Part shown: one piece after another, positions 1 to 64,000 of the stretch | How the letters are laid out: each line of letters begins with the position of its first letter | Position numbering within the stretch: the first letter of the stretch is position 1 | DNA from: an uncultured Gammaproteobacteria bacterium | Lineage (GTDB): Bacteria; Patescibacteriota; Microgenomatia; Levybacterales; GWA1-39-11 | Direction of reading: 5' to 3' | Length of the DNA: 64,000 nt | NCBI GenBank assembly: GCA_964651815.1 | Contig: CAZYWG010000005.1 | Span: 27,053 to 91,052 of the forward strand | Notes under the pieces: model-generated | The model's input: the letters and a program-made list of their open reading frames with translations, nothing else | Told to the model about the DNA's origin: nothing | Database searches by the model: none | Made by a program: the position numbers and the translations under genes

Positions 1-1
1 T

Positions 2-2041
2 TCATTTTAGTTTAAACATCAAAATTATAATTCCAAAAATCGAAATTGAACTTACAAAAAGCCCTATATTTACCAAATCCTGCGGCGAGTAATAGACGTC
101 AAATTTATAAAACCCGTCTTGAGGTATTACAAAACTATTTAACTTCTGATTCTTCGATATTGAATACTGAATACTCGATACAGAATACCCTTTAGCTCTT
201 GCTACCCATCCCGGATCGAACCCTTCTGAAAAAACTAGAACGTCCCCTTTTCTTGCGTTGTTAACTTCAACGTCGTATTTTACCGGATTAACATTTTTGT
301 AGTTAATATTAATATTCTGGTTCTGGCTCCAGAAATGGTCGCGAACCCCATTTACTTCAAAAACCACAATTTTCCCAAAGTTTTTAACTTTTTTAAGCCA
401 TTTTATTTTTTCAAAACCCTTAACATATGACGAATATACTTTCTCACTATACTTTCTATCATTTAAGAAAATCTTGCCTTGTATATCAGACGGAATGATA
501 ATATATTTGATATTCTCTTCTTCAATTTGCTTCTCGTCATTACTAATTTTCCGAGCTAAAGCGCTCTCCGAGTATAAATTGTAATAATCTTGGGCCGCAA
601 TAATAGGATGGGTTGATGAATAAAAAGAGAATTGTGTAAAATTGGGTACCCATAGGGTCCTAAAAAAATGTTTTTGATTACTCATATAGTGTGTCAAATT
701 TTGATATTCAACTGGAATTTTGGTTGTCTTAAATGTTCCACTAACTTGTCCAGCAACAGCCTGGCGAATTGTTAACACCCAAAACAAAATAAATACACAG
801 ATAAGTGCCTTTTTTAAATTTAGATTTTTAAATTTATTTGAAAATTGAAAATTAAAAATTGAAAATTCAGTATTAGATTTTAACAACTCAGATATTTCGA
901 AAAGAGTAATCGGAATCAAAACGGAATATGAAATTGCAATTATCCCATACCATTTTGTTGAATCACGAAACATTACAAATCCTGGAAATTTTTGAAAAAG
1001 AAATACATAAAATTGCCCAAAAGGATCATTTGAGCCTTTAGCTAAGAACACGCCAATAAGTGCAATGAGCGAGAAAAATATTATTTTGTTTTTTTTCTGG
1101 TGATTGCGAATTATTAATAGTACGGCAAAAGCCAAAACTGGAATTACTAAAAATTCAGGTTGCATAAAATAAACTTTCCCAAAAATATTATCCGGCCAAT
1201 TGGGATGAAGTAGTGAAATTGTATTTTCAAAAGTAGCAAAACTTAAAAATTTAACAATCCCATCATTTGTGTATGCCGCCCCCAAACTTCCTAAGGGGTT
1301 TTGTCTAAATACTGCAAACGGGAAAAGCCAAAAAAAATGGATTAAAACAGTGACTAAACCGGGTATAACAGAAAACGGTATAAAAGTTTTGAATAATTTT
1401 TTTAAAAATCCGTTTTTTAAAATAAACAGCAAATAATAAACTGCAATAAGAACTAAAGTCACATAACCAATCCGCAAATCAAAGGCAATCTGCAGGGAGA
1501 AAATGACGCCTGCAATTATCGCCGACTTCAATTTATTTTGGTTATCCAAGATATTTAAAAACCCATAGGCAACCCATGGAATCAACGCGTAACCCATTCC
1601 AACACCTATTTGCCCTCCCCCCACAATCATTAGAGAATAAGAATTTGTAGTAAATATTAAAGATGATACGAGTGCTAACAAATTATCCTTTAAAAAATGT
1701 CTTTTAAAGAAAACATATGCTCCGGAAAGAGAAACTATAAGAAACGGAATAAACCAAACTAGCTTTTCAATTATTTCCCAAGGGATATGAAAGATATTAA
1801 AAGGTATTGCGCTTGTTGCAAGAGAATATGTATTAAGCGGTAATAGAAATATTATGCTTCCACCTACGCCATTGTTAAAATTAGCATCCCAACCAAACGG
1901 GAAAGACGCAAATTCACGAATTGTCTCAGGAAATCTATATCCCCAATCGCCAGCCGATAGTGAAAACGGTAAAAACCAAGATTTGAAAATGAGGAATAAA
2001 ATTAATACAAAATAGAGATAAATAAATTTGTTAATTTTCAT
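2..2041 (-). CDS. Large polytopic membrane protein, family A (GT-C-like candidate). The C-terminus runs off the window edge, so no stop codon is seen.
   Basis: 679-aa ORF with many hydrophobic segments. The N-terminal region (GDWGYRFPETIREFASFPFGWDANFNNG, and KFPGFVMFRDSTKWYG) is paralogous to the N-terminal region of 10612..13995. The C-terminal part carries DPGW...SFVIPQDGFYKFDVYY followed by a hydrophobic anchor. The ORF reaches coordinate 2. Confidence 0.6.
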   Translation of the reverse strand: MKINKFIYLYFVLILFLIFKSWFLPFSLSAGDWGYRFPETIREFASFPFGWDANFNNGVGGSIIFLLPLNTYSLATSAIPFNIFHIPWEIIEKLVWFIPFLIVSLSGAYVFFKRHFLKDNLLALVSSLIFTTNSYSLMIVGGGQIGVGMGYALIPWVAYGFLNILDNQNKLKSAIIAGVIFSLQIAFDLRIGYVTLVLIAVYYLLFILKNGFLKKLFKTFIPFSVIPGLVTVLIHFFWLFPFAVFRQNPLGSLGAAYTNDGIVKFLSFATFENTISLLHPNWPDNIFGKVYFMQPEFLVIPVLAFAVLLIIRNHQKKNKIIFFSLIALIGVFLAKGSNDPFGQFYVFLFQKFPGFVMFRDSTKWYGIIAISYSVLIPITLFEISELLKSNTEFSIFNFQFSNKFKNLNLKKALICVFILFWVLTIRQAVAGQVSGTFKTTKIPVEYQNLTHYMSNQKHFFRTLWVPNFTQFSFYSSTHPIIAAQDYYNLYSESALARKISNDEKQIEEENIKYIIIPSDIQGKIFLNDRKYSEKVYSSYVKGFEKIKWLKKVKNFGKIVVFEVNGVRDHFWSQNQNININYKNVNPVKYDVEVNNARKGDVLVFSEGFDPGWVARAKGYSVSSIQYSISKNQKLNSFVIPQDGFYKFDVYYSPQDLVNIGLFVSSISIFGIIILMFKLK

Positions 2042-2142
2042 TTGCTTAATGAATTATAGTTGATTATGTAAATCTTCTGCCACAAATGAATTCTATCATT
2101 TATCTTTATACTTTTAACATTGCAAATAACGCTAATTGCTTG

Positions 2143-2151
2143 TGATATAAT
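2143..2151 (+). promoter_or_regulatory. Extended -10 promoter element (TGaTATAAT) lying 6 nt upstream of the ATG at 2158, which implies a leaderless transcript.
   Basis: The sequence tgTGaTATAATcttgcaATG is read directly: TG at 2143-2144, TATAAT at 2146-2151, ATG at 2158. Confidence 0.4.
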
Positions 2152-2157
2152 CTTGCA

Positions 2158-2892
2158 ATGCTTAGAGAGGTTGCTATCAAAATATATGATGATTGGGCAC
2201 ATAGTTGCGAGAATACGATATTTTCGATGCTTGAAAAAAATAAAGATGCTTCAATCCTAGATTTGGGCAGCGGTGATGGGATATTCACAAAAAAAGTTGC
2301 AAAAAAAATTGGCTCTAAAAAAATCTCGGCAATTGAAGGTTTGAAAATAAAAATAAAAGACATAGATGTTAAAATCTCAAATTTAAATCATAAATTTCCA
2401 TATCCTTCCAATTCTTTCGACGTAGTAATGAGCACATACAGCATAGAACATCTTTATAACACCCCCTTATTTATTTCAGAAACCTTCCGAGTCTTGAAAA
2501 AAGGCGGATACACAATTGTAGCAACAGATAATCTTTCGTCCTGGGCAAATATAATTTCATTAATTTTAGGGTTTCAGGCTTTTTCAACGGCCTACTTAAT
2601 AAAAGGTAAGACTGTTGGAAATCCATTCGCAATCAGGTCCGAAGGGTTGGTAACTGATGGAGCAGCGCCAGATCCTAATTTTTCAAAAGAATGGAGAGAA
2701 ACCGGTGAATTTGGACATAACAAAGTTCTTTCATTTAGGGGTTTAGTTGATTCTTACAAAACACTTGGATTTAGGATAGAAAAAGTCAAAGGCGTAGGAT
2801 ACTTGCCCTTTAAAGGGGTGCTTTCAAAAACTTTTTCCCTAATTGATTCAAGACACTCTCACTTATTAGTTATGAAAGCAAGAAAAGTTTAA
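2158..2892 (+). CDS. Class I SAM-dependent methyltransferase. It is a paralog of 17465..18187.
   Basis: Contains the glycine-rich motif I (ILDLGSGDGIFTKKVAKK). It shares the blocks SIEHLYN, ATDNLSSWANI, GNPFA, HNKVL and RHSHLLVMKA with the 17465..18187 product. Confidence 0.8.
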   Translation: MLREVAIKIYDDWAHSCENTIFSMLEKNKDASILDLGSGDGIFTKKVAKKIGSKKISAIEGLKIKIKDIDVKISNLNHKFPYPSNSFDVVMSTYSIEHLYNTPLFISETFRVLKKGGYTIVATDNLSSWANIISLILGFQAFSTAYLIKGKTVGNPFAIRSEGLVTDGAAPDPNFSKEWRETGEFGHNKVLSFRGLVDSYKTLGFRIEKVKGVGYLPFKGVLSKTFSLIDSRHSHLLVMKARKV

Positions 2893-2898
2893 AAATTT

Positions 2899-4551
2899 TT
2901 ACAATTCTTGTCTAACTTTTTTAGAAATGTCCTTGACACTAAAATCTTGCTCATTATATTCAAGAGCAATAACAACACCACTTGATAATTTGTTTTCCTT
3001 CAAAACGTTTTTTAATAAGCCAATATCCGTGAAATAACCAAAACTCCTATCGCCTATCCTTCTGTACCCTTGTGAGTTAAGGTTCAATAAAAAGTCGTGG
3101 TTTAAAAACTTTCCCCATGTCGTTTCATTCCCAACAGAATATTTAACTAAAATATTCCAACCCGCTCCAGAACTAAAAGGTAACACCCAGTCCGGAGATA
3201 AACCAAATTCACTGTTGCGATAACACTTAACTTTGCACACAATATAAAAAATCGTGTTATTCGGAATGCTTGGATGAACTGCTTTGACATTGTTTAAAAA
3301 TGTGCGTCTTGCATATCCGCCGGTAACTTTATATTTTACTGCGGCTTGAATCTGTGAATATGAAGAATAAAAAAGTAGAACTAAAATAATTACTGCTACC
3401 ACTTTCTTAAATTTGTCCGCAACTTTAAATTTTCCGCTCGAAGAAAAAAGAAAGACTATGAATAAAGATGTAAAAAATAAAACAGGAACACTTGATAAAT
3501 ACAGATACCTTTCATCAACTATGTTTAAGTTCCTACCAGCAAATGAAAGTATTATGGCATTTAATAATATCCAACAAGAAAAGAAAATAATATATTTCAA
3601 CTTATCTTTGTTTTTCCAAAAAAACATTGATGCTGCAAATATCCATACAATTACACTGAAAAGGGAAATAAATGCCAAATCCATAAATACAGGATAGGCT
3701 TGTACAAATGAGACAGATATGCTCGGGTATGCCCAGGAAGTTTTATTAATTAGTAAATTAAAAACACCTGCAGCACTTATTAAGTTTTGTACAACAAGTT
3801 TTATTGGTAAACTCAATAAATTATAGATAACTGAGTTAAAATCAAAGCTTGATTCTTTAGGAATTGGGTCAATATTAAAAGCCTGAGAGACAACTCTAAT
3901 TATGAGAAACAAAAAAAGTCCTACAGCCAAATACATAAATGCTTTAATATTTCTTCCATTTAATTTCTCTCTATCGAAAGTCAGTAAATATACAACAAGT
4001 AAAGGCACTATAATAAAACCGTCTTCTCTAAATAACACCGAGCATAAAAACAAGCCGAAGAGAATAAATATATTCTTTATTGCAAAATATTTTTCCTTTA
4101 TACTCGCCAGATATATAAAAAATAAAACTATAAAAATGAAAGAACTTATGGTTGTCGAAAATATCGCTAAATGCATAAATGCTTCATAAGCTCTCCCATT
4201 GGTAGCAAAAAGAGTTGCCGTCAAAAATCCAATTCTATTATTTTTGCTGATTTTTGAGGTAAAAATAAAAACGAGTAACGTAGCTAAGGCATGCATCAAG
4301 AGCTCAATAAGAACATAATACTGTGAGTTCAATACAAAAACCTTATAAAGAATTAACCAAAAATAAAGTCCCAGGGGATTAAAATGGACGCCTTTACTAA
4401 TTAAGAATATCCACCAGGGTTGATTGTATGAATATATTATGTCGCCAAAAGCCCCCCATTCATCCTGCTGAAAAAAATTACCAAACAGACCATGAGTAAA
4501 GAATAAAATAATGGCGAAAAATAAAATGAAGTACAAAATATATTTCTTCAT
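2899..4551 (-). CDS. Polytopic membrane protein with a C-terminal soluble domain of about 170 aa; function unknown (possibly GT-C-like).
   Basis: 550 aa. The N-terminal roughly 380 aa are strongly hydrophobic. A DEWG motif sits near the first loop (FFQQDEWGAFGD). The tail is hydrophilic and rich in Cys, Gly and Arg. Confidence 0.55.
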   Translation of the reverse strand: MKKYILYFILFFAIILFFTHGLFGNFFQQDEWGAFGDIIYSYNQPWWIFLISKGVHFNPLGLYFWLILYKVFVLNSQYYVLIELLMHALATLLVFIFTSKISKNNRIGFLTATLFATNGRAYEAFMHLAIFSTTISSFIFIVLFFIYLASIKEKYFAIKNIFILFGLFLCSVLFREDGFIIVPLLVVYLLTFDREKLNGRNIKAFMYLAVGLFLFLIIRVVSQAFNIDPIPKESSFDFNSVIYNLLSLPIKLVVQNLISAAGVFNLLINKTSWAYPSISVSFVQAYPVFMDLAFISLFSVIVWIFAASMFFWKNKDKLKYIIFFSCWILLNAIILSFAGRNLNIVDERYLYLSSVPVLFFTSLFIVFLFSSSGKFKVADKFKKVVAVIILVLLFYSSYSQIQAAVKYKVTGGYARRTFLNNVKAVHPSIPNNTIFYIVCKVKCYRNSEFGLSPDWVLPFSSGAGWNILVKYSVGNETTWGKFLNHDFLLNLNSQGYRRIGDRSFGYFTDIGLLKNVLKENKLSSGVVIALEYNEQDFSVKDISKKVRQEL

Positions 4552-4554
4552 TAT

Positions 4555-6357
4555 TTAGTGAAAAAGGAAATCTTTAAAAATATTCTTTTTTGACTTTTGT
4601 TTTTTTATCATTTCTAACTTTTTTTTATACTTCGTAGCAATTTTCAAGTTGGTTTCGATACTAACCAAAAAATTACCGATTGCAAGATAATCTACTCCGG
4701 AGCTTAAAAAAGACCTCACAGCATCGTTAGGCGTACAGACAATTGGCTCTTCGTGCATATTAAAACTTGTATTAACAAGGCTTGGTATCCCTGTTATTTT
4801 GTAATACTCGGAAAGTATTTTGTAATAATTTGGATTATCCTTTTCTCGTAAAATCTGCGGCCTTGCTGTCCCGTCAACGTGAACTACAGCAGGGCTTACT
4901 TTTTTCATAAAAGGCGTGCATTCAAAAGTAATTGTCATAAACCTTGAAGAATATTCCGCCCCTTTTAAATCCTTAAAACACTTAGATGCAAATTTGTCTA
5001 GAGTGACCGGCGCAAACGGCATAAATTCAGTCCGTTTAAGTCGCTTATTAAGCCAATCGTTAGCTGTTTTATCGCGAGTATGATAAAGAATTGACCTATT
5101 CCCGAGTGCTCTCGGACCATATTCCATACGTCCTGCGAACCTTGCAACAATTTTTCCTGAAGAAATAAGTTCTGCAACTTTTGTTTCAATAATTTTCTCT
5201 CTTTTATATTTCAATTTATAAGAATCCAGAGTTTTTTTAATTTGCTCGCTTGTAAAATCTGGTCCAAAATAAACGTTTTGAGGTAGTTCTATTTTTTCCC
5301 CATTTGTGTATGCTGAATGAAGAGCTGCACCAAGCGCAAGTCCATCATCCCCCATTGCTTGGTGAATATAAATGTCACTAATTTCTTTCATCTCATGAAT
5401 TCTTTGATTAGCTTTAACGTTTGCGGCAACGCCACCCGCTAGCGCAATCTTATGTTCCCCCGTCTTCTTAACTGCATATTTAACAATTTCAACAAGACAG
5501 TCCTCAAGTCTTTTTTGAAATGCCGCTGCAATATCTTCCCGCTTAAACGGAGCAAGCTCTTCTGGAAGTTTTTTATTTACCAAATAAAAAGCGAGAAGCT
5601 TTAGGTATTTTTTGTGATTTAGTATAACTTTATCTTTTTTAATCCAAAGTAAATCCTCTGTGAATTTATAAAGTTTTCTAGGATCGCCATATGCTGACAA
5701 TCCGGTTATTTTTCCAGGATGTCTGTGCCGATCAAACCCCAAAATTTCTGTTACAATTTCATAAAATTTCCCCATGGAATTAGGGAGTTTGCTTTCAACT
5801 ATTTTTTCCCACTTGCCGCGTTTGACATGATGAATTGTGACAGTTTCAGTGAACCCCGAACCTTCATTAGCCATCACAAGACACTCATCCCAAGAAGACA
5901 GATAATAAGCCGCGTGCATATGTGCACTATGATGATGGTCAAAATCAATTTTCCCATTGAAACCCGCGAGTAATTTATCAACTTTATTTTTTGAAAAAAT
6001 AAATCTATATATATATGAAGGAAAACCGGACGCAATAAACAACTCTGCTAAAATCAGGAAGGGTTTCTTGAGCCAAAGCAAATACTCGCCTCCGGTTGAG
6101 GAGATTGGCCATATATTTTCTTTAAAATTCAACCACAAAGTACCAGGAAATGGGTCTTCAACGTAGGTTACAATATCTATGTCTTTTGGCTTAACTCCGG
6201 TATATTCAAAAAAATTCTTCAAAGCCCCAAGCGGAGCGTTTCTATCCATCTTTACCCTGGAAAAACGCTCATTTGAGGCAGCATATATTATTTTTCCATT
6301 CTCAACATATGCAACAGATGTATCATGCGTTCTTATATGTATACCCAATATTTTCAT
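4555..6357 (-). CDS. O-carbamoyltransferase of the NodU/CmcH/TobZ family.
   Basis: 600 aa. The N-terminal block ILGIHIRTHDTSVAYVENGKIIYAASNERFSRVK and the block HHHSAHMHAAYYLS are typical of the carbamoyltransferase Kae1-like domain. The C-terminal half includes RPQIL. Confidence 0.8.
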   Translation of the reverse strand: MKILGIHIRTHDTSVAYVENGKIIYAASNERFSRVKMDRNAPLGALKNFFEYTGVKPKDIDIVTYVEDPFPGTLWLNFKENIWPISSTGGEYLLWLKKPFLILAELFIASGFPSYIYRFIFSKNKVDKLLAGFNGKIDFDHHHSAHMHAAYYLSSWDECLVMANEGSGFTETVTIHHVKRGKWEKIVESKLPNSMGKFYEIVTEILGFDRHRHPGKITGLSAYGDPRKLYKFTEDLLWIKKDKVILNHKKYLKLLAFYLVNKKLPEELAPFKREDIAAAFQKRLEDCLVEIVKYAVKKTGEHKIALAGGVAANVKANQRIHEMKEISDIYIHQAMGDDGLALGAALHSAYTNGEKIELPQNVYFGPDFTSEQIKKTLDSYKLKYKREKIIETKVAELISSGKIVARFAGRMEYGPRALGNRSILYHTRDKTANDWLNKRLKRTEFMPFAPVTLDKFASKCFKDLKGAEYSSRFMTITFECTPFMKKVSPAVVHVDGTARPQILREKDNPNYYKILSEYYKITGIPSLVNTSFNMHEEPIVCTPNDAVRSFLSSGVDYLAIGNFLVSIETNLKIATKYKKKLEMIKKQKSKKNIFKDFLFH

Positions 6358-6358
6358 G

Positions 6359-7567
6359 TTAGTTCTTTAAAACGTGTCGATATAATTCATAATGTTTTTT
6401 TGCAATTATACTCCAATACCTGTTTGATGCAGACTTTCTGAGAGACTTTTTTGTTCTTTCATAAAAGTCATTATCTTCAATTAACTTTTGAAGTTTGCCT
6501 TTGAATGAAGAGGACTCTTGAAGGTCAAATAACAAACCAAAATTATTATCCATTACTTCCTGCGCAAGCGGCTTCACGTCAGCAACAAGTAATGGTTTTC
6601 CATATGCTAAAACAACTGATAAAACGCCACTTGTGTTGAATGAATATACTGCCGTGATAACACATATTTTAGCCATTCTATAGAGTTCATTTACTCCTTC
6701 TGCATCAACAAATCCTGTGATTAATACTGAGTTTTCAATTTTTTTCTTTTTTATCAGTTTCTGTATCTTATTTTTATATTGAACAAATTCGGGCATAACG
6801 TCTCCTGCCAGAACCATTACCCACTCTTTTTTTAGCTTAGGATCTTCAAATACACGAGTTAAAGAATCAATTAATAACTCGTAGCCTTTTCTGGGAGAAA
6901 AATATCCAAAAGACAAAATAATTTTTTTACCTTTAAGAATTGGAAATTGTTTAAACATATTTGGATTTTTCGGTAAAGAATCTCTGTCAGAAATTTCTCT
7001 AATACCATGTGCAATAGTTATTATCTTAGTTGTATTACCAGCATATTCCTCTACGAGTCTTGTTTTTAAAAGATCAGTATGAACTGTTACCTCATTTGAA
7101 AAAAAAACGATTAATTTATAAATACTAATAAGGAAAAGTTTCACTAAAAAACTATTCAAAAAGTTATCTTTTAGGCCAAACCCTTCTAAAAAACTTTTGT
7201 CTATTTGTTTTTTTGATACAACAGTATGAATAGTGACTACAACTTTAAATCCGGTCAGTCTTAGCAGCGAAATTAACCACGGAAAAAGAGCTGCAGAAAT
7301 TACTCCCCCATAAGTCTTGAATTCATGTTGCAAGTGAACCAAATTGGGTTTCTTTTTCAATATATATAAATAGATAGGAATAAAAGAAAAAGACCCCTTT
7401 AACCATACCAAATCCACGCCAGGAAGCTTACCATCAGTTACGGGTTCATTTTTCCTACCACAAAGAAATAACTCATCACGAGGCTTCATAACCTTAATAA
7501 ATCCCTGGCTTAAATCTCGAGTATAATTGGTATCTGGTAGAAAATTTGCAACAAAAACAACTTTCAT
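6359..7567 (-). CDS. Glycosyltransferase with GT-B fold (GT4-like).
   Basis: 402 aa. The C-terminal half has a GT4-like architecture (ILSFGYFSPRKGYELL...VLAGD...ITGFV). The stop overlaps the next start by 4 nt. Confidence 0.65.
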   Translation of the reverse strand: MKVVFVANFLPDTNYTRDLSQGFIKVMKPRDELFLCGRKNEPVTDGKLPGVDLVWLKGSFSFIPIYLYILKKKPNLVHLQHEFKTYGGVISAALFPWLISLLRLTGFKVVVTIHTVVSKKQIDKSFLEGFGLKDNFLNSFLVKLFLISIYKLIVFFSNEVTVHTDLLKTRLVEEYAGNTTKIITIAHGIREISDRDSLPKNPNMFKQFPILKGKKIILSFGYFSPRKGYELLIDSLTRVFEDPKLKKEWVMVLAGDVMPEFVQYKNKIQKLIKKKKIENSVLITGFVDAEGVNELYRMAKICVITAVYSFNTSGVLSVVLAYGKPLLVADVKPLAQEVMDNNFGLLFDLQESSSFKGKLQKLIEDNDFYERTKKSLRKSASNRYWSIIAKKHYELYRHVLKN

Positions 7568-8601
7568 TCTTTCATCCTCTCACTTTTAATATAAGTTAGA
7601 ACTTTTCTAAAACCGTCCACGTTTGAAATTTTTGGCTTCCAACCGAGTTTTTTAATCTTTGAAATATCAGCATACCTTGATGCAACTCCCACAGGCTTAT
7701 TAACTAAGGGGGCGATTTTAGGGTTGTATCCTTCAATCTTAGCCATAATTTTTATAACATCCAAAAAACTTGTTAACTTTCCACTTCCAATGTTACAAGC
7801 AGATCCGTCCTTAATATTTTTCATGATCACAAAAAAAGCTTCAATGCAGTCATCTATATGGACAAAATCCCGCCCTTGTTTTCCTGTCCCCCAGACAGTA
7901 AGTGGGTTTTCTTGTCTTACAACTCTTCTCGCAATTGCGGGTATTGGATATGAAAAATCCTGGTCTTCACCGTAACCTGAAAACGGCCTAACGCATGCAA
8001 TTGGAATTTTATATCTTTCCGCGGCAAGATTACTTAAATATTCCCCAGTTAACTTACTCCATCCGTATGTCATATCCGGAATTCCGGTATAAGTTGCAAA
8101 GTCAATAAAATTTTCTTTCAGAGCTTTGTGATTTTTTTTCTTTTGTAAAGTAATTGGGTATGCGGCACTTGAACTTGCGTACATGACAGACCCAACATCT
8201 CTACTCCGTCTAGTCAGCCAGTGGAAAAATATAGAATCAATTGCCAAATCCCTGGCAACTAGAATGGGGTCCCCGTCTATTAATTCTCGCCCTCCAACAA
8301 TTGATGCAAGATGAAAGATTTTTTTAAATGAAGGGAGCGTTTGTTTTTTAATTTCTTCATTAAATACTTCAATTGCGTCTTTCAGAATGAAATGAATTTT
8401 TTTACCTTGGCTATCATAACTAACATAGTTTTTACTTATCCTATTTTTTTTGAATGATTTCCCTAACCAGATGTCTGGGTGCTTTCCAATAGACAAATCA
8501 TCAATTACCCAGATCTCGCCGGAACTAATTTTTTTTATAAGGTTTCTTCCTACAAACCCGCACCCTCCTGTTATTAAGAATACTTTTTTGCCGGCTTTCA
8601 T
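7564..8601 (-). CDS. NAD-dependent nucleotide-sugar epimerase/dehydratase (extended SDR).
   Basis: Rossmann motif ITGGCGFVGRNL and catalytic YGWSK (YxxxK). Confidence 0.8.
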   Translation of the reverse strand: MKAGKKVFLITGGCGFVGRNLIKKISSGEIWVIDDLSIGKHPDIWLGKSFKKNRISKNYVSYDSQGKKIHFILKDAIEVFNEEIKKQTLPSFKKIFHLASIVGGRELIDGDPILVARDLAIDSIFFHWLTRRSRDVGSVMYASSSAAYPITLQKKKNHKALKENFIDFATYTGIPDMTYGWSKLTGEYLSNLAAERYKIPIACVRPFSGYGEDQDFSYPIPAIARRVVRQENPLTVWGTGKQGRDFVHIDDCIEAFFVIMKNIKDGSACNIGSGKLTSFLDVIKIMAKIEGYNPKIAPLVNKPVGVASRYADISKIKKLGWKPKISNVDGFRKVLTYIKSERMKE

Positions 8602-9692
8602 TTGATAAATAAATTCTGGTTTAAATTACTGAACTTTTTTCGCCCGTTCAAAAAATAATCAAACACAATACTACGTTTATACAAGGGATATGGGGGACGA
8701 ATTTTATTTCCCAATTTTAAAGAAATATGCTTTCTCCTATTTAAGACATGTGGAATAAGAGAGATAACTCTCATATGAGCCAAAACAACCATTAATGCAT
8801 TCACAAAAATCTTGTTGTCAATAATGTAATACCCAATTGCTACATAATCTAACATTATTCTGAATGGTAGATAAAGAATAAGCTCTCGTGGCGTAAGATT
8901 CTTAAGTATTAACAACAAGTGGTTCCTATGATGTAGATAAATCTTTTTATACTTAAACTTGCTCATTGTTCCTGAACCATAATGATAAACAACAGAAGTT
9001 GGAATAAAAGTCAATCTGTATCCATAGAAATTCATCCTCCAACACATATCTACTTCCTCGCCATATATAAAAAATATATCATCCAATACTCCCACTTTTT
9101 TTACTACTTCATACTTAGTTACCATACACGCACCAGAACACCATGCCAAATCAACCTGAGAATCATATTGCCCGCGATCTTTTTCGCACACAAAAAAAAC
9201 TCTTCCTCTTGCAAAAGGAAATCCATACATATCCATAAAACCTCCGGCTGCCCCAGCATAATCAAAGTATTTTCTATTTCTATTACTTTTTATTTTTGGT
9301 TGACATGCACCTACGTCGGGATTATTTTCCATATAACTAATAATTGGCTGCAACCATTTTTTAGATACAATCACATCATCATTCAAAAAAACAATATAAC
9401 CTGATTTAATTTTCCCAAGTGCGAAGTTACACCCGCCGGCAAACCCTTTATTCTTTTTTAACCTGTAAAAATTTGCATTTTTAAGCATTTTGTATTTGTC
9501 ATAAAATTTTTTGTATCCATCAGGTTTTGAATTATTATCAACAAAAAAAAATTTTAAATTTGGATACCCACATTTAAGCATCGCTTCAATACACTCACCT
9601 ACAAAATCAAATTGGTTGTATGTGAGAATTATTACATTTACAAGAGGGCTTTTGCTTTTTGGTTTCTCTTTTTTGAGATTCGTGGTTTTCAT
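8598..9692 (-). CDS. GT2 family glycosyltransferase (GT-A fold).
   Basis: VNVIILTYNQFDFVGECIEAM...VDNNS and GFAGGCNFAL, typical of GT2 rhamnosyl/galactosyl-transferase-like enzymes. Confidence 0.8.
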   Translation of the reverse strand: MKTTNLKKEKPKSKSPLVNVIILTYNQFDFVGECIEAMLKCGYPNLKFFFVDNNSKPDGYKKFYDKYKMLKNANFYRLKKNKGFAGGCNFALGKIKSGYIVFLNDDVIVSKKWLQPIISYMENNPDVGACQPKIKSNRNRKYFDYAGAAGGFMDMYGFPFARGRVFFVCEKDRGQYDSQVDLAWCSGACMVTKYEVVKKVGVLDDIFFIYGEEVDMCWRMNFYGYRLTFIPTSVVYHYGSGTMSKFKYKKIYLHHRNHLLLILKNLTPRELILYLPFRIMLDYVAIGYYIIDNKIFVNALMVVLAHMRVISLIPHVLNRRKHISLKLGNKIRPPYPLYKRSIVFDYFLNGRKKFSNLNQNLFIK

Positions 9693-9695
9693 ACA

Positions 9696-10298
9696 TTAAT
9701 CTTCAGTGATTTTTTTTACCACTCTTGCCGGATTTCCAACAACAATCGAATTTGGAGGAACGCTTTTCGTCACAATGGATCCGGCACCAACAACTGCTCC
9801 GTCACCTACAGAAACGCCGGGTAAAATTACAACGTGCGATCCTACCCAAACGTTTTTACCTATTGTGACTGGTTTGCTTGTATACCCTTTTTTATCAGAC
9901 AAGAGGTGGCTGTATTTTTCATGAGGAATTTTATGATTGAAGTCAGTAATAAATACATTTGGAGAAATCAAAGTATTGTCTCCAATTCGTAAAGTTTCAT
10001 GGGCAAAAATAAAAGTATAATCATGGATGTAAACATTATTTCCTATTAATATCTTCCCTTCAAATCCGGCTTTTAATCTTGCGCCATCCCCAATAAATGA
10101 ATTTTTACCTATACTAATTGAGTTTTTGACACTTTGAAAAATAATAACGTTTTTACCCAAAATTACCGAATATTCTAAGTTGTAATTTCTCAACCTTAGA
10201 AATAGAATTCGGACAATTGAAACCACTTTAGTCGAAATAATCATATTAATCTGGTATACGAATTCTACTAAACCTTTGTCTTTTAATTTTTTTAGCAT
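9696..10298 (-). CDS. Hexapeptide-repeat (left-handed beta-helix) sugar O-acetyltransferase, LacA/WbbJ-like.
   Basis: The C-terminus reads VTIGKNVWVGSHVVILPGVSVGDGAVVGAGSIVTKSVPPNSIVVGNPARVV, with clear hexapeptide repeats. Confidence 0.8.
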   Translation of the reverse strand: MLKKLKDKGLVEFVYQINMIISTKVVSIVRILFLRLRNYNLEYSVILGKNVIIFQSVKNSISIGKNSFIGDGARLKAGFEGKILIGNNVYIHDYTFIFAHETLRIGDNTLISPNVFITDFNHKIPHEKYSHLLSDKKGYTSKPVTIGKNVWVGSHVVILPGVSVGDGAVVGAGSIVTKSVPPNSIVVGNPARVVKKITED

Positions 10299-10625
10299 TT
10301 ATTTTTTTAGATTGTCTTTCAATAACAAAAGTGCTCCGGTAAACAAAAGAAAATAGCTTACATTTCCTAAAATCTCAGCAAGAAAATTGCTATTTATAAG
10401 AACTAGCAGCATCATTGCAAAAAAAAGTGAAACTCCAATTTTAATAAGACTTATCCCGTTTAATCCTGCAATAAATAAAATGCCAATCCACATAAATCCC
10501 GTTATTGAATATGGCAAGTACAAGTTAAGGTAAGGAATCTGTGGTAGTATAAAAAGACTAAAAGTAATTAATATTAAACCAACATAAAGTCCTTGTTTGT
10601 TAAAAGAAATTCTATTTTTTTCCAT
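10299..10625 (-). CDS. Small polytopic membrane protein (about 108 aa, 3-4 transmembrane segments). It could be a GtrA/GtcA-like small flippase.
   Basis: I recomputed the start to Met19 of the track ORF (MEKNRISF...; ATG at 10625-10623). The protein is hydrophobic throughout. Confidence 0.4.
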   Translation of the reverse strand: MEKNRISFNKQGLYVGLILITFSLFILPQIPYLNLYLPYSITGFMWIGILFIAGLNGISLIKIGVSLFFAMMLLVLINSNFLAEILGNVSYFLLFTGALLLLKDNLKK

Positions 10626-13600
10626 TCTTGCGACTATTGCTCCATAGTATATATGCAACCTGCAAAATAATAAACCCAAAAGTCAAAACAAGTCCTATTG
10701 AAAATAATTTTTGATTTTTAAATTGTAAACTAATCGTGGAATCCCCATTAGTATTCATACCCCAAGCATTTGCATAACCATTCATAACAAAATGGTTATC
10801 ATTCTTTTCATTGTTCGCATACATTTCCCATAGTGGAGAGTACCTTTCCGAAAAGAACAATATATATGGCTCTGTTGCTCCTTTAATGTCTACTCTATAA
10901 AGAGTTGGGTTTATTTTTGTAAATGAAACTTTTGGAGTACCATTAACTTTTTGTGACATATTTGTATAACTAAAAATTTCGGGAGTAACAATTTCCGTAA
11001 CTTGAATTTGCTTAAAAACCTGCGCTGGATCTATATCTTTTGCGGAACAAAACATAACATTTGCTCCCGTATCATTTGATTTTCCTGAAAACTGGACGTT
11101 AACTGAATCTTCTATTGAATCCGGAAAATTCAATTCAATGTCAGGAACCAAAGAATGTGGTTTTAGATTTTTTGAGCTCTCAGTTGTAAATGGAATATAA
11201 TACCTAAATACATACATAGATCCTCCTAAATGGGAATCAACATCTGCCGTTATAAGATACTTTTTTAAACCAGAATACGCAGGTATTGAAGATGTAATAC
11301 AATTAAGATCTTCTCCTTTGATTGTTGCAGGTTTGCCCACAGATCTTGTAAATAAATTTGGCATTGAAAAGTTAAGCGTTAATTGTTTATCTTGATGGTT
11401 TGTGGGAATTTCCTGATTTAGATTTAAATCCGAAAAAGCAAATTTTTGTCCGTCTATCTCATATGAAACAGGCAGAACAACATTTCCCTGAATATCACGT
11501 GGGAGTGTGTTTGAATTTAGATCTATTTTTCCACCAGAATTTGTAATGTCGTAAACATATGTATTTCTCCAGTGATTTGGATTTAACTCAGTATATATAT
11601 CACGATTAATATTTTTCATTTTTTCTGTATCTCGGATGAGACTTGACGCAATAGGATTTTGTAAATCTAGCTTGGAGAGATCAAGTCCATGATTTAAAAT
11701 CAACAACTGTAAAGTCATATAATCTTGAATACGCTTTATTTCACTGTAATTCTCGCTTTTTTTATAACTGTTTAAATAAATTGAATACAGCTGATCCAAA
11801 TAGTCTGACAAAAGATGTAGAGACTTCATCCACGTGGGCGAGGGATTCGCTTTGAAGTCTATCCTTTGAAGCTCAACCGTTCTTTTAAGCGACAACCCTA
11901 ACAATGCATTTGTCTTCTCATCTATAGTTCCCGCGCGATTAAGGCTTCTTTTTTCGAGCCAAAGTTTTAACGGATAAAAAAATGATGTAGGTAAAATCTT
12001 AGGAGATGTAATATCTGCCGAGATACCGGAAGTAAGAATTCCACAAGAAATGCAAGGAAGACTCGTAAATGTGCCCTGTACAGGAACGCTATTTTTTTCA
12101 TCTTCCGAATTATCTGTAAAATACCTGTAATTCGTGTCAACTATTGCACTGACTGGCGTATCTTTGGCAATTAAGTTCATAGACCCAATTGCCCTAATTT
12201 GTTTTGGGGTAACATCTTTTATTTCATATAAATCCCAGGCACCTTCTTGCCATATTTTACTGAAAACATCCGTGTTTTTGTCCAAAATCGCAGAATATAA
12301 TTGCGGATCTTCAGATAAGGATTTATCGTAATTAAAGGCAACATCGTGTGTTACCAATATATATTTAACATTTGTACTTTCTGCAAGAGATTTTAATAGT
12401 CTGAAATCACCAGTTCTTAGACTGGAATTCAAAGCACTTATGGTCTCATCTTCTGCAGTGTTATACCCAAATGCATCATTAATAACAAATCCTTTTCCAG
12501 TAACTAATGAAAATATTGGATAGGCAGCCCAATAACCCCAAGTATAAGCTTTTATATCACCAAAGTAGTTTGGGGGCGGGACAACTAACGTTCTGTATTC
12601 ACTTTTTTGTACATTGGCTTTCGCAAGATCCTTTACATAATCGGGAACTTTTAACATTGAACTAAAAGGTGCATCAAATGCAAAATTAGAATTAGTAAAA
12701 AAAGGATAATTGAAAGAAATTACAAAAGCCAAACACAAAATACCGAACAGAATACTTCTTTTAGGTAAAAATTTTACACTTAAGTTTGCAACCGTTACTC
12801 CTATTAGGATCGCAAACGCAAAGTAAACAATCGGCATGAATTTATAATAAGGTGATCGGAAAGCAGCAAATCCGGGTACTTTCTCCATCAATAAAATAAA
12901 TATATTCCCAAGCGGAGGATGAGCTCCTGCAGAAAAAAATAAACCCACCAAGGCAAGTATTACAAAGAAAAGGATATTATTTTTTTCTTTGTGAATTTTA
13001 GTAGTCAGTGGAGCAACAAAAGCTGCTATAGGAAAAATGAAGCTGCCTATGATTAATAATGGATTTTTCAAAAAAGGGTATGACCAAAGAAATGGCTTAT
13101 CATACCAATTGTTGTCACCATTTAGCCTGAAAAGATTTATAAGACTTGTATAAACGCTTATTGACTTAGCCCATTCAACTGCACCACTTACCCCCCCCAC
13201 TATTGTTACCTGATTTCCATATTGCAAATTAAAAGAAGCGAGAAACGGCAGTAAATAATAAGCGTTACTTAGAATAAAAAGTATCCCGCCCCAGAGAAAA
13301 AGTGTTAAAAATCGCTTTACATAATTAAACCCCTCGTTTTTAAAATTTACAAAAAGAAAATATAAAAAAATCAGAGCGGAGGAAATAATCACGGGCCCTA
13401 TCAATGGCACTCCCCGTATTCCCCCGGCACTAAAGAAAAAGTAAACTAAATTAAGATAAATAGCACTTTTTAATGCAGAAGTCTTTTTGTCAATAAACCT
13501 CAGTATAAAAAGTAAAAAAAGTGGAAGAAGAGCGTAGGAAACAAGAATCGCCTGTTCTCCTTGTAGCCAGAAAGAGTAAATATGCAGATTAAATATATAG

Positions 13601-13995
13601 ATAAATACAGCAATAAGACGAGCGGCCCACTGATTTTTTTTAGGAAAAAAATATGATGAAAACGCATACATTGAAAGTGAAAGCGTAAGAAACCAGAATA
13701 CAAATAACACTTTTTGCACATCAAATTGACTAATACCGAGAGCGTTAACTAGGGCAGGAAGAGCGCTAAATATCACTGCCCCAATTTCAATTGACATATC
13801 AACGCCAAAATTATGAGAAGAGAGCCATGAGAATGTCCTCTGTTGAAAATATTGAATATAGTTGATCGCATATCCAGAATCTAACCCAACAACAATATTA
13901 CCCGGCTTAAACCATAAAAGCGGGACAAGACTTATCAGAAAAAGAAAAATAATTTCTCCCAGGATATATTTTTTATTCTTCAGAAATTCCATCAT
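10612..13995 (-). CDS. Giant polytopic membrane protein of 1127 aa, family A (GT-C-like candidate; possibly similar to AftD/DUF3367-type arabinofuranosyltransferases).
   Basis: The N-terminal roughly 450 aa are multi-TM and paralogous to 2..2041. A hydrophilic domain of about 550 aa carries Cys pairs (LPCISCG; CITSS). The C-terminal part has Y-x-P-x-W...FKNQ before a terminal TM anchor. Confidence 0.65.
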   Translation of the reverse strand: MMEFLKNKKYILGEIIFLFLISLVPLLWFKPGNIVVGLDSGYAINYIQYFQQRTFSWLSSHNFGVDMSIEIGAVIFSALPALVNALGISQFDVQKVLFVFWFLTLSLSMYAFSSYFFPKKNQWAARLIAVFIYIFNLHIYSFWLQGEQAILVSYALLPLFLLFILRFIDKKTSALKSAIYLNLVYFFFSAGGIRGVPLIGPVIISSALIFLYFLFVNFKNEGFNYVKRFLTLFLWGGILFILSNAYYLLPFLASFNLQYGNQVTIVGGVSGAVEWAKSISVYTSLINLFRLNGDNNWYDKPFLWSYPFLKNPLLIIGSFIFPIAAFVAPLTTKIHKEKNNILFFVILALVGLFFSAGAHPPLGNIFILLMEKVPGFAAFRSPYYKFMPIVYFAFAILIGVTVANLSVKFLPKRSILFGILCLAFVISFNYPFFTNSNFAFDAPFSSMLKVPDYVKDLAKANVQKSEYRTLVVPPPNYFGDIKAYTWGYWAAYPIFSLVTGKGFVINDAFGYNTAEDETISALNSSLRTGDFRLLKSLAESTNVKYILVTHDVAFNYDKSLSEDPQLYSAILDKNTDVFSKIWQEGAWDLYEIKDVTPKQIRAIGSMNLIAKDTPVSAIVDTNYRYFTDNSEDEKNSVPVQGTFTSLPCISCGILTSGISADITSPKILPTSFFYPLKLWLEKRSLNRAGTIDEKTNALLGLSLKRTVELQRIDFKANPSPTWMKSLHLLSDYLDQLYSIYLNSYKKSENYSEIKRIQDYMTLQLLILNHGLDLSKLDLQNPIASSLIRDTEKMKNINRDIYTELNPNHWRNTYVYDITNSGGKIDLNSNTLPRDIQGNVVLPVSYEIDGQKFAFSDLNLNQEIPTNHQDKQLTLNFSMPNLFTRSVGKPATIKGEDLNCITSSIPAYSGLKKYLITADVDSHLGGSMYVFRYYIPFTTESSKNLKPHSLVPDIELNFPDSIEDSVNVQFSGKSNDTGANVMFCSAKDIDPAQVFKQIQVTEIVTPEIFSYTNMSQKVNGTPKVSFTKINPTLYRVDIKGATEPYILFFSERYSPLWEMYANNEKNDNHFVMNGYANAWGMNTNGDSTISLQFKNQKLFSIGLVLTFGFIILQVAYILWSNSRKNGKK

Positions 13996-13999
13996 TAAA

Positions 14000-15025
14000 T
14001 CAATCTTTATATTCTTGAATGCTACCGGCCAAATATTTGTAATAAGAGAGTCTCGGGTTCCGGGTTATATATTTTTTAAGATCAGAGTCTGAGATGACAC
14101 GAATTTTTTTTTGTATTTTTTTTCTTTTTTTGAGTAAGTCAGGCATTTTTAAAACCCAACATATATTCCCTTTTTGAACTGAATATGCCTTAGGTAAATC
14201 CCCTTTAATGATAGATAATAAAACAAATATCTCGCCCATTATAAATTGCACAGGAAGAATCTTTACGAGTTCACGAATGCTAAAATTTTTAACATAAGAA
14301 TAGTATCTATTGCGGAATGACCTAAAAAGTGAATCGTTACTGCTTGTCATGGTCAGTGTGTCTCCTCCACCCCAATGATAGACTACGCTTGTTGGATCGT
14401 ATAAAACTTTTTTCCCGGAAAGCCACATTCTATGGCAAAGGTCTGTCTCCTCAACATATGACAAAAATGATTCATCAAGACCTCCCAGATCTAGATAATC
14501 TTTTTTTGAGATTATAAAACATGCGCCTTTTATTGAATACCCAAACATTTTATCTTTGTATTTTTTCAACTTCCACGGCTTCATATAACCAAAGTGATAA
14601 AGAAATCCTGTCCAAGTCATGAAAGACGCCACAGAATCAAGAAGATCTGTATGAATCATACTTCTAATCTGTGGTTGAATAATTCCAATAGTCTTGTCAT
14701 TTTCCAGCTGCTCAACCAGAGGTGTTAGAAAATTAGGCGTCACTGCTGCATCGTTATCAATTGCCAAAATATATTTACCGGATGCTTTTGAAACTCCTAA
14801 ATTTTTGCCGCCTGCGTACCCAATGTTTTTCTTTAAATTTACGAGTTTTACGTTAGGATAACTCCTCTTAACGAATTCTTCGCTGTCATCAGTTGATCCA
14901 TTATTTATAACAACAATTTCAAATCTCGGGTACTTAAGTTTTTCTATTGATAAAAGGCATTTTTCAAGTCGTTTTTTACCGTTCCAATTTAATATTACAA
15001 AGGAAACAAGGGGGTAATTTTTCAT
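14000..15025 (-). CDS. GT2 family glycosyltransferase.
   Basis: LVSFVILNWNGKKRLEKCL...IVVINNGSTDDS, GYAGGKN and AIDNDA. I moved the start to MKNYPL (ATG at 15025-15023), which gives an ATGA overlap with the stop of the upstream gene. Confidence 0.8.
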   Translation of the reverse strand: MKNYPLVSFVILNWNGKKRLEKCLLSIEKLKYPRFEIVVINNGSTDDSEEFVKRSYPNVKLVNLKKNIGYAGGKNLGVSKASGKYILAIDNDAAVTPNFLTPLVEQLENDKTIGIIQPQIRSMIHTDLLDSVASFMTWTGFLYHFGYMKPWKLKKYKDKMFGYSIKGACFIISKKDYLDLGGLDESFLSYVEETDLCHRMWLSGKKVLYDPTSVVYHWGGGDTLTMTSSNDSLFRSFRNRYYSYVKNFSIRELVKILPVQFIMGEIFVLLSIIKGDLPKAYSVQKGNICWVLKMPDLLKKRKKIQKKIRVISDSDLKKYITRNPRLSYYKYLAGSIQEYKD

Positions 15026-15891
15026 ATTTTGTTTTCCTGGAGAAATTCTAAGTATTTCTTCAAAGATAATTTCCAATGAGGAAGTTTTATGTTTAGTGAA
15101 TTCAATTTTGCCGTATTTAAAGCAGTAAATATTGGAGTCCTAACTCCTCCATAAATTCCATGTCTATCAACGGGTTTTACTTTTAATTTTAGCTCTCTCA
15201 CTTTTACTATTTCTTGCGCAAATTCGGCAGAAGATGCATGCCCCTCATTTACCACGTTAAAAACACCAGTAGCCTTCTTTTTAATAAGAGCAAGCACTCC
15301 CAAAGCGAGATCTGGGGCGTAGGCAAAACTTGAAACCTGTTCTGAAGAGATTTCAATTTCTGAAACTTTTTTTGCCTGATTTAAAATGTATAGAACAAAA
15401 TTTCCTTTTTTTTCACGGCTTCCTTCAACTCCGCCAAAAATAATTGATGTTCTGACAACGATACTATTAGAGTTATAATTTAATGTTGCAATTTCGCCAG
15501 CAAATTTAGATAGTCCGTACATTTGAATAGGATTGGCTAGATCTGTCTCTTTGTATGGCTGTATCTTTTCCCCATCAAACACTTTGTCCGTTGAAAAATA
15601 AACGAGTTTTATTTTTCCCTCACGGCAAATATCCGCTAACATTTTTTCAGCAGCAGAATTAATCGCAAACGCGCGCTCCGGAAATTTTTCGCATTCGGGA
15701 ACTACGTGATATGCCGCCGTATTAATAACTACGTCCGGTTTGACTTCTTTTATTTTTTCTCGAACTCGATTGTAATCTAGTATATTTAAATCCTTTTGAC
15801 CAAAAGAGAATTTTTCGTATTTAAGTTTTCTGGAAAGTTTATCTATTTCTCGGCCTACTTGCCCGTTTTTACCAATAAGAAGTATTTTCAT
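15022..15891 (-). CDS. RmlD-like dTDP/NDP-4-dehydro-6-deoxyhexose reductase.
   Basis: MKILLIGKNGQVGREI at the N-terminus and YGLSKFAGE (YxxxK). The length of about 289 aa is typical of RmlD. I moved the start to MKILLIG (ATG at 15891-15889). Confidence 0.7.
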   Translation of the reverse strand: MKILLIGKNGQVGREIDKLSRKLKYEKFSFGQKDLNILDYNRVREKIKEVKPDVVINTAAYHVVPECEKFPERAFAINSAAEKMLADICREGKIKLVYFSTDKVFDGEKIQPYKETDLANPIQMYGLSKFAGEIATLNYNSNSIVVRTSIIFGGVEGSREKKGNFVLYILNQAKKVSEIEISSEQVSSFAYAPDLALGVLALIKKKATGVFNVVNEGHASSAEFAQEIVKVRELKLKVKPVDRHGIYGGVRTPIFTALNTAKLNSLNIKLPHWKLSLKKYLEFLQENKI

Positions 15892-15917
15892 CCGGAATAA
15901 TATGGGCAGAATAAAAC

Positions 15918-16367
15918 CTATCTCATAACAATATCCCAAGAATATGGAATTTTTTTATCGAACGGATCTATACGTGTCATTTCTGTTGGATCATGAGGCA
16001 TATCGGGACAACTTGCAAGAATTGATGGTTTGGTACCGATTGTTTTGTAACCGTTTACAACGCCTATTGGAATTTGAACCAAACAATAATTATCATCTCC
16101 AATAAATATTTCTTGAATTTCTTTATACGTTTTGGAACTTTTTCTGTCGTCATACAAAACAAGCTTAACCATTCCTTCAATTACACAATAGTTCAGAGTC
16201 ATTTTTTTATGGAGATGCCAACCTTTTATTACTCCCGGGTACGCTTTTGAAAAATAAATTTCTCCAAATGTTGAAAACTCGGGGTCACTAGATCTCAGCA
16301 TATGCATAATTGTTCCTCGCTCATCTGGTATTTTTTTAAGTTGTTTAACTATAACTCCTTCAATCAT
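15918..16367 (-). CDS. RmlC-family cupin (NDP-4-keto-6-deoxyhexose 3,5-epimerase or isomerase).
   Basis: 149 aa, with IPDERGTIMHM...KGWHLHKK...VIEG.VKLVLYDDRKSS...IPIGVVNGYKTIG, which matches the conserved blocks of RmlC. Confidence 0.75.
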   Translation of the reverse strand: MIEGVIVKQLKKIPDERGTIMHMLRSSDPEFSTFGEIYFSKAYPGVIKGWHLHKKMTLNYCVIEGMVKLVLYDDRKSSKTYKEIQEIFIGDDNYCLVQIPIGVVNGYKTIGTKPSILASCPDMPHDPTEMTRIDPFDKKIPYSWDIVMR

Positions 16368-16427
16368 ATTTTTATAAATCTACCGAATATAGTAACATAA
16401 TTTTGTGGCTTTATAAAGGCACGAGGA

Positions 16428-17468
16428 TTATTTTTCCCAAAAGAGATTTTTATCTATTTTTCCGTCATCAATTAATTTTTTTAAAACGGAAAGTCTTGTA
16501 TATTTACCGGATTCAAAATCCTTTTTTCCGTAATTAACAGATTTCAATTCACTTATTAAATTTTTAACCGAGCGATTCATACCCCATTTCTGATTCACCT
16601 CAGGGAAAAATTTGTAAAAAAGATCAAATTTGACTTTGTAACTTCTGGTGTCGCTGCCATGCTCTCCGGTAAAAACTATTTTACAGGATGGCAAGTTTTT
16701 TTTGACTATTCCAACAAGATCTTTTACTTGAAAGTTACTATCGTTAAATCCTATGTTAATAACTCGCCCGTTGAGACTGTCTTTTTTTGTCTCCAAAAAC
16801 AGAATAAATATATCAGAAAGATCCCTAACATCAATTAAAGGTCTCCATGGTGTGCCGTCGCTCATGATTCTAATTTCACCATAAGCTAGTGCAGTTGTTA
16901 CTAAATTGTTTACTACTAAATCATTCCTAAATCTTGGCGAAAACCCGTAAACCGTGGAGTTCCTCATAAGACCTACAAAAAAATTAGAATCAGCGAGTTT
17001 TTTTAAAGCATTCTCCGTGTCAATTTTAGACTTAGCATACGCTGTTAATGGATTCACTTTTGATGTTTCATCAACTACTCCACTTTTAGCAATACCATAT
17101 ATACTGCATGAAGAAGAAAAAAGAAACTTTTTAACTCCTGCTTTTTTCGCGAGTTTTGCAAGACGGACTGATGATCTATAGTTAATTTCACGGGTTAAAC
17201 CGGGATTAATTTCACCCATAGGATCATTCGACAAAGCGCTTAAGTGAATTATTGCATCAAATCCTCTAACATCGCTTGTTTCCAACAACCTAACATCTTT
17301 TGTAATTTTCCGATATTTTGCAAGCGAATTTTTTGGAACCAAACTATCATTAAAAAACCCTGCGTCAATACCCGTAACGTCATAACCTTTATCCAAAAGC
17401 TTTGGAACAAGCACAGAACCTATATATCCGCGGTCCCCCGTTACTAAAATTTTCTTTAAATTATTCAT
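16428..17468 (-). CDS. NAD-dependent nucleotide-sugar epimerase/dehydratase (extended SDR).
   Basis: KILVTGDRGYIGSVLV and YAKSK. I moved the start to MNNLKKILV (ATG at 17468-17466), which gives an ATGA overlap with the stop of the methyltransferase gene. Confidence 0.75.
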   Translation of the reverse strand: MNNLKKILVTGDRGYIGSVLVPKLLDKGYDVTGIDAGFFNDSLVPKNSLAKYRKITKDVRLLETSDVRGFDAIIHLSALSNDPMGEINPGLTREINYRSSVRLAKLAKKAGVKKFLFSSSCSIYGIAKSGVVDETSKVNPLTAYAKSKIDTENALKKLADSNFFVGLMRNSTVYGFSPRFRNDLVVNNLVTTALAYGEIRIMSDGTPWRPLIDVRDLSDIFILFLETKKDSLNGRVINIGFNDSNFQVKDLVGIVKKNLPSCKIVFTGEHGSDTRSYKVKFDLFYKFFPEVNQKWGMNRSVKNLISELKSVNYGKKDFESGKYTRLSVLKKLIDDGKIDKNLFWEK

Positions 17469-18187
17469 TTTTTTGCTCTTAAAATCAATAGATGTGAATG
17501 GCGAGGATCTAAAGAACACAACAGTTTTGAAATTATTCCAAAAAACGGGAAATACCCTACTCCAATCACAGTTTCGATTTGAAAACCATACTCCAGAAAA
17601 ACATCAGTTAAAGTTTTGTACGCTAAAACTTTGTTATGACTTAATTCACCAAGACTATCCCCTTTTTCAACAATAAAACCCCCGTTCGAAGCAAATGGAT
17701 TACCTAGCGGTCTATCTGCCAAACCGTAAGCAGATGAAAAAGGTTGCCATCCCAAAAAAAGTGAAAATATGTTCGGCCAACTGGCAAGATTATCTGTAGC
17801 AATTAAAATGTATCCACCTTTTTTAAGGATTCTTTTTGCTTCCTGAATAAAAATGTTAATATTGTAAAGGTGCTCAAGACTAAAGTGGCTTATCACAATG
17901 TCAAAATAATTATCTTTCAATGGAAGCTTGTGATTAATATTTGCTGAAATAATTTTGATTTTACTTTTGTTGATTTGTCGTTTTATTTTCCCTGGTTCTA
18001 TTCCTATTATTTCCTTAGCGGTTGCTTTTTCAGCAAACAACAACGTAAGTCTTCCGTCGCCGCAACCAAGATCCGCGAGTTTAGCATTCTTTTTGGGTTT
18101 TATAAGATTTATAAATGCGGTATTTTCTTCTTGTGTCCATTGTGTTTCGAAAATATACTTTGCATAACTTTTAAATATTGAGACCAT
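17465..18187 (-). CDS. Class I SAM-dependent methyltransferase. It is a paralog of 2158..2892.
   Basis: LADLGCGDGRLTLLFAEK (motif I), plus the blocks LEHLYN, ATDNLASWPNI, GNPFA, HNKVL and RHSHLLILRA shared with 2158..2892. Confidence 0.8.
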   Translation of the reverse strand: MVSIFKSYAKYIFETQWTQEENTAFINLIKPKKNAKLADLGCGDGRLTLLFAEKATAKEIIGIEPGKIKRQINKSKIKIISANINHKLPLKDNYFDIVISHFSLEHLYNINIFIQEAKRILKKGGYILIATDNLASWPNIFSLFLGWQPFSSAYGLADRPLGNPFASNGGFIVEKGDSLGELSHNKVLAYKTLTDVFLEYGFQIETVIGVGYFPFFGIISKLLCSLDPRHSHLLILRAKK

Positions 18188-18193
18188 AAAAAT

Positions 18194-18994
18194 TTATCTC
18201 CAGACTTTCCATTTTGGATCCTTTTTCCATTGTTTGTTTAATTCTTCCATATCTTGGTATGTATCCATTGCTGCCCAAAAGCCTTCATGTATAAAAACGG
18301 CCAATTGCTTATCGTCACACATTCTTGGAAATGCATCATGAATCATTTCTCCAGGTTTAAGATAGTCAAAAATCTTGGTTGAAAATATCATAAAACCTCC
18401 ATTGACATATTGATTAAACTTGGGCTTTTCTTGAAATCTTTTTATCATCCCGTCCTTATCTGAAATAATAAGGCCCCATTTAGATTTAGGATGAACACCT
18501 GTAATAACTCCAGTAATTTTCTTTTGTTCATAGAATTTTAGGAGATCGTTTATATTTATATCAGAAACTCCATCACCATAAGTCACCATGAATTTATCGC
18601 CTTTCAGATATTTTCTGACTTTTGCAAGCCTGTCACCTGTTGACGTTTCCTGGCCCGTATCAACAAAAGTGATGTTAAAATCATCGTGCTTACGTTTGTT
18701 ATTTTTGTGTAAGGATTTATTCCCGGTTTTTGTATTGAGAGAAAAATCATGCTGAAAATATTCTTGATTAATAAAATAATCTTTTATGTAATCTCCTTTA
18801 TAGCCAAGAGCTACAATGAAATTATTAAAACCATAATGTGCGTAAATTTTCATAATATGCCACAGAATAGGTTTTCCCCCAACAGTAACCATAGGCTTTG
18901 GCCGGAATTCAGTTTCTTCTTTCATCCGTGAACCTTGTCCACCACAGAAAATCACAATTGGAATTTTTAATAAATCACTTTTGTCTTTTGACAT
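18194..18994 (-). CDS. rfbF: Glucose-1-phosphate cytidylyltransferase (RfbF-like NDP-glucose pyrophosphorylase).
   Basis: IVIFCGGQGSRMKEETEFRPKPMVTVGGKPILWHIMKIYAHYGFNNFIVALGYKGDYIKDYF closely matches the RfbF/DdhA signature. The length of 266 aa fits. Confidence 0.8.
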   Translation of the reverse strand: MSKDKSDLLKIPIVIFCGGQGSRMKEETEFRPKPMVTVGGKPILWHIMKIYAHYGFNNFIVALGYKGDYIKDYFINQEYFQHDFSLNTKTGNKSLHKNNKRKHDDFNITFVDTGQETSTGDRLAKVRKYLKGDKFMVTYGDGVSDININDLLKFYEQKKITGVITGVHPKSKWGLIISDKDGMIKRFQEKPKFNQYVNGGFMIFSTKIFDYLKPGEMIHDAFPRMCDDKQLAVFIHEGFWAAMDTYQDMEELNKQWKKDPKWKVWR

Positions 18995-19052
18995 TTTCGG
19001 TCCTTGAATGGTAGCAAATTATATCTTTTTTTACAAGGAAACTAAACTCCTG

Positions 19053-20099
19053 CTAGATTAATTTTTTAGTCCATGTTGCCGGAGTATCCTTTGTAGTTAT
19101 TTCGAGTTTGCTTAAGTATCTAAATTTTTGAGGACCTATGGTTTTTGCCCATTCAATCATTTTTAAAACGCCCTCATCTAAATCAACTGTTGTCTTAAAA
19201 CCTAGGATTTTCTCCGCTTTACCAACTGTACACCAAGCATCCACCACCTCCATGGGCCTAATAGGTATATATTTCGGTTTAAATTTTTTTGGTATTTTAC
19301 CATCCTGAAAAAAATGTTTCAAAACAATTTTAGATAGCTGGTTTATTGTATGTTCCTTTGTTGGTCCTATATTAAAAATCTGGTTCTCAGCTTTTTTTAA
19401 AAATCCTGAATTCATAATGTAGGGAGTAAAATCTTCAATATACGAAAATGCCCTTTTTTGATTGCCGTCACCATATATGTAGTAATTTTTCTTTCTAAGT
19501 AAGCAGTTAATAAATATTCCTATTACATTCCTGTAAGGGTCTGCAATATTCTGTCTTGGACCATATACATTATGCGGACGAATTATTACATATTTGAATC
19601 CATGTACTTGACTTAATATTTCCGTAGAGCGCTCCATTGCTGCTTTTGATATTCCATAAATATCCTCGGGTAATCTCTCCATCCCTTCATCAAACGGTGG
19701 CTTTTGCGATCCATAAACACTCATAGAAGAAGTCAAAATCATTTTTTCAAACCCTATATTGATGCATGGGGTTAATAAGTTTAAGTAAGCCATATAATTC
19801 CTCTCCGTGCAATTTATTGGTGTAAATTGACTCCTACCCTCTGTAGCGTCCGCCGCGAGATGAAAAACTATTTCGGGTCTTACTTTATTGATATATTTAT
19901 CTGTTTTTTTACCATCTCGAAGATCGAGCACCTCAAAAAAACTTTTTGGGTTGATATTTTCTTTATATCCACCGGACAGGTCATCCACTCCGTAAACTCT
20001 ATGTCCCAACTTAATAAGTCCGTCTACCAGATGGCTCCCCATAAAACCTGCTGCACCTGTTACTAGTATTCTCTTTTTTTTGTTAGATTTTTTTTGCAT
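19053..20099 (-). CDS. NDP-sugar dehydratase/epimerase (extended SDR, UXS/RmlB-like). This is the probable 4,6-dehydratase partner of RfbF.
   Basis: RILVTGAAGFMGSHLVDGLIKLGHRVYGVDDLSGGYKENI and YGISK. The gene lies directly 5' of the rfbF-like gene. Confidence 0.7.
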   Translation of the reverse strand: MQKKSNKKKRILVTGAAGFMGSHLVDGLIKLGHRVYGVDDLSGGYKENINPKSFFEVLDLRDGKKTDKYINKVRPEIVFHLAADATEGRSQFTPINCTERNYMAYLNLLTPCINIGFEKMILTSSMSVYGSQKPPFDEGMERLPEDIYGISKAAMERSTEILSQVHGFKYVIIRPHNVYGPRQNIADPYRNVIGIFINCLLRKKNYYIYGDGNQKRAFSYIEDFTPYIMNSGFLKKAENQIFNIGPTKEHTINQLSKIVLKHFFQDGKIPKKFKPKYIPIRPMEVVDAWCTVGKAEKILGFKTTVDLDEGVLKMIEWAKTIGPQKFRYLSKLEITTKDTPATWTKKLI

Positions 20100-20814
20100 G
20101 AATTATAAGAAAGTAAGAATTTAGATTCTTTACGTCTGCAACTTCAACTTCTTTTCTAAATGGATTTAAAATCGTTGACGGATATTTGATACTAAAACTA
20201 AATCCACATTCTTTTAATAACGCGACAACATTCTCGAGTCTGTTTTTTTTATTTTTTTTACCTCCATGAAACTCCATAATTATTTCTTGCACAAATTTAA
20301 GTTTATGTTTAATTTCAGAAAGCACTATCATTTCCATTCCCTCAATATCTATTTTTAACAAGTCTACACTTCTGTTAATATACTCCGACAATTTAGTACT
20401 CGGTACGTAAATTGTTTCGTAGTCCAGGACATTATACCAATCATTTTTTACTCCTGCATCACCCCAATTCCAACCGTTTTTTTGTGTCGCTACGTAATAC
20501 GGAATTTTTCCTTTTTTAAGTCCAACTGCTTTTTTAATTAATGTAACATTTTTTAAAAAGTTTTGGGAAATGTTTTTTTCAAGAGTTTCTGCTGTTTTTG
20601 GGTTTGCTTCAAAAGAAAGAATATGTGATTCAGGATATATTTTTTTAAAATACAACACGCTTAATCCTATATGAGATCCACAATCAATAATGAACGGATT
20701 TTTTCTCTCGGATTTAAACTTGTATTGCCGCAACAAAAAAATATCTTTATAAATTGAAAACGTCTCAATAACATTTGAAAAATTAATTGAATAGCCCCCT
20801 ATCTTTATTCTCAT
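20083..20814 (-). CDS. FkbM-family methyltransferase.
   Basis: FIIDCGSHIGLSVLYFKKIYPESHILSFEANPKTAE is the characteristic FkbM domain core. Confidence 0.75.
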   Translation of the reverse strand: MRIKIGGYSINFSNVIETFSIYKDIFLLRQYKFKSERKNPFIIDCGSHIGLSVLYFKKIYPESHILSFEANPKTAETLEKNISQNFLKNVTLIKKAVGLKKGKIPYYVATQKNGWNWGDAGVKNDWYNVLDYETIYVPSTKLSEYINRSVDLLKIDIEGMEMIVLSEIKHKLKFVQEIIMEFHGGKKNKKNRLENVVALLKECGFSFSIKYPSTILNPFRKEVEVADVKNLNSYFLIIHAKKI

Positions 20815-20816
20815 GT

Positions 20817-21383
20817 TTAATGTTTTAATTTGTTTAAACGCTTAATAATTTTTGCTGGAACCCCGCCTACTGCCACATTTGGCGGAATGTCGTGAGTTAC
20901 AACTGCATTAGCCCCCACATAGACATTATTCCCAATTTTCACGCCCCCAACAATTCTCGCTCCGGCAAAAACATATACGTCATTCCCTATTTTGGGGGTC
21001 AGATTTCCACCTGAAGGGGTCCCTTTCATACCTATTGTAATTGGGCCAATGAGAGTAAGATTACTTCCGGCAACAACCGTTTGGGAAAATGTAATACCCC
21101 TATTATGAATGTATAGACTTCTACCTATTTTTACACTTGGAGGTATGTCAATGTCTAAAACAAAGTACGTATATAAAAAGTAAATCGGATACAAAAAAAT
21201 TCCTATTAGCTTTTCGAGCTTATTCCCCTGATAAAGAAGATTCCTTTCAAATCTATAACATACTGAGAAAAAAGCTCCTGGATTATGAAATATCACAAAA
21301 ACCTTCAAAAAAAAGTTTGGGTTTTTGTGAAGAGATAAATACCTTTCCCAATCGGAGAGGATGAGGCTGACTAAGTTTTCCAT
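20817..21383 (-). CDS. Hexapeptide acetyltransferase, serine-acetyltransferase (CysE/WcaB)-like. It is probably a sugar O-acetyltransferase.
   Basis: SAT-like N-terminus (NPGAFFSVCYRFERNLLYQG). The C-terminus has hexapeptide repeats (IGNDVYVFAGARIVGGVKIGNNVYVGANAVVTHDIP). Confidence 0.7.
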   Translation of the reverse strand: MENLVSLILSDWERYLSLHKNPNFFLKVFVIFHNPGAFFSVCYRFERNLLYQGNKLEKLIGIFLYPIYFLYTYFVLDIDIPPSVKIGRSLYIHNRGITFSQTVVAGSNLTLIGPITIGMKGTPSGGNLTPKIGNDVYVFAGARIVGGVKIGNNVYVGANAVVTHDIPPNVAVGGVPAKIIKRLNKLKH

Positions 21384-22312
21384 TTTGTTTTGGTATTCTT
21401 AAAATAATCTATTGTTTTCTTAAGTCCTTCAGTGAAGCCAACATTTTCTTGTATGGTCATTAGTTTTGATCCATTTGACTTATTTACTTTATTTTTTTTG
21501 CCTCCTAAATTTTGTTGTTTGTTGAATCTAAAAACATTTTTATTACCTGTTAATTTAACAATTATTTTTGCAAGACTAAGTATAGAAATGCTGTTTGAGC
21601 TAATTATATCAACTGGTACAGAATTAGAATATTTCTCTACAAGATTTAGAAGATTTTCAACTAAATCGATGACAAACAAAAAGGATTTTTCCTCTGTCCC
21701 ATCACCCCAAATAGAAATTCCTTCTCCTGAAAGTGATTGCTCTATAAATGAAGGTATTACGCGCCCTTTATCTATATCCGGATCATCTCCCGGTCCATAT
21801 GTATTACCCGGTCTTGCAACTGCAATTTTCATTCCGAATTGGCTTGTATAAAGCCTCGCAATGTCTTCTGAAAATTTTTTTGATAATATATAGCCATCAT
21901 TTTCTTCATCTCTGTAAACTTCTATTGAACTCATCAAAAGTACTCTATTTACTTTGTTCAAGCGTGCGGCCTCTATAATGTTTAATACAATTTGAGTATT
22001 AACTCTCAAAATCTGAGCTGAATTTTTCGCCTTAAAATTTCTACTTCCATCTATTGCAGCGAAGTTTAATACAATATCCTGCTCGCGAATATTGTTTACA
22101 CAATCTTCAAAAATAAGCAGATCTGACTTAATTATTTTAATTTTATTTTCAAGATCCCCAAGGTTATTTTTGATTTTTTTGGAATCTGTCTTTTTTGAAA
22201 CAATTGCTGTTACATTTGCACCTTTACTAACCAAAAGTTCGACCATATTAGAGCCTATAAAACCCGCAGCACCTGTAACTACAACTTTTTTATCTTTCCA
22301 GAAATTTTTCAT
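21371..22312 (-). CDS. NAD-dependent nucleotide-sugar epimerase/dehydratase (extended SDR).
   Basis: KVVVTGAAGFIGSNMVELL and YILSK (YxxxK). Confidence 0.7.
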   Translation of the reverse strand: MKNFWKDKKVVVTGAAGFIGSNMVELLVSKGANVTAIVSKKTDSKKIKNNLGDLENKIKIIKSDLLIFEDCVNNIREQDIVLNFAAIDGSRNFKAKNSAQILRVNTQIVLNIIEAARLNKVNRVLLMSSIEVYRDEENDGYILSKKFSEDIARLYTSQFGMKIAVARPGNTYGPGDDPDIDKGRVIPSFIEQSLSGEGISIWGDGTEEKSFLFVIDLVENLLNLVEKYSNSVPVDIISSNSISILSLAKIIVKLTGNKNVFRFNKQQNLGGKKNKVNKSNGSKLMTIQENVGFTEGLKKTIDYFKNTKTKWKT

Positions 22313-23148
22313 TTTAATAAAGATGAAAACACAATTCCGCTAAAACCCGCCAAATACTCCATGCTTCTCATGATAATAAATGCCACAGCATCAATAGGCC
22401 TCATAACAAAAAGCTTCCAATTTTTAATATATGCTTTTCTTATTGGAAAATAGGAAACCACTCCGGCCTTTGGTCTTTTTGAGATATACTTAATTGAATC
22501 GCGGCCGTACATAAATCTTTTTTTCATTAATTTGAAAAGCTCCAATTTTCCTTCGTTGTGTCCTACTATATTTTTAGTTCTACCAACGTTATATTTTTTT
22601 TCCAAAAGTTTCTGGTGTAGATCCCAATCATCCCCTCCACCACCAAGTGTTTCATCAAGCCCACCCAGTTTTTTCCAAACATCCTTTTTGAAAAATCTTG
22701 GAGCTTCAATAGAATCATCTCCCCAATAACATCTCCTTTCAAGATTTTTTGCAGAGGCCCAAATACCTTCACCAAAAGAGTCTTCCGGAATTATTAAAGC
22801 ATCAAATCTTTTCTCACATAATTCGGTAGCCTCACTTAATAATCCTTTAGAAAGCTCCATGTCAGCGTCAACGTAATAAATGTATTTACCTCTTGCCTTT
22901 TTAGCCCCGTAATTTCTTTTATGAGGTGCATCAAAAGTACCACTAGCCACTTTTGGAACAAACTCATAAATTACAGATTTGTATTTTTTTGCAATTTCAA
23001 GCGTTTTGTCGCTAGAATTACCATCAACAATTATTAGTTCAATCGATAGGTATGTTTGTGACTTAATACTTTTTAAACAATTTTCCAAAAAACGGGATGA
23101 ATTCTTTGTAGGAATAATAACCGATACCAATTCTTTTCTCATAAACAT
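22309..23148 (-). CDS. GT2 family glycosyltransferase.
   Basis: VSVIIPTKNSSRFLENCLKSIKSQTY...IIVDGNSSDKT and a DAD-like YYVDADME motif. Confidence 0.75.
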   Translation of the reverse strand: MFMRKELVSVIIPTKNSSRFLENCLKSIKSQTYLSIELIIVDGNSSDKTLEIAKKYKSVIYEFVPKVASGTFDAPHKRNYGAKKARGKYIYYVDADMELSKGLLSEATELCEKRFDALIIPEDSFGEGIWASAKNLERRCYWGDDSIEAPRFFKKDVWKKLGGLDETLGGGGDDWDLHQKLLEKKYNVGRTKNIVGHNEGKLELFKLMKKRFMYGRDSIKYISKRPKAGVVSYFPIRKAYIKNWKLFVMRPIDAVAFIIMRSMEYLAGFSGIVFSSLLK

Positions 23149-24479
23149 TATTGTTCATTATACTGCATTACAGCCAGAATACTTAGAATTATGTATACAA
23201 AAAACCACGATTTGTTAATTATATTTGAAAAAATGTTTCCTTTTTTTATATTTGAAATCTGTAAAAAAAGAGGCAATACCCAACTAATTATTGCTACTCG
23301 AAATATAAAATAAGAAAACCCAAAGGCAGGCATCCATACATTTTGTAAAAGGCTCGTTCCCACAAAAACTAGAAAGAGGAAAGTTAGAAAATAATTTTTG
23401 TTAAAATATTCTTTCAAAAATAAAGCTATCGAAATTATCAAATATGGATAAAATGGAAATCTGTACCACCCATGCCCTGCTTCATCAGGTATTCCTGCAA
23501 GAAAGATTAAAAAGTAAGAGAGAAATGGAAAAATGATAAAAATGTTTTTCTTAATGTCTTTTATTAATAACAAAAATATGGCAAACCAGCCAAAATAAAT
23601 CCACCCGTCCGTATAAAAACGATCAATAAGGTAGGGCTTCTGGAATAAAGCATAGATACTGTTAAAAGCAAGGTCGTAACGGTTCAGTTGCAAACTCCAC
23701 AAAGAAAGAAAAAGATTTCGGTCAAAATAAAATCCGTAAACAAAATAAATCAAAAATATAGGCAAAACAACAGAAAGGAAAAACAATATATCTCTATATC
23801 GCTTAAGAAACAAAAAAATCAAAACAATTGAAAACGCGCCGGCAAGCCAAGGTACTTTTGAAATACTTAGTAAACCACATAATATAGCTGCAATATTTCT
23901 ATATCGCGTTTTTTTAGTTTTCAAATATTTAGAAATTAAATAAAGCGAAAGAAGCCATATAGGTATGAAAAAATTCTCGTTCTGTAAAATTCTAGAGCCA
24001 ACTGCAATGGACGGAACAACGGCATACAACAACCCAGCAATAAGCGCAATACCTTTATCTTGATATAGTTCATGCGTTAAAAGCATTACAAGCCCTATGC
24101 TAATAACTCCCAGAATCAACGCCAAGCCTCGAATGTGTCTCAGATCAATGTGATATATATCTTTTGCTCCTGACATAAGTGCGAATGTCCCGGCAATCAA
24201 TCCAAAAAAGGGTGGGTGTTCAAGATAAGGCGTAACAAGTCTGAAAGGCGTCTTTTGATATATTATGTTTTTTGTTTTTTTATATTGAGGATGAGGTGAC
24301 CATGATGTTGGGATATGATTCTGAATCAAACTTATGCCCTGCCATGTCCAAGCATACTCGTCAAAAGTCGCTCCAAGCCTTGGCCAAGTGTATAGATTAT
24401 GAATTCTAAGAAAAAATCCCAACAGAAGTATAAGTAAAAAAATAATTAGACAAATTCTATTTTTGATCGATTTAACCAT
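23148..24479 (-). CDS. PMT_2/ArnT-like GT-C glycosyltransferase (GT39/83-like) and a distant paralog of the tandem array at 38345..45102.
   Basis: 443-aa polytopic protein. The first loop has the DE motif (LGATFDEYAWTWQGISL) characteristic of PMT/ArnT-type GT-C enzymes. Confidence 0.55.
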   Translation of the reverse strand: MVKSIKNRICLIIFLLILLLGFFLRIHNLYTWPRLGATFDEYAWTWQGISLIQNHIPTSWSPHPQYKKTKNIIYQKTPFRLVTPYLEHPPFFGLIAGTFALMSGAKDIYHIDLRHIRGLALILGVISIGLVMLLTHELYQDKGIALIAGLLYAVVPSIAVGSRILQNENFFIPIWLLSLYLISKYLKTKKTRYRNIAAILCGLLSISKVPWLAGAFSIVLIFLFLKRYRDILFFLSVVLPIFLIYFVYGFYFDRNLFLSLWSLQLNRYDLAFNSIYALFQKPYLIDRFYTDGWIYFGWFAIFLLLIKDIKKNIFIIFPFLSYFLIFLAGIPDEAGHGWYRFPFYPYLIISIALFLKEYFNKNYFLTFLFLVFVGTSLLQNVWMPAFGFSYFIFRVAIISWVLPLFLQISNIKKGNIFSNIINKSWFFVYIILSILAVMQYNEQ

Positions 24480-24483
24480 AAGG

Positions 24484-25593
24484 TTATTTTATGACCGAAT
24501 TAAATTTGTTAAAGGTTTTATCCCAAGTATATTTTCTTCTCTCCTCAATTGCCCCCTTTTGTAATGCACTATACTTCTTTTTGTTTTCTAATATTTCTTG
24601 TACAAGTTTTGCCATTTCATTTGGCGTGTTCTTGGAACAAAGATACCCGTTAACATTATTTACCAGCACCTCTCTCAATCCCTCTACATTATAGACAACG
24701 GACGGTGTGCCGCGTGCTCCCGCTTCATGGACCGTTAATCCCCACCCTTCTTTTGCAGACGGAGATATCAAAACTTGTGACTTTTCAAGTAATTTGTTTT
24801 TTAAATTGTCATCGGTAAAACCCCAAAATTTTACATTTTCAGACAATGAAAAGCGAGCTATCATATTTATAAGATATTTTGTGTATTCCTTATCTCCTCT
24901 GCCTACTATCCAAAGCATTATTTTAGGAAATGTTTTTTTTAAAATTGCAGCAACTTTAATTGCGTCCTCTATTCCTTTTTGTTTTGTAATTCTACCCACA
25001 AAAATTATAGTTGGGAATTCGTTTTTTTTGGGAAGAGAACTTATTATTGGTGTGCTACATCCCAAAGGAAGAATATCTATTTTTGAAGTTGAAAACCCTA
25101 AAGTTTTCAATTCTTCTTTAGAAGACTCGGAAATCGTTAATATGCGATTAGATTTATAAAGTAGTGGATAAATTGCTTCAACTGTTTTCCCAAGAATATT
25201 AAAAGGAAATTTAACCGCAACATCCCACAATTTTCCTGCAACTTCACAAATCAGAACGACTTTTTTTTCTTTTACATATAACGGAGTAAAAAATGGTGCG
25301 CCGTGAATTTCGTCAATAACCAGATCTATTTTCCCTTTTAGATTTTTACTGTAGTACCTGAAAGCTTTGTAATGAACTGATGATAAAAGAGTTCTTACGT
25401 CGGGATTTCCATCTCTTAATATCTTCACTCCATCAATTATTTCCGCCTGTTTTGCTCCGGTAAATTTAGATGAGAACTGGATAACTTCATGTTTGTTGCG
25501 GATGAGTCTTTTTGCGAGTTCATGTGTGAGAATTTCTGCGCCGCCGGATTGAGGGTTTTTAATATCCCGCCAGTTTAAAATCAATATTCTCAT
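24484..25593 (-). CDS. GT4 family glycosyltransferase (GT-B).
   Basis: EGWGLTVHEAGARGTPSVV (E-x7-E motif) and KIMLWIVGRGD. Confidence 0.8.
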   Translation of the reverse strand: MRILILNWRDIKNPQSGGAEILTHELAKRLIRNKHEVIQFSSKFTGAKQAEIIDGVKILRDGNPDVRTLLSSVHYKAFRYYSKNLKGKIDLVIDEIHGAPFFTPLYVKEKKVVLICEVAGKLWDVAVKFPFNILGKTVEAIYPLLYKSNRILTISESSKEELKTLGFSTSKIDILPLGCSTPIISSLPKKNEFPTIIFVGRITKQKGIEDAIKVAAILKKTFPKIMLWIVGRGDKEYTKYLINMIARFSLSENVKFWGFTDDNLKNKLLEKSQVLISPSAKEGWGLTVHEAGARGTPSVVYNVEGLREVLVNNVNGYLCSKNTPNEMAKLVQEILENKKKYSALQKGAIEERRKYTWDKTFNKFNSVIK

Positions 25594-25607
25594 CCTTTAT
25601 ATAAAAT

Positions 25608-26366
25608 CTATTCGTGTATCTTATCATAATAGTGAGTTATTTTTAATCGATAAAACACAGCTGTTGTATCCCAAAGCATCCAAAATATCACTCTCCAAAA
25701 CGAAGCCGACGTAATACTACTCGCGTTGTTGAAGTTTAGCTTTATCGGGGACTCTATAATATTTGTGTACCCTAATTTTTGCGCAACGGCAAGAACTTCA
25801 ATATCAAAAGCAAATCTTTTTATAGCAATTCGAGAAAATACCTCTTTTGCCACATTTTTCCTGAAAATCTTAAGTCCCACTTGAGTATCCTTTATTTTGT
25901 ATCCAAATAAAAGGTGAGTAATCATTCTATACCCCCATGATAATATTCTTCTTATAAAAGGGTAGTTTACTTTCGAATCCGGATGCAATTTGCTACCGAC
26001 AACAATATCAGCATCACTGAGTTGCATTAAATCCAATGCTACTGAAAGCTCTGATGGCTCAAGATCCATACCTGCATCAATAAAACCTACCACATCTCCC
26101 GTAGCCTTTAAGATTCCATATTTTACAGCATACCCTTTTCCTCTATTTTTCTCATATCCTAACACGGTCAGATTTTTTATATTTGTCTTTTTTGAATTTT
26201 TAAACGTATCGTCTAAAAAACCATCCACAACAACAATAATTTCATATTCGTAATGTAAAAGAGATAAGGCATTGTTTATATTTTTAATATCACGCTCGAT
26301 TGTCTTTTGTTGTTTATAAGCGGGAATAACTATAGAAATTTTGTTTATTTTAGGAGTTTCTGGCAC
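25608..26366 (-). CDS. GT2, a DPM1/CsbB/GtrB-like polyprenyl-phosphate sugar synthase.
   Basis: 252 aa with ISIVIPAYKQQKTIERDI...EIIVVVDGFLDDT, NRGKGYAVKYG and GFIDAGMD. It is short and single-domain like DPM1-type enzymes, and it lies adjacent to a MOP flippase. Confidence 0.7.
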   Translation of the reverse strand: MPETPKINKISIVIPAYKQQKTIERDIKNINNALSLLHYEYEIIVVVDGFLDDTFKNSKKTNIKNLTVLGYEKNRGKGYAVKYGILKATGDVVGFIDAGMDLEPSELSVALDLMQLSDADIVVGSKLHPDSKVNYPFIRRILSWGYRMITHLLFGYKIKDTQVGLKIFRKNVAKEVFSRIAIKRFAFDIEVLAVAQKLGYTNIIESPIKLNFNNASSITSASFWRVIFWMLWDTTAVFYRLKITHYYDKIHE

Positions 26367-27609
26367 GCGGATAGTATAGCAAAAGAGAAATTAGAAGTAC
26401 AAATGTAACAATTATTGAAACATAAATTACTTGAGTTATATTCTCGTGAAACAAGACAATTAAAAGTATTTGAGAAATTGCCGCTACAGCTACCGGGATT
26501 GAAGTCATTGTTTTATGTATAGATAAATAAAAATTTGCGAGTAGTGAGCAAATTGAATATAAGGACATAAAAATCGCAAACAAGCCAAGATACTCTGCAA
26601 CAGCTAAATACTTAGGGCCAAAGAGAAGACCTACCATCAATTTTGACTCGGCAAAGTAAATTAACGTTATAAAAACACATATAAATAATGTAATTAAAAA
26701 TCCCCAAAGTAGGAATTTTAAATACTTCTCTCCATTAGCGTGACTTTCTGAAGCCATAGGAAATATTACCAAAACTATAGGAGAGGCACCAAAATATATA
26801 ATCTTCCCAAGAACAGATAGCGCAGAATAGTATCCGGAGTTTACGCTACTCAAAAAGTGTCTTACAAGAATGACGTCTGTTGTAAAAAGAGAAGTTAATG
26901 CAAGGGTTGTCACAAAAGTCGGTAATGCAAATTTAATCAACTCTTTTTTGTGCGGAAAACTGGAAGTTAAAGATAGTTTTCGTTTTAACAAACTTTTTAT
27001 CAAATAATACGAAAGAAAAAGCGCTAACAAAAAACCAATCCCTATTGAAGCAAACGCTCCCTCCACCCTGAACCCTAAATAAACAAGAATTACGCCGAGC
27101 ACTAATTTTATTCCTGTCTCGATGAAACTCAGAACACTAAAATTGAAGAAAGAGGACATCCCTTGAATAGTACTTTTGTTTAAAACATAAACCAGATTTA
27201 TTAAAAAAGTTATTGAAAGCAAAAACACAAGCAGAAAAGATGAGAGATGGAGAAAGTTTTTAATAAAAGGGGAGAACAAAATCAATAAAACGCTTATTCC
27301 TGATCCATACAATATAATTTTTCCTAGCAAATAATTGTAAAAGTCTGAAATTGAAGCGTAATCTTTTTTCCCTTTATATCTGGAAACAAATTTGACTATT
27401 ACAAAAGTGAGGGCAAGAGTCGGGACAAATAAAATATAAAGAAGCGATATCAAACTTTCGAGTGCTCCGTAAAATGAGACTCCAAGCATCCTACCCATAA
27501 GTAAGTGATAAAAATAATTTCCAAAGTTTAGAAAACCCGTTCCCAAAAATACCCAGAAAGTTGCGGAAATAAAATTGTTCGAAAGTGTTTTTTTAAGTAG
27601 TGCTTTCAT
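26350..27609 (-). CDS. MOP-superfamily (Wzx-like) polysaccharide flippase.
   Basis: 419 aa with about 12 predicted hydrophobic segments. The Gly-rich helices are typical of 'polysaccharide biosynthesis protein' flippases. Confidence 0.6.
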   Translation of the reverse strand: MKALLKKTLSNNFISATFWVFLGTGFLNFGNYFYHLLMGRMLGVSFYGALESLISLLYILFVPTLALTFVIVKFVSRYKGKKDYASISDFYNYLLGKIILYGSGISVLLILFSPFIKNFLHLSSFLLVFLLSITFLINLVYVLNKSTIQGMSSFFNFSVLSFIETGIKLVLGVILVYLGFRVEGAFASIGIGFLLALFLSYYLIKSLLKRKLSLTSSFPHKKELIKFALPTFVTTLALTSLFTTDVILVRHFLSSVNSGYYSALSVLGKIIYFGASPIVLVIFPMASESHANGEKYLKFLLWGFLITLFICVFITLIYFAESKLMVGLLFGPKYLAVAEYLGLFAIFMSLYSICSLLANFYLSIHKTMTSIPVAVAAISQILLIVLFHENITQVIYVSIIVTFVLLISLLLYYPRARNS

Positions 27610-28648
27610 AAATTGTTACTAAATCTTTGATGGATTTTTTGACTGTAAATATTTCTGCTTGTTTTAACCCTTTTTCGGAAAGTTCTTGTCTTAATTTTCC
27701 ATCGTTAATAAGTTTAGATATACCATTTGCTATGTCTTTCGAATCAAGTGCATCTACATAATAAACGGCATTTCCCCCAACTTCCTCAAGGCTTCCCTCT
27801 TTTGTAGTTATCACGGGACACCCACAATTCATAGCTTCTAGAACAGGCAATCCAAAACCTTCATAAATTGAAGGCATTACAAGGGCAGAAGCTAAATTGT
27901 AAATTTTTATCAAATCGACATTTGGAACAAAACCAAGCTTAACAAACTGTGTAGTATTTATTTCTCGTAAAACTTTTTTTAAATCATCATTCCATTTGTT
28001 TGAAGAAACATCTGACATTTGACTACCCCAAATTTTTCCCACCATAACTAAGGTGACATTTGTTTTCTTAACAGCTTCAACTAGTCTCGATAAATTTTTA
28101 TTCCATGTTGCATCCCCTACATATAAAATGAAACTCTCGGGCAAATTATATTTTTTTTGAATTTGAGATGTTTTTATTTCGTCTAATTTAAGTTTTTTAA
28201 ACGTTTGGTCTGCAGCGAGATATACAGTCTTCACTTTGTTATCCGATACACCGATTATCCTCTGTATGTCTTTTTTTGAACAATTTGAATCAGTAATAAC
28301 ACAACTCGCTTTTTTTAAAAGTCTTTTTTGAACTTGCCATTTCATGTTACCTTTAAAACCAGCCGGAAAGTGATCAGGGAACGCAATTGGCGTTAAATCA
28401 TGAACAGTAACTACAAATTTTTGGGGAGATTTAAATGGAAGCGTTAAGAAAAAAGGGTCAAAATAAGGATAGTGAATTAAATCAGCATTTTTGGGAAATG
28501 ACTTATCTTCAACAAAAACATACTCGTTTTTTCCATCATACTTTGCAAGGTTTTGAATAAGCATATTAATGTACGCACCAACACCACGAACCTTGTGAGC
28601 AGAATTAGAACTTTTAATCACGGGAGAGATATCTATAGCAATCTTCAT
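27593..28648 (-). CDS. GT4 family glycosyltransferase.
   Basis: EGFGLPVLEAMNCGCPVITT (E-x7-E) and VTLVMVGK. Confidence 0.8.
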   Translation of the reverse strand: MKIAIDISPVIKSSNSAHKVRGVGAYINMLIQNLAKYDGKNEYVFVEDKSFPKNADLIHYPYFDPFFLTLPFKSPQKFVVTVHDLTPIAFPDHFPAGFKGNMKWQVQKRLLKKASCVITDSNCSKKDIQRIIGVSDNKVKTVYLAADQTFKKLKLDEIKTSQIQKKYNLPESFILYVGDATWNKNLSRLVEAVKKTNVTLVMVGKIWGSQMSDVSSNKWNDDLKKVLREINTTQFVKLGFVPNVDLIKIYNLASALVMPSIYEGFGLPVLEAMNCGCPVITTKEGSLEEVGGNAVYYVDALDSKDIANGISKLINDGKLRQELSEKGLKQAEIFTVKKSIKDLVTIYESTT

Positions 28649-30327
28649 TCTTTAATTATATCAATAGTTTTAAAACTTATTAATGCAATAACTAGAATCG
28701 TTCCTAAGAAATATAGATATGATATCTTTTGCACTAACGTACTATCGAGCCATATATTAATTGAGTGATTTCCGGGGGGAATTCTAAGCAAAATTAACCC
28801 TTTCTCATTCATTACTTTTAGATTTTTACCATCTATTTTTGCACTCCAACCGGGAAAATAAGCTGTATTAACTCTTATAATAGATGTTGTATTTAGTATA
28901 GCTTTAAAAGTATATGACGATGTACGCTCAAATATCTCCTTAATATTTCCGTCTCCTGAAGTAATCTCAATTTTATGTTTTGCTTTTTTCGGAATCTGAA
29001 TTAACCACTTTGTGTTAAATACATTTCCTGGACTATTTGTTCCGTCTGTAAAATTAGACCTTGCAAGATAATAGGCATCGTTCCTCTTATGATAAAATGG
29101 TGCCTTTGCATAATTAAGGGTCAATCCCACAGAGATTATAATTAACAAAAGTGATACAAACGTTTGTAATTTTTTCTTTTTCATAAACAAATCGTTGCTA
29201 ACTAACGCTCCGGCAACAAATGAACAAATAAGTATTTCCAAACTTAAAAGCCTCCAAGGAAATTGAAAGTAGTTAATTAGTGGGACATTGCGCCAAAACC
29301 AAAAAGAATATGGAGTCATAAGGAAAAAAACAAAAATAAATAAAGCAATTAAGAACGCCAATAAAATTCTTTGTTTCTTAAGTTTAAACATGAGAAAGAA
29401 GGAGATTATTATCGCAAAAATGTTTACAATACCTATTTGAACTGACATTGGGTTCAACAGATCGTTAGGTGAAAGTCCAAACCCCCATGAAGGTATAATT
29501 AATTGATATATTTCTGAGAAATTATGAGTTATATCAAATATTTGCAGTCCCCCGACGTAACTTGTCTCTAATATTGCTGGTAACCAAAAAGGTGAAGCAA
29601 TTCCAAAACCAAGCGCAATAATTATTCCCAAATTTAGGATTCCATTTCTTTTATTTTCTAGTCGTGTAATGATAAACAACGCATATAAAACAAAGAACAA
29701 GAAAAAGATCAGAGCTAGGATGTTATGTGCCAAAATTAACAAACCCAAAGATAAACAAGACAGAATCATAAAACGTCGCTTTCCCGTTTCACAAAAAGTC
29801 ATGTAACTCCAAAGTAACGCGGGAAATATTCCAAGACTCATCACCTCCCCAACCGAACCTCTTACATAAACATCGACAAAGTGATATGGTGAAAAAGTAT
29901 AGAATGTTGCACATACTACACCACCTAATTCTCCCCAATATTTTCTTGACCATAGATAAAAAAAAATAGATCCGAAAATTGTTGTAATCGCCATATCCAA
30001 TTTAAAAGAATCTATAAATCCAAATCCAATTATGTGAAAAATGCAGGCCAAGTAGTTTGGCAGTGGATAATTATAGGAAAACAAAGGAATTCCAAACCCA
30101 TTGTTGAAGTCCGGAGCCCACCTGGGATATAAAATTCCGTCTGAAAGAACTTTGTAGAATTGTGTAAATCTTAAAACGTGGTATTCTCCATCATGAGTCG
30201 GCGGAATTCCATAATTATGCAAATTGAATACCGCAATAAAGGAAATAATTGTTACTGATGCAAGAAATTTATACTTTGTAAATAACGCCTTCATTATTAT
30301 TGAAAAGTTTTTTAAAGTTTTTATCAA
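28645..30327 (-). CDS. Family B polytopic membrane protein (YfhO-superfamily-like GT-C candidate), paralog B1.
   Basis: N-terminal motif THDGEYHVLRF...LYPRWAPDFNNGFGIPLFSYNYPLPNYL. C-terminal module YFPGWSAKIDGKNL...GLILLRIPPGNHSINIW followed by a TM anchor. The start is ambiguous (Met1 or Met12). Confidence 0.65.
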   Translation of the reverse strand: MIKTLKNFSIIMKALFTKYKFLASVTIISFIAVFNLHNYGIPPTHDGEYHVLRFTQFYKVLSDGILYPRWAPDFNNGFGIPLFSYNYPLPNYLACIFHIIGFGFIDSFKLDMAITTIFGSIFFYLWSRKYWGELGGVVCATFYTFSPYHFVDVYVRGSVGEVMSLGIFPALLWSYMTFCETGKRRFMILSCLSLGLLILAHNILALIFFLFFVLYALFIITRLENKRNGILNLGIIIALGFGIASPFWLPAILETSYVGGLQIFDITHNFSEIYQLIIPSWGFGLSPNDLLNPMSVQIGIVNIFAIIISFFLMFKLKKQRILLAFLIALFIFVFFLMTPYSFWFWRNVPLINYFQFPWRLLSLEILICSFVAGALVSNDLFMKKKKLQTFVSLLLIIISVGLTLNYAKAPFYHKRNDAYYLARSNFTDGTNSPGNVFNTKWLIQIPKKAKHKIEITSGDGNIKEIFERTSSYTFKAILNTTSIIRVNTAYFPGWSAKIDGKNLKVMNEKGLILLRIPPGNHSINIWLDSTLVQKISYLYFLGTILVIALISFKTIDIIKE

Positions 30328-32104
30328 GGAACTTTAAATTGGCTAGCGATTCATTTTTAGCAAAATTGTTTTTATAAATTATAATATATTTTACGTTTTG
30401 TGATTTTAGGATATTTAATATTTCTAGTTTATTTTTCCCCGCTAAAATCTCTTCCCTCTGTTTGATTCTTTCATTCGGGTCTCCCCCAGACGTGAATATT
30501 ACGTGTTCTATCCCAAGAAACGTTTTTTTCCCAACTATTGATGCCGGATCATAAATATCTCCATTAGTTATGCTGAGCTCTTCCGGTTTTATATGTTTGT
30601 CCATCCAGCTCCCAATTGCCGTGTATTTGTAATCTTGGATTCGCGCATAAACATCATTTTTCACAACTAGTAAATGAAGTGCACCTGATAAACTAATTAA
30701 AACAATAAAGACTGCAGCCATTATTTTGTTAAACATTGCCCCTTTTATTAACTTGTAAATACCCCAGGCGACAAACATATCAAAGCAGATTATCCACACA
30801 TTAAAAAACTTATGGTTATCAAAAATATCTTTTGCGAATTGAAATGAACAAGCAAGAATGAAAAGAACTGAAAAACAATAAAACATCTTTTTTTGAAAAG
30901 TATTTGAGCTGAAAAAGGATATGACAAAAACAGGAGGCGCGAACCCCAAATTCCATATCCAAAACATAATAAATCTTGTAATCGATAGGTTATCCGCAAC
31001 AAGAAATCCGGGTCTTAGTAAAATCGAATTGCTAGAAGTAAGTCTTATCAATAAAAATTGTGGTCCTGCTACAAAAATCGCACCTAAGATTGTTGGTATA
31101 ATATTTTTCCTAAATTCTTTAAAAAGTATCGCAATGAGCAAGAGCACCAAGATGATACATAAAATTATTGACTCATGCCAAAAAACAAAAAGTCCGATCA
31201 ATATGCCTAAAAAAATCTGATGGCGCCTGAATAACTCAGTTGATTTAGAAATCGATATCAGGATAATAAAAAAACAAAAAGCGAGCGCAAATATAATGTG
31301 TCTTTGATTAAGAAGCACATTGACATTCAAAAAATATCTATCTATTAACACTCCAAAGAAATTAACTGCCGGATAGGAATTGTGATTATAAAGATTTTTA
31401 AGTGAAATACCCATTTTTTGAAATATCTCAATAAATGATAAGTCTCCATTAAAAATAAATAGAAAGATTGTAAGTGCGCCTACAAAACGATTTTTAAAAA
31501 TTTTGTTGGTAAACTCTATGACAGCCGACACAAGAGCTAAAAAGGAAAAAGAACTTATAAGATTAACTGCGTAGTCAATTCTAAGACCCAGATATTCTAG
31601 GATGCCGATATAAAAATCATGTATAAAATGATACATAAGATCCTTACCCCCAAAAAACGGGACTTCAGGAATGTAATTACCTCCGGTGGTTAACAATCTC
31701 GCAAAAGGAATATGTGTTCCAAAATCCCAGTAAATATTTGATTCGATCAAAAATATGTGTTTTGAAACTTCATATGACAATGATCTCTCAAAAACCCCAA
31801 AGGTTAGTAGAAAAAGAATTAAATACAAAACATGTACTTTAACTAGCGTTTGTTTTTTAATTACTTTAAATGCTTTTTTATATGTAAAAATGATATTTAA
31901 AACTGATACGACAAAATAAATTGTGAGAGAAAGAGATAAGTTTTTTGTAATTATTAAAAGTACAACAATTAATGAGATGCTAATAACAGATCCACAAATA
32001 AATGAAGTTGCAATAAATATTTTTTTGAAATTTTGAGGTAAAAAAAATATCGAGGCAACTAAACCATTGTAAATAATGGATAAAAGAAACAAAACCCAGT
32101 ACAT
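30269..32104 (-). CDS. Polytopic membrane protein with a C-terminal soluble domain; unclassified GT-C-like candidate.
   Basis: 611 aa. The N-terminal roughly 480 aa have many TM segments. The C-terminal roughly 130 aa are hydrophilic. Confidence 0.5.
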   Translation of the reverse strand: MYWVLFLLSIIYNGLVASIFFLPQNFKKIFIATSFICGSVISISLIVVLLIITKNLSLSLTIYFVVSVLNIIFTYKKAFKVIKKQTLVKVHVLYLILFLLTFGVFERSLSYEVSKHIFLIESNIYWDFGTHIPFARLLTTGGNYIPEVPFFGGKDLMYHFIHDFYIGILEYLGLRIDYAVNLISSFSFLALVSAVIEFTNKIFKNRFVGALTIFLFIFNGDLSFIEIFQKMGISLKNLYNHNSYPAVNFFGVLIDRYFLNVNVLLNQRHIIFALAFCFFIILISISKSTELFRRHQIFLGILIGLFVFWHESIILCIILVLLLIAILFKEFRKNIIPTILGAIFVAGPQFLLIRLTSSNSILLRPGFLVADNLSITRFIMFWIWNLGFAPPVFVISFFSSNTFQKKMFYCFSVLFILACSFQFAKDIFDNHKFFNVWIICFDMFVAWGIYKLIKGAMFNKIMAAVFIVLISLSGALHLLVVKNDVYARIQDYKYTAIGSWMDKHIKPEELSITNGDIYDPASIVGKKTFLGIEHVIFTSGGDPNERIKQREEILAGKNKLEILNILKSQNVKYIIIYKNNFAKNESLANLKFLDKNFKKLFNNNEGVIYKV

Positions 32105-33216
32105 TATAAAGTCAACTTCCTATTTTTAATCGTGTTGAAAATAATAAATAAAATCAATGGTATAAATGTTAAAAAATTTCGAATTACAGGAGTTGGCATT
32201 AAATATGTTCCTAAAAGCATATATGGAATGTATCGTAAAAGAAGCCCAAAAGTAAAAATTATTACATAAAGCCTGATAGTTTTATTTTGTACTAACGAGA
32301 CAAAAGGAATAATCCAAATTGCATACCATGTATAAAGTTCTTCCCTAATTGGCGATAGAATAAACACAAAAAACATCAGTAAAAAAGAATAAAAATAAAT
32401 AGTATTCCAGTTAACATCCTTTTTACTATTTTTTTTCCAAAAATAATATACATACACGGGAATTAAAAAAAGTGTCGCGTATTTTATCAATATAGAAGCC
32501 AGCAAAAACAATAAGGCAAACCCCGTTTTTTTACTTTTTAGTAAGTGGAGAGATAAAAGTGCAAAAAATATCATAACAACATCGTTGTGTCCATTAATGA
32601 ACGTTTCGATTAAAACCAATGGGCTTGTGGCAAAATATAATACAGAATACATACTTTTAGTGATCTTCCAAATTAAAAAAACAACTCCAAAAAAGAAAGA
32701 TGAAACCAAAATTTTAAATAGAACAATCGATAATAAGTAGTTCCCAAAAGATAAGTAGAACGGAATTGAAGTTAAAAAAATCCAAACTGGACCATATAAA
32801 GCAATTTTATTTGCAGCGCGAGTGAATAACAACATTGGGTCCCCAATAAATTCCACAGGCATTACAATGTATGGGTTTTCAAAATAATGAAACGCAACTT
32901 TCGCCGTGGCAATATAGTTAAATATGTCAAATGATAACGCGGCAGGATAAGCAAAAATCCCAAATAAAGGTAAAATTAAGTACTTTTTTATTCCGTCAAA
33001 TTTTACAGTATTTGAATAATTAAGAATTAAAATATAACAACAAAAGAATGCAGAAACGAATAGGAAAAAAATGACGGTTGTGAGTAAGCGATTTGTATAG
33101 GCAAAATCCGAAAAAATACTTTTTAAATAAATGACATTTGTATCAACAAATAGATAGCTAAATGCAGAAAATAGAATAAACAATAATGAATAAAGAAAAA
33201 CTATTTTTTTAATCAT
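32104..33216 (-). CDS. Polytopic membrane protein; possibly a GT87/DUF2029-like GT-C or a polymerase-like protein.
   Basis: 370 aa, hydrophobic throughout, with a charged cytoplasmic loop at WKKNSKKD. Confidence 0.45.
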   Translation of the reverse strand: MIKKIVFLYSLLFILFSAFSYLFVDTNVIYLKSIFSDFAYTNRLLTTVIFFLFVSAFFCCYILILNYSNTVKFDGIKKYLILPLFGIFAYPAALSFDIFNYIATAKVAFHYFENPYIVMPVEFIGDPMLLFTRAANKIALYGPVWIFLTSIPFYLSFGNYLLSIVLFKILVSSFFFGVVFLIWKITKSMYSVLYFATSPLVLIETFINGHNDVVMIFFALLSLHLLKSKKTGFALLFLLASILIKYATLFLIPVYVYYFWKKNSKKDVNWNTIYFYSFLLMFFVFILSPIREELYTWYAIWIIPFVSLVQNKTIRLYVIIFTFGLLLRYIPYMLLGTYLMPTPVIRNFLTFIPLILFIIFNTIKNRKLTL

Positions 33217-33228
33217 ATAGTTGCTTGA

Positions 33229-33759
33229 TTAATTAACAATTTCTTGACGAATTTTTATGGAGTTCAAGATTTCACCCGACAGATTTAGTTTTGTCCCTTC
33301 GGATTTTTCAGACTGCCAATAAAAATTGATTGGCGTAGAATTTTTAATTTTATTTAACTCCTCGATATGTTTTTCTGCAGCCTCCTTCAATATCTCTTCT
33401 TTATCCTTTACGTTCTTTCCGTCATGTAAAGCAGAGTCTAAATTTGGCTTTATTTTTTTAAAATATCCGTCCGATTTACGCAGCGCTTTTACTGCGAGTA
33501 GGTATTGTTTATAATCAAACAAAACTTTTGCTTCAACAAGATACTTGTCCGACTCTTTAAAGTCATAATTAAATTGTCCAAAGTCACCAAAATACCAATA
33601 TTTCATGAGTGTCTCTTTAACTAAATCAAGTTTATAGAAAATGCTACCCGGCATTGAGGATGGATATGGAAGAACGTAAGAAGATTCTGCAAAAACCGGT
33701 TGGCAAATAATGTACAGGATAAATAAAAGAAAAAGGGTAAAAAAAAATCGAGTTCTCAT
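33229..33759 (-). CDS. Secreted or membrane-anchored hypothetical protein (DUF5667-like N-terminal region; Lys/Glu-rich alpha-helical C-terminus).
   Basis: I moved the start to MRTRFFF (ATG at 33759-33757, giving an ATGA overlap with the galE stop). A signal-peptide-like region (FTLFLLFILYIICQPVFA) is followed by the YVLPYPSSMPGSIFYKL motif. Confidence 0.5.
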   Translation of the reverse strand: MRTRFFFTLFLLFILYIICQPVFAESSYVLPYPSSMPGSIFYKLDLVKETLMKYWYFGDFGQFNYDFKESDKYLVEAKVLFDYKQYLLAVKALRKSDGYFKKIKPNLDSALHDGKNVKDKEEILKEAAEKHIEELNKIKNSTPINFYWQSEKSEGTKLNLSGEILNSIKIRQEIVN

Positions 33760-34754
33760 TTTGAATTCTGAACTTTCAATTCTGAATTCTGGGAGTGCCA
33801 CTTCCATGCGCTTTGAATTATAGTTTCGAGGTCTGAATATTTTGGAATGAAGTTGAGCTCTTTTTTTATTTTTGATGGATCTGCGACCAACTGACCAGGA
33901 TCTCCACTACGTCTCGCTTTTTCTAAAATGTTTATTTTTTTACCACTTACTTTTTCAATTGCCGAGATAACTTGCCTATTTGAATAACTGAGACCCGTAC
34001 CAACATTATAAAAATAGCTCCCTGCAGCTTTACCAAGCATTTCTAAGGCCAGAATATGCGCTTCCACAAGATCAAGAACATGGATGTAGTCCCTAACACA
34101 CGTTCCATCGGGTGTATCGTAATCCGATCCAAACAAATTAAAATTAGAATTCGCTATTACCGCTTTAATAGCTAGCGGGATAATATGGGTCTCAGGAATA
34201 TGATTTTCCCCAAGACTCCCATCAAGCGCACCTCCGCACGCATTAAAATATCTAAGACAAGCAAATGCTATATGTGGGTTTTCCCTTTGTAAGTTTGCGA
34301 GAATTTTTTCTACTTTAAGCTTGCTCTCTCCGTATGGGCTGGTTGGGTTTTTAGGATGATCTTCAGGAATAGGTATTTTTATTGGATTGCCGTAAACTGC
34401 AGCGGTTGATGAAAAAATAAATTTTTCAACTCCTGCGGCAATCGCTGCTTTAAAAAGATTTTCAGAACCTACAACGTTATTTTGTTCATAAAGCTCGGGG
34501 ATCTTTGTTGACTCCTCAACTGAAATATATCCCGCAAAATGTAGGATTGATTCAAACTCATTGTGCTTAAATAAATCTTCGACACTATTCTTGTCTTTAA
34601 TATCAATTTGCTCAAATTTAGCGCTTTTGTCAAGGGCTTCTTTATATCCTCTTTCAAGGCTATCTAAAATAGTGATGTCATCCCCACGTTCAAGAAGCGC
34701 GCGCGCCATAAAACTCCCTATATAACCTGCTCCACCCGTAACTAGAATTTTCAC
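33756..34754 (-). CDS. galE: UDP-glucose 4-epimerase.
   Basis: VKILVTGGAGYIGSFMARALLERGDDITILD and YGESK, with overall GalE-like blocks. The likely true start is the GTG at 34754-34752, preceded by AAAGGAGAAAAGAA (Shine-Dalgarno). The GTGA overlaps the upstream stop. Confidence 0.8.
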   Translation of the reverse strand: MKILVTGGAGYIGSFMARALLERGDDITILDSLERGYKEALDKSAKFEQIDIKDKNSVEDLFKHNEFESILHFAGYISVEESTKIPELYEQNNVVGSENLFKAAIAAGVEKFIFSSTAAVYGNPIKIPIPEDHPKNPTSPYGESKLKVEKILANLQRENPHIAFACLRYFNACGGALDGSLGENHIPETHIIPLAIKAVIANSNFNLFGSDYDTPDGTCVRDYIHVLDLVEAHILALEMLGKAAGSYFYNVGTGLSYSNRQVISAIEKVSGKKINILEKARRSGDPGQLVADPSKIKKELNFIPKYSDLETIIQSAWKWHSQNSELKVQNSK

Positions 34755-35533
34755 TTCTTTTCTCCTTTCAAATATTTTATATAAGAAACAGGAAATCTCA
34801 AGGCAGAAAATAATGAAAATGTAAACCCTTGCCAAGAATCATAAAACCCCTTATGCCTCCCATAAGTTATTACAAACCATTGCGATGGCTTAAAGACCAA
34901 ATAACCCAATCCGTAGATTGTTTTTTTTAGGGAATTTTTGTCTTTCATGTCGTCTTTTATTTGTCCCGCAATTAAATCATTGTATCTGTTCCATTTTGCC
35001 AGATAAAACCCAAAGTTTTTATAAGGGTAATGTAACAAAGCATTTTTTAAATATCCCACTTTTCCTTCGACCTGCGCCTGTTCATGAACGTCATGCTGTG
35101 GAAGTTTTCCTTTTCCTCGTCTATAAAGCCTCAAAGTATAGTCTGGATATTGTCCACCTTTCATAAGAAACCGCCCAAGAAAAAAATTCTTCCTGGGAAT
35201 CCAAAACCCATTGTATTCAGAGCTTTCATTAATTTTTTCCTCAATCTCTTTTGCTAGTTCAGGAGGAACTACTTCATCCGCATCCATTTGCAAAACCCAT
35301 TCACTTTTTGCCATATCTATCGCCATTTGTTTGTTAATGTGAAAGTTTGGTTTATTTGTAGTAATTTTAACTTGGGCCTCGAATTGCATAGCAATTTCAA
35401 CGGTTTTATCTATTGAGGTGCCATCAACAATCACAATCTCGTCCGCAATATCTCTAACGGATTCAAGGCATCTTGCTAAATTTTCTTCTTCATTAAATGT
35501 GGCAAGAACAACTGATAGGATTTGTTTTTTCAT
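34751..35533 (-). CDS. GT2 family glycosyltransferase (paralog group with 52528..53283 and 59332..60267).
   Basis: LSVVLATFNEEENLARCLESVRDIADEIVIVDGTSIDKT, and a C-terminal LHYPYKNFGFYLAKWNRY block shared with the two paralogs. Confidence 0.8.
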   Translation of the reverse strand: MKKQILSVVLATFNEEENLARCLESVRDIADEIVIVDGTSIDKTVEIAMQFEAQVKITTNKPNFHINKQMAIDMAKSEWVLQMDADEVVPPELAKEIEEKINESSEYNGFWIPRKNFFLGRFLMKGGQYPDYTLRLYRRGKGKLPQHDVHEQAQVEGKVGYLKNALLHYPYKNFGFYLAKWNRYNDLIAGQIKDDMKDKNSLKKTIYGLGYLVFKPSQWFVITYGRHKGFYDSWQGFTFSLFSALRFPVSYIKYLKGEKK

Positions 35534-35560
35534 GGAATAATAATACCGTTTCTTGACTAA

Positions 35561-36844
35561 TTAGTAAACATCTTTACCCTTTTGACGCATGAAATAATAG
35601 TAAATATACGACTCGGGAACTCCAACTTGGAAGTCTATCTTTTGGTTAAAAGTGGCAGCATTTCTAGGTCTTGATTCTCTTTTATATAAACCTTCATCAG
35701 TATACGGTAAAAAATTTATAAAATTGAAAATACAATAGTATGAAAGTAAAATCGCTATTACTATCTTGGGTACTAAATTTTTGATTGACCAAACCGAATA
35801 AATAAGGTAAGCAATAATTAACAGAGCGATAAAACGGCTATTAGAAAAGTAGTAGTCACTCATTTCGCCAGAATATATTGTAAAAATTACCCATGGAACT
35901 AGAAAATAAAGCAGAATTAAGTACAAAAATTTAAACTTGGCAGGTTCTACAGTTTTTTTGAAGTAAACAATAATGAAGATGATTGGAAAAATTATTTTGA
36001 TTTTCTTGATCCAGTCAAATATTACATACGGGTCAAATTGGACAACCGAATCGCCAATTATTTGGATCATTCGTTTTAAATGAAACCCATGGGAGTAAGT
36101 ATTTAGATATATGATATTTGATCCGGAAGTTTTATTAGATAATGTGTAGGCAATGTTTGGTATAAGCCATATTAGAAAAAGAGGAATAGATATTAAACAA
36201 TATTTGATAGTTTCCAGTCTTCTTGGGAAAAAAGGTAAACAAAAAAAAATTATTATCGGGAAAAAAATTGCAGTAAAGTGAATATTGAACATAAAACCTA
36301 CTGCAATAGCAAGAAACATTATCTTCTTTACATCACCCATCATAACTCTGTAAATCAAGTAAAAAATTATGAGCGATATTGCTGGAATAAAGTCTACAGG
36401 CCACTGTATTCTATCGAAAATTATGGCAGGAAGAGCGAAAGTATTTATCAAAACAGCAATTAACGCTATTTCTTTGTTAAATAGTTTTTTTGAAAAAAAG
36501 TACAAAGTCCAAAAAGTAAATATACTTGTCAAGCCCGCAAATATCTCAGACGCCACAGGATTTAAATTTGTAAGTGCGTAGAATACGGAAATTAAGTAGT
36601 AATAAGCGGGTCCAATATATATTCCGCTATTGGTTTTTGCCACCATTCCTACCAAAGGAAACCTATGATTAACTAAAATGTTTTTCGCTGCCCAGGCATT
36701 ATCAACCTGATCATACCCAAACGGATTTTTTAAATCCATTTGATAAAACCTCAAGAAAAGCTCAAAAGCAAAGATTAAAAGAAGTGTTAGTAAAAACTTA
36801 TTTTTAAGAACCCACTTATTGTACTTCTTGAACTTTTTTCCCAT
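35561..36844 (-). CDS. Polytopic membrane protein; unclassified GT-C-like candidate.
   Basis: 427 aa. The first loop has FGYDQVDNAWAAKNIL, a D-x-x-D-like motif. Multiple TM segments. Confidence 0.5.
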   Translation of the reverse strand: MGKKFKKYNKWVLKNKFLLTLLLIFAFELFLRFYQMDLKNPFGYDQVDNAWAAKNILVNHRFPLVGMVAKTNSGIYIGPAYYYLISVFYALTNLNPVASEIFAGLTSIFTFWTLYFFSKKLFNKEIALIAVLINTFALPAIIFDRIQWPVDFIPAISLIIFYLIYRVMMGDVKKIMFLAIAVGFMFNIHFTAIFFPIIIFFCLPFFPRRLETIKYCLISIPLFLIWLIPNIAYTLSNKTSGSNIIYLNTYSHGFHLKRMIQIIGDSVVQFDPYVIFDWIKKIKIIFPIIFIIVYFKKTVEPAKFKFLYLILLYFLVPWVIFTIYSGEMSDYYFSNSRFIALLIIAYLIYSVWSIKNLVPKIVIAILLSYYCIFNFINFLPYTDEGLYKRESRPRNAATFNQKIDFQVGVPESYIYYYFMRQKGKDVY

Positions 36845-38343
36845 TAGTGGATTCTGGTTTGAACTATTATTCCGCTTGGAAATTTGCGTGTATTTACTAT
36901 TTTTCCGTCATTTGCACGGATTTTCAACCAATCCGTCACGCGCATGGGATATTGATTGTCCGGCTCTATAATAAAATATGCTAGATTTGCTTGTGATACA
37001 GGTTTGTAGTGATATTTGCGCGGACCATACCAATCAAATAAATACTTGTATGTAAAGTCATGCACAGGCGGGGTATAAACAACATATTTAAATTTTTTAT
37101 TTGAAGCCTCTTTGTAAATATAATCGATTACAGCTACTTGATTCCTATATACTGACGCGTCGCCAATAAAAACAGGCCTTGTCAAGCTTGTTACAAATGC
37201 TTCAGGATTAAAATTCAGAAAGAAAAGTATTACCAAAAAAATATATGGGAAAAAATATCTACCTACTTTTTTGGGAGGTATCAAATTCAAACTTATTGAA
37301 ACAATTAGTACATATATTATTGGTAGTCCAACTAAATAGTGCGGCCAAATCTCATGGCTGAAAAATACTGTTCCTATTAAAAAAGTGATGATGATGACCC
37401 CACAAAAGAGGATAATGTTTTTGACCAGCTTTGTGGCTTTTCTATAAAAATATATGATGACGCTTATTGATAATATTAAAAAAATTACACCAAGAAATTT
37501 ATACCCTGCGGAAACTGAAGACGAAAATTGATCGATAAAAATATTTATGCGATTTAATAAAATTTCTACGTAATTTGAGCTATGTGCTTCACCGTGAGAT
37601 AAAAAGTTGATCAACGCTTTAGTCATTAAAAAGTTGTGCCTTAATTCAAAAAAAATCCGAGGAGAGAAAATAATTAACGTTCCAACAATAAATGACATAA
37701 TCGATTTTAGCGGAATGCTTATTTTTTTAATTACCAAAATAGAAATTATAGTGCCGGTCATAAAAAGAGTACCAAATACAATTTCTATATCTATACATAA
37801 CGCCAGTAGGATACCTAAAAAAAGATAATTCCAATTTCTTTCCTTCCTATCCGTTGATACATTTGTTATTATCCAAATAATTAAGAGGACGAAAAAGGGC
37901 GCAATGTTTGGATTCCAAATTTGTGCCGATAAAGAAATCAAAGCTGGCGACACACTTACCAAGGCGGCAAATGATAATCCTAATGATTCTCCATTTATTT
38001 TTTTGCCAACCAGATAAGCCAAAACAATTGAAGCGATTCCAATGCTTGCCATAACAAAGGCTATTCCCTGCGGATTACCCCCAAAAATAACAAAGAACGG
38101 GAAAAGCAGAATATACCACCAAGGACCATAAAATATTCCCGGCAGCCCTGTTGTAGCCCCAATTAATGGTATCTTGTGTGTGAGTAGAATACTCCTTAGT
38201 GCGAGCATGTCACGGCCCACATCATAAGTGAACGCAAAAGAATTAGTAAAAACTCCAAAAAACCTAAGGTAAATACCAATTAGAATAATTCCGTAAAGAA
38301 TTGAAAGATTTCTTTTGAATAAATTCGAGAATTTAAATCCCAT
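36844..38343 (-). CDS. Polytopic membrane protein; unclassified GT-C-like candidate.
   Basis: 499 aa. The N-terminal roughly 380 aa are multi-TM. The C-terminal roughly 110 aa are a hydrophilic domain. Confidence 0.5.
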   Translation of the reverse strand: MGFKFSNLFKRNLSILYGIILIGIYLRFFGVFTNSFAFTYDVGRDMLALRSILLTHKIPLIGATTGLPGIFYGPWWYILLFPFFVIFGGNPQGIAFVMASIGIASIVLAYLVGKKINGESLGLSFAALVSVSPALISLSAQIWNPNIAPFFVLLIIWIITNVSTDRKERNWNYLFLGILLALCIDIEIVFGTLFMTGTIISILVIKKISIPLKSIMSFIVGTLIIFSPRIFFELRHNFLMTKALINFLSHGEAHSSNYVEILLNRINIFIDQFSSSVSAGYKFLGVIFLILSISVIIYFYRKATKLVKNIILFCGVIIITFLIGTVFFSHEIWPHYLVGLPIIYVLIVSISLNLIPPKKVGRYFFPYIFLVILFFLNFNPEAFVTSLTRPVFIGDASVYRNQVAVIDYIYKEASNKKFKYVVYTPPVHDFTYKYLFDWYGPRKYHYKPVSQANLAYFIIEPDNQYPMRVTDWLKIRANDGKIVNTRKFPSGIIVQTRIH

Positions 38344-38344
38344 T

Positions 38345-40036
38345 TTAAGTGCCAGCTATCTTTATAGCCGGCTTTCCGTCAAGATTACGAATCTCTTGAA
38401 TTAACCCTACACCTTCCGGTATTTCATCCTTTGTACTTATATATAATACGCCTTTCCTCTGTGAATCTTGACTCCAATCAATAGAACGAAATGTATATTT
38501 TCCAAAAGAATGATGCGAGACAAAGCTTCCAGAACTATTTTCACCAATCTTTTGGTATTCTGCAGGCGGATACTTTAAATAAAACAAGAAAAACATGTAT
38601 GACTTATCCATAGGCTGGTGATCGGAAACAACAATTTCACTATATTTGTTACCTATCTTATTAACAACATCAACTGCTTTCTCATATCCATATTGCCAAT
38701 CTTCAGAACTATAATAATTTTGCTGGACAAAATATTGGTCCAGGTAATAGGAAAAATTGAATATAAAAAGTAATATACAAAAGGCGGAAATTATGTATTT
38801 TACTTTAACAAAAGAGATTTTATATTTGAGATCTAATAACCAAAAAAAGACTGCAACCAACCCTATACCGGAAAGTATTTGATATGTAGGAAGAAAATTT
38901 AATGTTCGCACGGCATGTGGAACACCGGTTGTAATTGAGGCTGGGATTGCTGCTGCCAAAAACCAAAGGAAAACTAATTTCTTACTGTTCTTGTCAAAAT
39001 CTCCAAAAAACAACATGTATATTCCTATCAAAATTAAAGGTAGCTCAAAAAGATAAATCATACCCATACCGGGCGCGTGGTGTCTTGAAATGTCTCCGGT
39101 CATAAATAGCCAATTGAGATCAAAATGGGAAAGGTAGCCTGAAATAATTGTAATTCCATAAATCAACCTCCTGTTATCAAATAAGAGTCCCAGGCGGTCG
39201 CTATTCAATTTGTCTAGATTCAGTCTTTGGCTACTATTTTTCAATACTTCCGTTTGATAAGAAAATATGCTGGTCCCTGATACCCTAAGAAGAGCAGCCC
39301 TATTATTAAGTATGTAAAAAATCATGGGCGAAACAATTATAATTCCAACAACTATTGACGTGATTAAATATTTCCTAGGAATTGAGATTAGCTTTCTAAA
39401 ATAAACGGCGACTAATATCAAAACAAGTAAGGGTGTGAACACTTTTTCACTTTGATAAACATATATACATAAACCCGCAAAAAAAGCAGAAAGAGATAAC
39501 ATCCAGGGTTTCTTTAATCCCTTAACAAAAAAAAGTGCAGTTAGAATATTTAACGCAACTCCCACATTAGACTCAAAAGCAACTCTAGAAAATTGAAGAG
39601 ACCACGGAGAAATTGCAAAAAGAGAACTCGCTGCGAGCGCAAAAAAATCTTTTTTAGGATTATGTTCAAATAATTCTCTTACCAGATAGAACACCGCGAT
39701 AACTGATATAACTCCAAATATTGCTGACGGCAGTCTAACGGCCGCAACATTTAAACCAAACATTAAAACAGTCGGAACAGCAAGATATGCATAAAGTGCA
39801 GGCTTATAATCATCAAATGAGCGGAGTACAACTGGTAAAAATTTCCCGAATTCATCTCGCCCTGTGTGAATTATTGAGTAAGCGTCATAACCGAGAGCTA
39901 CCTCATCCCAATCAGGGGAAGGTGGGACATGACCCAATTGCCACAAACGCAAAATTGTTGCCAAAACAACTATTGCAAACAGCACGATATAAACGGCACT
40001 TCTTATTCTTAATTCATGCTTCATGATTCTAATCAT
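38345..40036 (-). CDS. PMT_2/ArnT-like GT-C glycosyltransferase (GT39/83-like), tandem copy 4 of 4.
   Basis: LWQLGHVPPSPDWDEVALGYDAYSIIHTGRDEFGKFLP. The DE motif in the first periplasmic loop and the overall ArnT/PMT-like topology are present. Confidence 0.7.
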   Translation of the reverse strand: MIRIMKHELRIRSAVYIVLFAIVVLATILRLWQLGHVPPSPDWDEVALGYDAYSIIHTGRDEFGKFLPVVLRSFDDYKPALYAYLAVPTVLMFGLNVAAVRLPSAIFGVISVIAVFYLVRELFEHNPKKDFFALAASSLFAISPWSLQFSRVAFESNVGVALNILTALFFVKGLKKPWMLSLSAFFAGLCIYVYQSEKVFTPLLVLILVAVYFRKLISIPRKYLITSIVVGIIIVSPMIFYILNNRAALLRVSGTSIFSYQTEVLKNSSQRLNLDKLNSDRLGLLFDNRRLIYGITIISGYLSHFDLNWLFMTGDISRHHAPGMGMIYLFELPLILIGIYMLFFGDFDKNSKKLVFLWFLAAAIPASITTGVPHAVRTLNFLPTYQILSGIGLVAVFFWLLDLKYKISFVKVKYIISAFCILLFIFNFSYYLDQYFVQQNYYSSEDWQYGYEKAVDVVNKIGNKYSEIVVSDHQPMDKSYMFFLFYLKYPPAEYQKIGENSSGSFVSHHSFGKYTFRSIDWSQDSQRKGVLYISTKDEIPEGVGLIQEIRNLDGKPAIKIAGT

Positions 40037-41682
40037 ATTGTGTATGCCACTAAAGCAGGTTTGCCATCGAGTGTATTAAAAGTTTTCAAGATTTTAATAT
40101 TTTTGGGTAAGTTAAACGGCGTATTAATATAAAGGACTTTTTTTGAACTTGAAATTTTGTAATTGAAATCATCCGGAAAAAGATATTTTCCAAAACTTTC
40201 TACCGTCACAAATCCAAAAGGGTCTCTTTTTATTTTTGCGCTGTTTATAAAATCTTGAGATAGAGTTTTTGAGTAGAACAAATAATAAATGTAAGGCCGC
40301 CCTAATGAGTTTGTCACTTGAATGTAGTCATATTTATTCTGCACAGACCTTACATACGCAATTGAATCTTTATAACCGTATTGCCATTCTGCGGAGAACT
40401 CTTGCGGATAATGATTGTAGTATTCGTATTCAAAATAAGCAAAGTTTAAAAGACACGCAATCACTACTAGGCCAATTGCGACAAACTTTAAATCTAATCC
40501 ATAAATCCTCTTTTTTATTGGCTCAAGCATATTATACAAACCGTAAGCCGCGAGTATTTGAACTGTTGGAAGAGTAGTTTCTATCCTAAGAGCATGTGGC
40601 GTTTCTCGGGCTGTAGCGGCCGGAATTATTCCAGCGAGGAGCCATATGGGAATAATCCACCACTCTCCCTCTTTTTTCTTAAACAGCAATAAAACTCCCC
40701 CAATAATAAAAATAGATTCCCAGATATACGCCTCTCCCACGCTCTGGATTGAAAACTTAGGGTTTCCGTCTCCTCGTATAAATAAGAATAGGGGACTTAA
40801 ATTATCAAAATAATGCTTAAAATATTCTAATGAATATAAAACTCTTCGGTTGTGAATAATTTTTGACCAAACGGCTCCATGGTCATTGGCAATCTCTTGA
40901 TTTGATATTTTTACAATTGACGGATCGCTAAAAATATTTACTTCTTGAAACCGTGTTTTTGATTGAGGAGTCAACAAAAAGAAAAATAGTGGAATAAATA
41001 ATACTATACCCACGAGCGAAGCCAAAATTACTTCTCTTTTTATTTTCCACAGTTGATTTCTAAACGCAAATGTCAAAATTACAACAATTAAGGGAGCGAA
41101 AACGCGCGAAGTGTTAAACGTATTCATAGAAATGACAAAAGAAATTGCTGATAAAATTAGGTACCATTTATTAGATTGAATTGCTCCTAAAAATAGCCAA
41201 ATCCCGCTCGCCAAAAAAAATGTCGCTACGTTTGCTTCAAAAGCAGCGCGCGAAAGCATTATGTGCCACGGGCTAATAGCCAATATAAACATTGAAATTA
41301 AAGCATAATTTTCTGAATTTTTGGACTTCCAAAAAATTCTTTTGACAAGAAAATATGTAATAAAGACGGTAAGAATCCCAAAAATTGCCGATGGAAACCT
41401 TGTGGCAAATTCATTAACACCAAAAAATTTGACGGGAAGGACATCTAGATAGGCGTAAACGGGTGGTTTATAGTCGCCGAATGACTCAAGATAGACTATT
41501 GGAAGTTTGCCGAACTCGTCGTGTCCTGTTGTCCCAAGTGAGTATGCATTGTAACCCCAAGCAGCTTCATCCCATGTAAGACTTGGCGGATTATTGCCTA
41601 GTTGATAAAGTCTTAAAAAAGTGGCAATAAATACTATGAAGAGAATTAGAATAAGACTTTTATACTTTTTAAGATACAGCAT
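40033..41682 (-). CDS. PMT_2/ArnT-like GT-C glycosyltransferase, tandem copy 3 of 4.
   Basis: LYQLGNNPPSLTWDEAAWGYNAYSLGTTGHDEFGKLP. 4-nt overlap with its neighbours. Confidence 0.7.
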   Translation of the reverse strand: MLYLKKYKSLILILFIVFIATFLRLYQLGNNPPSLTWDEAAWGYNAYSLGTTGHDEFGKLPIVYLESFGDYKPPVYAYLDVLPVKFFGVNEFATRFPSAIFGILTVFITYFLVKRIFWKSKNSENYALISMFILAISPWHIMLSRAAFEANVATFFLASGIWLFLGAIQSNKWYLILSAISFVISMNTFNTSRVFAPLIVVILTFAFRNQLWKIKREVILASLVGIVLFIPLFFFLLTPQSKTRFQEVNIFSDPSIVKISNQEIANDHGAVWSKIIHNRRVLYSLEYFKHYFDNLSPLFLFIRGDGNPKFSIQSVGEAYIWESIFIIGGVLLLFKKKEGEWWIIPIWLLAGIIPAATARETPHALRIETTLPTVQILAAYGLYNMLEPIKKRIYGLDLKFVAIGLVVIACLLNFAYFEYEYYNHYPQEFSAEWQYGYKDSIAYVRSVQNKYDYIQVTNSLGRPYIYYLFYSKTLSQDFINSAKIKRDPFGFVTVESFGKYLFPDDFNYKISSSKKVLYINTPFNLPKNIKILKTFNTLDGKPALVAYTI

Positions 41683-41683
41683 A

Positions 41684-43393
41684 TTATTTCAGCATTAATT
41701 CCAGCATTTTCTGACTATTCTCATATTCTAACAAATCTGTAGAGTTAACTGCCTTAAAAATTGTATTTCCCAATTTATCTTTAACAACAAAAACGGGAGT
41801 TATTATTTTTGGAAAATCTACTGGGTTTGATACTATTAAAACCTTTTGGTTGGACAATTTTTTTAGTTGGCTTGCCGTGGGTGGATTATCGACAAAATAT
41901 ATATTATTAATTCTGTCAATTGATATCCATCCGTCCTCACCTGTTTTGTAATCCACCCCTTCCTTTTTTTGAAAAGATGAAGGATCATATTTTTTGTAAA
42001 AAAGATAATAGATGTATTGCTTTGCATCATTTAAATGCCTTGAAATGTATATACGGTCATAGCCAGTTTCAACAGAATATGTTTTTTGCATCAATTCTCT
42101 ATAACCATATTGGGAGAAAATGGAATAATTGTTCTTAAAATAACTGTTGTAAAGTATGTAAAAAGAAGTAAAGCTGAACAAAATTACTAAAATAAATGCC
42201 AAGCTAAATAATCGTCCAAACTTTTGCTTGTTCAAAACGTCAAATAGGAAAAAAGCTCCAATTCCATTAAGAATAGCAAGATAAGGAATCATAATAGACG
42301 CTCTTGTATAATTTCCATCACTTGTCAAAGAATCAGGTAATGCCGATAGTAAAAATAAAAGAATAAAAATAATATTAAGTTTTCGCTGTTTTTCTTGCCT
42401 TAATAAAAAAACGATTCCTAGAATTAATAACGGAAAACAAAAAAGATAATCTAAACCTCTAAGTGGCAATATTGAAAACTGTGTCGCTGTACCATTTATA
42501 TATAAAAAATTGGGTGAAAAATGGGACAAATAATTCTTGACAAATATACTTATAAAAAGAGCGATTTTATTATCAGCTATTTTACAAATGTTGGGATTTA
42601 CTATTGCAAGACACTGTCCTCTTTCATCGTTAAGAGTATTAATAAGACCAATACTATTGATGTTAGTTGTTATTCCAACTTGTGAAAATCTTACTGAAGC
42701 AGAATTTTTTTGGAAAATTATTGGGGATATAAGAATCAAAAAAAATATTAATACATAAAATAATGGTTTGAATCCTAGTTCTTTCTTATAATTTGCGTAA
42801 AGAATTAAAAACAATGTAATTGGAGCATACAGAATATAAGCGGAGTATGTATACATGCAGGCTGCAAGAAAAAAAGAGGAAATTAGGAGATCCTTTCGGG
42901 ATTTTTGTATAAATCCAAAAAATAACGCCAGAATTAAAAATAAAACAGCAATATTTGATTCATGCCCTATTCTATTTAGCCCAAACGCCCAGGGCATTAT
43001 TGCAAGTAAAACTGCCGAAAGCAAAGCTGCTTTAGAATTGACTAATTTCTTAACTAGAAAAAACAATACAATAACTGATAAAACACCTGCCAGTGCCGAC
43101 ATAAACCTTATAGAAAATTCGCTGAGTCCAAATAGTGCTATAGGGATTATTGAGGTATATCTAAATACAGGAGGTTGAAAATCCCCAAAACCTATAAAAT
43201 TGCTTATTGGCAAGAAATTATTCCATTGATCGTGCCCTGTCTTAAGTAGCGAATATGCATCATACCCAGCGTTCGCTTCATCATTTAAAAAGCCTGCAGG
43301 AATATTCCCCAATTGGTAAAAACGTAGAAATGTAGTGAATGCGAAAACTGCAATTAATATTATTGTTAGTTTGTTTTTAAACAAATTTTTCAT
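41684..43393 (-). CDS. PMT_2/ArnT-like GT-C glycosyltransferase, tandem copy 2 of 4.
   Basis: FYQLGNIPAGFLNDEANAGYDAYSLLKTGHDQWNNFLP. Confidence 0.7.
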   Translation of the reverse strand: MKNLFKNKLTIILIAVFAFTTFLRFYQLGNIPAGFLNDEANAGYDAYSLLKTGHDQWNNFLPISNFIGFGDFQPPVFRYTSIIPIALFGLSEFSIRFMSALAGVLSVIVLFFLVKKLVNSKAALLSAVLLAIMPWAFGLNRIGHESNIAVLFLILALFFGFIQKSRKDLLISSFFLAACMYTYSAYILYAPITLFLILYANYKKELGFKPLFYVLIFFLILISPIIFQKNSASVRFSQVGITTNINSIGLINTLNDERGQCLAIVNPNICKIADNKIALFISIFVKNYLSHFSPNFLYINGTATQFSILPLRGLDYLFCFPLLILGIVFLLRQEKQRKLNIIFILLFLLSALPDSLTSDGNYTRASIMIPYLAILNGIGAFFLFDVLNKQKFGRLFSLAFILVILFSFTSFYILYNSYFKNNYSIFSQYGYRELMQKTYSVETGYDRIYISRHLNDAKQYIYYLFYKKYDPSSFQKKEGVDYKTGEDGWISIDRINNIYFVDNPPTASQLKKLSNQKVLIVSNPVDFPKIITPVFVVKDKLGNTIFKAVNSTDLLEYENSQKMLELMLK

Positions 43394-45102
43394 TTTGTAA
43401 TTGACATAACCTTAAATGCCGCAGTGTTATCGCTTCTCTTAATAATCGCTATTTTTTCGACTCCTTCACTCGGCGTCTCACATTGCCCATCATCTACATA
43501 TAAAATTCCTTTTTCTCCAACTAATTTTGTTACTAAAATACCCGTTTTTTTATCAGTATCTTGGTACGCCCTGAGTGGACACCCATCTTTTGATATATGA
43601 TACTTATCAAATGAAACGCTTCCATAATCCTGGCCTATTGTATTCTTTTTAAGAATATTTTGAACAATTTTTGGATCATAACTGTTGTAGAAAAAAATAA
43701 ACATTGAAGGACTTCCGTATGAATCTGAAATTACTACCTTTTTATATTTAAGTGTGTATTTGTTTAGAGTTGACACCAATTCGCGGTATCCTTCTTCGCG
43801 AAACCAAGGCCTATGAACAACCTGCTGGACGTAGTAAGAATAAAGATAGAAAGATAAACTATATGCAATTACAACAGCAACACAAAACATTGCAAATCTG
43901 AATACCCACTTATTTTTAAAACTTGTAAAAAAATTATAAATTTCACACAAACCAAGCGCCGAAATAATTGATAGAGCGGGAAAAATAATAAGAGTTCGTT
44001 GGAGATTTGGCACATCGTCAAAAGTCAGAGCACTTCCCACAGGTGCGAGAGCCACCCAACCAAGAATTAATACTCCCAACTTTTTGTCATTTCTAAATAA
44101 GCTCCAAATACCCAAAAATAAAAGGGGAATATCAAAAAAATACAAAATTCCCATATCAGGAACTCTATATCTTGCCGGCAATCCTTGATCAGTAAAGAGA
44201 AAAGAATATGAAAAATGTTGAAAATAATTTTGTGCAAATGTTGTTGAATAATTGAGAATTTTATTATGAAAAACCCGGGCAATCTGTGGCGGAACATTCA
44301 TCACCCCATCTTCTCTAAGTTCTTCATTTAATACCAGCTGTGTTTGAGGATTCTGAAATATAGATAATGTCCTTAGCCTGAAGGAGAGAGTTGGCGAAAG
44401 AATTATTAATGCAACAGGAATAATTATTAAAAGAATGTATAAAGCAATGGGGCTAAAAAATTTTTTGACTCCGCTTTTTTTATTCGCAAATAAAGTCACA
44501 ACTAACAATATCGGAATAAAAAGTGGCAGAAAACTTCTGGGTGCTTGGTACGTCAAAAGGGTTATTAAAAGAGAAAGATAACTTAGAATAAGAAGATAAA
44601 ATTTATTCTTCTCATTCCATAATAAAAATAACCAGATTCCAAGAGATATAAAAAATACAACTATAACATTCTCCGTTGAGACACGCGATAAGTTAATATT
44701 CCACGGAGAAATTGCGATAAAAAATGCTGCAAATATTGCAATAGTTTCTGAGTTTTTAAACTTTGAAAAAAGTTTATTAGTAAGTAAAAAGGTTGTCAGA
44801 ATAGTTAAGCTTCCAAACAACGCTGCAGCAAACCTTACAGAAAATTCATTCAAACCAAAAAGAATTATAAAAGGAATTGAAAAATACGAATAACCCGCCG
44901 GACTATAAAGAAAAGACTTAAAGTGAATGGGTAGAAAACCGCCGGTAATCTCACTCCCAGTTTTGAGTATCGAATAAGCGTTATACCCGAGGTATGCTTC
45001 GTCTGTGTGAAAGCCTAATGGGATTAAACCAAGTTTGTAAAACCGGAGAGCTGTACCAAGTAAAAAAATGATCAATAAAAAAACATATACTTTTTTCGTC
45101 AT
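43390..45102 (-). CDS. PMT_2/ArnT-like GT-C glycosyltransferase, tandem copy 1 of 4.
   Basis: FYKLGLIPLGFHTDEAYLGYNAYSILKTGSEITGGFLP. Confidence 0.7.
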   Translation of the reverse strand: MTKKVYVFLLIIFLLGTALRFYKLGLIPLGFHTDEAYLGYNAYSILKTGSEITGGFLPIHFKSFLYSPAGYSYFSIPFIILFGLNEFSVRFAAALFGSLTILTTFLLTNKLFSKFKNSETIAIFAAFFIAISPWNINLSRVSTENVIVVFFISLGIWLFLLWNEKNKFYLLILSYLSLLITLLTYQAPRSFLPLFIPILLVVTLFANKKSGVKKFFSPIALYILLIIIPVALIILSPTLSFRLRTLSIFQNPQTQLVLNEELREDGVMNVPPQIARVFHNKILNYSTTFAQNYFQHFSYSFLFTDQGLPARYRVPDMGILYFFDIPLLFLGIWSLFRNDKKLGVLILGWVALAPVGSALTFDDVPNLQRTLIIFPALSIISALGLCEIYNFFTSFKNKWVFRFAMFCVAVVIAYSLSFYLYSYYVQQVVHRPWFREEGYRELVSTLNKYTLKYKKVVISDSYGSPSMFIFFYNSYDPKIVQNILKKNTIGQDYGSVSFDKYHISKDGCPLRAYQDTDKKTGILVTKLVGEKGILYVDDGQCETPSEGVEKIAIIKRSDNTAAFKVMSITK

Positions 45103-46748
45103 ACAAGCACATTGTTAATCTTCTTTTTGAAAACCCACATCAGAATTAAAACAATTATAGAAAACAAGCTTATATAATCTGCAAATTGCCTCGAGCGAGT
45201 TTCTTGAAATTTAATCTCGGCCTTATGCTTTCCGTTCGGAACATTAAAAGTTATTAATCCCCTATGGTTCATATCCTGAAATTGAATAAGTGTTTCCTGT
45301 TTATCTACATAAACTTTCCATCCTGGAAAGTAAACTGTATTGTCAACTATAGTCATCTTTGTTTTTGCTAATAGAGTAAGAACATGCAAGTTGCTTTTCT
45401 TCTTTTCGCTTTCTATTTCACCTTTTCCGGAAATTATTTCATATTGGTTATTGGCCCTCTTCCAAAAATCACCAGCAGTCCATATAGAACTCGTTCTCAA
45501 ATGATAATCCGTAGTCCCTTGATAAGAATTGTAAAAATTATCCGTATGATTTACATACCCTTGGACTTTTATAAATGGGGCGGAAAAAATGATAAACAAA
45601 ACCATAGCTAAAAGTAGTAGGGTTTTACTTTTAATGTAATTCATTATGTAAAAAATTACTATGCAAGCACTAAAACCTGAAAGCGCGGTAAACCGCCAAG
45701 GATAACCCATTTGCCTCACTACTGGAAGATGCTCCCATAAAATTTTTGAGTATTCCGTAGTCATAAAAGCTGCCCCTAAAAAAATTATTAGCCAAAAAAC
45801 TATTTCCTTCCTATACTTCTTAATTCTTGATAAAAATAAAATTGTAAGCAGTGGTAAAACAAGATATAAAATACCTATCTGCGGTGAAAGCCCGTTTTTT
45901 AAATTGATATCCGGACCAAATCCCCACGGAGAATAAAGTAAGTGAAAAATAGGTACAAAATTTGTCTTATATAAAGTGTCGACCATAAGTTTTTCGTAGA
46001 CAAACTTCCCTTCCAGAATTGCAGGTAACCAGAAAAAACATGACACACCTAACCCGACTAAAAAAATGAACAAAGAACGAATAAATCCATATAGGCTTTT
46101 GGCAAAAACAATAGAATAAAGAAAAAATACAGGTGAAAATATGGCTGCCATCCCATTATGGGATAATACAAAGAAGCCGTAAGCAAAACTTCCTAAAATT
46201 ATAGCTGTGATACGTTTCTCTTTTTGGGCATTATCAATTGACAAAAAAATCAATGGGATAAAAATAAAACTCAACATTTCAGCAACGTCCCCTCTCACAA
46301 ATGTATCAAGGAGCCTATAAGGCAGAACTAAATATATTATTGATGTTGCGAAGGCAATTTCTTTCTTTGAATTTTTTGAAAGCCAATGGAAAAGTAAAAT
46401 GGGACCAAGCAAGAAACTCGCTGACATAATTAACTTATACGTGTTTTCGTATGATATTCCTCCAAAATGAATAAAGCTCGCAAGATAACCTGGTAGTGGA
46501 TAAAAGAAAATAAAAAGAGGAGAACCATATCCATAGTTTAAGTTGCCTGCCCACCTTGGGATCATTTGACCGTCTAAAAAAGCTTTAAAATACGCGGCGA
46601 ATCTTGCTACGTGAGCTTCACCATCCTGCGACATGTAAAAATTTGAATGCAAAATAGGAAACAAAAGAAGCAAGCCTATCAAAAAAATAAGAAGACTATA
46701 AAAATTTTCAACAATTAATTTACGAACCTGTATTTTAAAAGTTTCCAT
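45099..46748 (-). CDS. Family B polytopic membrane protein (YfhO-superfamily-like GT-C candidate), paralog B2.
   Basis: SQDGEAHVARF...MIPRWAGNLNYGYGSPLFIFFYPLPGYL at the N-terminus. YFPGWKVYVDKQETLIQFQDMNHRGLITFNVPNGKHKAEIKF near the C-terminus, followed by a TM anchor. Confidence 0.65.
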   Translation of the reverse strand: METFKIQVRKLIVENFYSLLIFLIGLLLLFPILHSNFYMSQDGEAHVARFAAYFKAFLDGQMIPRWAGNLNYGYGSPLFIFFYPLPGYLASFIHFGGISYENTYKLIMSASFLLGPILLFHWLSKNSKKEIAFATSIIYLVLPYRLLDTFVRGDVAEMLSFIFIPLIFLSIDNAQKEKRITAIILGSFAYGFFVLSHNGMAAIFSPVFFLYSIVFAKSLYGFIRSLFIFLVGLGVSCFFWLPAILEGKFVYEKLMVDTLYKTNFVPIFHLLYSPWGFGPDINLKNGLSPQIGILYLVLPLLTILFLSRIKKYRKEIVFWLIIFLGAAFMTTEYSKILWEHLPVVRQMGYPWRFTALSGFSACIVIFYIMNYIKSKTLLLLAMVLFIIFSAPFIKVQGYVNHTDNFYNSYQGTTDYHLRTSSIWTAGDFWKRANNQYEIISGKGEIESEKKKSNLHVLTLLAKTKMTIVDNTVYFPGWKVYVDKQETLIQFQDMNHRGLITFNVPNGKHKAEIKFQETRSRQFADYISLFSIIVLILMWVFKKKINNVLV

Positions 46749-47452
46749 AAGGCAACTGCACCATCGGTAACGGTATTTAGTTTTTTTCCTTCTTCGTATC
46801 CACGAGGTGTTGTTTTTATCGGAATTTCTTTAATTTTTAAACCTTTTTTTAAAAGCTTGGCAGTAATCTCAGGTTCAAAGTCAAAACGTTTAGAGGAAAG
46901 ATTCATATTTAGCACGGCTTTTCTAGGGAAAAGCTTATAACACGTTTCCATATCTGTGATCCACTGTCCGTACAATACACTTGTGATAAGACTTAAAAAT
47001 CTATTACCAATATAATGAATTAAAAACTGTGGTCTTCTTTCTTCATTTTTAAAGTGAGGAAGCCTATTTAGCCGGGTTCCATAAACAACGTCATTTTTTT
47101 CTTTAATATAGGAAAATAATATGGGGATGTCTGTTGGGTCGTATTCTAAATCGGCATCTTGAATAATAATATAGTCTCCCGTTGCATCATTTATTCCCGT
47201 GCGGACTGCTGCTCCCTTTCCCAAGTTTTCCCCATGCTTTATAAACTTAAAATTACTTGTTTTCGAATTATTTGAGTTTTTGTTAAAAAAACCGGTCTCT
47301 GTAATTTGCTCTACAGTAGAATCACTTGAACCATCATCAACCACAATTACTTCAACCGTAACATTTTTGATTATTACCTTTTTTACACGGTGTAAAACTT
47401 TGGAAATGGTTTTCTCTTCGTTAAAAACCGGAATAATTATTGATAACTTCAT
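46715..47452 (-). CDS. GT2, a DPM1/CsbB/GtrB-like polyprenyl-phosphate sugar synthase.
   Basis: 245 aa with LSIIIPVFNEEKTISKVL...VIVVDDGSSDST, ENLGKGAAVRTGINDATGDYIIIQDADLEYDP and a C-terminal TM-less tail, as in DPM1-like enzymes. Confidence 0.75.
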   Translation of the reverse strand: MKLSIIIPVFNEEKTISKVLHRVKKVIIKNVTVEVIVVDDGSSDSTVEQITETGFFNKNSNNSKTSNFKFIKHGENLGKGAAVRTGINDATGDYIIIQDADLEYDPTDIPILFSYIKEKNDVVYGTRLNRLPHFKNEERRPQFLIHYIGNRFLSLITSVLYGQWITDMETCYKLFPRKAVLNMNLSSKRFDFEPEITAKLLKKGLKIKEIPIKTTPRGYEEGKKLNTVTDGAVALWKLLKYRFVN

Positions 47453-48387
47453 TTATGTAATAACTCGGAATCCTTTTTTCTATATTGTTTTTTTTGTTTT
47501 TTCCTTTTCTGAATTATAGCAGGAATTCTTACAACCGCATAGAAAAATCCAATAAAGAAAGCAGTATCAAAATTAATAATCGCGTGAGCAAAATGATATG
47601 GAAGCCAAAGTGTGTGCGAAATTATTAAATTAGAGTCTGTTATATTCTTCCAAATAAATGTGAATTGATTTCTATAAGCAATTTTTTTAATTTGATTATT
47701 TTTGTAATGTTTTTTAATTGCTCCTTTATCGTGATGGTGCTCAACTACACTTTTTGGTTCAAATAGAATGTTATATCCGGATTTTTGTGCTCTGTAGGAA
47801 AGATCTATGTCTTCCCAATAAAAAGGGTTGTATAACGGGTCAAACCCTCCAATTTCCTCAAATATCTTCCGGCGAATAAGGCTGCTTCCACCGGAAATCC
47901 AAAATGTATCTTTTTTGTCAACTTCTCCCCTAGAATGAACTAGAAAGCCCCGCGACCAGCGAGCAACTCCCCTTCCACGTAAAATTACTTTTTCTTCTTC
48001 AATGCTCTTATCCATTAATCCAACTCCAAAAAGTTCTTCATTTTTAACAAAATGTTTTATTGCATCATCTAAGAAATTTTCTTCTACGACAATATCAGTG
48101 TTCAAAAGAAAAACCAAATCGCTATTACAAGCACTCACGCCGTTGTTAACATTTGATGAAAACCCTAAATTCTTTTTGTTCCTTAACAACCTTAATTTTA
48201 TAGGGTGGGTTTTTTTTATTTTTTCAACAAAAATATTAAGAGCATTGAAATCCTCTTCTTTTGAAAAGTCATCTGTTATAACAATTTGGCCAACATTATA
48301 TTTTGAGATATATTTGATTAAAATCGGGAGATTTTTTTCTATCAAATTAAAACCGTTATAATTAGGAATTACTACATCTATTTTCAT
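47449..48387 (-). CDS. GT2 family glycosyltransferase.
   Basis: IDVVIPNYNGFNLIEKNLPIL; DxD region LLNTDIVVEE; C-terminal FYWEDIDLSYR (GT2 'ED' motif). Confidence 0.75.
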   Translation of the reverse strand: MKIDVVIPNYNGFNLIEKNLPILIKYISKYNVGQIVITDDFSKEEDFNALNIFVEKIKKTHPIKLRLLRNKKNLGFSSNVNNGVSACNSDLVFLLNTDIVVEENFLDDAIKHFVKNEELFGVGLMDKSIEEEKVILRGRGVARWSRGFLVHSRGEVDKKDTFWISGGSSLIRRKIFEEIGGFDPLYNPFYWEDIDLSYRAQKSGYNILFEPKSVVEHHHDKGAIKKHYKNNQIKKIAYRNQFTFIWKNITDSNLIISHTLWLPYHFAHAIINFDTAFFIGFFYAVVRIPAIIQKRKKQKKQYRKKDSELLHK

Positions 48388-50675
48388 AATAATGAGTCAT
48401 AAAATTCTATAGTGTGAGTCCCTGATGGCACTACGATTCCTCGAAAAGTGTAATCTGTTAAATATATTCTACCCGCTTCACCATCTATTTTAACTTTCCA
48501 TGTTGGATAATAAACATCTGTTAAAACCAAAAATCCTTCTCCTTTGTTGGTTGACACAAGTATTATTTTGTTTGCTGAATATTCATTAATTTTTACGAGT
48601 CCTGTTTCCCAGCTTTTTTTAAACCTTGAATCGTTACCCGAATTCTCTACTACGGCTACGTGGTTTAGCAAATTGTTTGGATCGAAAATCGCATTGATCG
48701 CGCTTTGCTTGTCACGAGCAGGTATTGTCGACGAAACAAAAAACGCTCGAGGGAATGCTAAAGTATTTTCATAAACATTTACGTGTCCCTCAGAAAGTAC
48801 AGGTGTTAACTTATCATCATGCAAAATAGAAGACGAAAGCACAAACCTAACTCCTAAGAAATCCGTCAGGCGCGATTTTGTATCTTGCAAAGTTATTATC
48901 CTATTAAATCCAAATGGTGTTGATATATCCGCTTTATTTCTTGAAGTTGCTGAAGCAAACTCACCGTAACGCATTAGATATAATGGATCATATCCATCTA
49001 CGGTTTGTAAATGATACATAACAGAAAAATTAGGTGGTAGAATTTGAGAGTCCGTGCTCATAACACGAAATAAGCCACTCTGGTTTTGTAAATATGATAA
49101 GACGCGAGTGCTCGGAAAGAGATATTCTTTATTTGTAAACGGTTCAAACTTCCAGCCAAAACGAATTAAATCAAAAAAAGTAAGTATCAGCAAAATTGAA
49201 AAAAACAGATAATCAATTTTGGGATTTTTTATTTTGTAGGTAAATCGTAGAATTATAAAAATTACATAAATGACTGAAAAGATAAAAGTAGGCAAAAATA
49301 GATTCTGCCTCGCAACCATTACTTGATCTTGTGTAAATATTCCAAAACTCCCGAACAACACAAATATCCAAAGTCCAATAAATACGAAGCTCGCGCCGGA
49401 AATTAGATAAATTATATTCTTTTTTTGTTTTGTGTAGTAATCAAAACCTAGCGCTGCAAGTACAGCCAATGAAAAATCTATTACAAAAATTAGCCTTGTA
49501 GGTTGTGCTGTAGACAAAAATGGAATATGTAAAACAAATGGAATTTTAGATATTTGAGTGGGTAATGCAAAGATTAACGATATGAGTAGGATCAGAAAGA
49601 ATAATATGGTTTTTTTATCACGCCTGAAAAAAACAGCAAAAAGCGCGGCCAAAAGTGGAAATATTCCTACATATCCAACAAACTCCGCGTAATTCCAAAT
49701 CCCTGTGTAATTTAGCGTTGCGGGATTTCCAAAAAAATCCGGGGCCACAAATTGAACTAAATTTTGCCACGGAATAAACCATCCGGTATTTTTGTAACCT
49801 ATAAGATCGGCGTCTCTTGCTGAAAGAAGAATGAATTGAAGACTAGGATACCATTGGACAAAAGTAATGAGCAAGAACAATGCATTTATAATAATGTAGG
49901 TTAACAATAGTTTGCCTTTATTTTTTTGCTCAAAAAGTCGGACCATAAAATATAATGATGACAAAACATACATATAAAAAAACGTTTGCAAATGTCCTGC
50001 AAAAAATGAAGAAATTAATGTGATAACTAAAATCAAACACCACACCCCCACTTTTTTGCTCATTATTGCTGCTTCTTTATTAATTATTCCTATCGTAATT
50101 TTGTCGATTGATAACAATATTAATGGCAGCCATAACGCAGTATTCAATATATTCCCCCACTCCATCCAGGCAACAAAAAATCCGCTAAAGGAAAACGTTA
50201 TTGCACCTAGTAAACATGCCTCTTTTTTAAGCTTTAAATTTTCAAGATACAAAAACATAAAAAATCCTGCGAGTATTGGCTGAAGAATTATTAAAAACGA
50301 CCATGCATTTTTGAATGGAAGAAAAAAATACAAAAAGTTTAAAGGGTAAAATGCGCTTGATTGAAAATTTGCAAGGAGCGGCGTTCCCGAAAAATTATAT
50401 GGATTCCAGATTGGAAGTTCCAGCTTTTTTCCTGCATCAATCACCAAATTCTTCCACGGATAAGTTTGCCTAACAGGATCTGTTATCAAGAAATTTTTGA
50501 ACGGGATACCTCTTGGATAATTGTTGGCGTAAATATCACGAAATGGATAATAAAGCCCGACAATCGTATCAGAAGGGATTGGTAATAAGTCTGAAATAAT
50601 AGTTTTCTGAAAGTAGAATAGACATGACAAAACTAATAAAAACAAAAATAAATTCTTTTTTATAAAATCAATCAT
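48384..50675 (-). CDS. YfhO-like GT-C membrane glycosyltransferase.
   Basis: 763 aa. N-terminal YYPFRDIY...TYPWKNLVIDAGKKLELPIWNPYNFSGTPLLANFQSSAFYPLNFLYF. C-terminal YYPTWKVKIDGEAGRIYLTDYTFRGIVVPSGTHTIEFY. Confidence 0.65.
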   Translation of the reverse strand: MIDFIKKNLFLFLLVLSCLFYFQKTIISDLLPIPSDTIVGLYYPFRDIYANNYPRGIPFKNFLITDPVRQTYPWKNLVIDAGKKLELPIWNPYNFSGTPLLANFQSSAFYPLNFLYFFLPFKNAWSFLIILQPILAGFFMFLYLENLKLKKEACLLGAITFSFSGFFVAWMEWGNILNTALWLPLILLSIDKITIGIINKEAAIMSKKVGVWCLILVITLISSFFAGHLQTFFYMYVLSSLYFMVRLFEQKNKGKLLLTYIIINALFLLITFVQWYPSLQFILLSARDADLIGYKNTGWFIPWQNLVQFVAPDFFGNPATLNYTGIWNYAEFVGYVGIFPLLAALFAVFFRRDKKTILFFLILLISLIFALPTQISKIPFVLHIPFLSTAQPTRLIFVIDFSLAVLAALGFDYYTKQKKNIIYLISGASFVFIGLWIFVLFGSFGIFTQDQVMVARQNLFLPTFIFSVIYVIFIILRFTYKIKNPKIDYLFFSILLILTFFDLIRFGWKFEPFTNKEYLFPSTRVLSYLQNQSGLFRVMSTDSQILPPNFSVMYHLQTVDGYDPLYLMRYGEFASATSRNKADISTPFGFNRIITLQDTKSRLTDFLGVRFVLSSSILHDDKLTPVLSEGHVNVYENTLAFPRAFFVSSTIPARDKQSAINAIFDPNNLLNHVAVVENSGNDSRFKKSWETGLVKINEYSANKIILVSTNKGEGFLVLTDVYYPTWKVKIDGEAGRIYLTDYTFRGIVVPSGTHTIEFYDSLL

Positions 50676-50678
50676 AAA

Positions 50679-51752
50679 CTAACTATTAACAATTTTTTCA
50701 ACCTCATCACAAAATCTATTGCATGCAAAGTCATTTGCACGTTTTTTCGCGGCAACGGACATGCTTTCCCAAATTTTATCTTCTGTTGCAAGTAGTCTTG
50801 TTTTATCTCCAAGTTCTTCCAAATTGTCCCACAAAAAGCCACTCACATTATCCTCTATTATCTCTTTCTGCCCGCCGGCATTAATCACAATAGGAACAAC
50901 CCCCGCTCCCATTGCTTCAACCGTTGAAATTCCAAAATGTTCTGCAGCCTCCGGGTGCTCCTCTAAATTCTCTCCAAATCCTGAAGCATGCCAGTAAATT
51001 TTTGCTTTTGAATAGTAATCCCATAGCTCATTATTTGTTTTGTTAATAGCAAATTCAATAGGTACACCTTTTGCGTTTTTTTTGAATTCACCAAATTCAT
51101 TTTCATCTTCTTCCCTGACGCTTACGGCAAGTACAAATTTCCAATTCTTAAAATGTTTCGACATTTTTTTAAACGCGTCAATCATAACACCTTGCTTTTT
51201 ATAATCTTTAACCCCTCCTATGGTTGCATCAACTACTCTAAACCTTCCTACATGAAGAATGATATTTTCTTTTTTAATGTGTTTTGGATGAAGCTCAACG
51301 GGAGGATACAAAACTAAACCATCCACGCCCAGCTGACGATCGATGTAACTTTTTGTATAGTAAGAATTATAGAAAATTTTATTCACTCGCGAAAGCTTAA
51401 CTTTATTTTTTAATCCACCCCCTGCGCCTTCTATTGGTCTCTGGATGTGAAGAAATAATTTTTTGGATAAAGAAAGCGGGATACTACCGTCGGAAAGAAC
51501 TATTATTACGTCGAATTTTCTGGTTTCCAAAACTCTTTTTAAAAAACTTACAGAAGGTCCAAAAACATTTGCACCGAGCTTCACTTTTGAAAGATTCAAA
51601 GAAAATCTGGTTGCTACATTTTCAAAATCCTCGCGAGTGTTCCAGAATACGGTTACATCATGATTTGAAGATAAACATGAAGCAATTGTAAGCATGTATT
51701 TTTCTCCCCCGCCGCAATCATCAAGATAAGGGTCGTAGATTCCAATTTTCAT
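50679..51752 (-). CDS. GT4 family glycosyltransferase. It is the first gene of the downstream sub-operon.
   Basis: EHFGISTVEAMGAGVVPIVINAGGQKEII (E-x7-E). It is preceded by the only sizeable intergenic region in the array. Confidence 0.75.
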   Translation of the reverse strand: MKIGIYDPYLDDCGGGEKYMLTIASCLSSNHDVTVFWNTREDFENVATRFSLNLSKVKLGANVFGPSVSFLKRVLETRKFDVIIVLSDGSIPLSLSKKLFLHIQRPIEGAGGGLKNKVKLSRVNKIFYNSYYTKSYIDRQLGVDGLVLYPPVELHPKHIKKENIILHVGRFRVVDATIGGVKDYKKQGVMIDAFKKMSKHFKNWKFVLAVSVREEDENEFGEFKKNAKGVPIEFAINKTNNELWDYYSKAKIYWHASGFGENLEEHPEAAEHFGISTVEAMGAGVVPIVINAGGQKEIIEDNVSGFLWDNLEELGDKTRLLATEDKIWESMSVAAKKRANDFACNRFCDEVEKIVNS

Positions 51753-51795
51753 CTTATATTTTTAAATTTAGCCTAGATTTCAAAATGTTAATGTC

Positions 51796-51807
51796 TGGAT
51801 TAATCCA
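51796..51807. promoter_or_regulatory. 12-bp perfect palindrome TGGATTAATCCA in the intergenic region. It is a candidate operator site.
   Basis: Read directly from the sequence, and the sequence equals its own reverse complement. It lies 44-55 nt upstream of the start of the GT4 gene on the minus strand. Confidence 0.35.
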
Positions 51808-51854
51808 AATCGTTTGTATAAACATTCGCACCGTATGTTTTATTTTATCAGCTA

Positions 51855-51883
51855 TTGATTCTCTTTAAAAGCTATGCTACATT
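51855..51883 (+). promoter_or_regulatory. Sigma70-like promoter (-35 TTGATT, 17-nt spacer, -10 TACATT) ending 6 nt before the ATG at 51890, which implies a leaderless transcript.
   Basis: TTGATTctctttaaaagctatgcTACATTatttatATG, read directly from the sequence. Confidence 0.4.
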
Positions 51884-51889
51884 ATTTAT

Positions 51890-52123
51890 ATGGATCCGCA
51901 AGTTCTTAATTCACCGTATTTGTTGCTGGTTCTTTTTGTTTGGTCTCTTTTTTGGAGTGGAATAGCACTTTGGAGAGCGGCAAATTTAAAGCAAAGAAAT
52001 TGGTTTATTGCTCTACTCGTACTACATACCGTTGGAATATTAGAAATAATTTATCTCTTTCGCTTTGCTAAAAAGAAAATGACTCTTGCTGAAATGCGCT
52101 CCTGGCTCCCAAATAGTAAATAG
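51890..52123 (+). CDS. Small two-TM membrane protein, DUF5652-like.
   Basis: 77 aa. LFWSGIALWRAANLKQRNWFIALLVLHTVGILEIIYLF resembles the conserved core of a small-protein family that is abundant in CPR genomes (recalled, not searched). Confidence 0.5.
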   Translation: MDPQVLNSPYLLLVLFVWSLFWSGIALWRAANLKQRNWFIALLVLHTVGILEIIYLFRFAKKKMTLAEMRSWLPNSK

Positions 52124-52283
52124 GAACTCAAAGAAAACACTGAAAATTTGTTTACAGTTGATTGGGATGTTGCCCTTTGTTAGAATTCGAATAATGTCAT
52201 TCCACGAGAATATTCGACTCTCGAGAGAAATCGAAAGAGATATTGAAAAAGATAGATAAACTGACGCTTCATACAAAGACCAA

Positions 52284-52526
52284 TTGATACGTGTGGAAGA
52301 AAAACTTGCAAACAATCCTGACTTAACAGTAGGTCAAAGATATAGACTCGAATGGAATTTTTGGGCTTTGAGACACCAATTGACGTTTGGACGAATGCGT
52401 AAAACAGGTGGAATAAAATTACCTGAATATCTTAAATCAACAAATCCTAATAATCCGCACTATGAACCGGTCGAAGAAACCTATCACAGATTAAGAGCAG
52501 CAATTAGGCCCTACTCTCAAACCTAA
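52284..52526 (+). CDS. Hypothetical small protein (80 aa, TTG start). The coding status is doubtful.
   Basis: The ORF begins with TTG and has no in-frame ATG upstream (a TAA at 52257). I recognise no motif. It lies in the only non-glycosylation gap. Confidence 0.2.
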   Translation: MIRVEEKLANNPDLTVGQRYRLEWNFWALRHQLTFGRMRKTGGIKLPEYLKSTNPNNPHYEPVEETYHRLRAAIRPYSQT

Positions 52527-52550
52527 GCTATCTGTTTGAGCGCTGTTTTT
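52516..52550. terminator. Weak hairpin (CTCAAAC, 11-nt loop, GTTTGAG) followed by CGCTGTTTTT, at the convergence of the 52284..52526 (+) and 52528..53283 (-) genes. It may be a terminator for plus-strand transcription.
   Basis: Inverted repeat at 52516-52522 and 52534-52540, and a T-run at 52546-52550. The stem is only 7 bp and AT-rich. Confidence 0.25.
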
Positions 52551-53283
52551 CCCACAGCTTTGCGTAGGTTATAAATAGTGAAAATGCTTGGTAAATTCCT
52601 TCTATCACGCCTGTAGTTCCATTCTTCCACCCTCCCTGGCCAAAATATGACCCAATAAACTCTGTAATCATGACTCTTGGAAAACGCCACAGGCTCATCT
52701 TAGGATGAGATGATTTTAACCGTAAGTCAGATTCATACTCAGACCACTCATTAGTTTTTGCAACCATTTGCTCTAAATTACGGTGAGTATAATGTAAGAT
52801 AGGCTCTTTTATTGTTGCTAGTCTCCCTTGGACAATTGGTGATTCGTGTACAACGCCCCGCCACTCTTTTAATTTAGACTTTTTAAAAACGCGCCCCACA
52901 CGATCAGCAAAATTCCAATCCTTTCCGTAAAAAAAAGTTTTGCGACGAACCCAAAACCCAACTACTTCAGGATTCTCCCGGGTGTTTTGAATTTTGAGTT
53001 TTAATTCGTGTATAAACTCATTTGTAGCGCGTTCATCGGAATCAATGTAAAAAATCCATTCGTTTTTTGCAACTGACGCAGCCAAATTTCTTTGGTCTGC
53101 AAAATTTCTGAATGTATTCTTGACAATATTTGCTCCTAATTTTTCTGCAATTTCTGGCGTCGAGTCTGTAGAATCATCAATAACAATTATTTCGTCTGCA
53201 AAACTCTTGACAGATTTTATAGCGTCTCCAATTACATCCTCTTCGTTTTTTGAAATTATGAGTACTGAGATTTTTTCTTCCAT
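52528..53283 (-). CDS. GT2 family glycosyltransferase (paralog group with 34751..35533 and 59332..60267).
   Basis: ISVLIISKNEEDVIGDAIKSVKSFADEIIVIDDSTDSTPEIAEKLGANIV and the C-terminal LHYTHRNLEQMVAKTNEW block. Confidence 0.8.
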   Translation of the reverse strand: MEEKISVLIISKNEEDVIGDAIKSVKSFADEIIVIDDSTDSTPEIAEKLGANIVKNTFRNFADQRNLAASVAKNEWIFYIDSDERATNEFIHELKLKIQNTRENPEVVGFWVRRKTFFYGKDWNFADRVGRVFKKSKLKEWRGVVHESPIVQGRLATIKEPILHYTHRNLEQMVAKTNEWSEYESDLRLKSSHPKMSLWRFPRVMITEFIGSYFGQGGWKNGTTGVIEGIYQAFSLFITYAKLWEKQRSNR

Positions 53284-55592
53284 AAATACATTGCAACACT
53301 TACAGTTCCTAGAGCACCTAAAACTGCGAGGGTTAATCCAATTTTAAAGCTTGAAGGATAATAAGTAAATGTTATGAGGTGCTGACCTTCTGGAACTATT
53401 ACTCCTCTAAACGTATAATCAGCTCTGTAAATTTTTGTCGGTTTGCCGTCCACAAAAGCTTCCCACCCTGAATAAAAAGGGTCAGTTAAAACAAGAAGGG
53501 CCCGATTCTTAGTGGTTGTTTGAATGCTAACCCTGTTAGATTCATAAGACTTTATCACTGCATCACCCAGCATATCATTTGATAGAGGAACAATAGGGTT
53601 ATCTTCCAGAACTGCTGTTTTACTTAAATCTAAATCTTTCAGAAATATAGTTTGCAAAATTTCCCTGGTATCCGTAATCTTTTTGTAATTTGAAACTACA
53701 AAAGCACGTTTAAATGCCTTGTTGTTAGTCAAGATTTGATATTTATCATCAGCATATGTCAGTTGGAATTGATCAACCGGATAAGTCCAAAATGGAAAAG
53801 CCCAGATAGCGCGTCCGTCTGCAACTTTGTGAATTATGTATTTTACTCCGAGAAAATTTATAATTCGTCCTGTGTAGACAGCATTTTTTGAGAGGTTAAC
53901 AACAGATCTTTCCGGCGTATGATATTCCCCATCCGGTGCTGCATTGATAAATTCACCATATCTACCAATATACAATGGGTCATATCCTTCTAATCCTCCA
54001 ATTCTAAGTGTAAGTGCTAATTCCTGGCCAAAAGAGCCAAATGCTCTATCATAACTATTTGACCCTGAGATAACCTTTTGAATTGGAACATCTGGATATA
54101 CTAAATTCTTTGGGTCAAAAGGTTGCCACTTTGCAGCAAATCTATAACTATCAAATGCACATATCAAAATTATTAGGACACCGAAAATGGTGATTATTTT
54201 TTTACTCTTTCCAAGTCTTGATAGAATAAATCCAATTAGGAACATTCCAAAGAAAACTGTGGGAAGTTTTAAGTTTGAAAGTGCTGTTGGAATTTGTTCT
54301 ACCGGTATAAAAAGTTTCAGCAAGATTGTTGTCCAAAGTACACCAAAAGTTAATAAAAATGCTGTGCACAAGATTGTAGTTTTGTTAAATTTTTTGTTTT
54401 TAACATCAGACATTAAATTTTCATATCCAAATGCTGCAAGCACAGCAGCTGAAAAACTAAAAATGACGATAACACGACTTGCAGCGCTAGTGGAAAGTAC
54501 TGGAACCCGGGCAGCTACTAATAAGTCCAGAAGAGGTGTTTGAAAAGCAAGTAAAATGGAAATGATAGAACCTAAAGCAAAAAAGATCACGTAAGGATTT
54601 TTTTTCCTAAAACTATTGAAAGCCAGAATTAAAGGGATTAAACCAATGTATGAATTCCACTCTGCGTAATGCCCAAACCAAGCATTACGTGTCACAGGAT
54701 TACCAAATATGTCGGGAGCGAGTAACGTAGGGAAATAGGTCCAGGGAATCACCTCCGTTTTCATAAATAATTGACTTCTGACTGATTGAGCGTATAGCTC
54801 TATTGATGGAAGAAGCTGCGGCGCACAAATTAACAAACCAGTACAAATTGAAATAACGCTTAATAAAGACTGCTCAATTTTTCTTGTCGTCGCGAACTTG
54901 AATAATATATAAGCAGTTGTAAATAACAAAAAGTATAGACTCGTTTGAAAATGGCCTGAAAAAAATGATAATGGAATTGAAGAAGTTAATAATACTGTAA
55001 AATACCATTTTTTTGTTTCATAAAAACGTTCTATAGCAAAAAGTGCGAGCGGTAAATATAAAATTGCATATACCAATGTCCCGTAAGCCATCCAAGTTGT
55101 TATAAATCCACAAAACATAAAAGAAATTGCTGATACTAAACTCGCAACATTTGAAAGCTTTAATGATCTGACAAATAAATAGGTAAAAATACCTGCAAGA
55201 AGCGGCTGAAATAAAATTTGAATACTCCACGCATTAACGAATGGCAAAATAAAATAAATGAAATTAAATGGAGATAGTGCGGCGGACTGATAATTAGCAA
55301 GAAGTGGTGTCCCAGAAAAACTATATTGATTCCACAAAGGGATAGAACCACTTTTCCAAATATCTATTACTAATTTTTTCCAAGGGTAAATTTGACCAAT
55401 TACATCAGGTGTAGCTGTATTTTTTACAAGTCCAGAGAAACTAACATATTCGTTCCAGGGTCCAAAATTTGTGGCAAGATATGTAGAAGGAAATGGAATT
55501 TTTCCGGAAATAAAATAAGGGCTTGAGAAAACAAACCAAATCAAAACAATAACAGCAATAGGCCAGATCTTATTTATTTTTAACATCGACAT
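53256..55592 (-). CDS. YfhO-like GT-C membrane glycosyltransferase.
   Basis: 778 aa. N-terminal IYPWKKLVIDIWKSGSIPLWNQYSFSGTPLLANYQSAALSPFNFIYFILP. C-terminal FYSGWEAFVDGKPTKIYRADYTFRGVIVPEGQHLITFTYYP followed by a TM anchor. Confidence 0.65.
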   Translation of the reverse strand: MSMLKINKIWPIAVIVLIWFVFSSPYFISGKIPFPSTYLATNFGPWNEYVSFSGLVKNTATPDVIGQIYPWKKLVIDIWKSGSIPLWNQYSFSGTPLLANYQSAALSPFNFIYFILPFVNAWSIQILFQPLLAGIFTYLFVRSLKLSNVASLVSAISFMFCGFITTWMAYGTLVYAILYLPLALFAIERFYETKKWYFTVLLTSSIPLSFFSGHFQTSLYFLLFTTAYILFKFATTRKIEQSLLSVISICTGLLICAPQLLPSIELYAQSVRSQLFMKTEVIPWTYFPTLLAPDIFGNPVTRNAWFGHYAEWNSYIGLIPLILAFNSFRKKNPYVIFFALGSIISILLAFQTPLLDLLVAARVPVLSTSAASRVIVIFSFSAAVLAAFGYENLMSDVKNKKFNKTTILCTAFLLTFGVLWTTILLKLFIPVEQIPTALSNLKLPTVFFGMFLIGFILSRLGKSKKIITIFGVLIILICAFDSYRFAAKWQPFDPKNLVYPDVPIQKVISGSNSYDRAFGSFGQELALTLRIGGLEGYDPLYIGRYGEFINAAPDGEYHTPERSVVNLSKNAVYTGRIINFLGVKYIIHKVADGRAIWAFPFWTYPVDQFQLTYADDKYQILTNNKAFKRAFVVSNYKKITDTREILQTIFLKDLDLSKTAVLEDNPIVPLSNDMLGDAVIKSYESNRVSIQTTTKNRALLVLTDPFYSGWEAFVDGKPTKIYRADYTFRGVIVPEGQHLITFTYYPSSFKIGLTLAVLGALGTVSVAMYLWKKKSQYS

Positions 55593-56739
55593 GAAAAACG
55601 TTTAATATTTTTAGTATTGCAGATGTTGCAAGAATATACAAAAAAGGCAAAAGAGGCAAAAAATATCTGACTGATGTATATCCTACTGAAAGCATTAAAC
55701 TGTAAACTACAATCCACAAAAGCATTAAAATCTCCGGCGATACCATCTTCGTTCTCTTTAGGTAGGTAACAAACAACGCTACTATAATTAGAACTACAGA
55801 TAATGGCCAAATTATGTTCCAATTTACGTCATGCAAAATTGCCCTTGTCCCCCACCAAGTATGCCAATTATTAAAAAGTAACAAATCCCAAAAAGAAAGC
55901 GGATTAGTAATGGCAGACTTGTGGTAAAGAAGAATATATTTTTGTACACCCAATATCTTTATCAAAGAATATCCGTTGATAATAGTAACCGTATAAGATA
56001 AGAACAATATGATAAGTGAAAGTGGTTGCAACAGAAGAAATGTAATAAACTTTTTACTAAAGTCACGTCTAAATATAAAAAACAGAATCATAGAGATAAG
56101 CATAAAAACTCCAGTGATAAAAAATCGAATACTAATTACAAATCCAATCCCCAAGGCAACAAGCACAAACCATCTTATATAATTTTTACTGTCGACTCCT
56201 TTTAAAAAGAAATAAAATGTGAACAATATAAAAGGGAGTTGTGCAACTTCTCCAAGTGGCGTGGTAGATAATTTTTCAATCATTAAAGGCTCATTTAAAA
56301 AAATCGCCAATGGAATTAAAGCAAATGCATTCTTATTAAGTAGGAATTTTCCCAGTAAAAAAACTGCACATCCGGAAGCAAAAAAAAGAGGAATAGTAAA
56401 CGTATTTTCATTATCAAAAAGTAAAATTGAAAGTGAAACAATATATCTTCCTAAAGGTGGATGATCATGAACAATTAGTATTGGGCTGAGACCCCTTAAA
56501 AAGATTCCTCCTGCAAAAGCTTCGAACGTTTCATCGGGAATAATAACTGGGTTTTTCTTTTTTGCATATTGGGATGAATAATATAAGCTTTTGAGAGCAG
56601 GATATTCTTTAGCATAATGTCTTGAAAAAAATTTGTCTCTATTTTTGTAAATTGTGTTTATCGGGTTAATTAAGATTAAAAGAAGAAAAATTAGTGCAAA
56701 CAACTTATTTGATAATATCTTGTTAATTTTTAGTAACAT
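55570..56739 (-). CDS. Polytopic membrane protein (389 aa); unclassified GT-C-like candidate.
   Basis: About 10 hydrophobic segments. It sits between a family B gene and a YfhO-like gene. Confidence 0.5.
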   Translation of the reverse strand: MLLKINKILSNKLFALIFLLLILINPINTIYKNRDKFFSRHYAKEYPALKSLYYSSQYAKKKNPVIIPDETFEAFAGGIFLRGLSPILIVHDHPPLGRYIVSLSILLFDNENTFTIPLFFASGCAVFLLGKFLLNKNAFALIPLAIFLNEPLMIEKLSTTPLGEVAQLPFILFTFYFFLKGVDSKNYIRWFVLVALGIGFVISIRFFITGVFMLISMILFFIFRRDFSKKFITFLLLQPLSLIILFLSYTVTIINGYSLIKILGVQKYILLYHKSAITNPLSFWDLLLFNNWHTWWGTRAILHDVNWNIIWPLSVVLIIVALFVTYLKRTKMVSPEILMLLWIVVYSLMLSVGYTSVRYFLPLLPFLYILATSAILKILNVFHVDVKNK

Positions 56740-58405
56740 AAAGTCTTTTTGGAAAAATTAAAAGTCCAATTATTATAAAAGCCGATACAATAGAAATTAA
56801 TTCCGACAAAATCCTAATTTTTGTATCCTTAAATATAACGTCAACTGTGTGGTTTCCCGAAGTTATAAAATAAGTAATCAAACCACGATTTGCAGGATCT
56901 TGAAACTGAACCTGATCATCTTTAACACCATCAATATAAACTGTCCAATTGGGAAAATATAAAGTGTTCTCACGAATTTCACTATTGGTAGATGCAATTA
57001 TTCGATATTTATGGTGTGTTGAATTTCTTGAAGTCAGATCAATTTTAGCCTGTCCTCCAATTACTTCTGCCTGTGCCGCGGGTTTTTTCTCCATGAATCT
57101 GACTGACCAAATCGGTGCACTTTCCCCAGTATCAGTCGTGCCATTATAAACTCCCGAATAAAAAGATTCAGGTTTTATAATATATCCGATTGGTTGCCAG
57201 TAATTCCATTGAAAGATAAGAATGAAGAGCATGGAAAATAAAAGAAGAATGAATTGATTTTTTTTACTAGTTTTATTAACAACTATGGCTCCCATAACTG
57301 CTGCGGCAAAAATGGCAGTTGCAAGAAATCTCCATGGGAATTGAAATTTTTCAAGAATGCTAAAAGTTTTCCAAACAAAAGTTGAAATGGAAAGCATAAT
57401 AAAAACGCTCCCTAAAAAGTACAGAATAACACTTAAGTATAATATTAGACTTGTCTTTTCTTTATTGAAACGCTTGTAAGCAGTAGCCAAAAATGCCAAG
57501 ACTGCAATCCATTGTAAAAGTCCTAATTGGACAGAAAAACTTCCTGACAATCCATAAATCCAAGACCCATAAAACAAATCTTTTATCTGGACAAAATGGT
57601 AAAACGCCTCATCTTTTGTCACTATATCTCTCAATGTGTATTTACCTTCTAAAAGCGCCGGAACCCAAAAAAAAGCAGCTAAACCAAATCCTAAAATTAA
57701 CGCACTCATAAATTGATACGCAAGGATTTTTCTGTTTTTAGAATTGTAGATTAAATAAACGCCATACAAAGTTATAAATGGTAAAAACATAAGACTCATA
57801 GCGTTATGCGCTAAGATAAGAGCGCAAATTGAAACCGATATTCCGGCAAAATATGCAGAATTAATTTGCTTAAGTCTTGTCACAGATTCAGCGTTATTTG
57901 AACTCTTAAGCATGAAAAATAAAATTAGCGGAGGGAAAATAAAAGCTACTTGTTCTCCAATATCTCCCCTAATATAAAAGTCCACAAATCTATATGGTGC
58001 AAAATTATAAAGAACTGAGCCTATTGTTGCTGCAGTTTCCCCTAAAAATTCATTCAGCCAAAGATACATCGTGATTCCACTTAGAATGAATGCCATACCC
58101 ATAACTAATTTGAATGAATCAACAAAGGAAAATCCCAAAAAATGAAATAATGAAGAAACATAAGAAGGTAAAGGGTAAAGAAACGTTAAAATAGGATGTC
58201 CGTATCCCCAATTTAAATTTCCTGCCCATCGAGGAATAATATTACCCTCTGAAAGTGACAAATAAAAATTAGCTATTCTGGCAACATGATCCTGCCCGTC
58301 GTGGGTGAGTGGAAGACCTGTGTGAAACAGAGGAACAACAGGAATAAAACTGAGAACCAGAATTATAATAATGCCAAAATGCTTTTTAAATAATTTCTCC
58401 AACAT
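56723..58405 (-). CDS. Family B polytopic membrane protein (YfhO-superfamily-like GT-C candidate), paralog B3.
   Basis: THDGQDHVARI...IIPRWAGNLNWGYGHPILTFLYPLPSYV at the N-terminus. YFPNWTVYIDGVKDDQVQFQDPANRGLITYFITSGNHTVDVIF near the C-terminus, followed by a TM anchor. Confidence 0.65.
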   Translation of the reverse strand: MLEKLFKKHFGIIIILVLSFIPVVPLFHTGLPLTHDGQDHVARIANFYLSLSEGNIIPRWAGNLNWGYGHPILTFLYPLPSYVSSLFHFLGFSFVDSFKLVMGMAFILSGITMYLWLNEFLGETAATIGSVLYNFAPYRFVDFYIRGDIGEQVAFIFPPLILFFMLKSSNNAESVTRLKQINSAYFAGISVSICALILAHNAMSLMFLPFITLYGVYLIYNSKNRKILAYQFMSALILGFGLAAFFWVPALLEGKYTLRDIVTKDEAFYHFVQIKDLFYGSWIYGLSGSFSVQLGLLQWIAVLAFLATAYKRFNKEKTSLILYLSVILYFLGSVFIMLSISTFVWKTFSILEKFQFPWRFLATAIFAAAVMGAIVVNKTSKKNQFILLLFSMLFILIFQWNYWQPIGYIIKPESFYSGVYNGTTDTGESAPIWSVRFMEKKPAAQAEVIGGQAKIDLTSRNSTHHKYRIIASTNSEIRENTLYFPNWTVYIDGVKDDQVQFQDPANRGLITYFITSGNHTVDVIFKDTKIRILSELISIVSAFIIIGLLIFPKRLYVTKN

Positions 58406-58423
58406 ATTGTCAACTCAAGTATT

Positions 58424-59335
58424 CTAGATCGAAAAACTTCCACGGCCAAATCTACGTAAATAATAATCACGAACTCCTTTTTTTTGCCATGGCCTTCCGG
58501 AAGCAAGAATCTTAAAACTTTCACGAATTAACGCTACCTTAGTTCTTATAGGTGCATAGCGTTCGCCAAATAATAGTCGATTTCGTGTGATGTAATAATC
58601 CTGAAGGATCGAACCGCTTCCGGATGATCCGGCGTTTATATGCCACATAACAGCTTTTGGTTCATAAAGAATTTTGTATCCTGCTTTTTTAATTCTTTGA
58701 GTCAAATCCGCATCCTCATAATACAGAAAGAATTTGTCATCAAAAAGCCCAATTTTATTTAAAACTTCTGTTTTTATCAAAAAACAACAACCCGTTGCTA
58801 AATCAGTCTCTTTTTTTACGTCGAATTGCCCTTGATCCACTTCGTCAACTCCAATATTGTGTCCTATCAAATTGTCCCAATCCATTTCTCCACCCGCATA
58901 CCAAATGACCTTCCCAAGATCCGAATTTTTATATCTATCTTTATGAAATTCAAAACCTTTAGCAAAATATATTTTAGGCAAAACCCCTCCAACATTTTCA
59001 CCATTTGCCGCTCCTACTAAATTCCCAATCAAATTTTCACTAACTTCTGTATCGTTATTGAGAAGCATTACAAAATCCGCATCGTGGTTAATTCCATATC
59101 TCATACCCTCATTACATCCTCCGGTGAATCCTAAGTTCTTCTCATTTTCAATAAATATTACATACGGGAATTTCTTTTTTATAATATCTAGATACCCATC
59201 ATTTGAAGCATTATCTACAACTACAATTTCTATCTTTATCTCTTTTGTTTTTTTATTTTTAGCAAGCGACTCAAGACAAGCAACTGTTTTCTCTCCACCT
59301 TTGTAATTCAAGATTACTACGTAAACGCTTTTCAT
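58424..59335 (-). CDS. GT2 family glycosyltransferase.
   Basis: VYVVILNYKGGEKTVACLESL...IVVVDNASNDG, GFTGGCN and a C-terminal YYEDADL motif. Confidence 0.8.
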   Translation of the reverse strand: MKSVYVVILNYKGGEKTVACLESLAKNKKTKEIKIEIVVVDNASNDGYLDIIKKKFPYVIFIENEKNLGFTGGCNEGMRYGINHDADFVMLLNNDTEVSENLIGNLVGAANGENVGGVLPKIYFAKGFEFHKDRYKNSDLGKVIWYAGGEMDWDNLIGHNIGVDEVDQGQFDVKKETDLATGCCFLIKTEVLNKIGLFDDKFFLYYEDADLTQRIKKAGYKILYEPKAVMWHINAGSSGSGSILQDYYITRNRLLFGERYAPIRTKVALIRESFKILASGRPWQKKGVRDYYLRRFGRGSFSI

Positions 59336-60267
59336 TTTTTGATTTTTGAGGAAGATATTTTTCTTGCAGTTTTTAAAAGTATTTTTTTAAAGGGGTTTTT
59401 TGCGTTATCAATTAAATTTGAGGTAGCCCAATATTTTACCTTTTCTCCCGAGTTTTTTAACTCCTCTTTAACATTTTTCAAGAAAGTTGGTTCGTTAACC
59501 TCTATAAACTTATTTTTCTCCCAAAGTTTGGCAAAAACAACCTCCATATAAAATGCTTGCAGTATTGAAAGAACCAAACCATGTAAACCGTCTCTGAATC
59601 CTTTTTGTAAAAAAAATGTTTTAACAAAATCGTCAACTGGAAATCGGATAGCATCTAAAAAATTGAAATTGTAATCTTTCACAAGATTTTCTGCTTCAAT
59701 ATCAGTATAGTTATTTAGTTTTTTTATGTATTGTGAAATTGAATTGTAATTATTATGTAAAATTGGACTTTCAATTTTTATTGTTTCACCATTTACAGTT
59801 AATGCGTGATGGACCTCGTTTTTTTCAAACTTCCCTTTTCCGCGGCGAAAAAATTTCAACTGATAATCTGGCCACCACATATCACTCTGAATCCATTTAC
59901 CGAATATTATATTTTTGCGTGGAACCCATATACCGCTAACATTATTATTTGTGTCGTCGATTGTTCTTTTTATTTCGTCAGCGAGTTCTTCAGAAATTTG
60001 TTCATCTGCATCCAAGCTTAAAATCCAATCGCCTGAGGCTTTTGAAAAACCAAAATTTTTTTGTAAGTCTATTTCCTGTGGATTATTTTTTTGAGAATAT
60101 ATTTTTTTAGTATATTTTTTGGCAAAATCAAGCGTTTTATCGGAAGATTCATGATCTATAACAATAATCTCATCTGCCAAATTTTCAACAGAAGTAAGGC
60201 AAGAATCAATGTTTTCTTCCTCATTATACGCAGACACAACCACAGATAAAGTGTTTTTTTTGCTCAT
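59332..60267 (-). CDS. GT2 family glycosyltransferase (paralog group with 34751..35533 and 52528..53283).
   Basis: LSVVVSAYNEEENIDSCLTSVENLADEIIVIDHESSDKTLDFAKKY. Confidence 0.8.
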   Translation of the reverse strand: MSKKNTLSVVVSAYNEEENIDSCLTSVENLADEIIVIDHESSDKTLDFAKKYTKKIYSQKNNPQEIDLQKNFGFSKASGDWILSLDADEQISEELADEIKRTIDDTNNNVSGIWVPRKNIIFGKWIQSDMWWPDYQLKFFRRGKGKFEKNEVHHALTVNGETIKIESPILHNNYNSISQYIKKLNNYTDIEAENLVKDYNFNFLDAIRFPVDDFVKTFFLQKGFRDGLHGLVLSILQAFYMEVVFAKLWEKNKFIEVNEPTFLKNVKEELKNSGEKVKYWATSNLIDNAKNPFKKILLKTARKISSSKIKK

Positions 60268-61706
60268 TTTTTGATTATCCGCCTAATATCACTTACTACT
60301 TCTTTCCCTTTAAAGGCGTACATTATACTAAAGTAAATTCCGCCACAAACAGTGCTCATAATAATTAATTCCGGCAGACTTCTTACAAAATAGGCGCAAG
60401 AAAAATATGTGATTATTCCCATTATACCAGCTGATACTATTGGTTGATAAATACTACCCCAAAATTTGAAGTCCACAATTTTTCTTACCAAATGTACTGT
60501 ATATAAAATAGTAAGTGTCACCAAAAATGAGGCAATTGCAACCCCATTGTAACTGTAAAAGTGAATCATAAGGGGTGTTATAATCCATATTAAAATCGTC
60601 CACACAACCATAAGTTGCAGGGTCCATTTAACTTTCCCGTTGGAGTCCAAAACATTAATTAGTATTCCGGAAAGAGAAGATACCATTGCGTTAAGCGAGA
60701 AAAAAACAACAGAAATATACGCACCTTCCCATTTATTATGCCAATGTGGAAAATAACGGATAAGTGACGGCCCCGCAATTATTAATCCTGTCAAAAGAGG
60801 GAACATAATAAGCGCAACAAAAAACAAAGATTTCTCAATTGACAGCCTCAGCATTTTCTTATCATCTTGAAACCTTGCGTAGGTAGAAAAAGTAACACGA
60901 GTCACGCTATCAACAAAGTATCTGTATGGATAAAAAGCAAGGCTTTGGGCAACACCAATAAATCCTATCTGAGCAAAGCTTAAGAACCTCGCCAAAATTA
61001 CCGTTAAAAAATCGTCCTTAATTGTTGCAAGAACGTTTTTTGCTTGGAATTGTAACCCAAATTTCAAATGCACAAGAGACGCCTTATGAACTCCAACCCC
61101 AAATTCCCAAGGTGAAACCAGAAAATAAAATGGAACACTTGAAATACTTGAGACTAAAAACGCCCAAGTATACGCAGTTATTCCAAAACGATTCAAAACC
61201 AAAGTTAAAAGAATAAGATTAAACACTACAGATTCCACAAGTTGTGGAATAACTAGTTTGTGAAAATGAATTTTACGCTCAAGAAGTATTGACGGAATCA
61301 CTTTAAATGAAGAAAGAAAAATTGTAAAGACTAGAGCAAGCAACAATCCGTAGGCATCATTATTTAGTCGCAATAATGAAGAGAGCGGTGACCTTAAAAT
61401 CAGTGTTAAAAAGAATACCCCCCCAGTTAGCGCGGCTTGTAATGTAAAACTTGTGCGCAGATCCTCACGCGTCAATTCTTCCTTTTTTTGGACTAATGCA
61501 GCACCAAAACCAAAATCCGTAAAAAAACTAATGACCCTTTGAATTGCTATAACTACCGTGTATATTCCAACTTGAGCAGGGGTGAAAATACTAAAAATTA
61601 TGATTGAAGTACCTACTGTCAAAACATCAAGAATGACAGTTCTTGAAATAAATGCAACAATCCCCTTTAGTGTTTGCTCAATAATTGAAGAATTAGAATT
61701 TTCCAT
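60264..61706 (-). CDS. MOP-superfamily (Wzx-like) polysaccharide flippase.
   Basis: 480 aa with about 12-14 hydrophobic segments and the typical 'polysaccharide biosynthesis protein' topology. It lies immediately 3' of a DPM1-like GT2. Confidence 0.6.
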   Translation of the reverse strand: MENSNSSIIEQTLKGIVAFISRTVILDVLTVGTSIIIFSIFTPAQVGIYTVVIAIQRVISFFTDFGFGAALVQKKEELTREDLRTSFTLQAALTGGVFFLTLILRSPLSSLLRLNNDAYGLLLALVFTIFLSSFKVIPSILLERKIHFHKLVIPQLVESVVFNLILLTLVLNRFGITAYTWAFLVSSISSVPFYFLVSPWEFGVGVHKASLVHLKFGLQFQAKNVLATIKDDFLTVILARFLSFAQIGFIGVAQSLAFYPYRYFVDSVTRVTFSTYARFQDDKKMLRLSIEKSLFFVALIMFPLLTGLIIAGPSLIRYFPHWHNKWEGAYISVVFFSLNAMVSSLSGILINVLDSNGKVKWTLQLMVVWTILIWIITPLMIHFYSYNGVAIASFLVTLTILYTVHLVRKIVDFKFWGSIYQPIVSAGIMGIITYFSCAYFVRSLPELIIMSTVCGGIYFSIMYAFKGKEVVSDIRRIIKK

Positions 61707-61708
61707 TT

Positions 61709-62428
61709 TTAAATCCTAGCGTTATGAATATCTGACCACAAAATTAGACTCTCTAAAACTGCCCTGACAACAACAGGAAGATTTGCACCTGTCTGAAGTC
61801 CAAATTGCCTTTGATAATGACTAACTTCAACTTGAGTTATTTTTAATTTTTTTCTTTTTGCTTTTGCCAAAATTTCAGTAGTTACCATTGCGCCCTCCGA
61901 CCTCAAAGGCATAATCTGGCTTAGTGCTCCTCGTGTAAACATCTTAAAACCGCAATCAATATCCTTAAACCAGAATCCAAACAATACAAAATCCCAAATT
62001 TTAAGTAAGTTCATGAGGAGCAATCTTTTTCCAAGATTATGGTCACGCCTTTTTTTTCTAAATCCAATAACCATATCTGAGTTATTAATCTCATCAACAA
62101 ATTTTGTGACCTCTGAAAAATCAAATTGTCCGTCGCCATCAGTAAAAACAATATATTTATATTTTGCAGCATCAAAACCCGCTTTCAGTGCAGCCCCATA
62201 TCCGCGGTTAGGCTTATGAGACACAACTTTTATATTTTTGTTTTGTTTAGCCAAACCTTTCCCTTCCTCAAGGGTACCGTCGGACGACCCATCATCAATT
62301 ATTATTACTTCCCACACATTTGCCACGTTTGGTGCTACAGCAATAGCCTTAGAAACAACTTGACTTACATTTTTCTCCTCATTCCAGAAGGGGAAGAAGA
62401 TGGATAACTCAGGAAGTTTTTTTGCCAT
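61709..62428 (-). CDS. GT2, a DPM1/ArnC/GtrB-like polyprenyl-phosphate sugar synthase.
   Basis: LSIFFPFWNEEKNVSQVV...VIIIDDGSSDGT...HKPNRGYGAALKAGFDAAKYKYIVFTDGDGQFD. The length of 239 aa fits. Confidence 0.75.
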   Translation of the reverse strand: MAKKLPELSIFFPFWNEEKNVSQVVSKAIAVAPNVANVWEVIIIDDGSSDGTLEEGKGLAKQNKNIKVVSHKPNRGYGAALKAGFDAAKYKYIVFTDGDGQFDFSEVTKFVDEINNSDMVIGFRKKRRDHNLGKRLLLMNLLKIWDFVLFGFWFKDIDCGFKMFTRGALSQIMPLRSEGAMVTTEILAKAKRKKLKITQVEVSHYQRQFGLQTGANLPVVVRAVLESLILWSDIHNARI

Positions 62429-63959
62429 AAAAAATATTGGATTTACTTATTATAACAAGGATCATGGCTATAACTCCAACAGTTGATAGCATATCAGAAA
62501 TTATCTCGATTATTGTTTGGGAAGACTTGAACTTAACTGAACGGAGTCCGCCGGGAACTTCTGTAAAAAAACCATTGCTTTCGCTCCTGAGACTAGGATC
62601 AAACTGAAGCTTTTGAGTAGGATCATTAGGCTTTACAAAATTTTTTGGCAAATACTCATCGGAAATTTTGGATGCGGTCCATGTAAGATATTCTGAATTT
62701 GTGTAATAACTAACATTTCTATTTAAATTTCTCTGTGGAACAAATAGTTTCGTATTAAACAATAAAGTTGAAAAAATAACAAGGACAGCCAAAATTATCC
62801 CTAAATTTTTATGATATCTTTCTCCAAAAGACCATACCAAAAATCCAATGAGAAAACTTGTAAATACACCCGCAAAATTTAGGAATCTCCACGGAAATTG
62901 CAAGAAATTCATAAAAGGCGCTTGCCACAAAATTTTTGACGAGGCTTGCATCATAAATATTGAAAAAAATAGAAAACAAAATGACATTAGTGTAATAACC
63001 TTTCTCTCTTTGAGTTTTTTAAAACTTAAAAATAATAGAATTAAAGCCAGAACGACAAATGCAATATTGGATTTTCCAAGCCTAAAGCTCAAACCATCAA
63101 TGCACCCCGGCGCAGAACCCCCAAAACCCCAAGGACTGTCCCAAAGTTGACTAATACATACAAAGTTTTGAGAAAAGTCTGATCCACCAACAAGCTGTGA
63201 CGCAATGTTGGTAAATTTCACCTCGCTAACTGCTGGCACCACATAAAAAGCGGATAGAAGAAATGACAAGAGAAATATTAAACAGTAAGAAATGATAAGA
63301 TTTTTTTTATTTTTCCCAAAGATTAGAGAGAACAGAATAAAAATTCCTAAAAACAACGCTAGCATAAAAGCGGACAGATTGTGTGATAAAACTACTGCAG
63401 AAATAGATAATGATGCTAAAGTAATATATTTTTTAGAAATTGTTTTTTTTTCGATTGAGAAAATTTTAAAAAACGATAAAAATACAATTGGAAGGAAAGC
63501 GTAAGCAAAAATTTCTGCAAGGTCCCCTCTCACATATATATTTACAGCGTGATAAGGAAAGTACAAATAAACGATCGATGCAACTAGACCTGGAATTTTA
63601 CCAAAAAAGTTTTCGGTCAAAAAATACATTGATATCCCCGCAAGTAAAATTCCAATGACAAAAATTATTTTTGTAGAAACTAACGCATCAAATCCTAAGA
63701 TATTAACTAAGCCACCTAAATAATAAGGCAGTACGGAGTAGAAATTAAATATTGGGTAACCAAGTCCATATCCAAGATCTGCAACCCATCTTACTGGAAG
63801 TGCCCCGGATAAAATACTTTTCCCCATTTCAAAAACTCTTGCAACCTGCACGTCATCATGAATTTGGAAAAAACCATTTGAAAAAAAAGGGATGACTGAA
63901 AAAACTGAAAGTACAAAATATAAGATTATATTTATTTTATCTGAAATAATTTTATTCAT
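62409..63959 (-). CDS. Family B polytopic membrane protein (YfhO-superfamily-like GT-C candidate), paralog B4. It is the most divergent of the four.
   Basis: IHDDVQVARVF...LPVRWVADLGYGLGYPIFNFYSVLPYYL. The C-terminus has a TM anchor. The upstream ORF appears to end with a TGA overlapping this ATG, so the operon continues beyond the window. Confidence 0.6.
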   Translation of the reverse strand: MNKIISDKINIILYFVLSVFSVIPFFSNGFFQIHDDVQVARVFEMGKSILSGALPVRWVADLGYGLGYPIFNFYSVLPYYLGGLVNILGFDALVSTKIIFVIGILLAGISMYFLTENFFGKIPGLVASIVYLYFPYHAVNIYVRGDLAEIFAYAFLPIVFLSFFKIFSIEKKTISKKYITLASLSISAVVLSHNLSAFMLALFLGIFILFSLIFGKNKKNLIISYCLIFLLSFLLSAFYVVPAVSEVKFTNIASQLVGGSDFSQNFVCISQLWDSPWGFGGSAPGCIDGLSFRLGKSNIAFVVLALILLFLSFKKLKERKVITLMSFCFLFFSIFMMQASSKILWQAPFMNFLQFPWRFLNFAGVFTSFLIGFLVWSFGERYHKNLGIILAVLVIFSTLLFNTKLFVPQRNLNRNVSYYTNSEYLTWTASKISDEYLPKNFVKPNDPTQKLQFDPSLRSESNGFFTEVPGGLRSVKFKSSQTIIEIISDMLSTVGVIAMILVIISKSNIFYGKKTS

Positions 63960-64000
63960 TTATTAATTAGTTTTGAAACTTGTTTTTTGTAAACCATTAT
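63958..64000 (-). CDS. 3' end (last 13 codons, ...MVYKKQVSKLINK*) of an upstream minus-strand gene. Its stop TGA overlaps the ATG at 63959.
   Basis: Reading the minus strand from 64000 gives an open frame ending in AAATGA, where the ATG is the start of the next gene. The fragment is too short to classify. Confidence 0.25.

Follow-up and report, generated by a model that had tools for sequence, protein, structure and literature searches.

The window, a stretch of 64,000 nucleotides, carries on its minus strand seven genes for large membrane proteins, all of them present at the coordinates listed in the initial annotation. Three are of PTPS_related type (28645..30327, 45099..46748 and 56723..58405), two of YfhO type (48384..50675 and 53256..55592), and the remaining two, 2..2041 and 10612..13995, are more divergent. 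Hydropathy analysis predicted 8-13 TM segments in these proteins, and a homologous all-beta domain of ~80-100 residues follows a homologous polytopic GT-C core in all seven. The occurrence of a common C-terminal module, which had been suggested from the letters of the sequence, was confirmed by the motif, by HMM searches and by enriched profile-profile comparisons (Table 1). Small GT2 genes adjoin the membrane protein genes (46715..47452, 47449..48387, 52528..53283 and 58424..59335), and none of the window genes was identified as a GtrA-type flippase. Fifteen GT-C genes occur within these 64 kb, in a candidate-phylum bacterium whose genome is probably small, and this number points to an elaborate surface glycan or glycoprotein coat.

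Table 1. Coordinates of the C-terminal modules and terminal membrane helices in the window.
Feature	Coordinates	Strand	Residues	Sequence	Basis
Module, PTPS_related-type GT-C 45099..46748	45198..45551	(-)	400-517, sandwich core ~436-514	VYFPGWKVYVDK...VPNGKHKAEIKF	Regex, cross-family HMMs, enriched profiles, AlphaFold pLDDT >94 over sandwich
Terminal membrane helix, 45099..46748	45105..45197	(-)	518-548, then KKK tail		Hydropathy, AlphaFold model
Module, PTPS_related-type GT-C 28645..30327	28729..29082	(-)	416-533	AYFPGWSAKIDG...IPPGNHSINIW	Regex, cross-family HMMs, isolated module vs Pfam YfhO 764-821/835 (E 2.5e-4)
Terminal membrane helix, 28645..30327	28654..28728	(-)	534-558		Hydropathy
Module, PTPS_related-type GT-C 56723..58405	56813..57178	(-)	410-531	LYFPNWTVYIDG...ITSGNHTVDVIF	Regex, HMMs
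Terminal membrane helix, 56723..58405	56750..56812	(-)	532-552		Hydropathy
Module, YfhO-type GT-C 48384..50675	48387..48746	(-)	644-763	VYYPTWKVKIDG...VPSGTHTIEF	Regex, cross-family HMMs, Pfam YfhO positions 739-822/835; protein stops here, no terminal helix
Module, YfhO-type GT-C 53256..55592	53343..53705	(-)	630-750	PFYSGWEAFVDG...VPEGQHLITFTYYP	Pfam YfhO 758-834/835 (E 2e-16), PgfM1/PgfM2 C-termini, enriched profiles
Terminal membrane helix, 53256..55592	53280..53342	(-)	751-771		Hydropathy
Divergent module, AftD-like GT-C 2..2041	86..397	(-)	549-652	LVFSEGFDPGWVARA...NSFVIPQDGFYKFDVYYS	Anchor-trimmed profile-profile vs YfhO C-terminus, null test, AlphaFold pLDDT 89.7, same strand pattern
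Terminal membrane helix, 2..2041	8..85	(-)	653-678		Hydropathy, model
Divergent module, 1127-aa GT-C 10612..13995	10708..11034	(-)	988-1096	ILFFSERYSPLWEMYANN...NGDSTISLQFKNQ	2..2041-family HMM
Terminal membrane helix, 10612..13995	10642..10707	(-)	1097-1118, then RKNGKK tail		
Possible degenerate half-module and anchor, PTPS_related paralogue 62409..63959	62442..62657	(-)	435-506	EYLPKNF...GFFTEVPGGLRSVKFK and helix	

The regular expression [YF][FY][PS][GNT]W was run over the 50 window ORFs of at least 150 aa and matched the PTPS_related-type and YfhO-type proteins, i.e. the five for which the full motif had been described, and no others. The match lies 40-75 residues before the C-terminus, and the signature (Y/F)-x-P-G-W…P-x-G-x-H occupies the same C-terminal position in each of the five. 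An HMM built on the three PTPS_related-type modules detected the two YfhO-type proteins with E values of 5.8e-8 and 4.6e-5, and the reverse HMM detected the PTPS_related-type trio (E 2.2e-9, 1.8e-5 and 1.5e-4). The two kinds of module were aligned by hhalign at 96 %, a value that rose to 99.2 % over 75 columns (E 1.4e-19) with enriched profiles. The Trp of the module is invariant and many polar residues are conserved, several of which (N, T, D, Q, R, H) are nearly invariant in the PTPS-type family. The other large membrane proteins of the window were searched for the module, which was absent; the candidates checked as additional carriers were 30269..32104, 2899..4551 and the PMT_2 paralogues, and the seven PMT_2 paralogues of the window bear a C-terminal domain of another kind.

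Whole-protein searches against PF09586 (YfhO; gathering threshold 28.5 bits) returned 97.5 bits for 48384..50675 and 83.7 bits for 53256..55592, the other five proteins falling below the threshold. The module corresponds to positions ~740-835 of this model, its C-terminal end, and also to the C-terminal end of the NCBIfam PgfM1/PgfM2 models, and is thus not the newly defined domain that the initial annotation had taken it to be. When searched in isolation, the modules of 53256..55592, 48384..50675 and 28645..30327 matched PF09586 with E values of 2e-16, 8.7e-7 and 2.5e-4 (the last below threshold), while those of 45099..46748 and 56723..58405 match the YfhO C-terminus only by profile-profile comparison (99.2 %). 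PF10131 (PTPS_related, GT-C clan CL0111), which is listed as a family of function unknown (PMC7801869), scored 45.6 bits in 28645..30327, 50.3 in 45099..46748, 40.9 in 56723..58405 and 64.8 in 62409..63959, against a threshold of 26.4. In these four proteins the match is confined to model positions ~1-316 of 621, corresponding to the GT-C core; positions ~317-621 are unmatched, so the sandwich is left unannotated by PF10131. Among the best 73 full-length module matches in the database 67 carried PF10131 and 22 also PF09586, and a cut-off of E<=1e-3 gave 18,539 cluster representatives with the module. A literature search for YfhO in Patescibacteria returned no paper.

The degenerate versions of the module previously described in 2..2041 and 10612..13995 hold as well, but only at the profile level and by transitivity. 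Thin HMMs built from 2-5 window modules gave non-significant matches to both proteins (E 0.5-1.5) and were replaced by enriched profiles. The profile of the 2..2041 family then aligned with the YfhO C-terminus at 96.8 % (E 2.5e-10) with the membrane anchor kept, and at 91.7 % (E 8e-7) over 94 columns after trimming of the anchors, with an identity of only ~17 %. HMM-HMM comparison is therefore significant both here and between PTPS_related-type and YfhO-type modules. The family has Tyr in place of the His of P-x-G-x-H, and the Asp of VDG is not conserved. The anchor-free HMM of the 2..2041 family matched residues 988-1096 of 10612..13995 with a domain E value of 1.8e-11, while direct comparison of the latter with the YfhO and PTPS profiles yielded only E 0.03-0.09; all seven proteins are thus linked, the last two through the 2..2041 family and its match to YfhO. 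Searching for homologues by word index with the last 362 aa of 10612..13995 gave no match, and NCBIfam MmpA matched both divergent proteins weakly, far under its cut-off and within the membrane core.

The low identity and the non-significant direct HMM matches might suggest that the resemblance of these two proteins arose by chance or by convergence of short beta-hairpins, the module being real in five proteins only. In the same direction, the direct hhalign comparison of PTPS modules with the 2..2041 family (score 24.6, E 0.0036) fell within the shuffle null and was not counted. However, the anchor-trimmed comparison with YfhO scored 51.1 against 15.6±3.2 in 60 column shuffles (maximum 27.8) and 14.5 with a reversed profile, and its alignment extends well beyond the motif alone. 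Independent structural models agree in strand order and in the junction to the helix, and the N-terminal cores are homologous too, which makes a fortuitous resemblance very improbable.

AlphaFold models showed that the shared domain is beta-rich, as had been predicted, and folds as an 8-strand sandwich (pLDDT >94 in 45099..46748, 89.7 for the 2..2041 model). The models of the two families have identical strand order around the motif, with the motif residues at corresponding places in the two predicted structures: (Y/F)-x-P-G-W forms a loop between two strands, P-x-G-x-(H/Y) is the hairpin joining the last two strands, and the conserved residues fall at turns and strand ends. The last strand of the sandwich enters a single TM helix within 1-3 residues. 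A final hydrophobic helix, expected in most members, was found in six of the seven, the exception being 48384..50675, which ends ...FYDSLL directly after the module. The extracytoplasmic location assigned to the module agrees with its position between the GT-C core and the final helix, behind which lies a Lys/Arg-rich tail. The soluble stretch between core and module ranges from ~40 to ~560 residues.

The families joined by the module had been regarded as otherwise distinct, a view that the N-terminal GT-C cores contradict, since these are homologous over 300-370 columns. Among PTPS_related-type, YfhO-type and 2..2041-type proteins and 10612..13995 the core comparisons ranged from 94 to 99 %: 97.1 % over 303 columns for PTPS_related-type against YfhO-type, 98.2 % over 357 columns for PTPS_related-type against the 2..2041 family, and 98.9 % over 367 columns for the latter against 10612..13995. 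Unrelated polytopic controls remained below 4 %, and homology extends to PMT_2. An invariant Asp occurs just after TM1 in the PTPS-type sequences (D42, 63/63) and in the 2..2041 family (D32, 61/61), its counterpart in 53256..55592 being not obvious. The hallmarks of the GT-C superfamily are present: the core is polytopic, and its first extracytoplasmic loop carries a conserved acidic residue. Because of the extent of core homology, module and core look like an architecture inherited within one GT-C subgroup. A mobile domain recruited independently by unrelated membrane-protein families would agree with the separability of the module, which the PF10131 model leaves uncovered in these proteins, with the variable length of the region preceding it, and with the fused giant P0122, where a copy of the module follows a core called PMT_2 by Pfam. 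Yet such recruitment is improbable, as all families with the module have cores that are homologous to each other over nearly their full length, which is not so for the other polytopic proteins of the locus, the seven PMT_2 paralogues end in a different domain, and the module is constantly the last element before the final helix.

The closest known system is the YfhO family (YfhO of B. subtilis, S. aureus and L. monocytogenes, streptococcal PgtC2 and S. mutans PgfM1/PgfM2), which shares the C-terminal motif, the GT-C core and a large extracytoplasmic region before the last TM helix. In B. subtilis YfhO the last two TM helices are separated by an extracellular loop of 389 aa (PMC5836110), and hydropathy placed a large extracytoplasmic region at this point in 53256..55592 and the five non-YfhO members. 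Enzymes of this family are partnered by a GT2 lipid-phosphate-sugar synthase, and GT2 genes lie next to those of the window proteins. Unlike that family, only two of the seven window proteins qualify as YfhO by the Pfam threshold, 48384..50675 is devoid of the final helix, and the soluble part of the three PTPS-type proteins, linker and sandwich together, comprises only ~120 residues compared with ~250-390 in YfhO.

Mycobacterial AftD (PDB 6W98/6WBX/6WBY; PF11847) also combines a GT-C core, a periplasmic beta-sandwich and a helix back into the membrane: the core is followed by CBMs and a structural beta-sandwich, after which one TM helix returns (10.1101/2019.12.22.885152). AftD was the top solved-structure Foldseek match of the 2..2041 C-terminal model (E ~1e-2, AftD domain not specified), and PF11847 is pre-annotated on a few 2..2041 homologues; however, 2..2041 itself reached 11.7 bits (E 0.059) against a threshold of 26, 10612..13995 gave no match to PF11847, and the sequence searches gave no match to the AftD chains. 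The three CBMs, the four further C-terminal TM helices and the acyl-carrier-protein partner of AftD were not seen here, and its CBMs rise 30-70 Å above the membrane whereas the window module is pinned flush to it. PDB sequence searches with three profiles and three full-length proteins returned noise only (colicin D, TIM, Tlg1). The best solved-structure matches of the module model were accessory beta-sandwiches of glycoside hydrolases (GH30 side domain, sterylglucosidase 8EXD, GH146, GH5), small Greek-key-like domains of similar size, and 8exd_B was matched by both module models. All Foldseek matches of the module models were weak (E >= 5e-3); those to glycoside hydrolases had E values of 5e-3 to 0.2 and 12-21 % identity, without sequence relationship, and the matched domains are soluble with no membrane tether, in contrast to the module.

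Taken together, we favour with moderate confidence the reading that the C-terminal feature is a beta-sandwich close to the membrane, together with a re-entrant helix, belonging to one subgroup of the lipid-phosphate-sugar-dependent GT-C glycosyltransferases, and that it most likely serves as a general scaffold or cap; the subgroup takes in the YfhO-type and short PTPS_related-type enzymes and an AftD-like type that is common in Patescibacteria. The domain would lie on the outer membrane face, tethered at both ends, which would keep the sandwich at a constant height next to the extracytoplasmic active site, where the core has its post-TM1 Asp. Most likely it would complete the catalytic cavity on the acceptor side, stabilise it there and help to place the acceptor polymer, with no sugar-specific lectin role. 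Double tethering is not obligatory, since 48384..50675 lacks the anchor. Judging from their adjacency, the GT2 genes may make polyprenyl-phosphate-sugar carriers, from which the GT-C enzymes would move sugars onto an extracellular envelope glycan or protein. The repeats in the window would then represent paralogous expansion of one enzyme architecture in a very large envelope-glycan locus, with no domain shuffling. The acceptors of the YfhO family vary, from LTA/WTA at one end to Ser/Thr-rich regions of proteins at the other (PMC5836110, PMC12041528), and yet the motif is conserved, which favours a general positioning role; the location of the motif residues at turns, and the nearest solved folds being non-catalytic accessory beta-domains packed on glycoside-hydrolase catalytic domains, were also counted for a scaffold.

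These accessory domains belong to carbohydrate-active enzymes, and the module could instead be a lectin-like CBM that catches the acceptor glycan for the active site, a role that has been proposed for the AftD CBMs and the C-terminal domain of EmbC, with the invariant Trp and the many conserved polar residues as a candidate sugar site. AftD, the top match of the 2..2041 C-terminal model, has CBMs that bind arabinan (10.1101/2019.12.22.885152), the EmbC domain is reported to be a lectin-like CBM (PMC3044687), and a review suggests that YfhO may have extracellular carbohydrate-binding domains (PMC8035078). Substrate binding, proposed earlier for YfhO and AftD (PMC8035078), is plausible for the module, and the near-invariant polar residues of the PTPS-type module, more than a fold usually needs, could mark a real ligand or metal site. 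The beta-sandwich is the fold of CBMs but is not diagnostic by itself, and searching Pfam with the isolated modules gave no CBM family at a cut-off as loose as E<=10. Moreover, the motif is kept despite unrelated acceptors (polyglycerol-phosphate, ribitol-phosphate polymers, Ser/Thr-rich peptides; PMC5836110, PMC12041528), its conserved residues sit at turns and strand ends, the module lies flush with the membrane and not 30-70 Å above it as the AftD CBMs do, and the motif His and Asp are lost in the 2..2041 family, so that a lectin function is possible but unlikely. We regard as rather doubtful a separately uncurated domain family, made of sandwich and helix and defining a deep GT-C subclade, with the Trp, acidic and His residues in the acceptor or lipid-donor site; if true, module sequence could predict the acceptor class of >18,000 uncharacterised enzymes.

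As far as the sequences indicate, the tail is an ordinary inherited piece of YfhO-type architecture and no new link between unrelated families. The short PTPS_related-type family and the AftD-like Patescibacteria family, which lacks a Pfam assignment, can be read as GT-C transferases of YfhO architecture, which brings order into the annotation of an enzyme group that is very common but poorly described, and reveals no new mechanism. The domain boundaries can guide truncation tests and the design of expression constructs, and the profile can serve for a stand-alone domain model. Finally, the fourth PTPS_related paralogue, 62409..63959, which was absent from the earlier list, tentatively carries a degenerate half-module: hhalign returned 93.7 % (E 1.9e-7) with the anchor and only 17 % (E 1.4e-3) without it.

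All the ORFs named in the initial annotation were present, and the signature [YF][FY][PS][GNT]W was found in exactly the five core proteins to which it had been attributed, namely three of PTPS type (28645..30327, 45099..46748, 56723..58405) and two of YfhO type (48384..50675, 53256..55592), and in no others of 50 large ORFs, always 40-75 residues before the C-terminus. The C-terminal domain bearing it, here called the module, was recognized in both directions: a PTPS-type HMM detected the YfhO-type proteins (E 5.8e-8 and 4.6e-5), a YfhO-type HMM detected the PTPS-type proteins (E 2.2e-9, 1.8e-5 and 1.5e-4), and hhalign returned 96 % for the two. A profile search across 1.84 billion representatives supplied 151 module segments, and profiles enriched with these and with 34 YfhO-type C-termini gave 99.2 % with an E-value of 1.4e-19 over 75 columns, confirming that the relationship between the two families is significant at the HMM-HMM level. 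The module proved very common, a profile search detecting it in 18,539 cluster representatives at E<=1e-3. The terminal hydrophobic helix described behind the module was present in six of the seven proteins and missing from 48384..50675, which ends right behind the module. The residues following this helix form Lys/Arg-rich tails, which, by the positive-inside rule, would place the module outside the cytoplasm.

The two divergent members, 2..2041 and 10612..13995, were missed by thin HMMs built from few sequences (E 0.5-1.5), and the direct comparison of the PTPS module with the 2..2041 family scored 24.6, not above column-shuffled nulls (max 27.8). A 117-sequence profile of the 2..2041-family C-terminus matched the YfhO C-terminal profile at 96.8 % (E 2.5e-10), and at 91.7 % (E 8e-7, 94 columns) when both terminal helices were trimmed; this pair scored 51.1, compared with 15.6±3.2 for 60 shuffles and 14.5 for a reversed profile. 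An anchor-free HMM of the 2..2041 family matched residues 988-1096 of 10612..13995 (domain E 1.8e-11). These two matches therefore extend the module to all seven proteins, the divergent pair being linked only by transitivity at the profile level. The observation is correct, and the initial annotation was perceptive about its degenerate members. The 1127-aa protein 10612..13995 also carries ~560 soluble residues (~430-988) between its core and the terminal module. The only family match in this region was a faint one to DUF5667, which also matches the small ORF 33229..33807, and by analogy with AftD the region may hold extra beta-sandwich or CBM-like domains.

The module had been proposed to link otherwise distinct families; this did not hold, since the N-terminal membrane cores are homologous as well. 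PTPS-type cores matched those of YfhO type at 97.1 % (303 columns), of the 2..2041 family at 98.2 % (357 columns) and of 10612..13995 at 94.3 % (347 columns), while the last two matched each other at 98.9 % (367 columns) and are paralogues; as a control, two unrelated polytopic proteins from the same locus scored <4 %. The Asp directly after TM1, a GT-C hallmark, was invariant in the PTPS type (63/63 sequences) and the 2..2041 family (61/61). PMT_2 paralogues share a related core, but their C-terminal domain is another one and lacks the motif. The simplest reading would be vertical inheritance of the whole architecture (core, sandwich and helix) with paralogous expansion, and recruitment of a mobile module is disfavoured against it, as the cores are homologous too. 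Four giant predicted public proteins matching the module profile, P0121 (1670 aa), P0122 (3329 aa), P0186 (3051 aa) and P0188 (1608 aa), consist of 2-4 GT-C units of the YfhO, PTPS_related and PMT_2 kinds joined in one chain, with a copy of the module behind every unit. In P0122 one copy lies behind a core assigned to PMT_2 by Pfam. These proteins could be true fusions or gene-calling read-through.

The module corresponds to the last ~95 positions of the Pfam YfhO model and to the C-terminal end of the NCBIfam PgfM1/PgfM2 models. PF10131 was found in 67 of the 73 full-length top matches and PF09586 also in 22, so that existing database annotation already links the PTPS and YfhO types implicitly, although PF10131 does not extend over the sandwich of these proteins. 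The module is thus an ordinary part of GT-C enzymes of YfhO architecture, inherited with them and for the most part annotated before. The modest novelty is that sandwich and helix together can be marked off as a domain of their own, that this domain joins the YfhO and short PTPS_related families with the Pfam-less AftD-like one of Patescibacteria, and that a fourth PTPS paralogue may have a partial, degenerate copy.

Residues 396-549 of 45099..46748 were predicted as eight beta-strands followed by a 30-residue helix (mean pLDDT 86, core >94), and the last 259 residues of 2..2041 (pLDDT 89.7, pTM 0.80) as an alpha/beta subdomain, a beta-sandwich and a helix, in this order. Anchored on the motif Trp, the secondary-structure strings of the two models were nearly superimposable, which is an agreement of topology and not a 3-D superposition. 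In both predicted models (Y/F)-x-P-G-W forms a loop joining two strands, P-x-G-x-(H/Y) the hairpin of the final two strands, and the membrane helix starts 1-3 residues past the last strand. The Trp was invariant in all alignments made; in the 2..2041 family the motif His is replaced by Tyr and the Asp of VDG is lost. In the PTPS type a second conserved motif lies within the ~40 residues that separate the last core helix from the sandwich. Its consensus is FY...Y..TTDTGES.PIWS, in which the Trp is nearly invariant, and its low pLDDT in the isolated model suggests probable packing on the GT-C core.

Family membership and gene context make sugar transfer from lipid carriers the most likely activity of these GT-C enzymes, which would draw sugars from polyprenyl-phosphate carriers supplied by adjacent GT2 enzymes and transfer them, on the outer side of the membrane, to a protein or an envelope polymer. 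The module would be a membrane-flush sandwich, tethered at each end, and would complete the catalytic cavity on its acceptor side. We favour this scaffold or positioning role, in which the placement relative to the active site is presumed, because the motif is kept across enzymes with LTA, WTA and Ser/Thr-rich protein acceptors, unrelated to one another within the YfhO family (PMC5836110, PMC12041528), because the signature residues are located at turns in the predicted models, and because the nearest folds in Foldseek, although weak matches, are non-catalytic structural side domains. A true CBM is a serious rival, owing to the AftD and EmbC precedents and to the many polar residues conserved within the PTPS type. 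AftD was the top, weak Foldseek match of the 2..2041 C-terminal model (E 9e-3, prob 1.0, ~120 columns), and the isolated module model weakly matched accessory beta-sandwich domains of glycoside hydrolases; PDB sequence searches returned no solved structure related by sequence. The cryo-EM structure of AftD (10.1101/2019.12.22.885152) has three CBMs and a structural beta-sandwich in addition to its GT-C core, and one helix that returns to the membrane; a review proposes for AftD, "and potentially also YfhO", extracellular carbohydrate-binding domains that would bind the acceptor (PMC8035078).

As judged by Pfam annotation, the window (64 kb, GC ~33 %) is a single very large envelope-glycan locus, whose genes nearly all form one co-directional array on the minus strand. 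It encodes NDP-sugar epimerases/dehydratases, one nucleotidyltransferase, methyl-, acetyl- and carbamoyl-transferases, ~10 GT2 and five GT4 enzymes, three Wzx-like Polysacc_synt proteins and fifteen polytopic membrane proteins of GT-C type; no GtrA-type flippase was identified within the window. Homologues bore such names as Candidatus Levybacteria and Patescibacteria group bacterium, and a metagenome-assembled contig contained the same genes. The fifteen GT-C genes and the three Wzx-like flippases, with ~15 GT2/GT4 genes beside them, lie on one Levybacteria/Patescibacteria contig. In a lineage whose genomes are generally known to be small, this is an unusually heavy outlay on extracytoplasmic glycosylation. 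A literature search returned no paper naming YfhO together with Patescibacteria. Four further proteins of the array matched nothing in Pfam or NCBIfam and showed no detectable kinship to the GT-C cores; they may be polymerase/ligase-like parts of the pathway.

Features of the locus and their coordinates in the window
Feature	Position	Strand	Remarks
PTPS_related (PF10131), n=4	28645..30327, 45099..46748, 56723..58405, 62409..63959	-	Pfam
YfhO (PF09586), n=2	48384..50675, 53256..55592	-	Pfam
PMT_2, n=7 GT-C genes		-	Pfam
GT-C without Pfam family, n=2	2..2041, 10612..13995	-	faintly AftD-like
Small GT2 genes	46715-47452, 47449-48387, 52528-53283, 58424-59335	-	directly adjoin module-bearing GT-C genes, often overlapping
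Four further proteins	2899-4551, 30269-32104, 32104-33216, 55570-56739	-	two with 11-12 predicted TM segments
Only sizeable array gap, 776 bp	51753-52527		short ORFs only
77-aa two-helix membrane ORF in the gap	51890..52123	+	
Second PTPS-type motif	45431-45551	-	equivalents in 56723..58405 and 28645..30327
Putative half-module and anchor of 62409..63959	62442-62657	-	residues 435-506 align to module second half and anchor

Finally, the fourth PTPS_related paralogue, 62409..63959, has only ~80 soluble residues ahead of its terminal helix. Its residues 435-506 matched the second half of the module at 93.7 % (E 1.9e-7) with the anchor and at 17 % (E 1.4e-3) without it, and the protein may carry a degenerate half-copy of the module in which the Trp is lost.

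Follow-up and report, generated by a model that had tools for sequence, protein, structure and literature searches.

A probable cell-envelope glycan biosynthesis supercluster, rich in GT-C glycosyltransferases, in Levybacteria-type CPR bacteria

In streptococci, Ser/Thr-rich stretches of membrane proteins receive their glycans from GtrB acting with the GT-C PgtC2, or from the Pgf system (PMC12041528), and among the GT-C families relevant here PTPS_related (PF10131) is a member of Pfam's GT-C clan (PMC7801869). In mycobacteria, a few lipid donors supply many linkage-specific GT-Cs. The YfhO family and, to our knowledge, the MptA_B family are known only from work on lipoglycans and teichoic acids. 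The component families of the locus described here are already known and it is the scale of the cluster that is unusual; no published description of such a cluster was found in the literature.

The window, a 64-kb stretch of DNA from a genome that is small and AT-rich as initially supposed, belonging to an uncultured CPR bacterium (Levybacteria), has a coding share of ~99%. ORF listing and translation revealed 50 consecutive minus-strand ORFs (g02 to g51, 2899 to 63959), in agreement with the initial annotation, made from the sequence alone, of about 50 genes on one strand, although the run contains a single gap of 775 bp (51753-52527) with two small plus-strand ORFs. One of these (51890..52123) encodes a small DUF5652 membrane protein (Pfam, E 9e-23) and is located by tblastn in 20 relatives, flanked by the orthologues of g43 and g42, whereas the other (52284-52526) is not conserved in relatives. 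The 4-nt overlaps between genes that had been described are exact at 11 of the 51 junctions of neighbouring ORFs in the window, while many other junctions overlap by other lengths. The 61 kb taken as the full extent of the array proved too short: inspection of the context beyond both window edges revealed that the cluster starts after a def gene 7.4 kb past the window end, continuing on the upstream side of g51 (context from relative L083), and also runs on past the window start. Across more than 71 kb there are no unrelated intervening genes, and the size of the cluster in the window and visible flanks, at least 71 kb with at least 23 GT-Cs, is a lower bound drawn from data that are all metagenome assemblies. 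Co-directional genes are no proof of one operon or one product. The array probably makes up the greater part of a supercluster for cell-envelope glycan biosynthesis, at least this large, in a bacterium of Levybacteria type (Microgenomatia, CPR/Patescibacteria).

Eighteen large polytopic membrane proteins are encoded in 2899-63959 (g02, g09, g21, g26, g27, g28, g32-g38, g41, g44, g45, g46, and g51), and g00 (2-2041), just outside this interval, brings the total in the window to 19, matching the initial estimate of about 19 GT-C-like proteins. All are encoded on the minus strand and, judged by their sequences, all 19 are GT-Cs, with evidence of varying strength; 13 of them pass Pfam cut-offs (PMT_2, PTPS_related, YfhO), and they form at least seven sequence families, which corrects an earlier figure of at least five. 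The PTPS_related family (PF10131) comprises g26 (28645..30327), g38 (45099..46748), in which D42 is invariant in the PTPS alignment A3, g46 (56723..58405), and g51 (62409..63959; 64.8 bits), and the YfhO family g41 (48384..50675; 97.5 bits) and g44 (53256..55592; 83.7 bits). The short PMT_2 type is represented by g21 (23148..24479; 46.7 bits), g32 (35561..36844), and g33 (36844..38343), followed by four tandem paralogues with Pfam PMT_2 matches, namely g34 (38345..40036), g35 (40033..41682; PMT_2 58 bits, PMT 55 bits), g36 (41684..43393; 65 bits), and g37 (43390..45102), with D44-E45 of g34 invariant in 41 sequences. The 389-aa g45 (55570..56739) is short PMT_2/GT39-like; it has no Pfam match itself, while many of its orthologues (50-60% identity) carry PF13231 and the NCBI name GT39. 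The assignment of g28 (32104..33216) to the MptA_B (GT87-like) family (PF26314) comes from precomputed Pfam results on the exact g28 protein and an orthologue, the model being missing from the Pfam copy that was scanned.

Two further GT-C folds belong to families that have no Pfam model. In g02 (2899..4551, 550 aa) D30-E31 after the first transmembrane (TM) helix is invariant, and sugar-binding F5/8-C domains occur in distant homologues; g27 (30269..32104, 611 aa) has three extra N-terminal TM helices and belongs to a large family, of which GT2 fusions with g27-like GT-Cs are found elsewhere. Profile comparison alone identifies the last two members. The 1127-aa g09 (10612..13995) starts with a GT-C module (residues 1-405), which in the TM map is followed by ~660 aa of extracytoplasmic sequence and a C-terminal TM helix; it has a weak DUF5667 match and matches PTPS alignment A3 at 93.9% over 337 columns (hhalign), with the invariant Asp of the family aligned to an Asp of g09. 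In the 679-aa g00 (2..2041), 10 N-terminal TM helices precede a soluble domain, and a further TM helix lies at the C-terminus; g00 is 28% identical to the g09 N-terminus (blastp, E 2e-19), and matches the PTPS family at 74% (hhalign), with a weak Pfam match to GT-C_AftD (E 0.059). The GT-C assignment is of moderate probability for g00 and stronger for g09.

The topology of these proteins was derived from hydropathy and the positive-inside rule rather than from a dedicated predictor. The N-terminus is short and rich in K/R in all the GT-Cs, and in nearly all of them the loop directly after TM1 contains conserved acidic residues; together these features suggest that the active sites face the outside; in g45 that loop is itself K/R-rich and its orientation signal is therefore ambiguous.

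Pfam searches returned the same numbers of GT2 (11), GT4 (four) and flippase (two) genes as initially counted, and every GT2 and GT4 call passes Pfam cut-offs. The GT2 genes are the long-type g06 (8598..9692), g10 (14000..15076), g40 (47449..48387), and g47 (58424..59335), together with g20 (22309..23148; like g06 and g10 a match to Glycos_transf_2), g31 (34751..35533), the best-conserved core gene with up to 72% identity in syntenic relatives, g43 (52528..53283), g48 (59332..60267), and g23, g39, and g50; the GT4 genes (Glycos_transf_1) are g04 (6359..7567), g22 (24484..25593), g25 (27593..28648), and g42 (50679..51752), all on the minus strand. Because the GT2 proteins of ~240 aa match ArnC, DPMS, and GtrB best, their initial description as DPM1-like polyprenyl-phosphate sugar synthases holds. 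They are g23 (25608..26366, 252 aa), its paralogue g39 (46715..47452, 245 aa), and g50 (61709..62428, 239 aa), the first two without a TM helix, and a fourth DPM1/GtrB/ArnC-like synthase lies upstream, beyond the window end. The top seven PDB matches of g39 are ArnC, DPMS, and GtrB (E 2e-14 to 1.3e-13); NCBIfam matches, all below the curated cut-offs, include AglJ, PgfS, ArnC, and PpgS for g39 and g50, and ArnC, PpgS, and PgfS for g23. GtrB, CsbB, and ArnC carry TM helices, unlike the DPM1-like GT2 proteins of the window. Synthase and GT-C genes are adjacent in g39-g38, g50-g51, and a GT2-MptA_B pair upstream of the window, and polyprenyl-P-sugar is the likely donor type for the GT-Cs.

The two MOP (Wzx-like) flippases are g24 (26350..27609; Polysacc_synt, Polysacc_synt_3) and g49 (60264..61706; Polysacc_synt_3, 148.6 bits), while no GtrA-family flippase was found in the window or visible flanks. 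The small 4-TM protein g08 (10299..10679), probably of 108 aa with its start at 10625, has no match in Pfam or NCBIfam; its position in relative L089 is held by a 108-aa orthologue, and it is a candidate flippase or synthase partner. A membrane-anchored DUF5667 protein, g29 (33229..33807; E 1.9e-5), is conserved within the cluster, with orthologues in the same slot in relatives. All four genes are on the minus strand.

Sugar-nucleotide and sugar-decorating enzymes are present as initially described, including an NDP-6-deoxyhexose module. On the minus strand, Pfam identifies the nucleotidyltransferase g15 (18194..18994), a sugar-1-phosphate enzyme whose best NCBIfam match, glucose-1-P cytidylyltransferase TIGR02623, scores 254 bits and thus below the cut-off of 300; the SDR proteins g05 (7564..8601; epimerase or reductase, all NCBIfam matches below cut-off), g13 (16428..17519; epimerase or dehydratase), g16 (19053..20099; NDP-sugar dehydratase or epimerase, Epimerase and GDP_Man_Dehyd), g19 (21371..22312; epimerase or reductase), and the UDP-glucose 4-epimerase GalE, g30 (33756..34835; TIGR01179, 394 bits vs. 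a cut-off of 262), with g05, g13, g16, and g19 matching Pfam Epimerase; the dTDP-4-dehydrorhamnose reductase RmlD, g11 (15022..15939; TIGR01214, 229 bits vs. a cut-off of 224); and the RmlC-like cupin epimerase g12 (15918..16367; dTDP_sugar_isom). Tailoring enzymes comprise the NodU/CmcH-type carbamoyltransferase g03 (4555..6357; Carbam_trans_N and Carbam_trans_C, E 8e-60), hexapeptide-repeat acyltransferases g07 (9696..10298) and g18 (20817..21383; both Hexapep), and the SAM methyltransferase g14 (17465..18187; Methyltransf_11) and FkbM-type methyltransferase g17 (20083..20814; Methyltransf_21), again on the minus strand, with a paralogue of g14 (44% identity, blastp) on the plus strand, g01 (2158..2892; Methyltransf_11), which is missing between the g02 and g00 orthologues of L089. 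The qualifier "O-" initially given to methylation and acetylation was a guess at regiochemistry.

These components very likely act as a chain of several multi-component transmembrane glycosylation modules. In the cytoplasm, g15, the SDR dehydratases, epimerases and reductases, g12, g11, and GalE would supply donors, and methyl-, acetyl- and carbamoyltransferases would modify the sugars. Soluble GT2 and GT4 enzymes would assemble lipid-linked precursors, with g23, g39, g50, and the fourth synthase putting single sugars onto polyprenyl phosphate. The two flippases, perhaps with g08, would carry lipid-linked sugars across the membrane, and on the outer face each GT-C, 19 in the window and at least 23 in the cluster, would use polyprenyl-P-sugar to add a sugar at one specific position of an acceptor in the envelope. 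The initial annotation had considered the target not identifiable in the window, and no acceptor, priming phosphoglycosyltransferase, or LCP-type ligase was found there or in the visible flanks. We lean slightly toward an acceptor that is for the most part a glycan polymer or lipoglycan, built stepwise outside the cell much like mycobacterial lipomannan and arabinan, rather than a protein, because of the MptA_B and YfhO families, the AftD-like layout of g09 and g00 (GT-C module, large outer domain, and C-terminal TM helix), the F5/8-C domains of distant g02 homologues, and the ratio of four donor synthases to at least 23 GT-Cs, which resembles the mycobacterial arrangement.

It is possible, though we hold this only tentatively, that the array is no single system but a head-to-tail series of mutually independent routes to envelope products (a lipoglycan, say, a Wzx-dependent heteropolysaccharide, and separate three-component decorations of different polymers), whose close packing would reflect nothing more than the compactness and strong co-directionality of CPR genomes. 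Two MOP flippases with four Pol-P-sugar synthases, the 775-bp break with opposite-strand genes, blocks conserved as separable units (g10-g00 in L089, g31-g22 in L088), and a species-dependent sugar module downstream of g21 (ArnA/ArnD-like in L088) speak for it, but gene order is kept across dozens of Levybacteria MAGs, as is the arrangement of the blocks relative to one another, and the cluster is uninterrupted by unrelated genes. Such concatenation is compatible with the preferred module reading, not opposed to it. Somewhat more doubtful is a cluster mainly for protein O-glycosylation. Here PMT_2/PMT-type and other GT-Cs would use polyprenyl-P-sugars to glycosylate Ser/Thr residues of proteins that are secreted or displayed on the surface, such as the S-layer, type IV pilins, or Ser/Thr-rich disordered tails, and the resulting glycans would be lengthened by additional GT-Cs. 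PMT_2/PMT-type GT-Cs (here g34-g37) can O-glycosylate proteins, which runs counter to a glycan acceptor; g35 scores above the Pfam cut-off for PMT (PF02366) and its Asp-Glu pair after TM1 (D38-E39) is invariant, the streptococcal systems offer a precedent, AglJ and PgfS, among the matches of g39 and g50, work in protein glycosylation, and CPR cells are rich in pili (PMC6744442). However, the PMT_4TMC domain was not detected, glycans or lipoglycans are the known acceptors for the MptA_B, YfhO, and AftD-like members, the cluster encodes no candidate acceptor protein, and a protein O-glycan system that needs at least 23 GT-Cs is without precedent.

It is highly improbable that the array is just a large Wzx/Wzy-type O-antigen or capsule locus of the ordinary kind: it does have Wzx-like flippases, GT2s and GT4s, and a 6-deoxyhexose pathway alongside tailoring enzymes, but the window lacks Wzy/Wzy_C, an initiating phosphoglycosyltransferase, Wzz/Wza/Wzc-type genes, and export genes and therefore, as initially proposed, goes beyond such a locus; moreover, all its polytopic proteins resolve as lipid-phosphate-sugar GT-Cs, and CPR bacteria are thought to have no outer membrane (PMC6744442). 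A last alternative, in which the GT-C likeness is spurious and the large membrane proteins serve as transporters or in some other non-glycosyltransferase role, could draw on the six of the 19 without a match in the scanned Pfam copy (g28 among them, with its precomputed match) and on weak scores (25-27 bits vs. a cut-off of 210) against the NCBIfam MmpA "lipid delivery" model, but is effectively refuted.

Returning to the envelope glycan supercluster, g35 orthologues with 50-68% identity occur in ~80 MAGs, mostly Levybacteria, and across the 31 full-length loci from relatives GT-C homologues number 10 per 21.6 kb at the median, with 95% of ORFs co-directional. The tandem paralogues are 30-34% identical among themselves and 55-68% identical to their own orthologues in other Levybacteria; since each has its own, closer orthologue, they would hold ancient, specialised, and individually conserved roles, and the redundancy and combinatorial use first proposed find no support. 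The cluster is a clade-wide conserved feature and no peculiarity of one genome.

The window (33% GC) is covered nearly completely by 52 ORFs with a minimum length of 100 aa, 34 of which are glycosyltransferase genes, and is about 99% coding according to ORF listing and translation. The initial annotation had described about 50 consecutive genes on one strand, and 50 minus-strand ORFs (g02 to g51) do run from 2899 to 63959, with a single break in the form of a 775-bp gap (51753-52527) containing two small plus-strand ORFs. The 4-nt overlaps also described for this array are exact at 11 of the 51 junctions between neighbouring ORFs and do not hold at the rest. Neither tRNA nor Rfam features were found in the window, and a promoter and terminator scan of the gap gave results no better than shuffled sequence. 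The first ORF in the gap (51890-52123, plus strand) encodes a DUF5652 membrane protein of 77 aa, and 20 relatives have it in the same position, flanked by the orthologues of g43 and g42; no fetched relative has a homologue of the other, an 80-aa ORF (52284-52526, plus strand) that is possibly not a genuine gene. These two are the only opposite-strand genes inside the array.

Regarding gene boundaries, the longest-ORF call for g08 (10299-10679, minus strand) is 126 aa with a TTG start and a 68-nt overlap with g09, while its orthologue in L089, a locus from a relative's MAG, has 108 aa, a length that agrees with translation of g08 from the ATG at 10625. Start-codon overcalls probably also account for several further large overlaps (-52 to -85 nt). 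The methyltransferase gene g01 (2158-2892, plus strand), 44% identical to g14, is located between g02 and g00, and since the orthologues of the latter two are directly adjacent in L089, g01 has the appearance of an insertion or duplication confined to its lineage.

A Pfam scan of every ORF gave exactly the tallies proposed earlier, namely 11 GT2 and 4 GT4 glycosyltransferases and two MOP/Polysacc_synt flippases, and likewise detected the expected sugar-decorating enzymes (one NodU/CmcH-type carbamoyltransferase, two hexapeptide acyltransferases, and SAM and FkbM methyltransferases) and sugar-nucleotide enzymes (one nucleotidyltransferase, six SDR enzymes including RmlD, and one RmlC-like cupin). 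Both g11 (RmlD) and g30 (GalE) score over curated NCBIfam cut-offs, and g15 has a glucose-1-P cytidylyltransferase match in NCBIfam just under the cut-off.

The earlier estimate of about 19 GT-C-like membrane proteins corresponds to a count of 19, with 18 inside the array as first delimited (2899-63959) and one, g00 (2-2041), outside it. Thirteen of the 19 exceed the Pfam gathering score, with matches to PMT_2 (seven; g21 and g32 to g37), PTPS_related PF10131 (four; g26, g38, g46 and g51) and YfhO (two; g41 and g44). PF10131 is a listed member of the Pfam GT-C clan CL0111 (PMC7801869), and hhalign matches the PTPS family to the YfhO family at 96-97%. The precomputed Pfam match of g28 (32104-33216) is to PF26314, the MptA_B family; our own Pfam scan, run up to E<=5, returned nothing for g28. 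The Pfam copy used evidently predates PF26314, so that a missing Pfam match here can be an artefact of library version. Protein g45 itself has no Pfam match, and many of its orthologues (50-60% identity) carry PMT_2 and the NCBI name 'glycosyltransferase family 39'. At least three GT-C families, those of g02, g27 and g09/g00, have no model in the Pfam copy scanned.

Searching the PDB by sequence, with g35 or with family profiles for g02, g27 and PTPS, returned nothing meaningful; a fold comparison was needed in its place. AlphaFold2 models of g02 and g27, built from alignments of 33 and 26 homologues, have a mean pLDDT of 90.8, and the members without a Pfam match were placed in the GT-C fold by the fold test. 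Residues 1-405 of g09 match the PTPS-family profile at 93.9% over 337 columns (hhalign), the invariant Asp of that family being aligned with an Asp in g09. The g09 N-terminus has a paralogue in g00 (E 2e-19), whose hhalign match to the PTPS family is 74%; the predicted GT-C identity of g00 is the weakest assignment of the 19. With these family and profile matches, and with the MOP flippases, which served as negative controls alongside them in hhalign, scoring below 3%, the alternative raised initially, that the polytopic proteins are transporters, is rejected. For the Pfam-less membrane proteins NCBIfam returned sub-threshold MmpA matches only, which were taken as noise.

All 19 proteins have a short K/R-rich N-terminus, and in nearly all of them the loop straight after TM1 contains conserved acidic residues, the exception being g45, with a K/R-rich, ambiguous loop. 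Invariant residues following TM1 include, among others, D30-E31 in g02, D42 in the PTPS family, D38-E39 in g35, D44-E45 in g34 and D36 in g41. By the positive-inside rule this acidic loop would face outwards, as expected of the GT-C catalytic loop.

The g27 family comprises 6075 clusters at 50% identity (E<=1e-3). Natural fusions among its members P0224, P0324, P0225 and P0296 join a GT2 to a g27-like GT-C, PMT_2 to a g27-like GT-C, or a g27-like GT-C to a C-terminal NHL beta-propeller, and several members of the family have sub-threshold Dpy19 matches.

The array runs past both ends of the window, as read from Logan contigs of SRR9179560 and SRR9179562; the exact proteins are recorded both there and on an NCBI contig of 102,577 bp. 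The array starts 7.4 kb past the window end, immediately following a peptide deformylase gene in divergent orientation, and five further genes are present there, encoding a fourth DPM1-like GT2, a second MptA_B GT-C, another PMT_2 protein, a third YfhO protein and a fifth PTPS-family protein. The upstream MptA_B paralogue (398 aa, 34% identical to g28) has PF26314 recorded, and our own scan gave a weak GT87 match (E 9.5e-5) below the cut-off. Past the window start, GT4 genes go on. The cluster therefore spans at least 71 kb and has at least 23 GT-Cs. A genome of about 1 Mb is typical of the Levybacteria-type group, and contigs of relatives reach 0.65-0.92 Mb; if the genome is of about 1 Mb, the cluster occupies about 7% of it.

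Orthologues of g35 with 50-68% identity were detected in about 80 species-representative MAGs, nearly all Candidatus Levybacteria/Levyibacteriota, and weaker ones in Roizman-, Shapiro- and Blackburnbacteria and Microgenomatus; as the best match is 68%, the source species is absent from the representatives. Many MAG records (loci L007, L010, L014, L015, L017 and others, with accessions beginning with CAY or CAZ) are titled 'uncultured Gammaproteobacteria bacterium', yet have the Levybacteria-type gene order and 55-65% identical proteins, and these titles look like taxonomic mislabels.

When the ORFs of the 80 fetched loci were annotated through blastp comparison with the window proteins, a gene order emerged that recurs among Levybacteria, MOP(g49)-GT2-GT2-...-GT2(g43)-GT4(g42)-YfhO(g41)-GT2(g40)-DPM(g39)-[PTPS]-PMT_2 (two to six)-short PMT_2-PTPS-GT2(g31), continuing as GalE(g30)-DUF5667(g29)-MptA_B(g28)-g27-PTPS(g26)-GT4-MOP(g24)-DPM(g23)-GT4(g22). 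The loci of at least 20 kb (n=31) have a median of 10 GT-C homologues per 21.6 kb, with 95% of ORFs co-directional, and the distal block g10-g09-g08-g07-g06-g05-g04-g03-g02-g00 keeps its order in another MAG. A conserved member of the core cluster, g29 (33229-33807, minus strand), encodes a membrane-anchored DUF5667 protein, and a DUF5667-like segment is also found in the outer region of g09 (residues ~666-716, within 10612-13995; E 2e-4 in the L089 orthologue); the DUF5667 protein could be an acceptor-binding or chain-length factor.

The sugar module beside g21 differs between species. Downstream of the g21 orthologue in locus L088 (CAYVKP010000001, 18939-21824) are genes encoding an epimerase, a GT2, a polysaccharide deacetylase (Polysacc_deac_1) and a formyltransferase (Formyl_trans_N), the last two being ArnD/ArnA-like. 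These genes stand where the window has the 6-deoxyhexose and methyltransferase module, and the sugar cassette of the cluster is therefore species-variable. The redundancy ascribed to the array at first is argued against by its four tandem PMT_2 paralogues (g34 to g37), which are 30-34% identical among themselves and 55-68% identical to their own orthologues. Judged from these identities, the tandem duplications are ancient, and every copy has been retained in its own right, which suggests distinct linkage or acceptor roles rather than redundancy; a recent expansion of redundant paralogues is rejected, each copy having its own orthologue at 55-68%.

Regarding donor synthesis, g23, g39 and g50 encode GT2s of about 240 aa that are mutual paralogues and have no TM helices, C-terminal ones included. 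A PDB search with g39 placed ArnC, Pyrococcus DPMS and GtrB in the first seven ranks, and the NCBIfam matches of the three proteins include AglJ, PgfS, ArnC, PpgS and Dol-P-hexose transferases, all below equivalog cut-offs; g39, together with its paralogues g23 and g50, is a predicted GT-A polyprenyl-phosphate sugar synthase. A synthase gene adjoins a GT-C gene in the pairs g39-g38, g50-g51 and the upstream GT2-MptA_B, and functional coupling of synthase and GT-C is supported by the GT2 fusions of g27-like proteins found elsewhere. The GtrA-family flippase model PF04138 matched none of the ORFs, and the 4-TM protein g08 had no Pfam match even at E<=1. The flippases present are the two Wzx-type MOP proteins (g24 and g49), a type that is an accepted alternative to GtrA, as in GacK (PMC8035078). 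In the proposed mechanism, four donor synthases would feed the at least 23 linkage-specific GT-Cs outside the membrane.

The closest working analogy appears to be the assembly of mycobacterial lipomannan, arabinan and arabinogalactan. In mycobacterial and corynebacterial LM, LAM and arabinogalactan assembly (Ppm1; PimE, MptA/B/C; AftA-D; EmbA-C) few polyprenyl-P-sugar donors serve many linkage-specific GT-Cs and the polymer is made outside the cytoplasm, as is proposed here. In the cluster, g28 and its upstream paralogue are annotated as MptA_B-family members, g09 and g00 have an AftD-like layout of GT-C module, large outer domain and C-terminal TM helix, and the GT4 enzymes could prime a lipid anchor. 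In contrast to mycobacteria, the cluster belongs to an unrelated phylum (CPR), has no decaprenyl-P-arabinose pathway and gives no evidence of a phosphatidylinositol anchor; the mycobacterial genes are spread over several loci, whereas the cluster is contiguous. Identity to the mycobacterial enzymes is negligible and the likeness is at fold level only. There were no Arabinose_trans or UbiA-type matches that would indicate decaprenyl-P-arabinose with Emb/Aft enzymes, and the only GT-C_AftD match is a weak one of g00 (E 0.059).

A glycan or lipoglycan acceptor is slightly favoured over a protein because of the MptA_B members, the AftD-like layout of g09/g00 and the occurrence in distant g02 homologues of F5/8-C domains, which are sugar-binding. 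The YfhO family, known from teichoic-acid glycosylation (PMC8035078), argues in the same direction. It seems unlikely that the cluster is mainly a machine for protein O-glycosylation, for which speak the score of g35 on PF02366 (55 bits against a PMT cut-off of 22.7) and the glycosylation of Ser/Thr-rich proteins by streptococcal GtrB/PgtC2 (PMC12041528). Protein O-mannosyltransferases (GT39: PMT/POMT, mycobacterial Pmt) have the same PMT/PMT_2 N-terminal module and invariant Asp-Glu after TM1 as g34 to g37, for which the polyprenyl-P-sugar donor of GT39 is proposed as well, but the cluster differs in its four tandem paralogues and short forms; no PMT_4TMC or MIR domains were reported by Pfam for g32 to g37.

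Multi-component transmembrane systems (GtrA/GtrB/GtrC, CsbB-GtcA-YfhO, GacI/J/K/L and ArnC/ArnT) have the same three functions as the cluster, namely polyprenyl-P-sugar synthesis by a GT-A/GT2 enzyme, flipping, and sugar transfer by a GT-C whose outer loop is acidic (PMC8035078, PMC11127046). The Pfam families YfhO and PMT_2 are common to both, the synthase adjoins the GT-C in both, and GacI, like the cluster synthases, has no TM helices. The known systems, however, number one to three per bacterium, are scattered and each add a side-chain sugar, whereas the cluster has at least 23 GT-Cs and four synthases in one co-directional array, no GtrA-family flippase, and several GT-C families (g02, g27, g09/g00) without a Pfam model. 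The streptococcal and lactococcal loci for rhamnose-rich cell-wall polysaccharides (rgp/gac/cwps), found in monoderm cells, resemble the cluster in gene content, with 6-deoxyhexose genes of the RmlD type, GT2 and GT4 enzymes, a flippase of the Wzx type, GT-Cs that transfer side chains, and tailoring modules that vary. At roughly 20-30 kb and one to three GT-Cs, however, they are much smaller, and their rhamnan backbone involves an ABC transporter that is absent from the cluster. An ordinary Wzx/Wzy O-antigen or capsule locus, discounted already in the initial annotation, is rejected, since only the Wzx-like component is present and the 52 ORFs and five upstream genes gave no matches to Wzy_C, Bac_transf, Glycos_transf_4, Wzz or Poly_export, that is, no Wzy, priming phosphoglycosyltransferase or export gene, in addition to the missing GtrA-family flippase.

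The component families are all of known kinds, and what is unusual is their density and scale, together with the reduced CPR genome, the clade-wide conservation and the inclusion of three or more GT-C families that have no model in Pfam. GT-C enzymes are usually rare in bacterial genomes. Full-text searches of a limited literature collection found no description of GT-C superclusters in CPR, and a survey of CPR protein families names envelope and pilus families without mentioning glycosyltransferases (PMC6744442).

Returning to the glycan reading, which is drawn from MAGs, we tentatively suggest a fuller picture, possible rather than probable as a whole. In it, Levybacteria, or Microgenomatia more widely, would give over about 7% of a roughly 1-Mb genome to a single contiguous line of linkage-specific GT-Cs, at least 23 in number, which would build a complex, branched envelope lipoglycan or wall heteropolysaccharide almost wholly outside the cytoplasm from few polyprenyl-P-sugars. 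This would be an independently evolved CPR counterpart of mycobacterial LAM/arabinogalactan and the major envelope polymer, and would form the surface at which host attachment and phage recognition take place, the species-variable sugar module giving rise to antigenic diversity.

Members of the CPR/Patescibacteria are generally regarded as ultra-small episymbionts of minimal metabolism that meet hosts and phages at their surface. That a whole CPR lineage keeps a glycan-assembly array of more than 70 kb dominated by GT-C enzymes suggests a complex surface glycan under selection and is noteworthy for both CPR biology and GT-C enzymology. The four lipid-sugar synthases, the defined set of conserved GT-Cs and the variable sugar module provide targets for work on the CPR envelope, and the fused GT2 and GT-C relatives of the g27 family could help to match donors to orphan GT-Cs.

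Follow-up and report, generated by a model that had tools for sequence, protein, structure and literature searches.

In Streptococcus pyogenes, the GlcNAc side chain of the group A carbohydrate is built by the GacI/J/K/L system, in which the anchor-less cytoplasmic GT-A enzyme GacI makes the Und-P-sugar, GacK (Wzx family) is the proposed flippase and the polytopic GT-C GacL transfers the sugar outside (PMC8035078; Rush et al.). CsbB/GtcA/YfhO serve lipoteichoic acid glycosylation in Bacillus, Listeria and S. aureus, and GtrB/GtrA/Gtr* serve O-antigen glucosylation in Shigella and Salmonella. The ribofuranose of Citrobacter youngae O1 is handled by another three-component system (PPPRS, a MATE flippase and a GT136 GT-C). 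In Haloferax volcanii, AglD charges Dol-P with mannose, a role in flipping has been ascribed to the MOP-like AglR, and AglS transfers the sugar outside, while AglJ adds the first hexose onto Dol-P, starting a Dol-P-linked oligosaccharide. A few lipid-sugar donors supply many GT-C paralogs across the membrane in mycobacteria (Ppm1/PpgS with PimE, MptA-C, EmbA-C, AftA-D and Pmt) and in the ER (DPM1/ALG5 with ALG/PIG/PMT).

We analysed a window of 64 kb (the whole stretch of DNA, 64,000 nucleotides) from a Levybacteria-like Patescibacterium. It harbours 51 co-directional genes, including at least 13 GT-Cs and two MOP flippases, and GT-Cs and flippases account for about one third of the array. The original prediction had placed three short, single-domain, DPM1-like GT2s in this array (GT2-1, GT2-2 and GT2-3; Table 1), two of them directly beside the flippases; coordinates, Pfam, NCBIfam and PDB agree on the three enzymes, as does Foldseek on GT2-1 and GT2-2, and both neighbours match polysaccharide flippase models. 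Considered as a whole, the data are probably best explained by the three GT2s acting as Pol-P-sugar synthases that feed the flippases and GT-Cs.

Table 1. Coordinates of the three GT2s and of the genes of their modules within the window.
Feature	Coordinates	Strand	Match
Short PMT_2 GT-C (443 aa) ending module 1	23148..24479	-	PMT_2 46.7 bits
GT4, module 1, downstream of GT2-1	24484..25593	-	Glycos_transf_1 137.8 bits
GT2-1, anchor-less DPM1/DPMS-like, putative polyprenyl-P-sugar synthase	25608..26366	-	Pfam GT2 69 bits
MOP (Wzx-type) flippase, module 1, directly 5' of GT2-1	26350..27609	-	Polysacc_synt_3 44.5, Polysacc_synt 40.7 bits
GT4, module 1, upstream of MOP	27593..28648	-	Glycos_transf_1 109.5 bits
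PF10131 (PTPS_related) GT-C, head of module 1	28645..30327	-	45.6 bits
Six tandem PMT_2-type GT-Cs, candidate lipid-sugar users	43390-45102, 41684-43393, 40033-41682, 38345-40036, 36844-38343, 35561-36844	-	PMT_2 29.8-65.3 bits (cutoff 26.1)
PF10131 (PTPS_related) GT-C, directly downstream of GT2-2	45099..46748	-	50.3 bits
GT2-2, anchor-less GtrB/ArnC/AglJ-like, putative polyprenyl-P-sugar synthase	46715..47452	-	Pfam GT2 115 bits
Conserved block upstream of GT2-2: GT4 50679-51752, YfhO GT-C 48384-50675, GT2-A 47449-48387	47449..51752	-	Pfam
More array GT-Cs: PF10131 56723-58405, YfhO 53256-55592	within 53256..58405	-	Pfam
Unclassified 7-TM protein between these PF10131 and YfhO GT-Cs	55570-56739	-	TM count
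GT2-B 59332-60267 and GT2-A 58424-59335, rest of module 3	58424..60267	-	Pfam
MOP (Wzx-type) flippase, directly downstream of GT2-3	60264..61706	-	Polysacc_synt_3 148.6 bits
GT2-3, anchor-less ArnC/GtrB-like, putative polyprenyl-P-sugar synthase	61709..62428	-	Pfam GT2 97 bits
PF10131 GT-C, directly upstream of GT2-3	62409..63959	-	64.8 bits

GT2-1, GT2-2 and GT2-3 have 252, 245 and 239 aa respectively, and their gene starts are credible because close homologues have 233-255 aa. The Pfam cutoff for Glycos_transf_2 is 23.3 bits. The three are mutual closest paralogs and form one subfamily apart from the eight other GT2s of the window (24-32% identity; the alignments span 175-245 residues and reach full length only in the GT2-2/GT2-3 pair). 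NCBIfam models that span most of the GT2 length (about 170-240 residues) are AglJ, PgfS, ArnC, PpgS and Dol-P-hexose transferase, the PpgS model matching all three over most of their length. AglJ, PgfS and ArnC reached 98 (residues 3-241), 78 and 72 bits in GT2-2, and 71, 64 and 61 bits in GT2-3. Scores of the trio were 41-98 bits against equivalog cutoffs of 262-529; consequently, no named enzyme has an orthologue among them. The best PDB matches were to PfDPMS, ArnC and GtrB, with single-sequence E values of 6e-17 (GT2-1, PfDPMS 5mlz, residues 9-211), 2e-14 and 7e-15 (GT2-3, ArnC, residues 5-211). The same proteins led the family-profile search (GT2-1, E 2e-18; GT2-2, GtrB E 3e-22 and DPMS E 1.5e-21; GT2-3, E 8e-20, residues 5-213). 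In Foldseek searches with AlphaFold (AF2) models (pLDDT 88 for GT2-2 and 79 for GT2-1), ArnC, GtrB and DPMS alone filled the top 25 (GT2-2) or top 11 (GT2-1) places, with approximately 230-250 columns aligned. Moreover, a D-x(2-3)-[G/C]-[F/Y/L]-K motif is common to all three and aligns with the segments GDYGCMLR of ArnC and DPVSGFF of DPMS. There is no C-terminal transmembrane anchor in any of the three; one internal hydrophobic helix was found in GT2-3 and no TM segment in GT2-1. By their best matches in sequence, profile and predicted fold, the trio are putative polyprenyl-phosphate glycosyltransferases of the DPM1/GtrB/ArnC class, peripheral and without a membrane anchor.

The class set beforehand against the DPM1-like one, that of processive or polysaccharide-synthase GT2s, fits none of the three: they are small (239-252 aa) and anchor-less, none has the QxxRW motif, and PgaC-type NCBIfam models cover just the first ~100 residues. 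The predicted signature (DDGSSD, GKG, D-A/G-D) is exact in GT2-2 (DDGSSD/GKG/DAD) but not in the others. GT2-3 has DDGSSD/GYG/DGD and GT2-1 has VDGFLDD/GKG/D97-A-G-M-D101, a non-canonical motif, not DxD, whose DAGMD is invariant across 50 homologues. GT2-1 is the least secure of the trio, due to this metal motif and to its smaller margin over other GT2 folds (4.5e-12 vs. 7e-12 for the WrtF fucosyltransferase in Foldseek).

Three distinct gene modules, one for each GT2, are conserved across related Patescibacteria, which supports the claim that the arrangement is present several times over. GT2-3 is flanked on both sides, overlapping the upstream GT-C by 20 nt and lying 2 nt from the downstream MOP; this GT-C lies beyond the range covered by the original prediction and was missed there. 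A PF10131-type protein precedes the GT2-3 orthologue in 64 of the 65 loci with an upstream gene and in 3/3 annotated genomes, and a MOP follows it in all 70 loci with a downstream gene. Where both flanks are present, the related metagenome loci carry the complete GT-C/GT2-3/MOP trio in 58 of 58 cases, and the annotated genomes do so in 3/3; as the sampled relatives are 62-77% identical, the 58 loci are not 58 independent events. The order PTPS-PTPS-GT2-3-MOP-GT2B-GT2A is kept in most long loci. The MOP matches the NCBIfam models MOP flippase family protein (106 bits), O-glycosylation Wzx (65.5) and TuaB (65), the best PDB matches of GT2-B are GmaR and SunS, and the GT2-A of this module matches rhamnosyltransferase/GlfT1-type models (NCBIfam).

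In module 1, GT2-1 overlaps the stop of its MOP, which also has a weak Wzx_EPS match, by 17 nt. In the related contigs the block GT4-MOP-GT2-1-GT4 is conserved, with the MOP 0-2 genes upstream of the GT2-1 orthologue in 6/6, the upstream GT4 in position in 5/6 and the downstream GT4 present in 6/6. The PF10131 GT-C occupies an equivalent position in three (L172, L174 and L175), and a PMT_2 gene follows the downstream GT4 in 3/6 (L089, L091 and L174). RmlC and RmlD adjoin GT2-1 in relatives, as in rhamnan clusters.

At GT2-2 the overlap is 4 nt with the GT2 on its upstream side and 34 nt with the GT-C on its downstream side, and no flippase gene is adjacent to it. The predicted adjacency to a GT-C stands, but the label of YfhO superfamily is loose for this PF10131 protein: its C-terminus is similar to the YfhO proteins of the window, while in hhalign its family gave a probability of 97% (E 1e-10) with the PMT_2 paralogs and of 90% (E 2e-6) with the YfhO pair of the window. 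It heads the run of six PMT_2 GT-Cs, four of which share 30-34% mutual identity and all of which keep an invariant Asp at the loop-1 'DE' position; PMT_2 arrays also lie 3' of the GT2-2 orthologue in relatives. The order GT4-YfhO-GT2A-GT2-2 recurs in most Levybacteria-like loci. Among the 35 GT2-2 orthologues (at least 300 bits) with a downstream gene, the next gene encodes a recognised GT-C in 24 and another polytopic membrane protein in six, and in four a GT-C lies within two genes; together, GT-C-type proteins follow in 34/35. Homologues with 45-48% identity in other phyla (Obscuribacterales, Chloroflexi, Clostridia) have unrelated genes around them.

The loop-1 Asp is kept in all seven PMT_2 paralogs of the window, including the one ending module 1, and an invariant loop-1 Asp after TM1 is kept in all four PF10131 paralogs, including the one heading module 1; these residues count in favour of GT-C competence. 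Two genuine YfhO-family proteins lie within the window (Pfam). The 7-TM protein had no match in Pfam or NCBIfam. Searches of the window revealed no GtrA, no GacJ/DUF2304-like partner, and no priming phosphoglycosyltransferase, Wzy, chain-length regulator or other lipid-donor synthase.

We infer the substrates, flippase cargo and acceptors of the modules as follows. At the cytoplasmic face, each GT2 would charge undecaprenyl (polyprenyl) phosphate with a single sugar taken from a nucleotide sugar. The lipid-monophosphate sugar would then cross to the outer side of the membrane, carried in modules 1 and 3 by the adjacent Wzx-type MOP flippase, and would serve the neighbouring GT-Cs (PF10131, PMT_2 and YfhO types; the window has at least 13) as the donor for glycosylation of extracytoplasmic acceptors, with surface or S-layer proteins, pilins and wall polymers as candidates. 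The term "extracytoplasmic" is safer than "periplasmic", as the host is a Patescibacterium. Several points count against this relay. The trio is without the C-terminal TM anchor of GtrB, CsbB, ArnC and PfDPMS, and the window showed no GacJ/DUF2304-like or GtrA partner; the NCBIfam scores stay far below the equivalog cutoffs; GT2-1 has no DxD and a narrow fold margin over WrtF; no flippase adjoins GT2-2, whose homologues in other phyla have unrelated neighbours; Wzx flippases classically carry Und-PP-oligosaccharides; and GT2-3 and GT2-1 always come with cytoplasmic transferase genes (GT2-A, GT2-B or GT4), an arrangement equally compatible with an oligosaccharide pathway.

Such a pathway, initiated in the manner of AglJ, has a small but real chance of being correct. 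GT2-3 and GT2-1 would load the first sugar on polyprenyl monophosphate, GT2-B and GT2-A (module 3) or the two GT4s (module 1) would extend it in the cytoplasm, the MOP would flip the lipid-monophosphate-linked oligosaccharide, and the adjacent GT-C would transfer or polymerise it en bloc, as happens in the N-glycosylation of Haloferax. Among the NCBIfam models, GT2-2 and GT2-3 both match AglJ best, and the cytoplasmic transferases belong to the conserved blocks of modules 3 and 1. Oligosaccharides are the usual cargo of Wzx-type flippases, and Agl15/AglR-type MOP proteins are proposed flippases of Dol-P-glycans. The 64 kb contain no priming phosphoglycosyltransferase for a classical Und-PP pathway, although this enzyme could be encoded outside the window. 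However, GT2-B is similar to the protein/peptide-glycosylating GmaR and SunS, and not to extenders of lipid-linked glycans. Furthermore, we know of no characterised bacterial pathway of polyprenyl-monophosphate oligosaccharides, and to our knowledge every PMT_2-type GT-C yet characterised takes a Pol-P-monosaccharide as donor and transfers a single sugar.

It is improbable that the locus is an ordinary glycan cluster, in which the GT2s would be conventional cytoplasmic transferases acting on an Und-PP-linked repeat unit or a protein, the MOPs would be classical Wzx proteins for that unit, the DPM1/GtrB likeness would reflect the shared GT-A core, and the GT-C donors would come from genes elsewhere. 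The N-terminal half is generic in any GT2 (the three family profiles gave chondroitin synthase 60-74 bits), and GT2-1 fits this reading with its missing DxD, WrtF nearly equalling GtrB as its fold match, and the rhamnan-like RmlC/RmlD of relatives. By contrast, the C-terminal half aligns only with polyprenyl-P glycosyltransferases, which top every ranking, and a priming transferase, Wzy and chain-length regulator are absent from the window. Moreover, the thirteen GT-Cs require lipid-phosphate donors, for which the trio are the only candidate synthases in the window, and the strict GT-C/GT2/MOP order of the 58 loci argues for a functional unit.

All three GT2s lie beside a GT-C or MOP in 12.5% of random gene orders (p about 0.13), so the adjacency within the window, where 13/51 genes are GT-Cs, is weak on its own and not significant, as the ordinary cluster would have it. 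A meaningless pairing in a 51-gene array rich in GT-Cs and flippases, compatible with that shuffling result, is nevertheless hardly credible and is contradicted by the conservation data, since the same neighbours reappear across dozens of related loci in spite of rearrangements elsewhere and the only two MOPs of the window both touch a DPM1-like GT2 (1.4% of random gene orders, p = 0.014).

The three GT2s and their modules, read as a relay of Pol-P-sugars, add an unstudied lineage to a known type of surface-glycosylation relay and are not a new kind of system. The predicted likeness to the CsbB and GtrB systems holds for the three roles (DPM1-like GT2 Pol-P-sugar synthase, flippase and GT-C), with GtrB a top structural match, but not for the parts: the synthases of those systems have C-terminal TM helices that the trio is without, their flippase is of the small GtrA/GtcA type, none of which is detectable in the window, and the GT-Cs beside the three GT2s are PF10131 proteins, vs. 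YfhO in the CsbB system. A flippase of the MOP/MATE group, not GtrA, is shared with Citrobacter youngae O1, where the donor synthase is a phosphoribosyltransferase and not a GT2. Haloferax AglD/AglR/AglS likewise combine a loading enzyme, a MOP and an outer transferase, but they are archaeal, use a dolichol carrier and make N-linked glycans; GT2-2 and GT2-3 are not AglJ orthologues, as their 71-98 bits compare with a cutoff of 325. Mycobacterial PpgS is short and anchor-less like the trio, whereas the mycobacterial and ER genes are dispersed with known acceptors and those of the window form one co-directional array. As the flippases are Wzx-type MOPs and not GtrA-type, and the synthases are without the CsbB/GtrB anchor, the closest known architecture is streptococcal GacI/J/K/L and not CsbB/GtcA/YfhO. 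Compared by architecture, modules 1 and 3 resemble it in clustering an anchor-less GT-A with a Wzx and a GT-C; the window differs in being without the small GacJ/DUF2304-type partner, in its PF10131 and PMT_2 GT-Cs, and in having several modules with at least 13 GT-Cs.

The window (G+C about 33% over 64 kb) is almost wholly taken up by one co-directional array of 51 minus-strand genes, interrupted by only three plus-strand genes. Pfam analysis revealed 13 GT-C-type membrane glycosyltransferases above the curated cutoffs (seven PMT_2, four PF10131 'PTPS_related' and two YfhO), two Wzx-type MOP flippases, 11 GT2s and five GT4s. Genes for nucleotide-sugar enzymes were also present in the array (RmlC/RmlD-like, several epimerase/dehydratases, a nucleotidyltransferase, methyltransferases, acetyltransferases and a carbamoyltransferase). 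The carbamoyltransferase is of the NodU/CmcH type (Carbam_trans_N 135 bits, Carbam_trans_C 202 bits); together with FkbM-type and other methyltransferases and two hexapeptide acyltransferases in the array, this suggests that the sugars are heavily modified. Six polytopic proteins, with 7-13 predicted TM segments each, had no significant Pfam or NCBIfam match. Two of them are mutually related and faintly resemble both AftD, in its GT-C domain, and module 3's PF10131 gene, so that the real number of GT-Cs in the window may be 15 or more.

The window proteins recur unchanged on an NCBI contig of 102.6 kb and in the Logan assemblies of two sequencing runs, and their closest relatives are from Candidatus Levybacteria and other Microgenomates/Patescibacteria MAGs. 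The record title 'uncultured Gammaproteobacteria bacterium' is shared by many GTDB representative MAGs with Levybacteria-like synteny (loci L006, L015-L017, L019 and others; 57-73% identity to the window protein) and resembles a labelling artefact of the submitting pipeline.

Features of the glycosylation array and of one related contig
Feature	Coordinates	Strand	Size	Remarks
Module 1				MOP / GT2#1 / GT4 / PMT_2
Module 2				GT2#2 and GT-Cs, no flippase gene
Module 3				PF10131 GT-C / GT2#3 / MOP
GT2#1	25608-26366	-	252 aa	module 1
GT2#2	46715-47452	-	245 aa	module 2
GT2#3	61709-62428	-	239 aa	module 3
MOP flippase	26350-27609	-		module 1
MOP flippase	60264-61706	-		module 3
PF10131 GT-C	62409-63959	-		module 3
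GT2-A subfamily	starts 8598, 14000, 47449, 58424	-
GT2-B subfamily	starts 22309, 34751, 52528, 59332	-
GT2-B gene	34751-35533	-		counterpart of fusion N-terminus
Gene adjacent to it	35561-36844			counterpart of fusion C-terminus
GT2-B::PMT_2 fusion	2564-4861 of contig L175		765 aa	related contig
Carbamoyltransferase	4555-6357	-
RmlC/RmlD-like genes	15022-16367	-		farther downstream than module 1
Methyltransferase		+	244 aa	interrupts array
DUF5652 gene	51890-52123	+	77 aa	two TM; interrupts array
Small gene	52284-52526	+		interrupts array
Multi-TM ORF	10299-10679		126 aa
Polytopic protein	2-2041			AftD/PF10131-like
Polytopic protein	10612-13995			AftD/PF10131-like
Polytopic protein	2899-4551			unclassified in Wzx/Wzy search
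Polytopic protein	30269-32104			unclassified in Wzx/Wzy search
Polytopic protein	32104-33216			unclassified in Wzx/Wzy search
Polytopic protein	55570-56739			unclassified in Wzx/Wzy search

The three short GT2 genes singled out in the original prediction as DPM1/CsbB/GtrB-like synthases (GT2#1, GT2#2 and GT2#3) are genuine ORFs of the expected lengths. Their closest paralogs in the window are one another, with identities of 28% (201 aa aligned), 32% (245 aa) and 25% (175 aa), and the remaining eight GT2s of the window form two other subfamilies (GT2-A and GT2-B). All three contain the GT2 catalytic domain (Pfam Glycos_transf_2; 69, 115 and 97 bits respectively), with a GT-A fold in the AF2/AlphaFold models of GT2#1 (pLDDT 79) and GT2#2 (pLDDT 88). 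The NCBIfam models covering most of these proteins (about 170-240 residues) were AglJ, PgfS, ArnC, PpgS and the haloarchaeal Dol-P-hexose transferase, that is, polyprenyl- or dolichyl-phosphate (Pol-P) sugar synthases, while matches to PgaC- and EpsD-type models were confined to the generic N-terminal 100 residues or so (approximately 3-120 for PgaC). In single-sequence searches of the PDB, GT2#1 matched PfDPMS (E 6e-17, residues 9-211), GT2#2 matched ArnC, DPMS and GtrB (about 1e-13 to 2e-14, against 3e-7 for the next unrelated GT2) and GT2#3 matched ArnC (7e-15, residues 5-211); family profiles built from 47-50 homologues each gave the same leading matches. Foldseek comparison of the AlphaFold models with the PDB placed ArnC, GtrB and DPMS chains in the first 25 places for GT2#2 and the first 11 for GT2#1, in alignments spanning nearly the entire query. 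The margin of Pol-P synthases over other GT2s is clear for GT2#2 and GT2#3 and narrower for GT2#1, where the WrtF fucosyltransferase is twelfth in the fold ranking (E 7e-12 vs. 4.5e-12). Judged by sequence, and for GT2#1 and GT2#2 also by predicted fold, Pol-P sugar synthases rather than other GT2s are the characterised proteins closest to all three when the full catalytic domain is compared.

A hydropathy scan detected no C-terminal TM segment in any of the three proteins, which end at 239-252 aa with one amphipathic helix. Such an anchor is present in GtrB, CsbB, ArnC and PfDPMS and absent from the DPM1 type II, PpgS and GacI subclass; GT2#1, GT2#2 and GT2#3 would thus belong, if anywhere, to the anchor-less subclass. 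They do not belong to the processive or polysaccharide-synthase GT2s (PgaC, cellulose or hyaluronan synthase type), the class that would have told against the original prediction, considering their short length, the lack of the anchor and of a QxxRW/RW motif, and the partial PgaC match. The best NCBIfam scores (41-98 bits) were well under the equivalog cutoffs (262-529 bits), so that none of the three counts as an orthologue of a named enzyme and the scores support no assignment of sugar specificity. The DPM1-like motif signature ascribed to all three proteins is exact for GT2#2 but not for GT2#1 or GT2#3. At the DxD metal-binding position, GT2#2 carries DAD and GT2#3 DGD. GT2#1 departs from the canonical motif: it has VDGFLDD and, in the place of PfDPMS D89-A-D91-L-Q93, D97-A-G99-M-D101; D-A-G-M-D is invariant across the GT2#1 family, with Gly in place of PfDPMS D91 and the second Asp aligned with Q93.

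We also considered GT2-B as a further class of lipid-sugar synthase and rejected it, its best solved relatives being GmaR, a flagellin O-GlcNAc transferase, and SunS, both of which act on proteins or peptides as glycosylating enzymes. On a related contig, a GT2-B domain orthologous to a window gene (383 bits) is fused to a C-terminal 11-TM PMT_2-type GT-C, tying a protein/peptide-type GT2 to a GT-C; the window counterparts of the two halves are separate adjacent genes.

The neighbours of the three genes are as originally described, a flippase or a GT-C, and GT2#3 is bordered on both sides, its upstream PF10131 GT-C lying just past the range first considered. The YfhO-superfamily label proposed for such GT-Cs is loose for PF10131, which hhalign puts at least as close to PMT_2. 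The acidic residue of extracytoplasmic loop 1 that is catalytic in GT-Cs is invariant in the seven PMT_2 paralogs (D34, in a DE motif) and in the four PF10131 paralogs (D35). The three GT2 genes either overlap their neighbours, by 4-34 nt, or are separated from them by 2-14 nt, an arrangement suggestive of co-translation. Modules 1 and 3 encode a predicted Pol-P-sugar synthase-like GT2, flippase and GT-C together. In permuted gene orders, all three GT2s fell beside a GT-C or flippase in 12.5% of cases (p = 0.13), and both MOPs of the window fell beside a DPM1-like GT2 in 1.4%. GT-Cs and flippases make up a third of the genes, so adjacency inside the window is not convincing by itself, and we relied on synteny across genomes instead.

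The association of GT2, GT-C and flippase is conserved in other genomes among the Levybacteria/Microgenomates-like relatives to which the synteny sample was confined. For GT2#3 we analysed 80 metagenome loci (proteins 62-77% identical), with neighbours classed against the annotated proteins of the window. The downstream gene was a MOP in 70/70 loci having one, the upstream gene was of the PF10131 type in 64/65, and the complete GT-C/GT2#3/MOP trio was present in 58/58 loci with both flanks. Longer loci showed the order PF10131-PF10131-GT2#3-MOP-GT2B-GT2A, and Pfam labels gave the same order in all three independently annotated genomes (3/3).

For GT2#2, 80 species-level genome loci were sampled and the 37 orthologues scoring at least 300 bits were tallied. 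The next gene was a recognised GT-C in 24 and another polytopic membrane protein in 6; a GT-C lay within two genes in 4, the contig ended in 2 and neither was found in 1 (a GT-C or polytopic protein no more than two genes downstream in 34/35). Levybacteria-like loci read GT4-YfhO-GT2A-GT2#2, at times with an unclassified 12-TM protein of about 640 aa before GT2#2, and continue with runs of PMT_2, PF10131 or YfhO. Many relatives have an unclassified protein directly upstream of the GT2#2 orthologue, mostly between it and GT2-A (about 640-670 aa with 11-13 TM, or about 470-480 aa with 5-8 TM; L015, L016, L020, L023, L026, L028, L030, L032, L035, L037, L039, L040, L042, L045, L049, L053 and L059). 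This protein, absent from the window, may be a further GT-C or may supply the flippase that module 2 lacks. In other phyla, GT2#2 homologues (45-48% identity) had no GT-C neighbours and were flanked by GATase, RecJ, a GH3 enzyme and flotillin, indicating that the clustering is a trait of this lineage.

In 6/6 contigs, the GT2#1 orthologue was preceded by a MOP, with 0-2 genes between the two, and followed by a GT4, and in 3/6 a PMT_2 of about 440 aa lay beyond the GT4, like in the window. GT2#1 and the MOP adjoin directly in the window and in L174; in L089, L090, L091, L172 and L173, RmlC (plus RmlD in L173) stands between them, which hints from gene content that module 1 may handle a dTDP-6-deoxyhexose. 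These flanking genes also made GT2#1 a candidate rhamnosyltransferase, but rhamnosyltransferase/GlfT1-type models matched GT2-A rather than GT2#1.

The donors of GT-C enzymes are linked to lipid phosphate and are used on the non-cytoplasmic side of the membrane. Within the 64 kb, GT2#1, GT2#2 and GT2#3 are the sole candidates for making them. A synthase-flippase-GT-C relay is the most economical reading. Each GT2 would load one sugar on polyprenyl phosphate at the inner face, a Wzx-type MOP would flip the product (modules 1 and 3), and the adjacent GT-Cs would pass the sugar to extracytoplasmic acceptors. The family assignments and the synteny are established here; what the enzymes do chemically, which way the sugars move and what accepts them are inferences.

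The same gene order is also compatible with a scheme resembling that of AglJ, the Haloferax enzyme loading the first hexose on Dol-P. GT2#3 or GT2#1 would put the initial sugar on polyprenyl monophosphate, and the co-conserved GT2-B and GT2-A, or the GT4s, would lengthen the chain; the oligosaccharide would then be flipped by Wzx and handed over en bloc by a GT-C. Such a scheme would account for the strict linkage to cytoplasmic transferases, for the use of Wzx and for the lack of a priming phosphoglycosyltransferase in the window, but we know of no bacterial precedent for such a route and think it unlikely. Applied to the strictly conserved PF10131-PF10131-GT2#3-Wzx-GT2B-GT2A block and to GT4-Wzx-GT2#1-GT4-PMT_2, the idea is rather unlikely. 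An AglJ-like GT2 would there begin the oligosaccharide on polyprenyl monophosphate, taking the place of the phosphoglycosyltransferase, a Wzx would flip it and the en bloc transfer would fall to a PF10131 or PMT_2 GT-C; if true, this would mean haloarchaeal-style glycosylation in Patescibacteria and would give the PF10131 family, so far uncharacterised, its first function. Neither a priming phosphoglycosyltransferase (PF02397 or PF00953) nor a Wzy/O-antigen ligase, chain-length regulator or LCP ligase was detected in the whole 64 kb, where four polytopic proteins (see table) are unclassified and past which the contig extends. That the GT2s are ordinary transferases of a Wzx-type cluster with its primer elsewhere is quite improbable, and conceivable mainly for GT2#1; against it speak their likeness to Pol-P synthases along the full length and the absence of both Wzy and primer.

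The genomes of Patescibacteria (CPR) are tiny, the organisms live mainly attached to other cells, and to our knowledge almost nothing has been established about their surface chemistry. Here, over 60 kb is given to glycosylation genes, almost all of them on the same strand and including at least 13 outward-facing GT-Cs, and three likely lipid-sugar donor synthases each lie in a conserved module of their own. These modules are small, concrete gene sets for heterologous hosts (e.g. the PF10131 GT-C, GT2#3 and Wzx) and offer a first functional handle on the PF10131 family. Current understanding is not overturned, as donor synthases of this known type are expected beside GT-Cs. What is new is the lineage, how many modules and GT-Cs it has, the involvement of PF10131, a family not yet characterised, and the very tight conservation of the six-gene block. 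For Patescibacteria or Microgenomates we found no relevant literature on GT-C arrays or on three-component systems.

The logic of the proposed relay is that of CsbB/GtcA/YfhO, as originally suggested, but the parts differ: that system has an anchored synthase and a GtrA-type flippase, while here the GT2s are anchor-less and Wzx-type MOPs stand in place of the classical GtrA type (PF04138), which gave no Pfam match in the 51 large ORFs or the 126-aa multi-TM ORF, even at E <= 5. AglR of Haloferax and a MATE-family member of a Citrobacter three-component system are further MOP-superfamily proteins implicated with lipid-monophosphate sugars. The GacI/J/K/L variant of S. pyogenes (PMC8035078; Rush et al.) has the same architecture of anchor-less GT-A, Wzx flippase and GT-C. 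It also has a small membrane partner, GacJ (DUF2304), which activates the GT-A; Pfam gave no match to it in the same ORFs, with unclassified ones rescanned at E <= 5. The only small conserved membrane protein nearby, the DUF5652 protein, might be such a partner. Its gene occupies the equivalent place, between GT2-B and GT4, in GCA_964452165.1, and several other related loci have an unclassified opposite-strand ORF of about 90 aa immediately upstream of GT4. If the relay is confirmed, a GacIJKL-type variant combining an anchor-less synthase with a Wzx flippase would be widespread outside Firmicutes.
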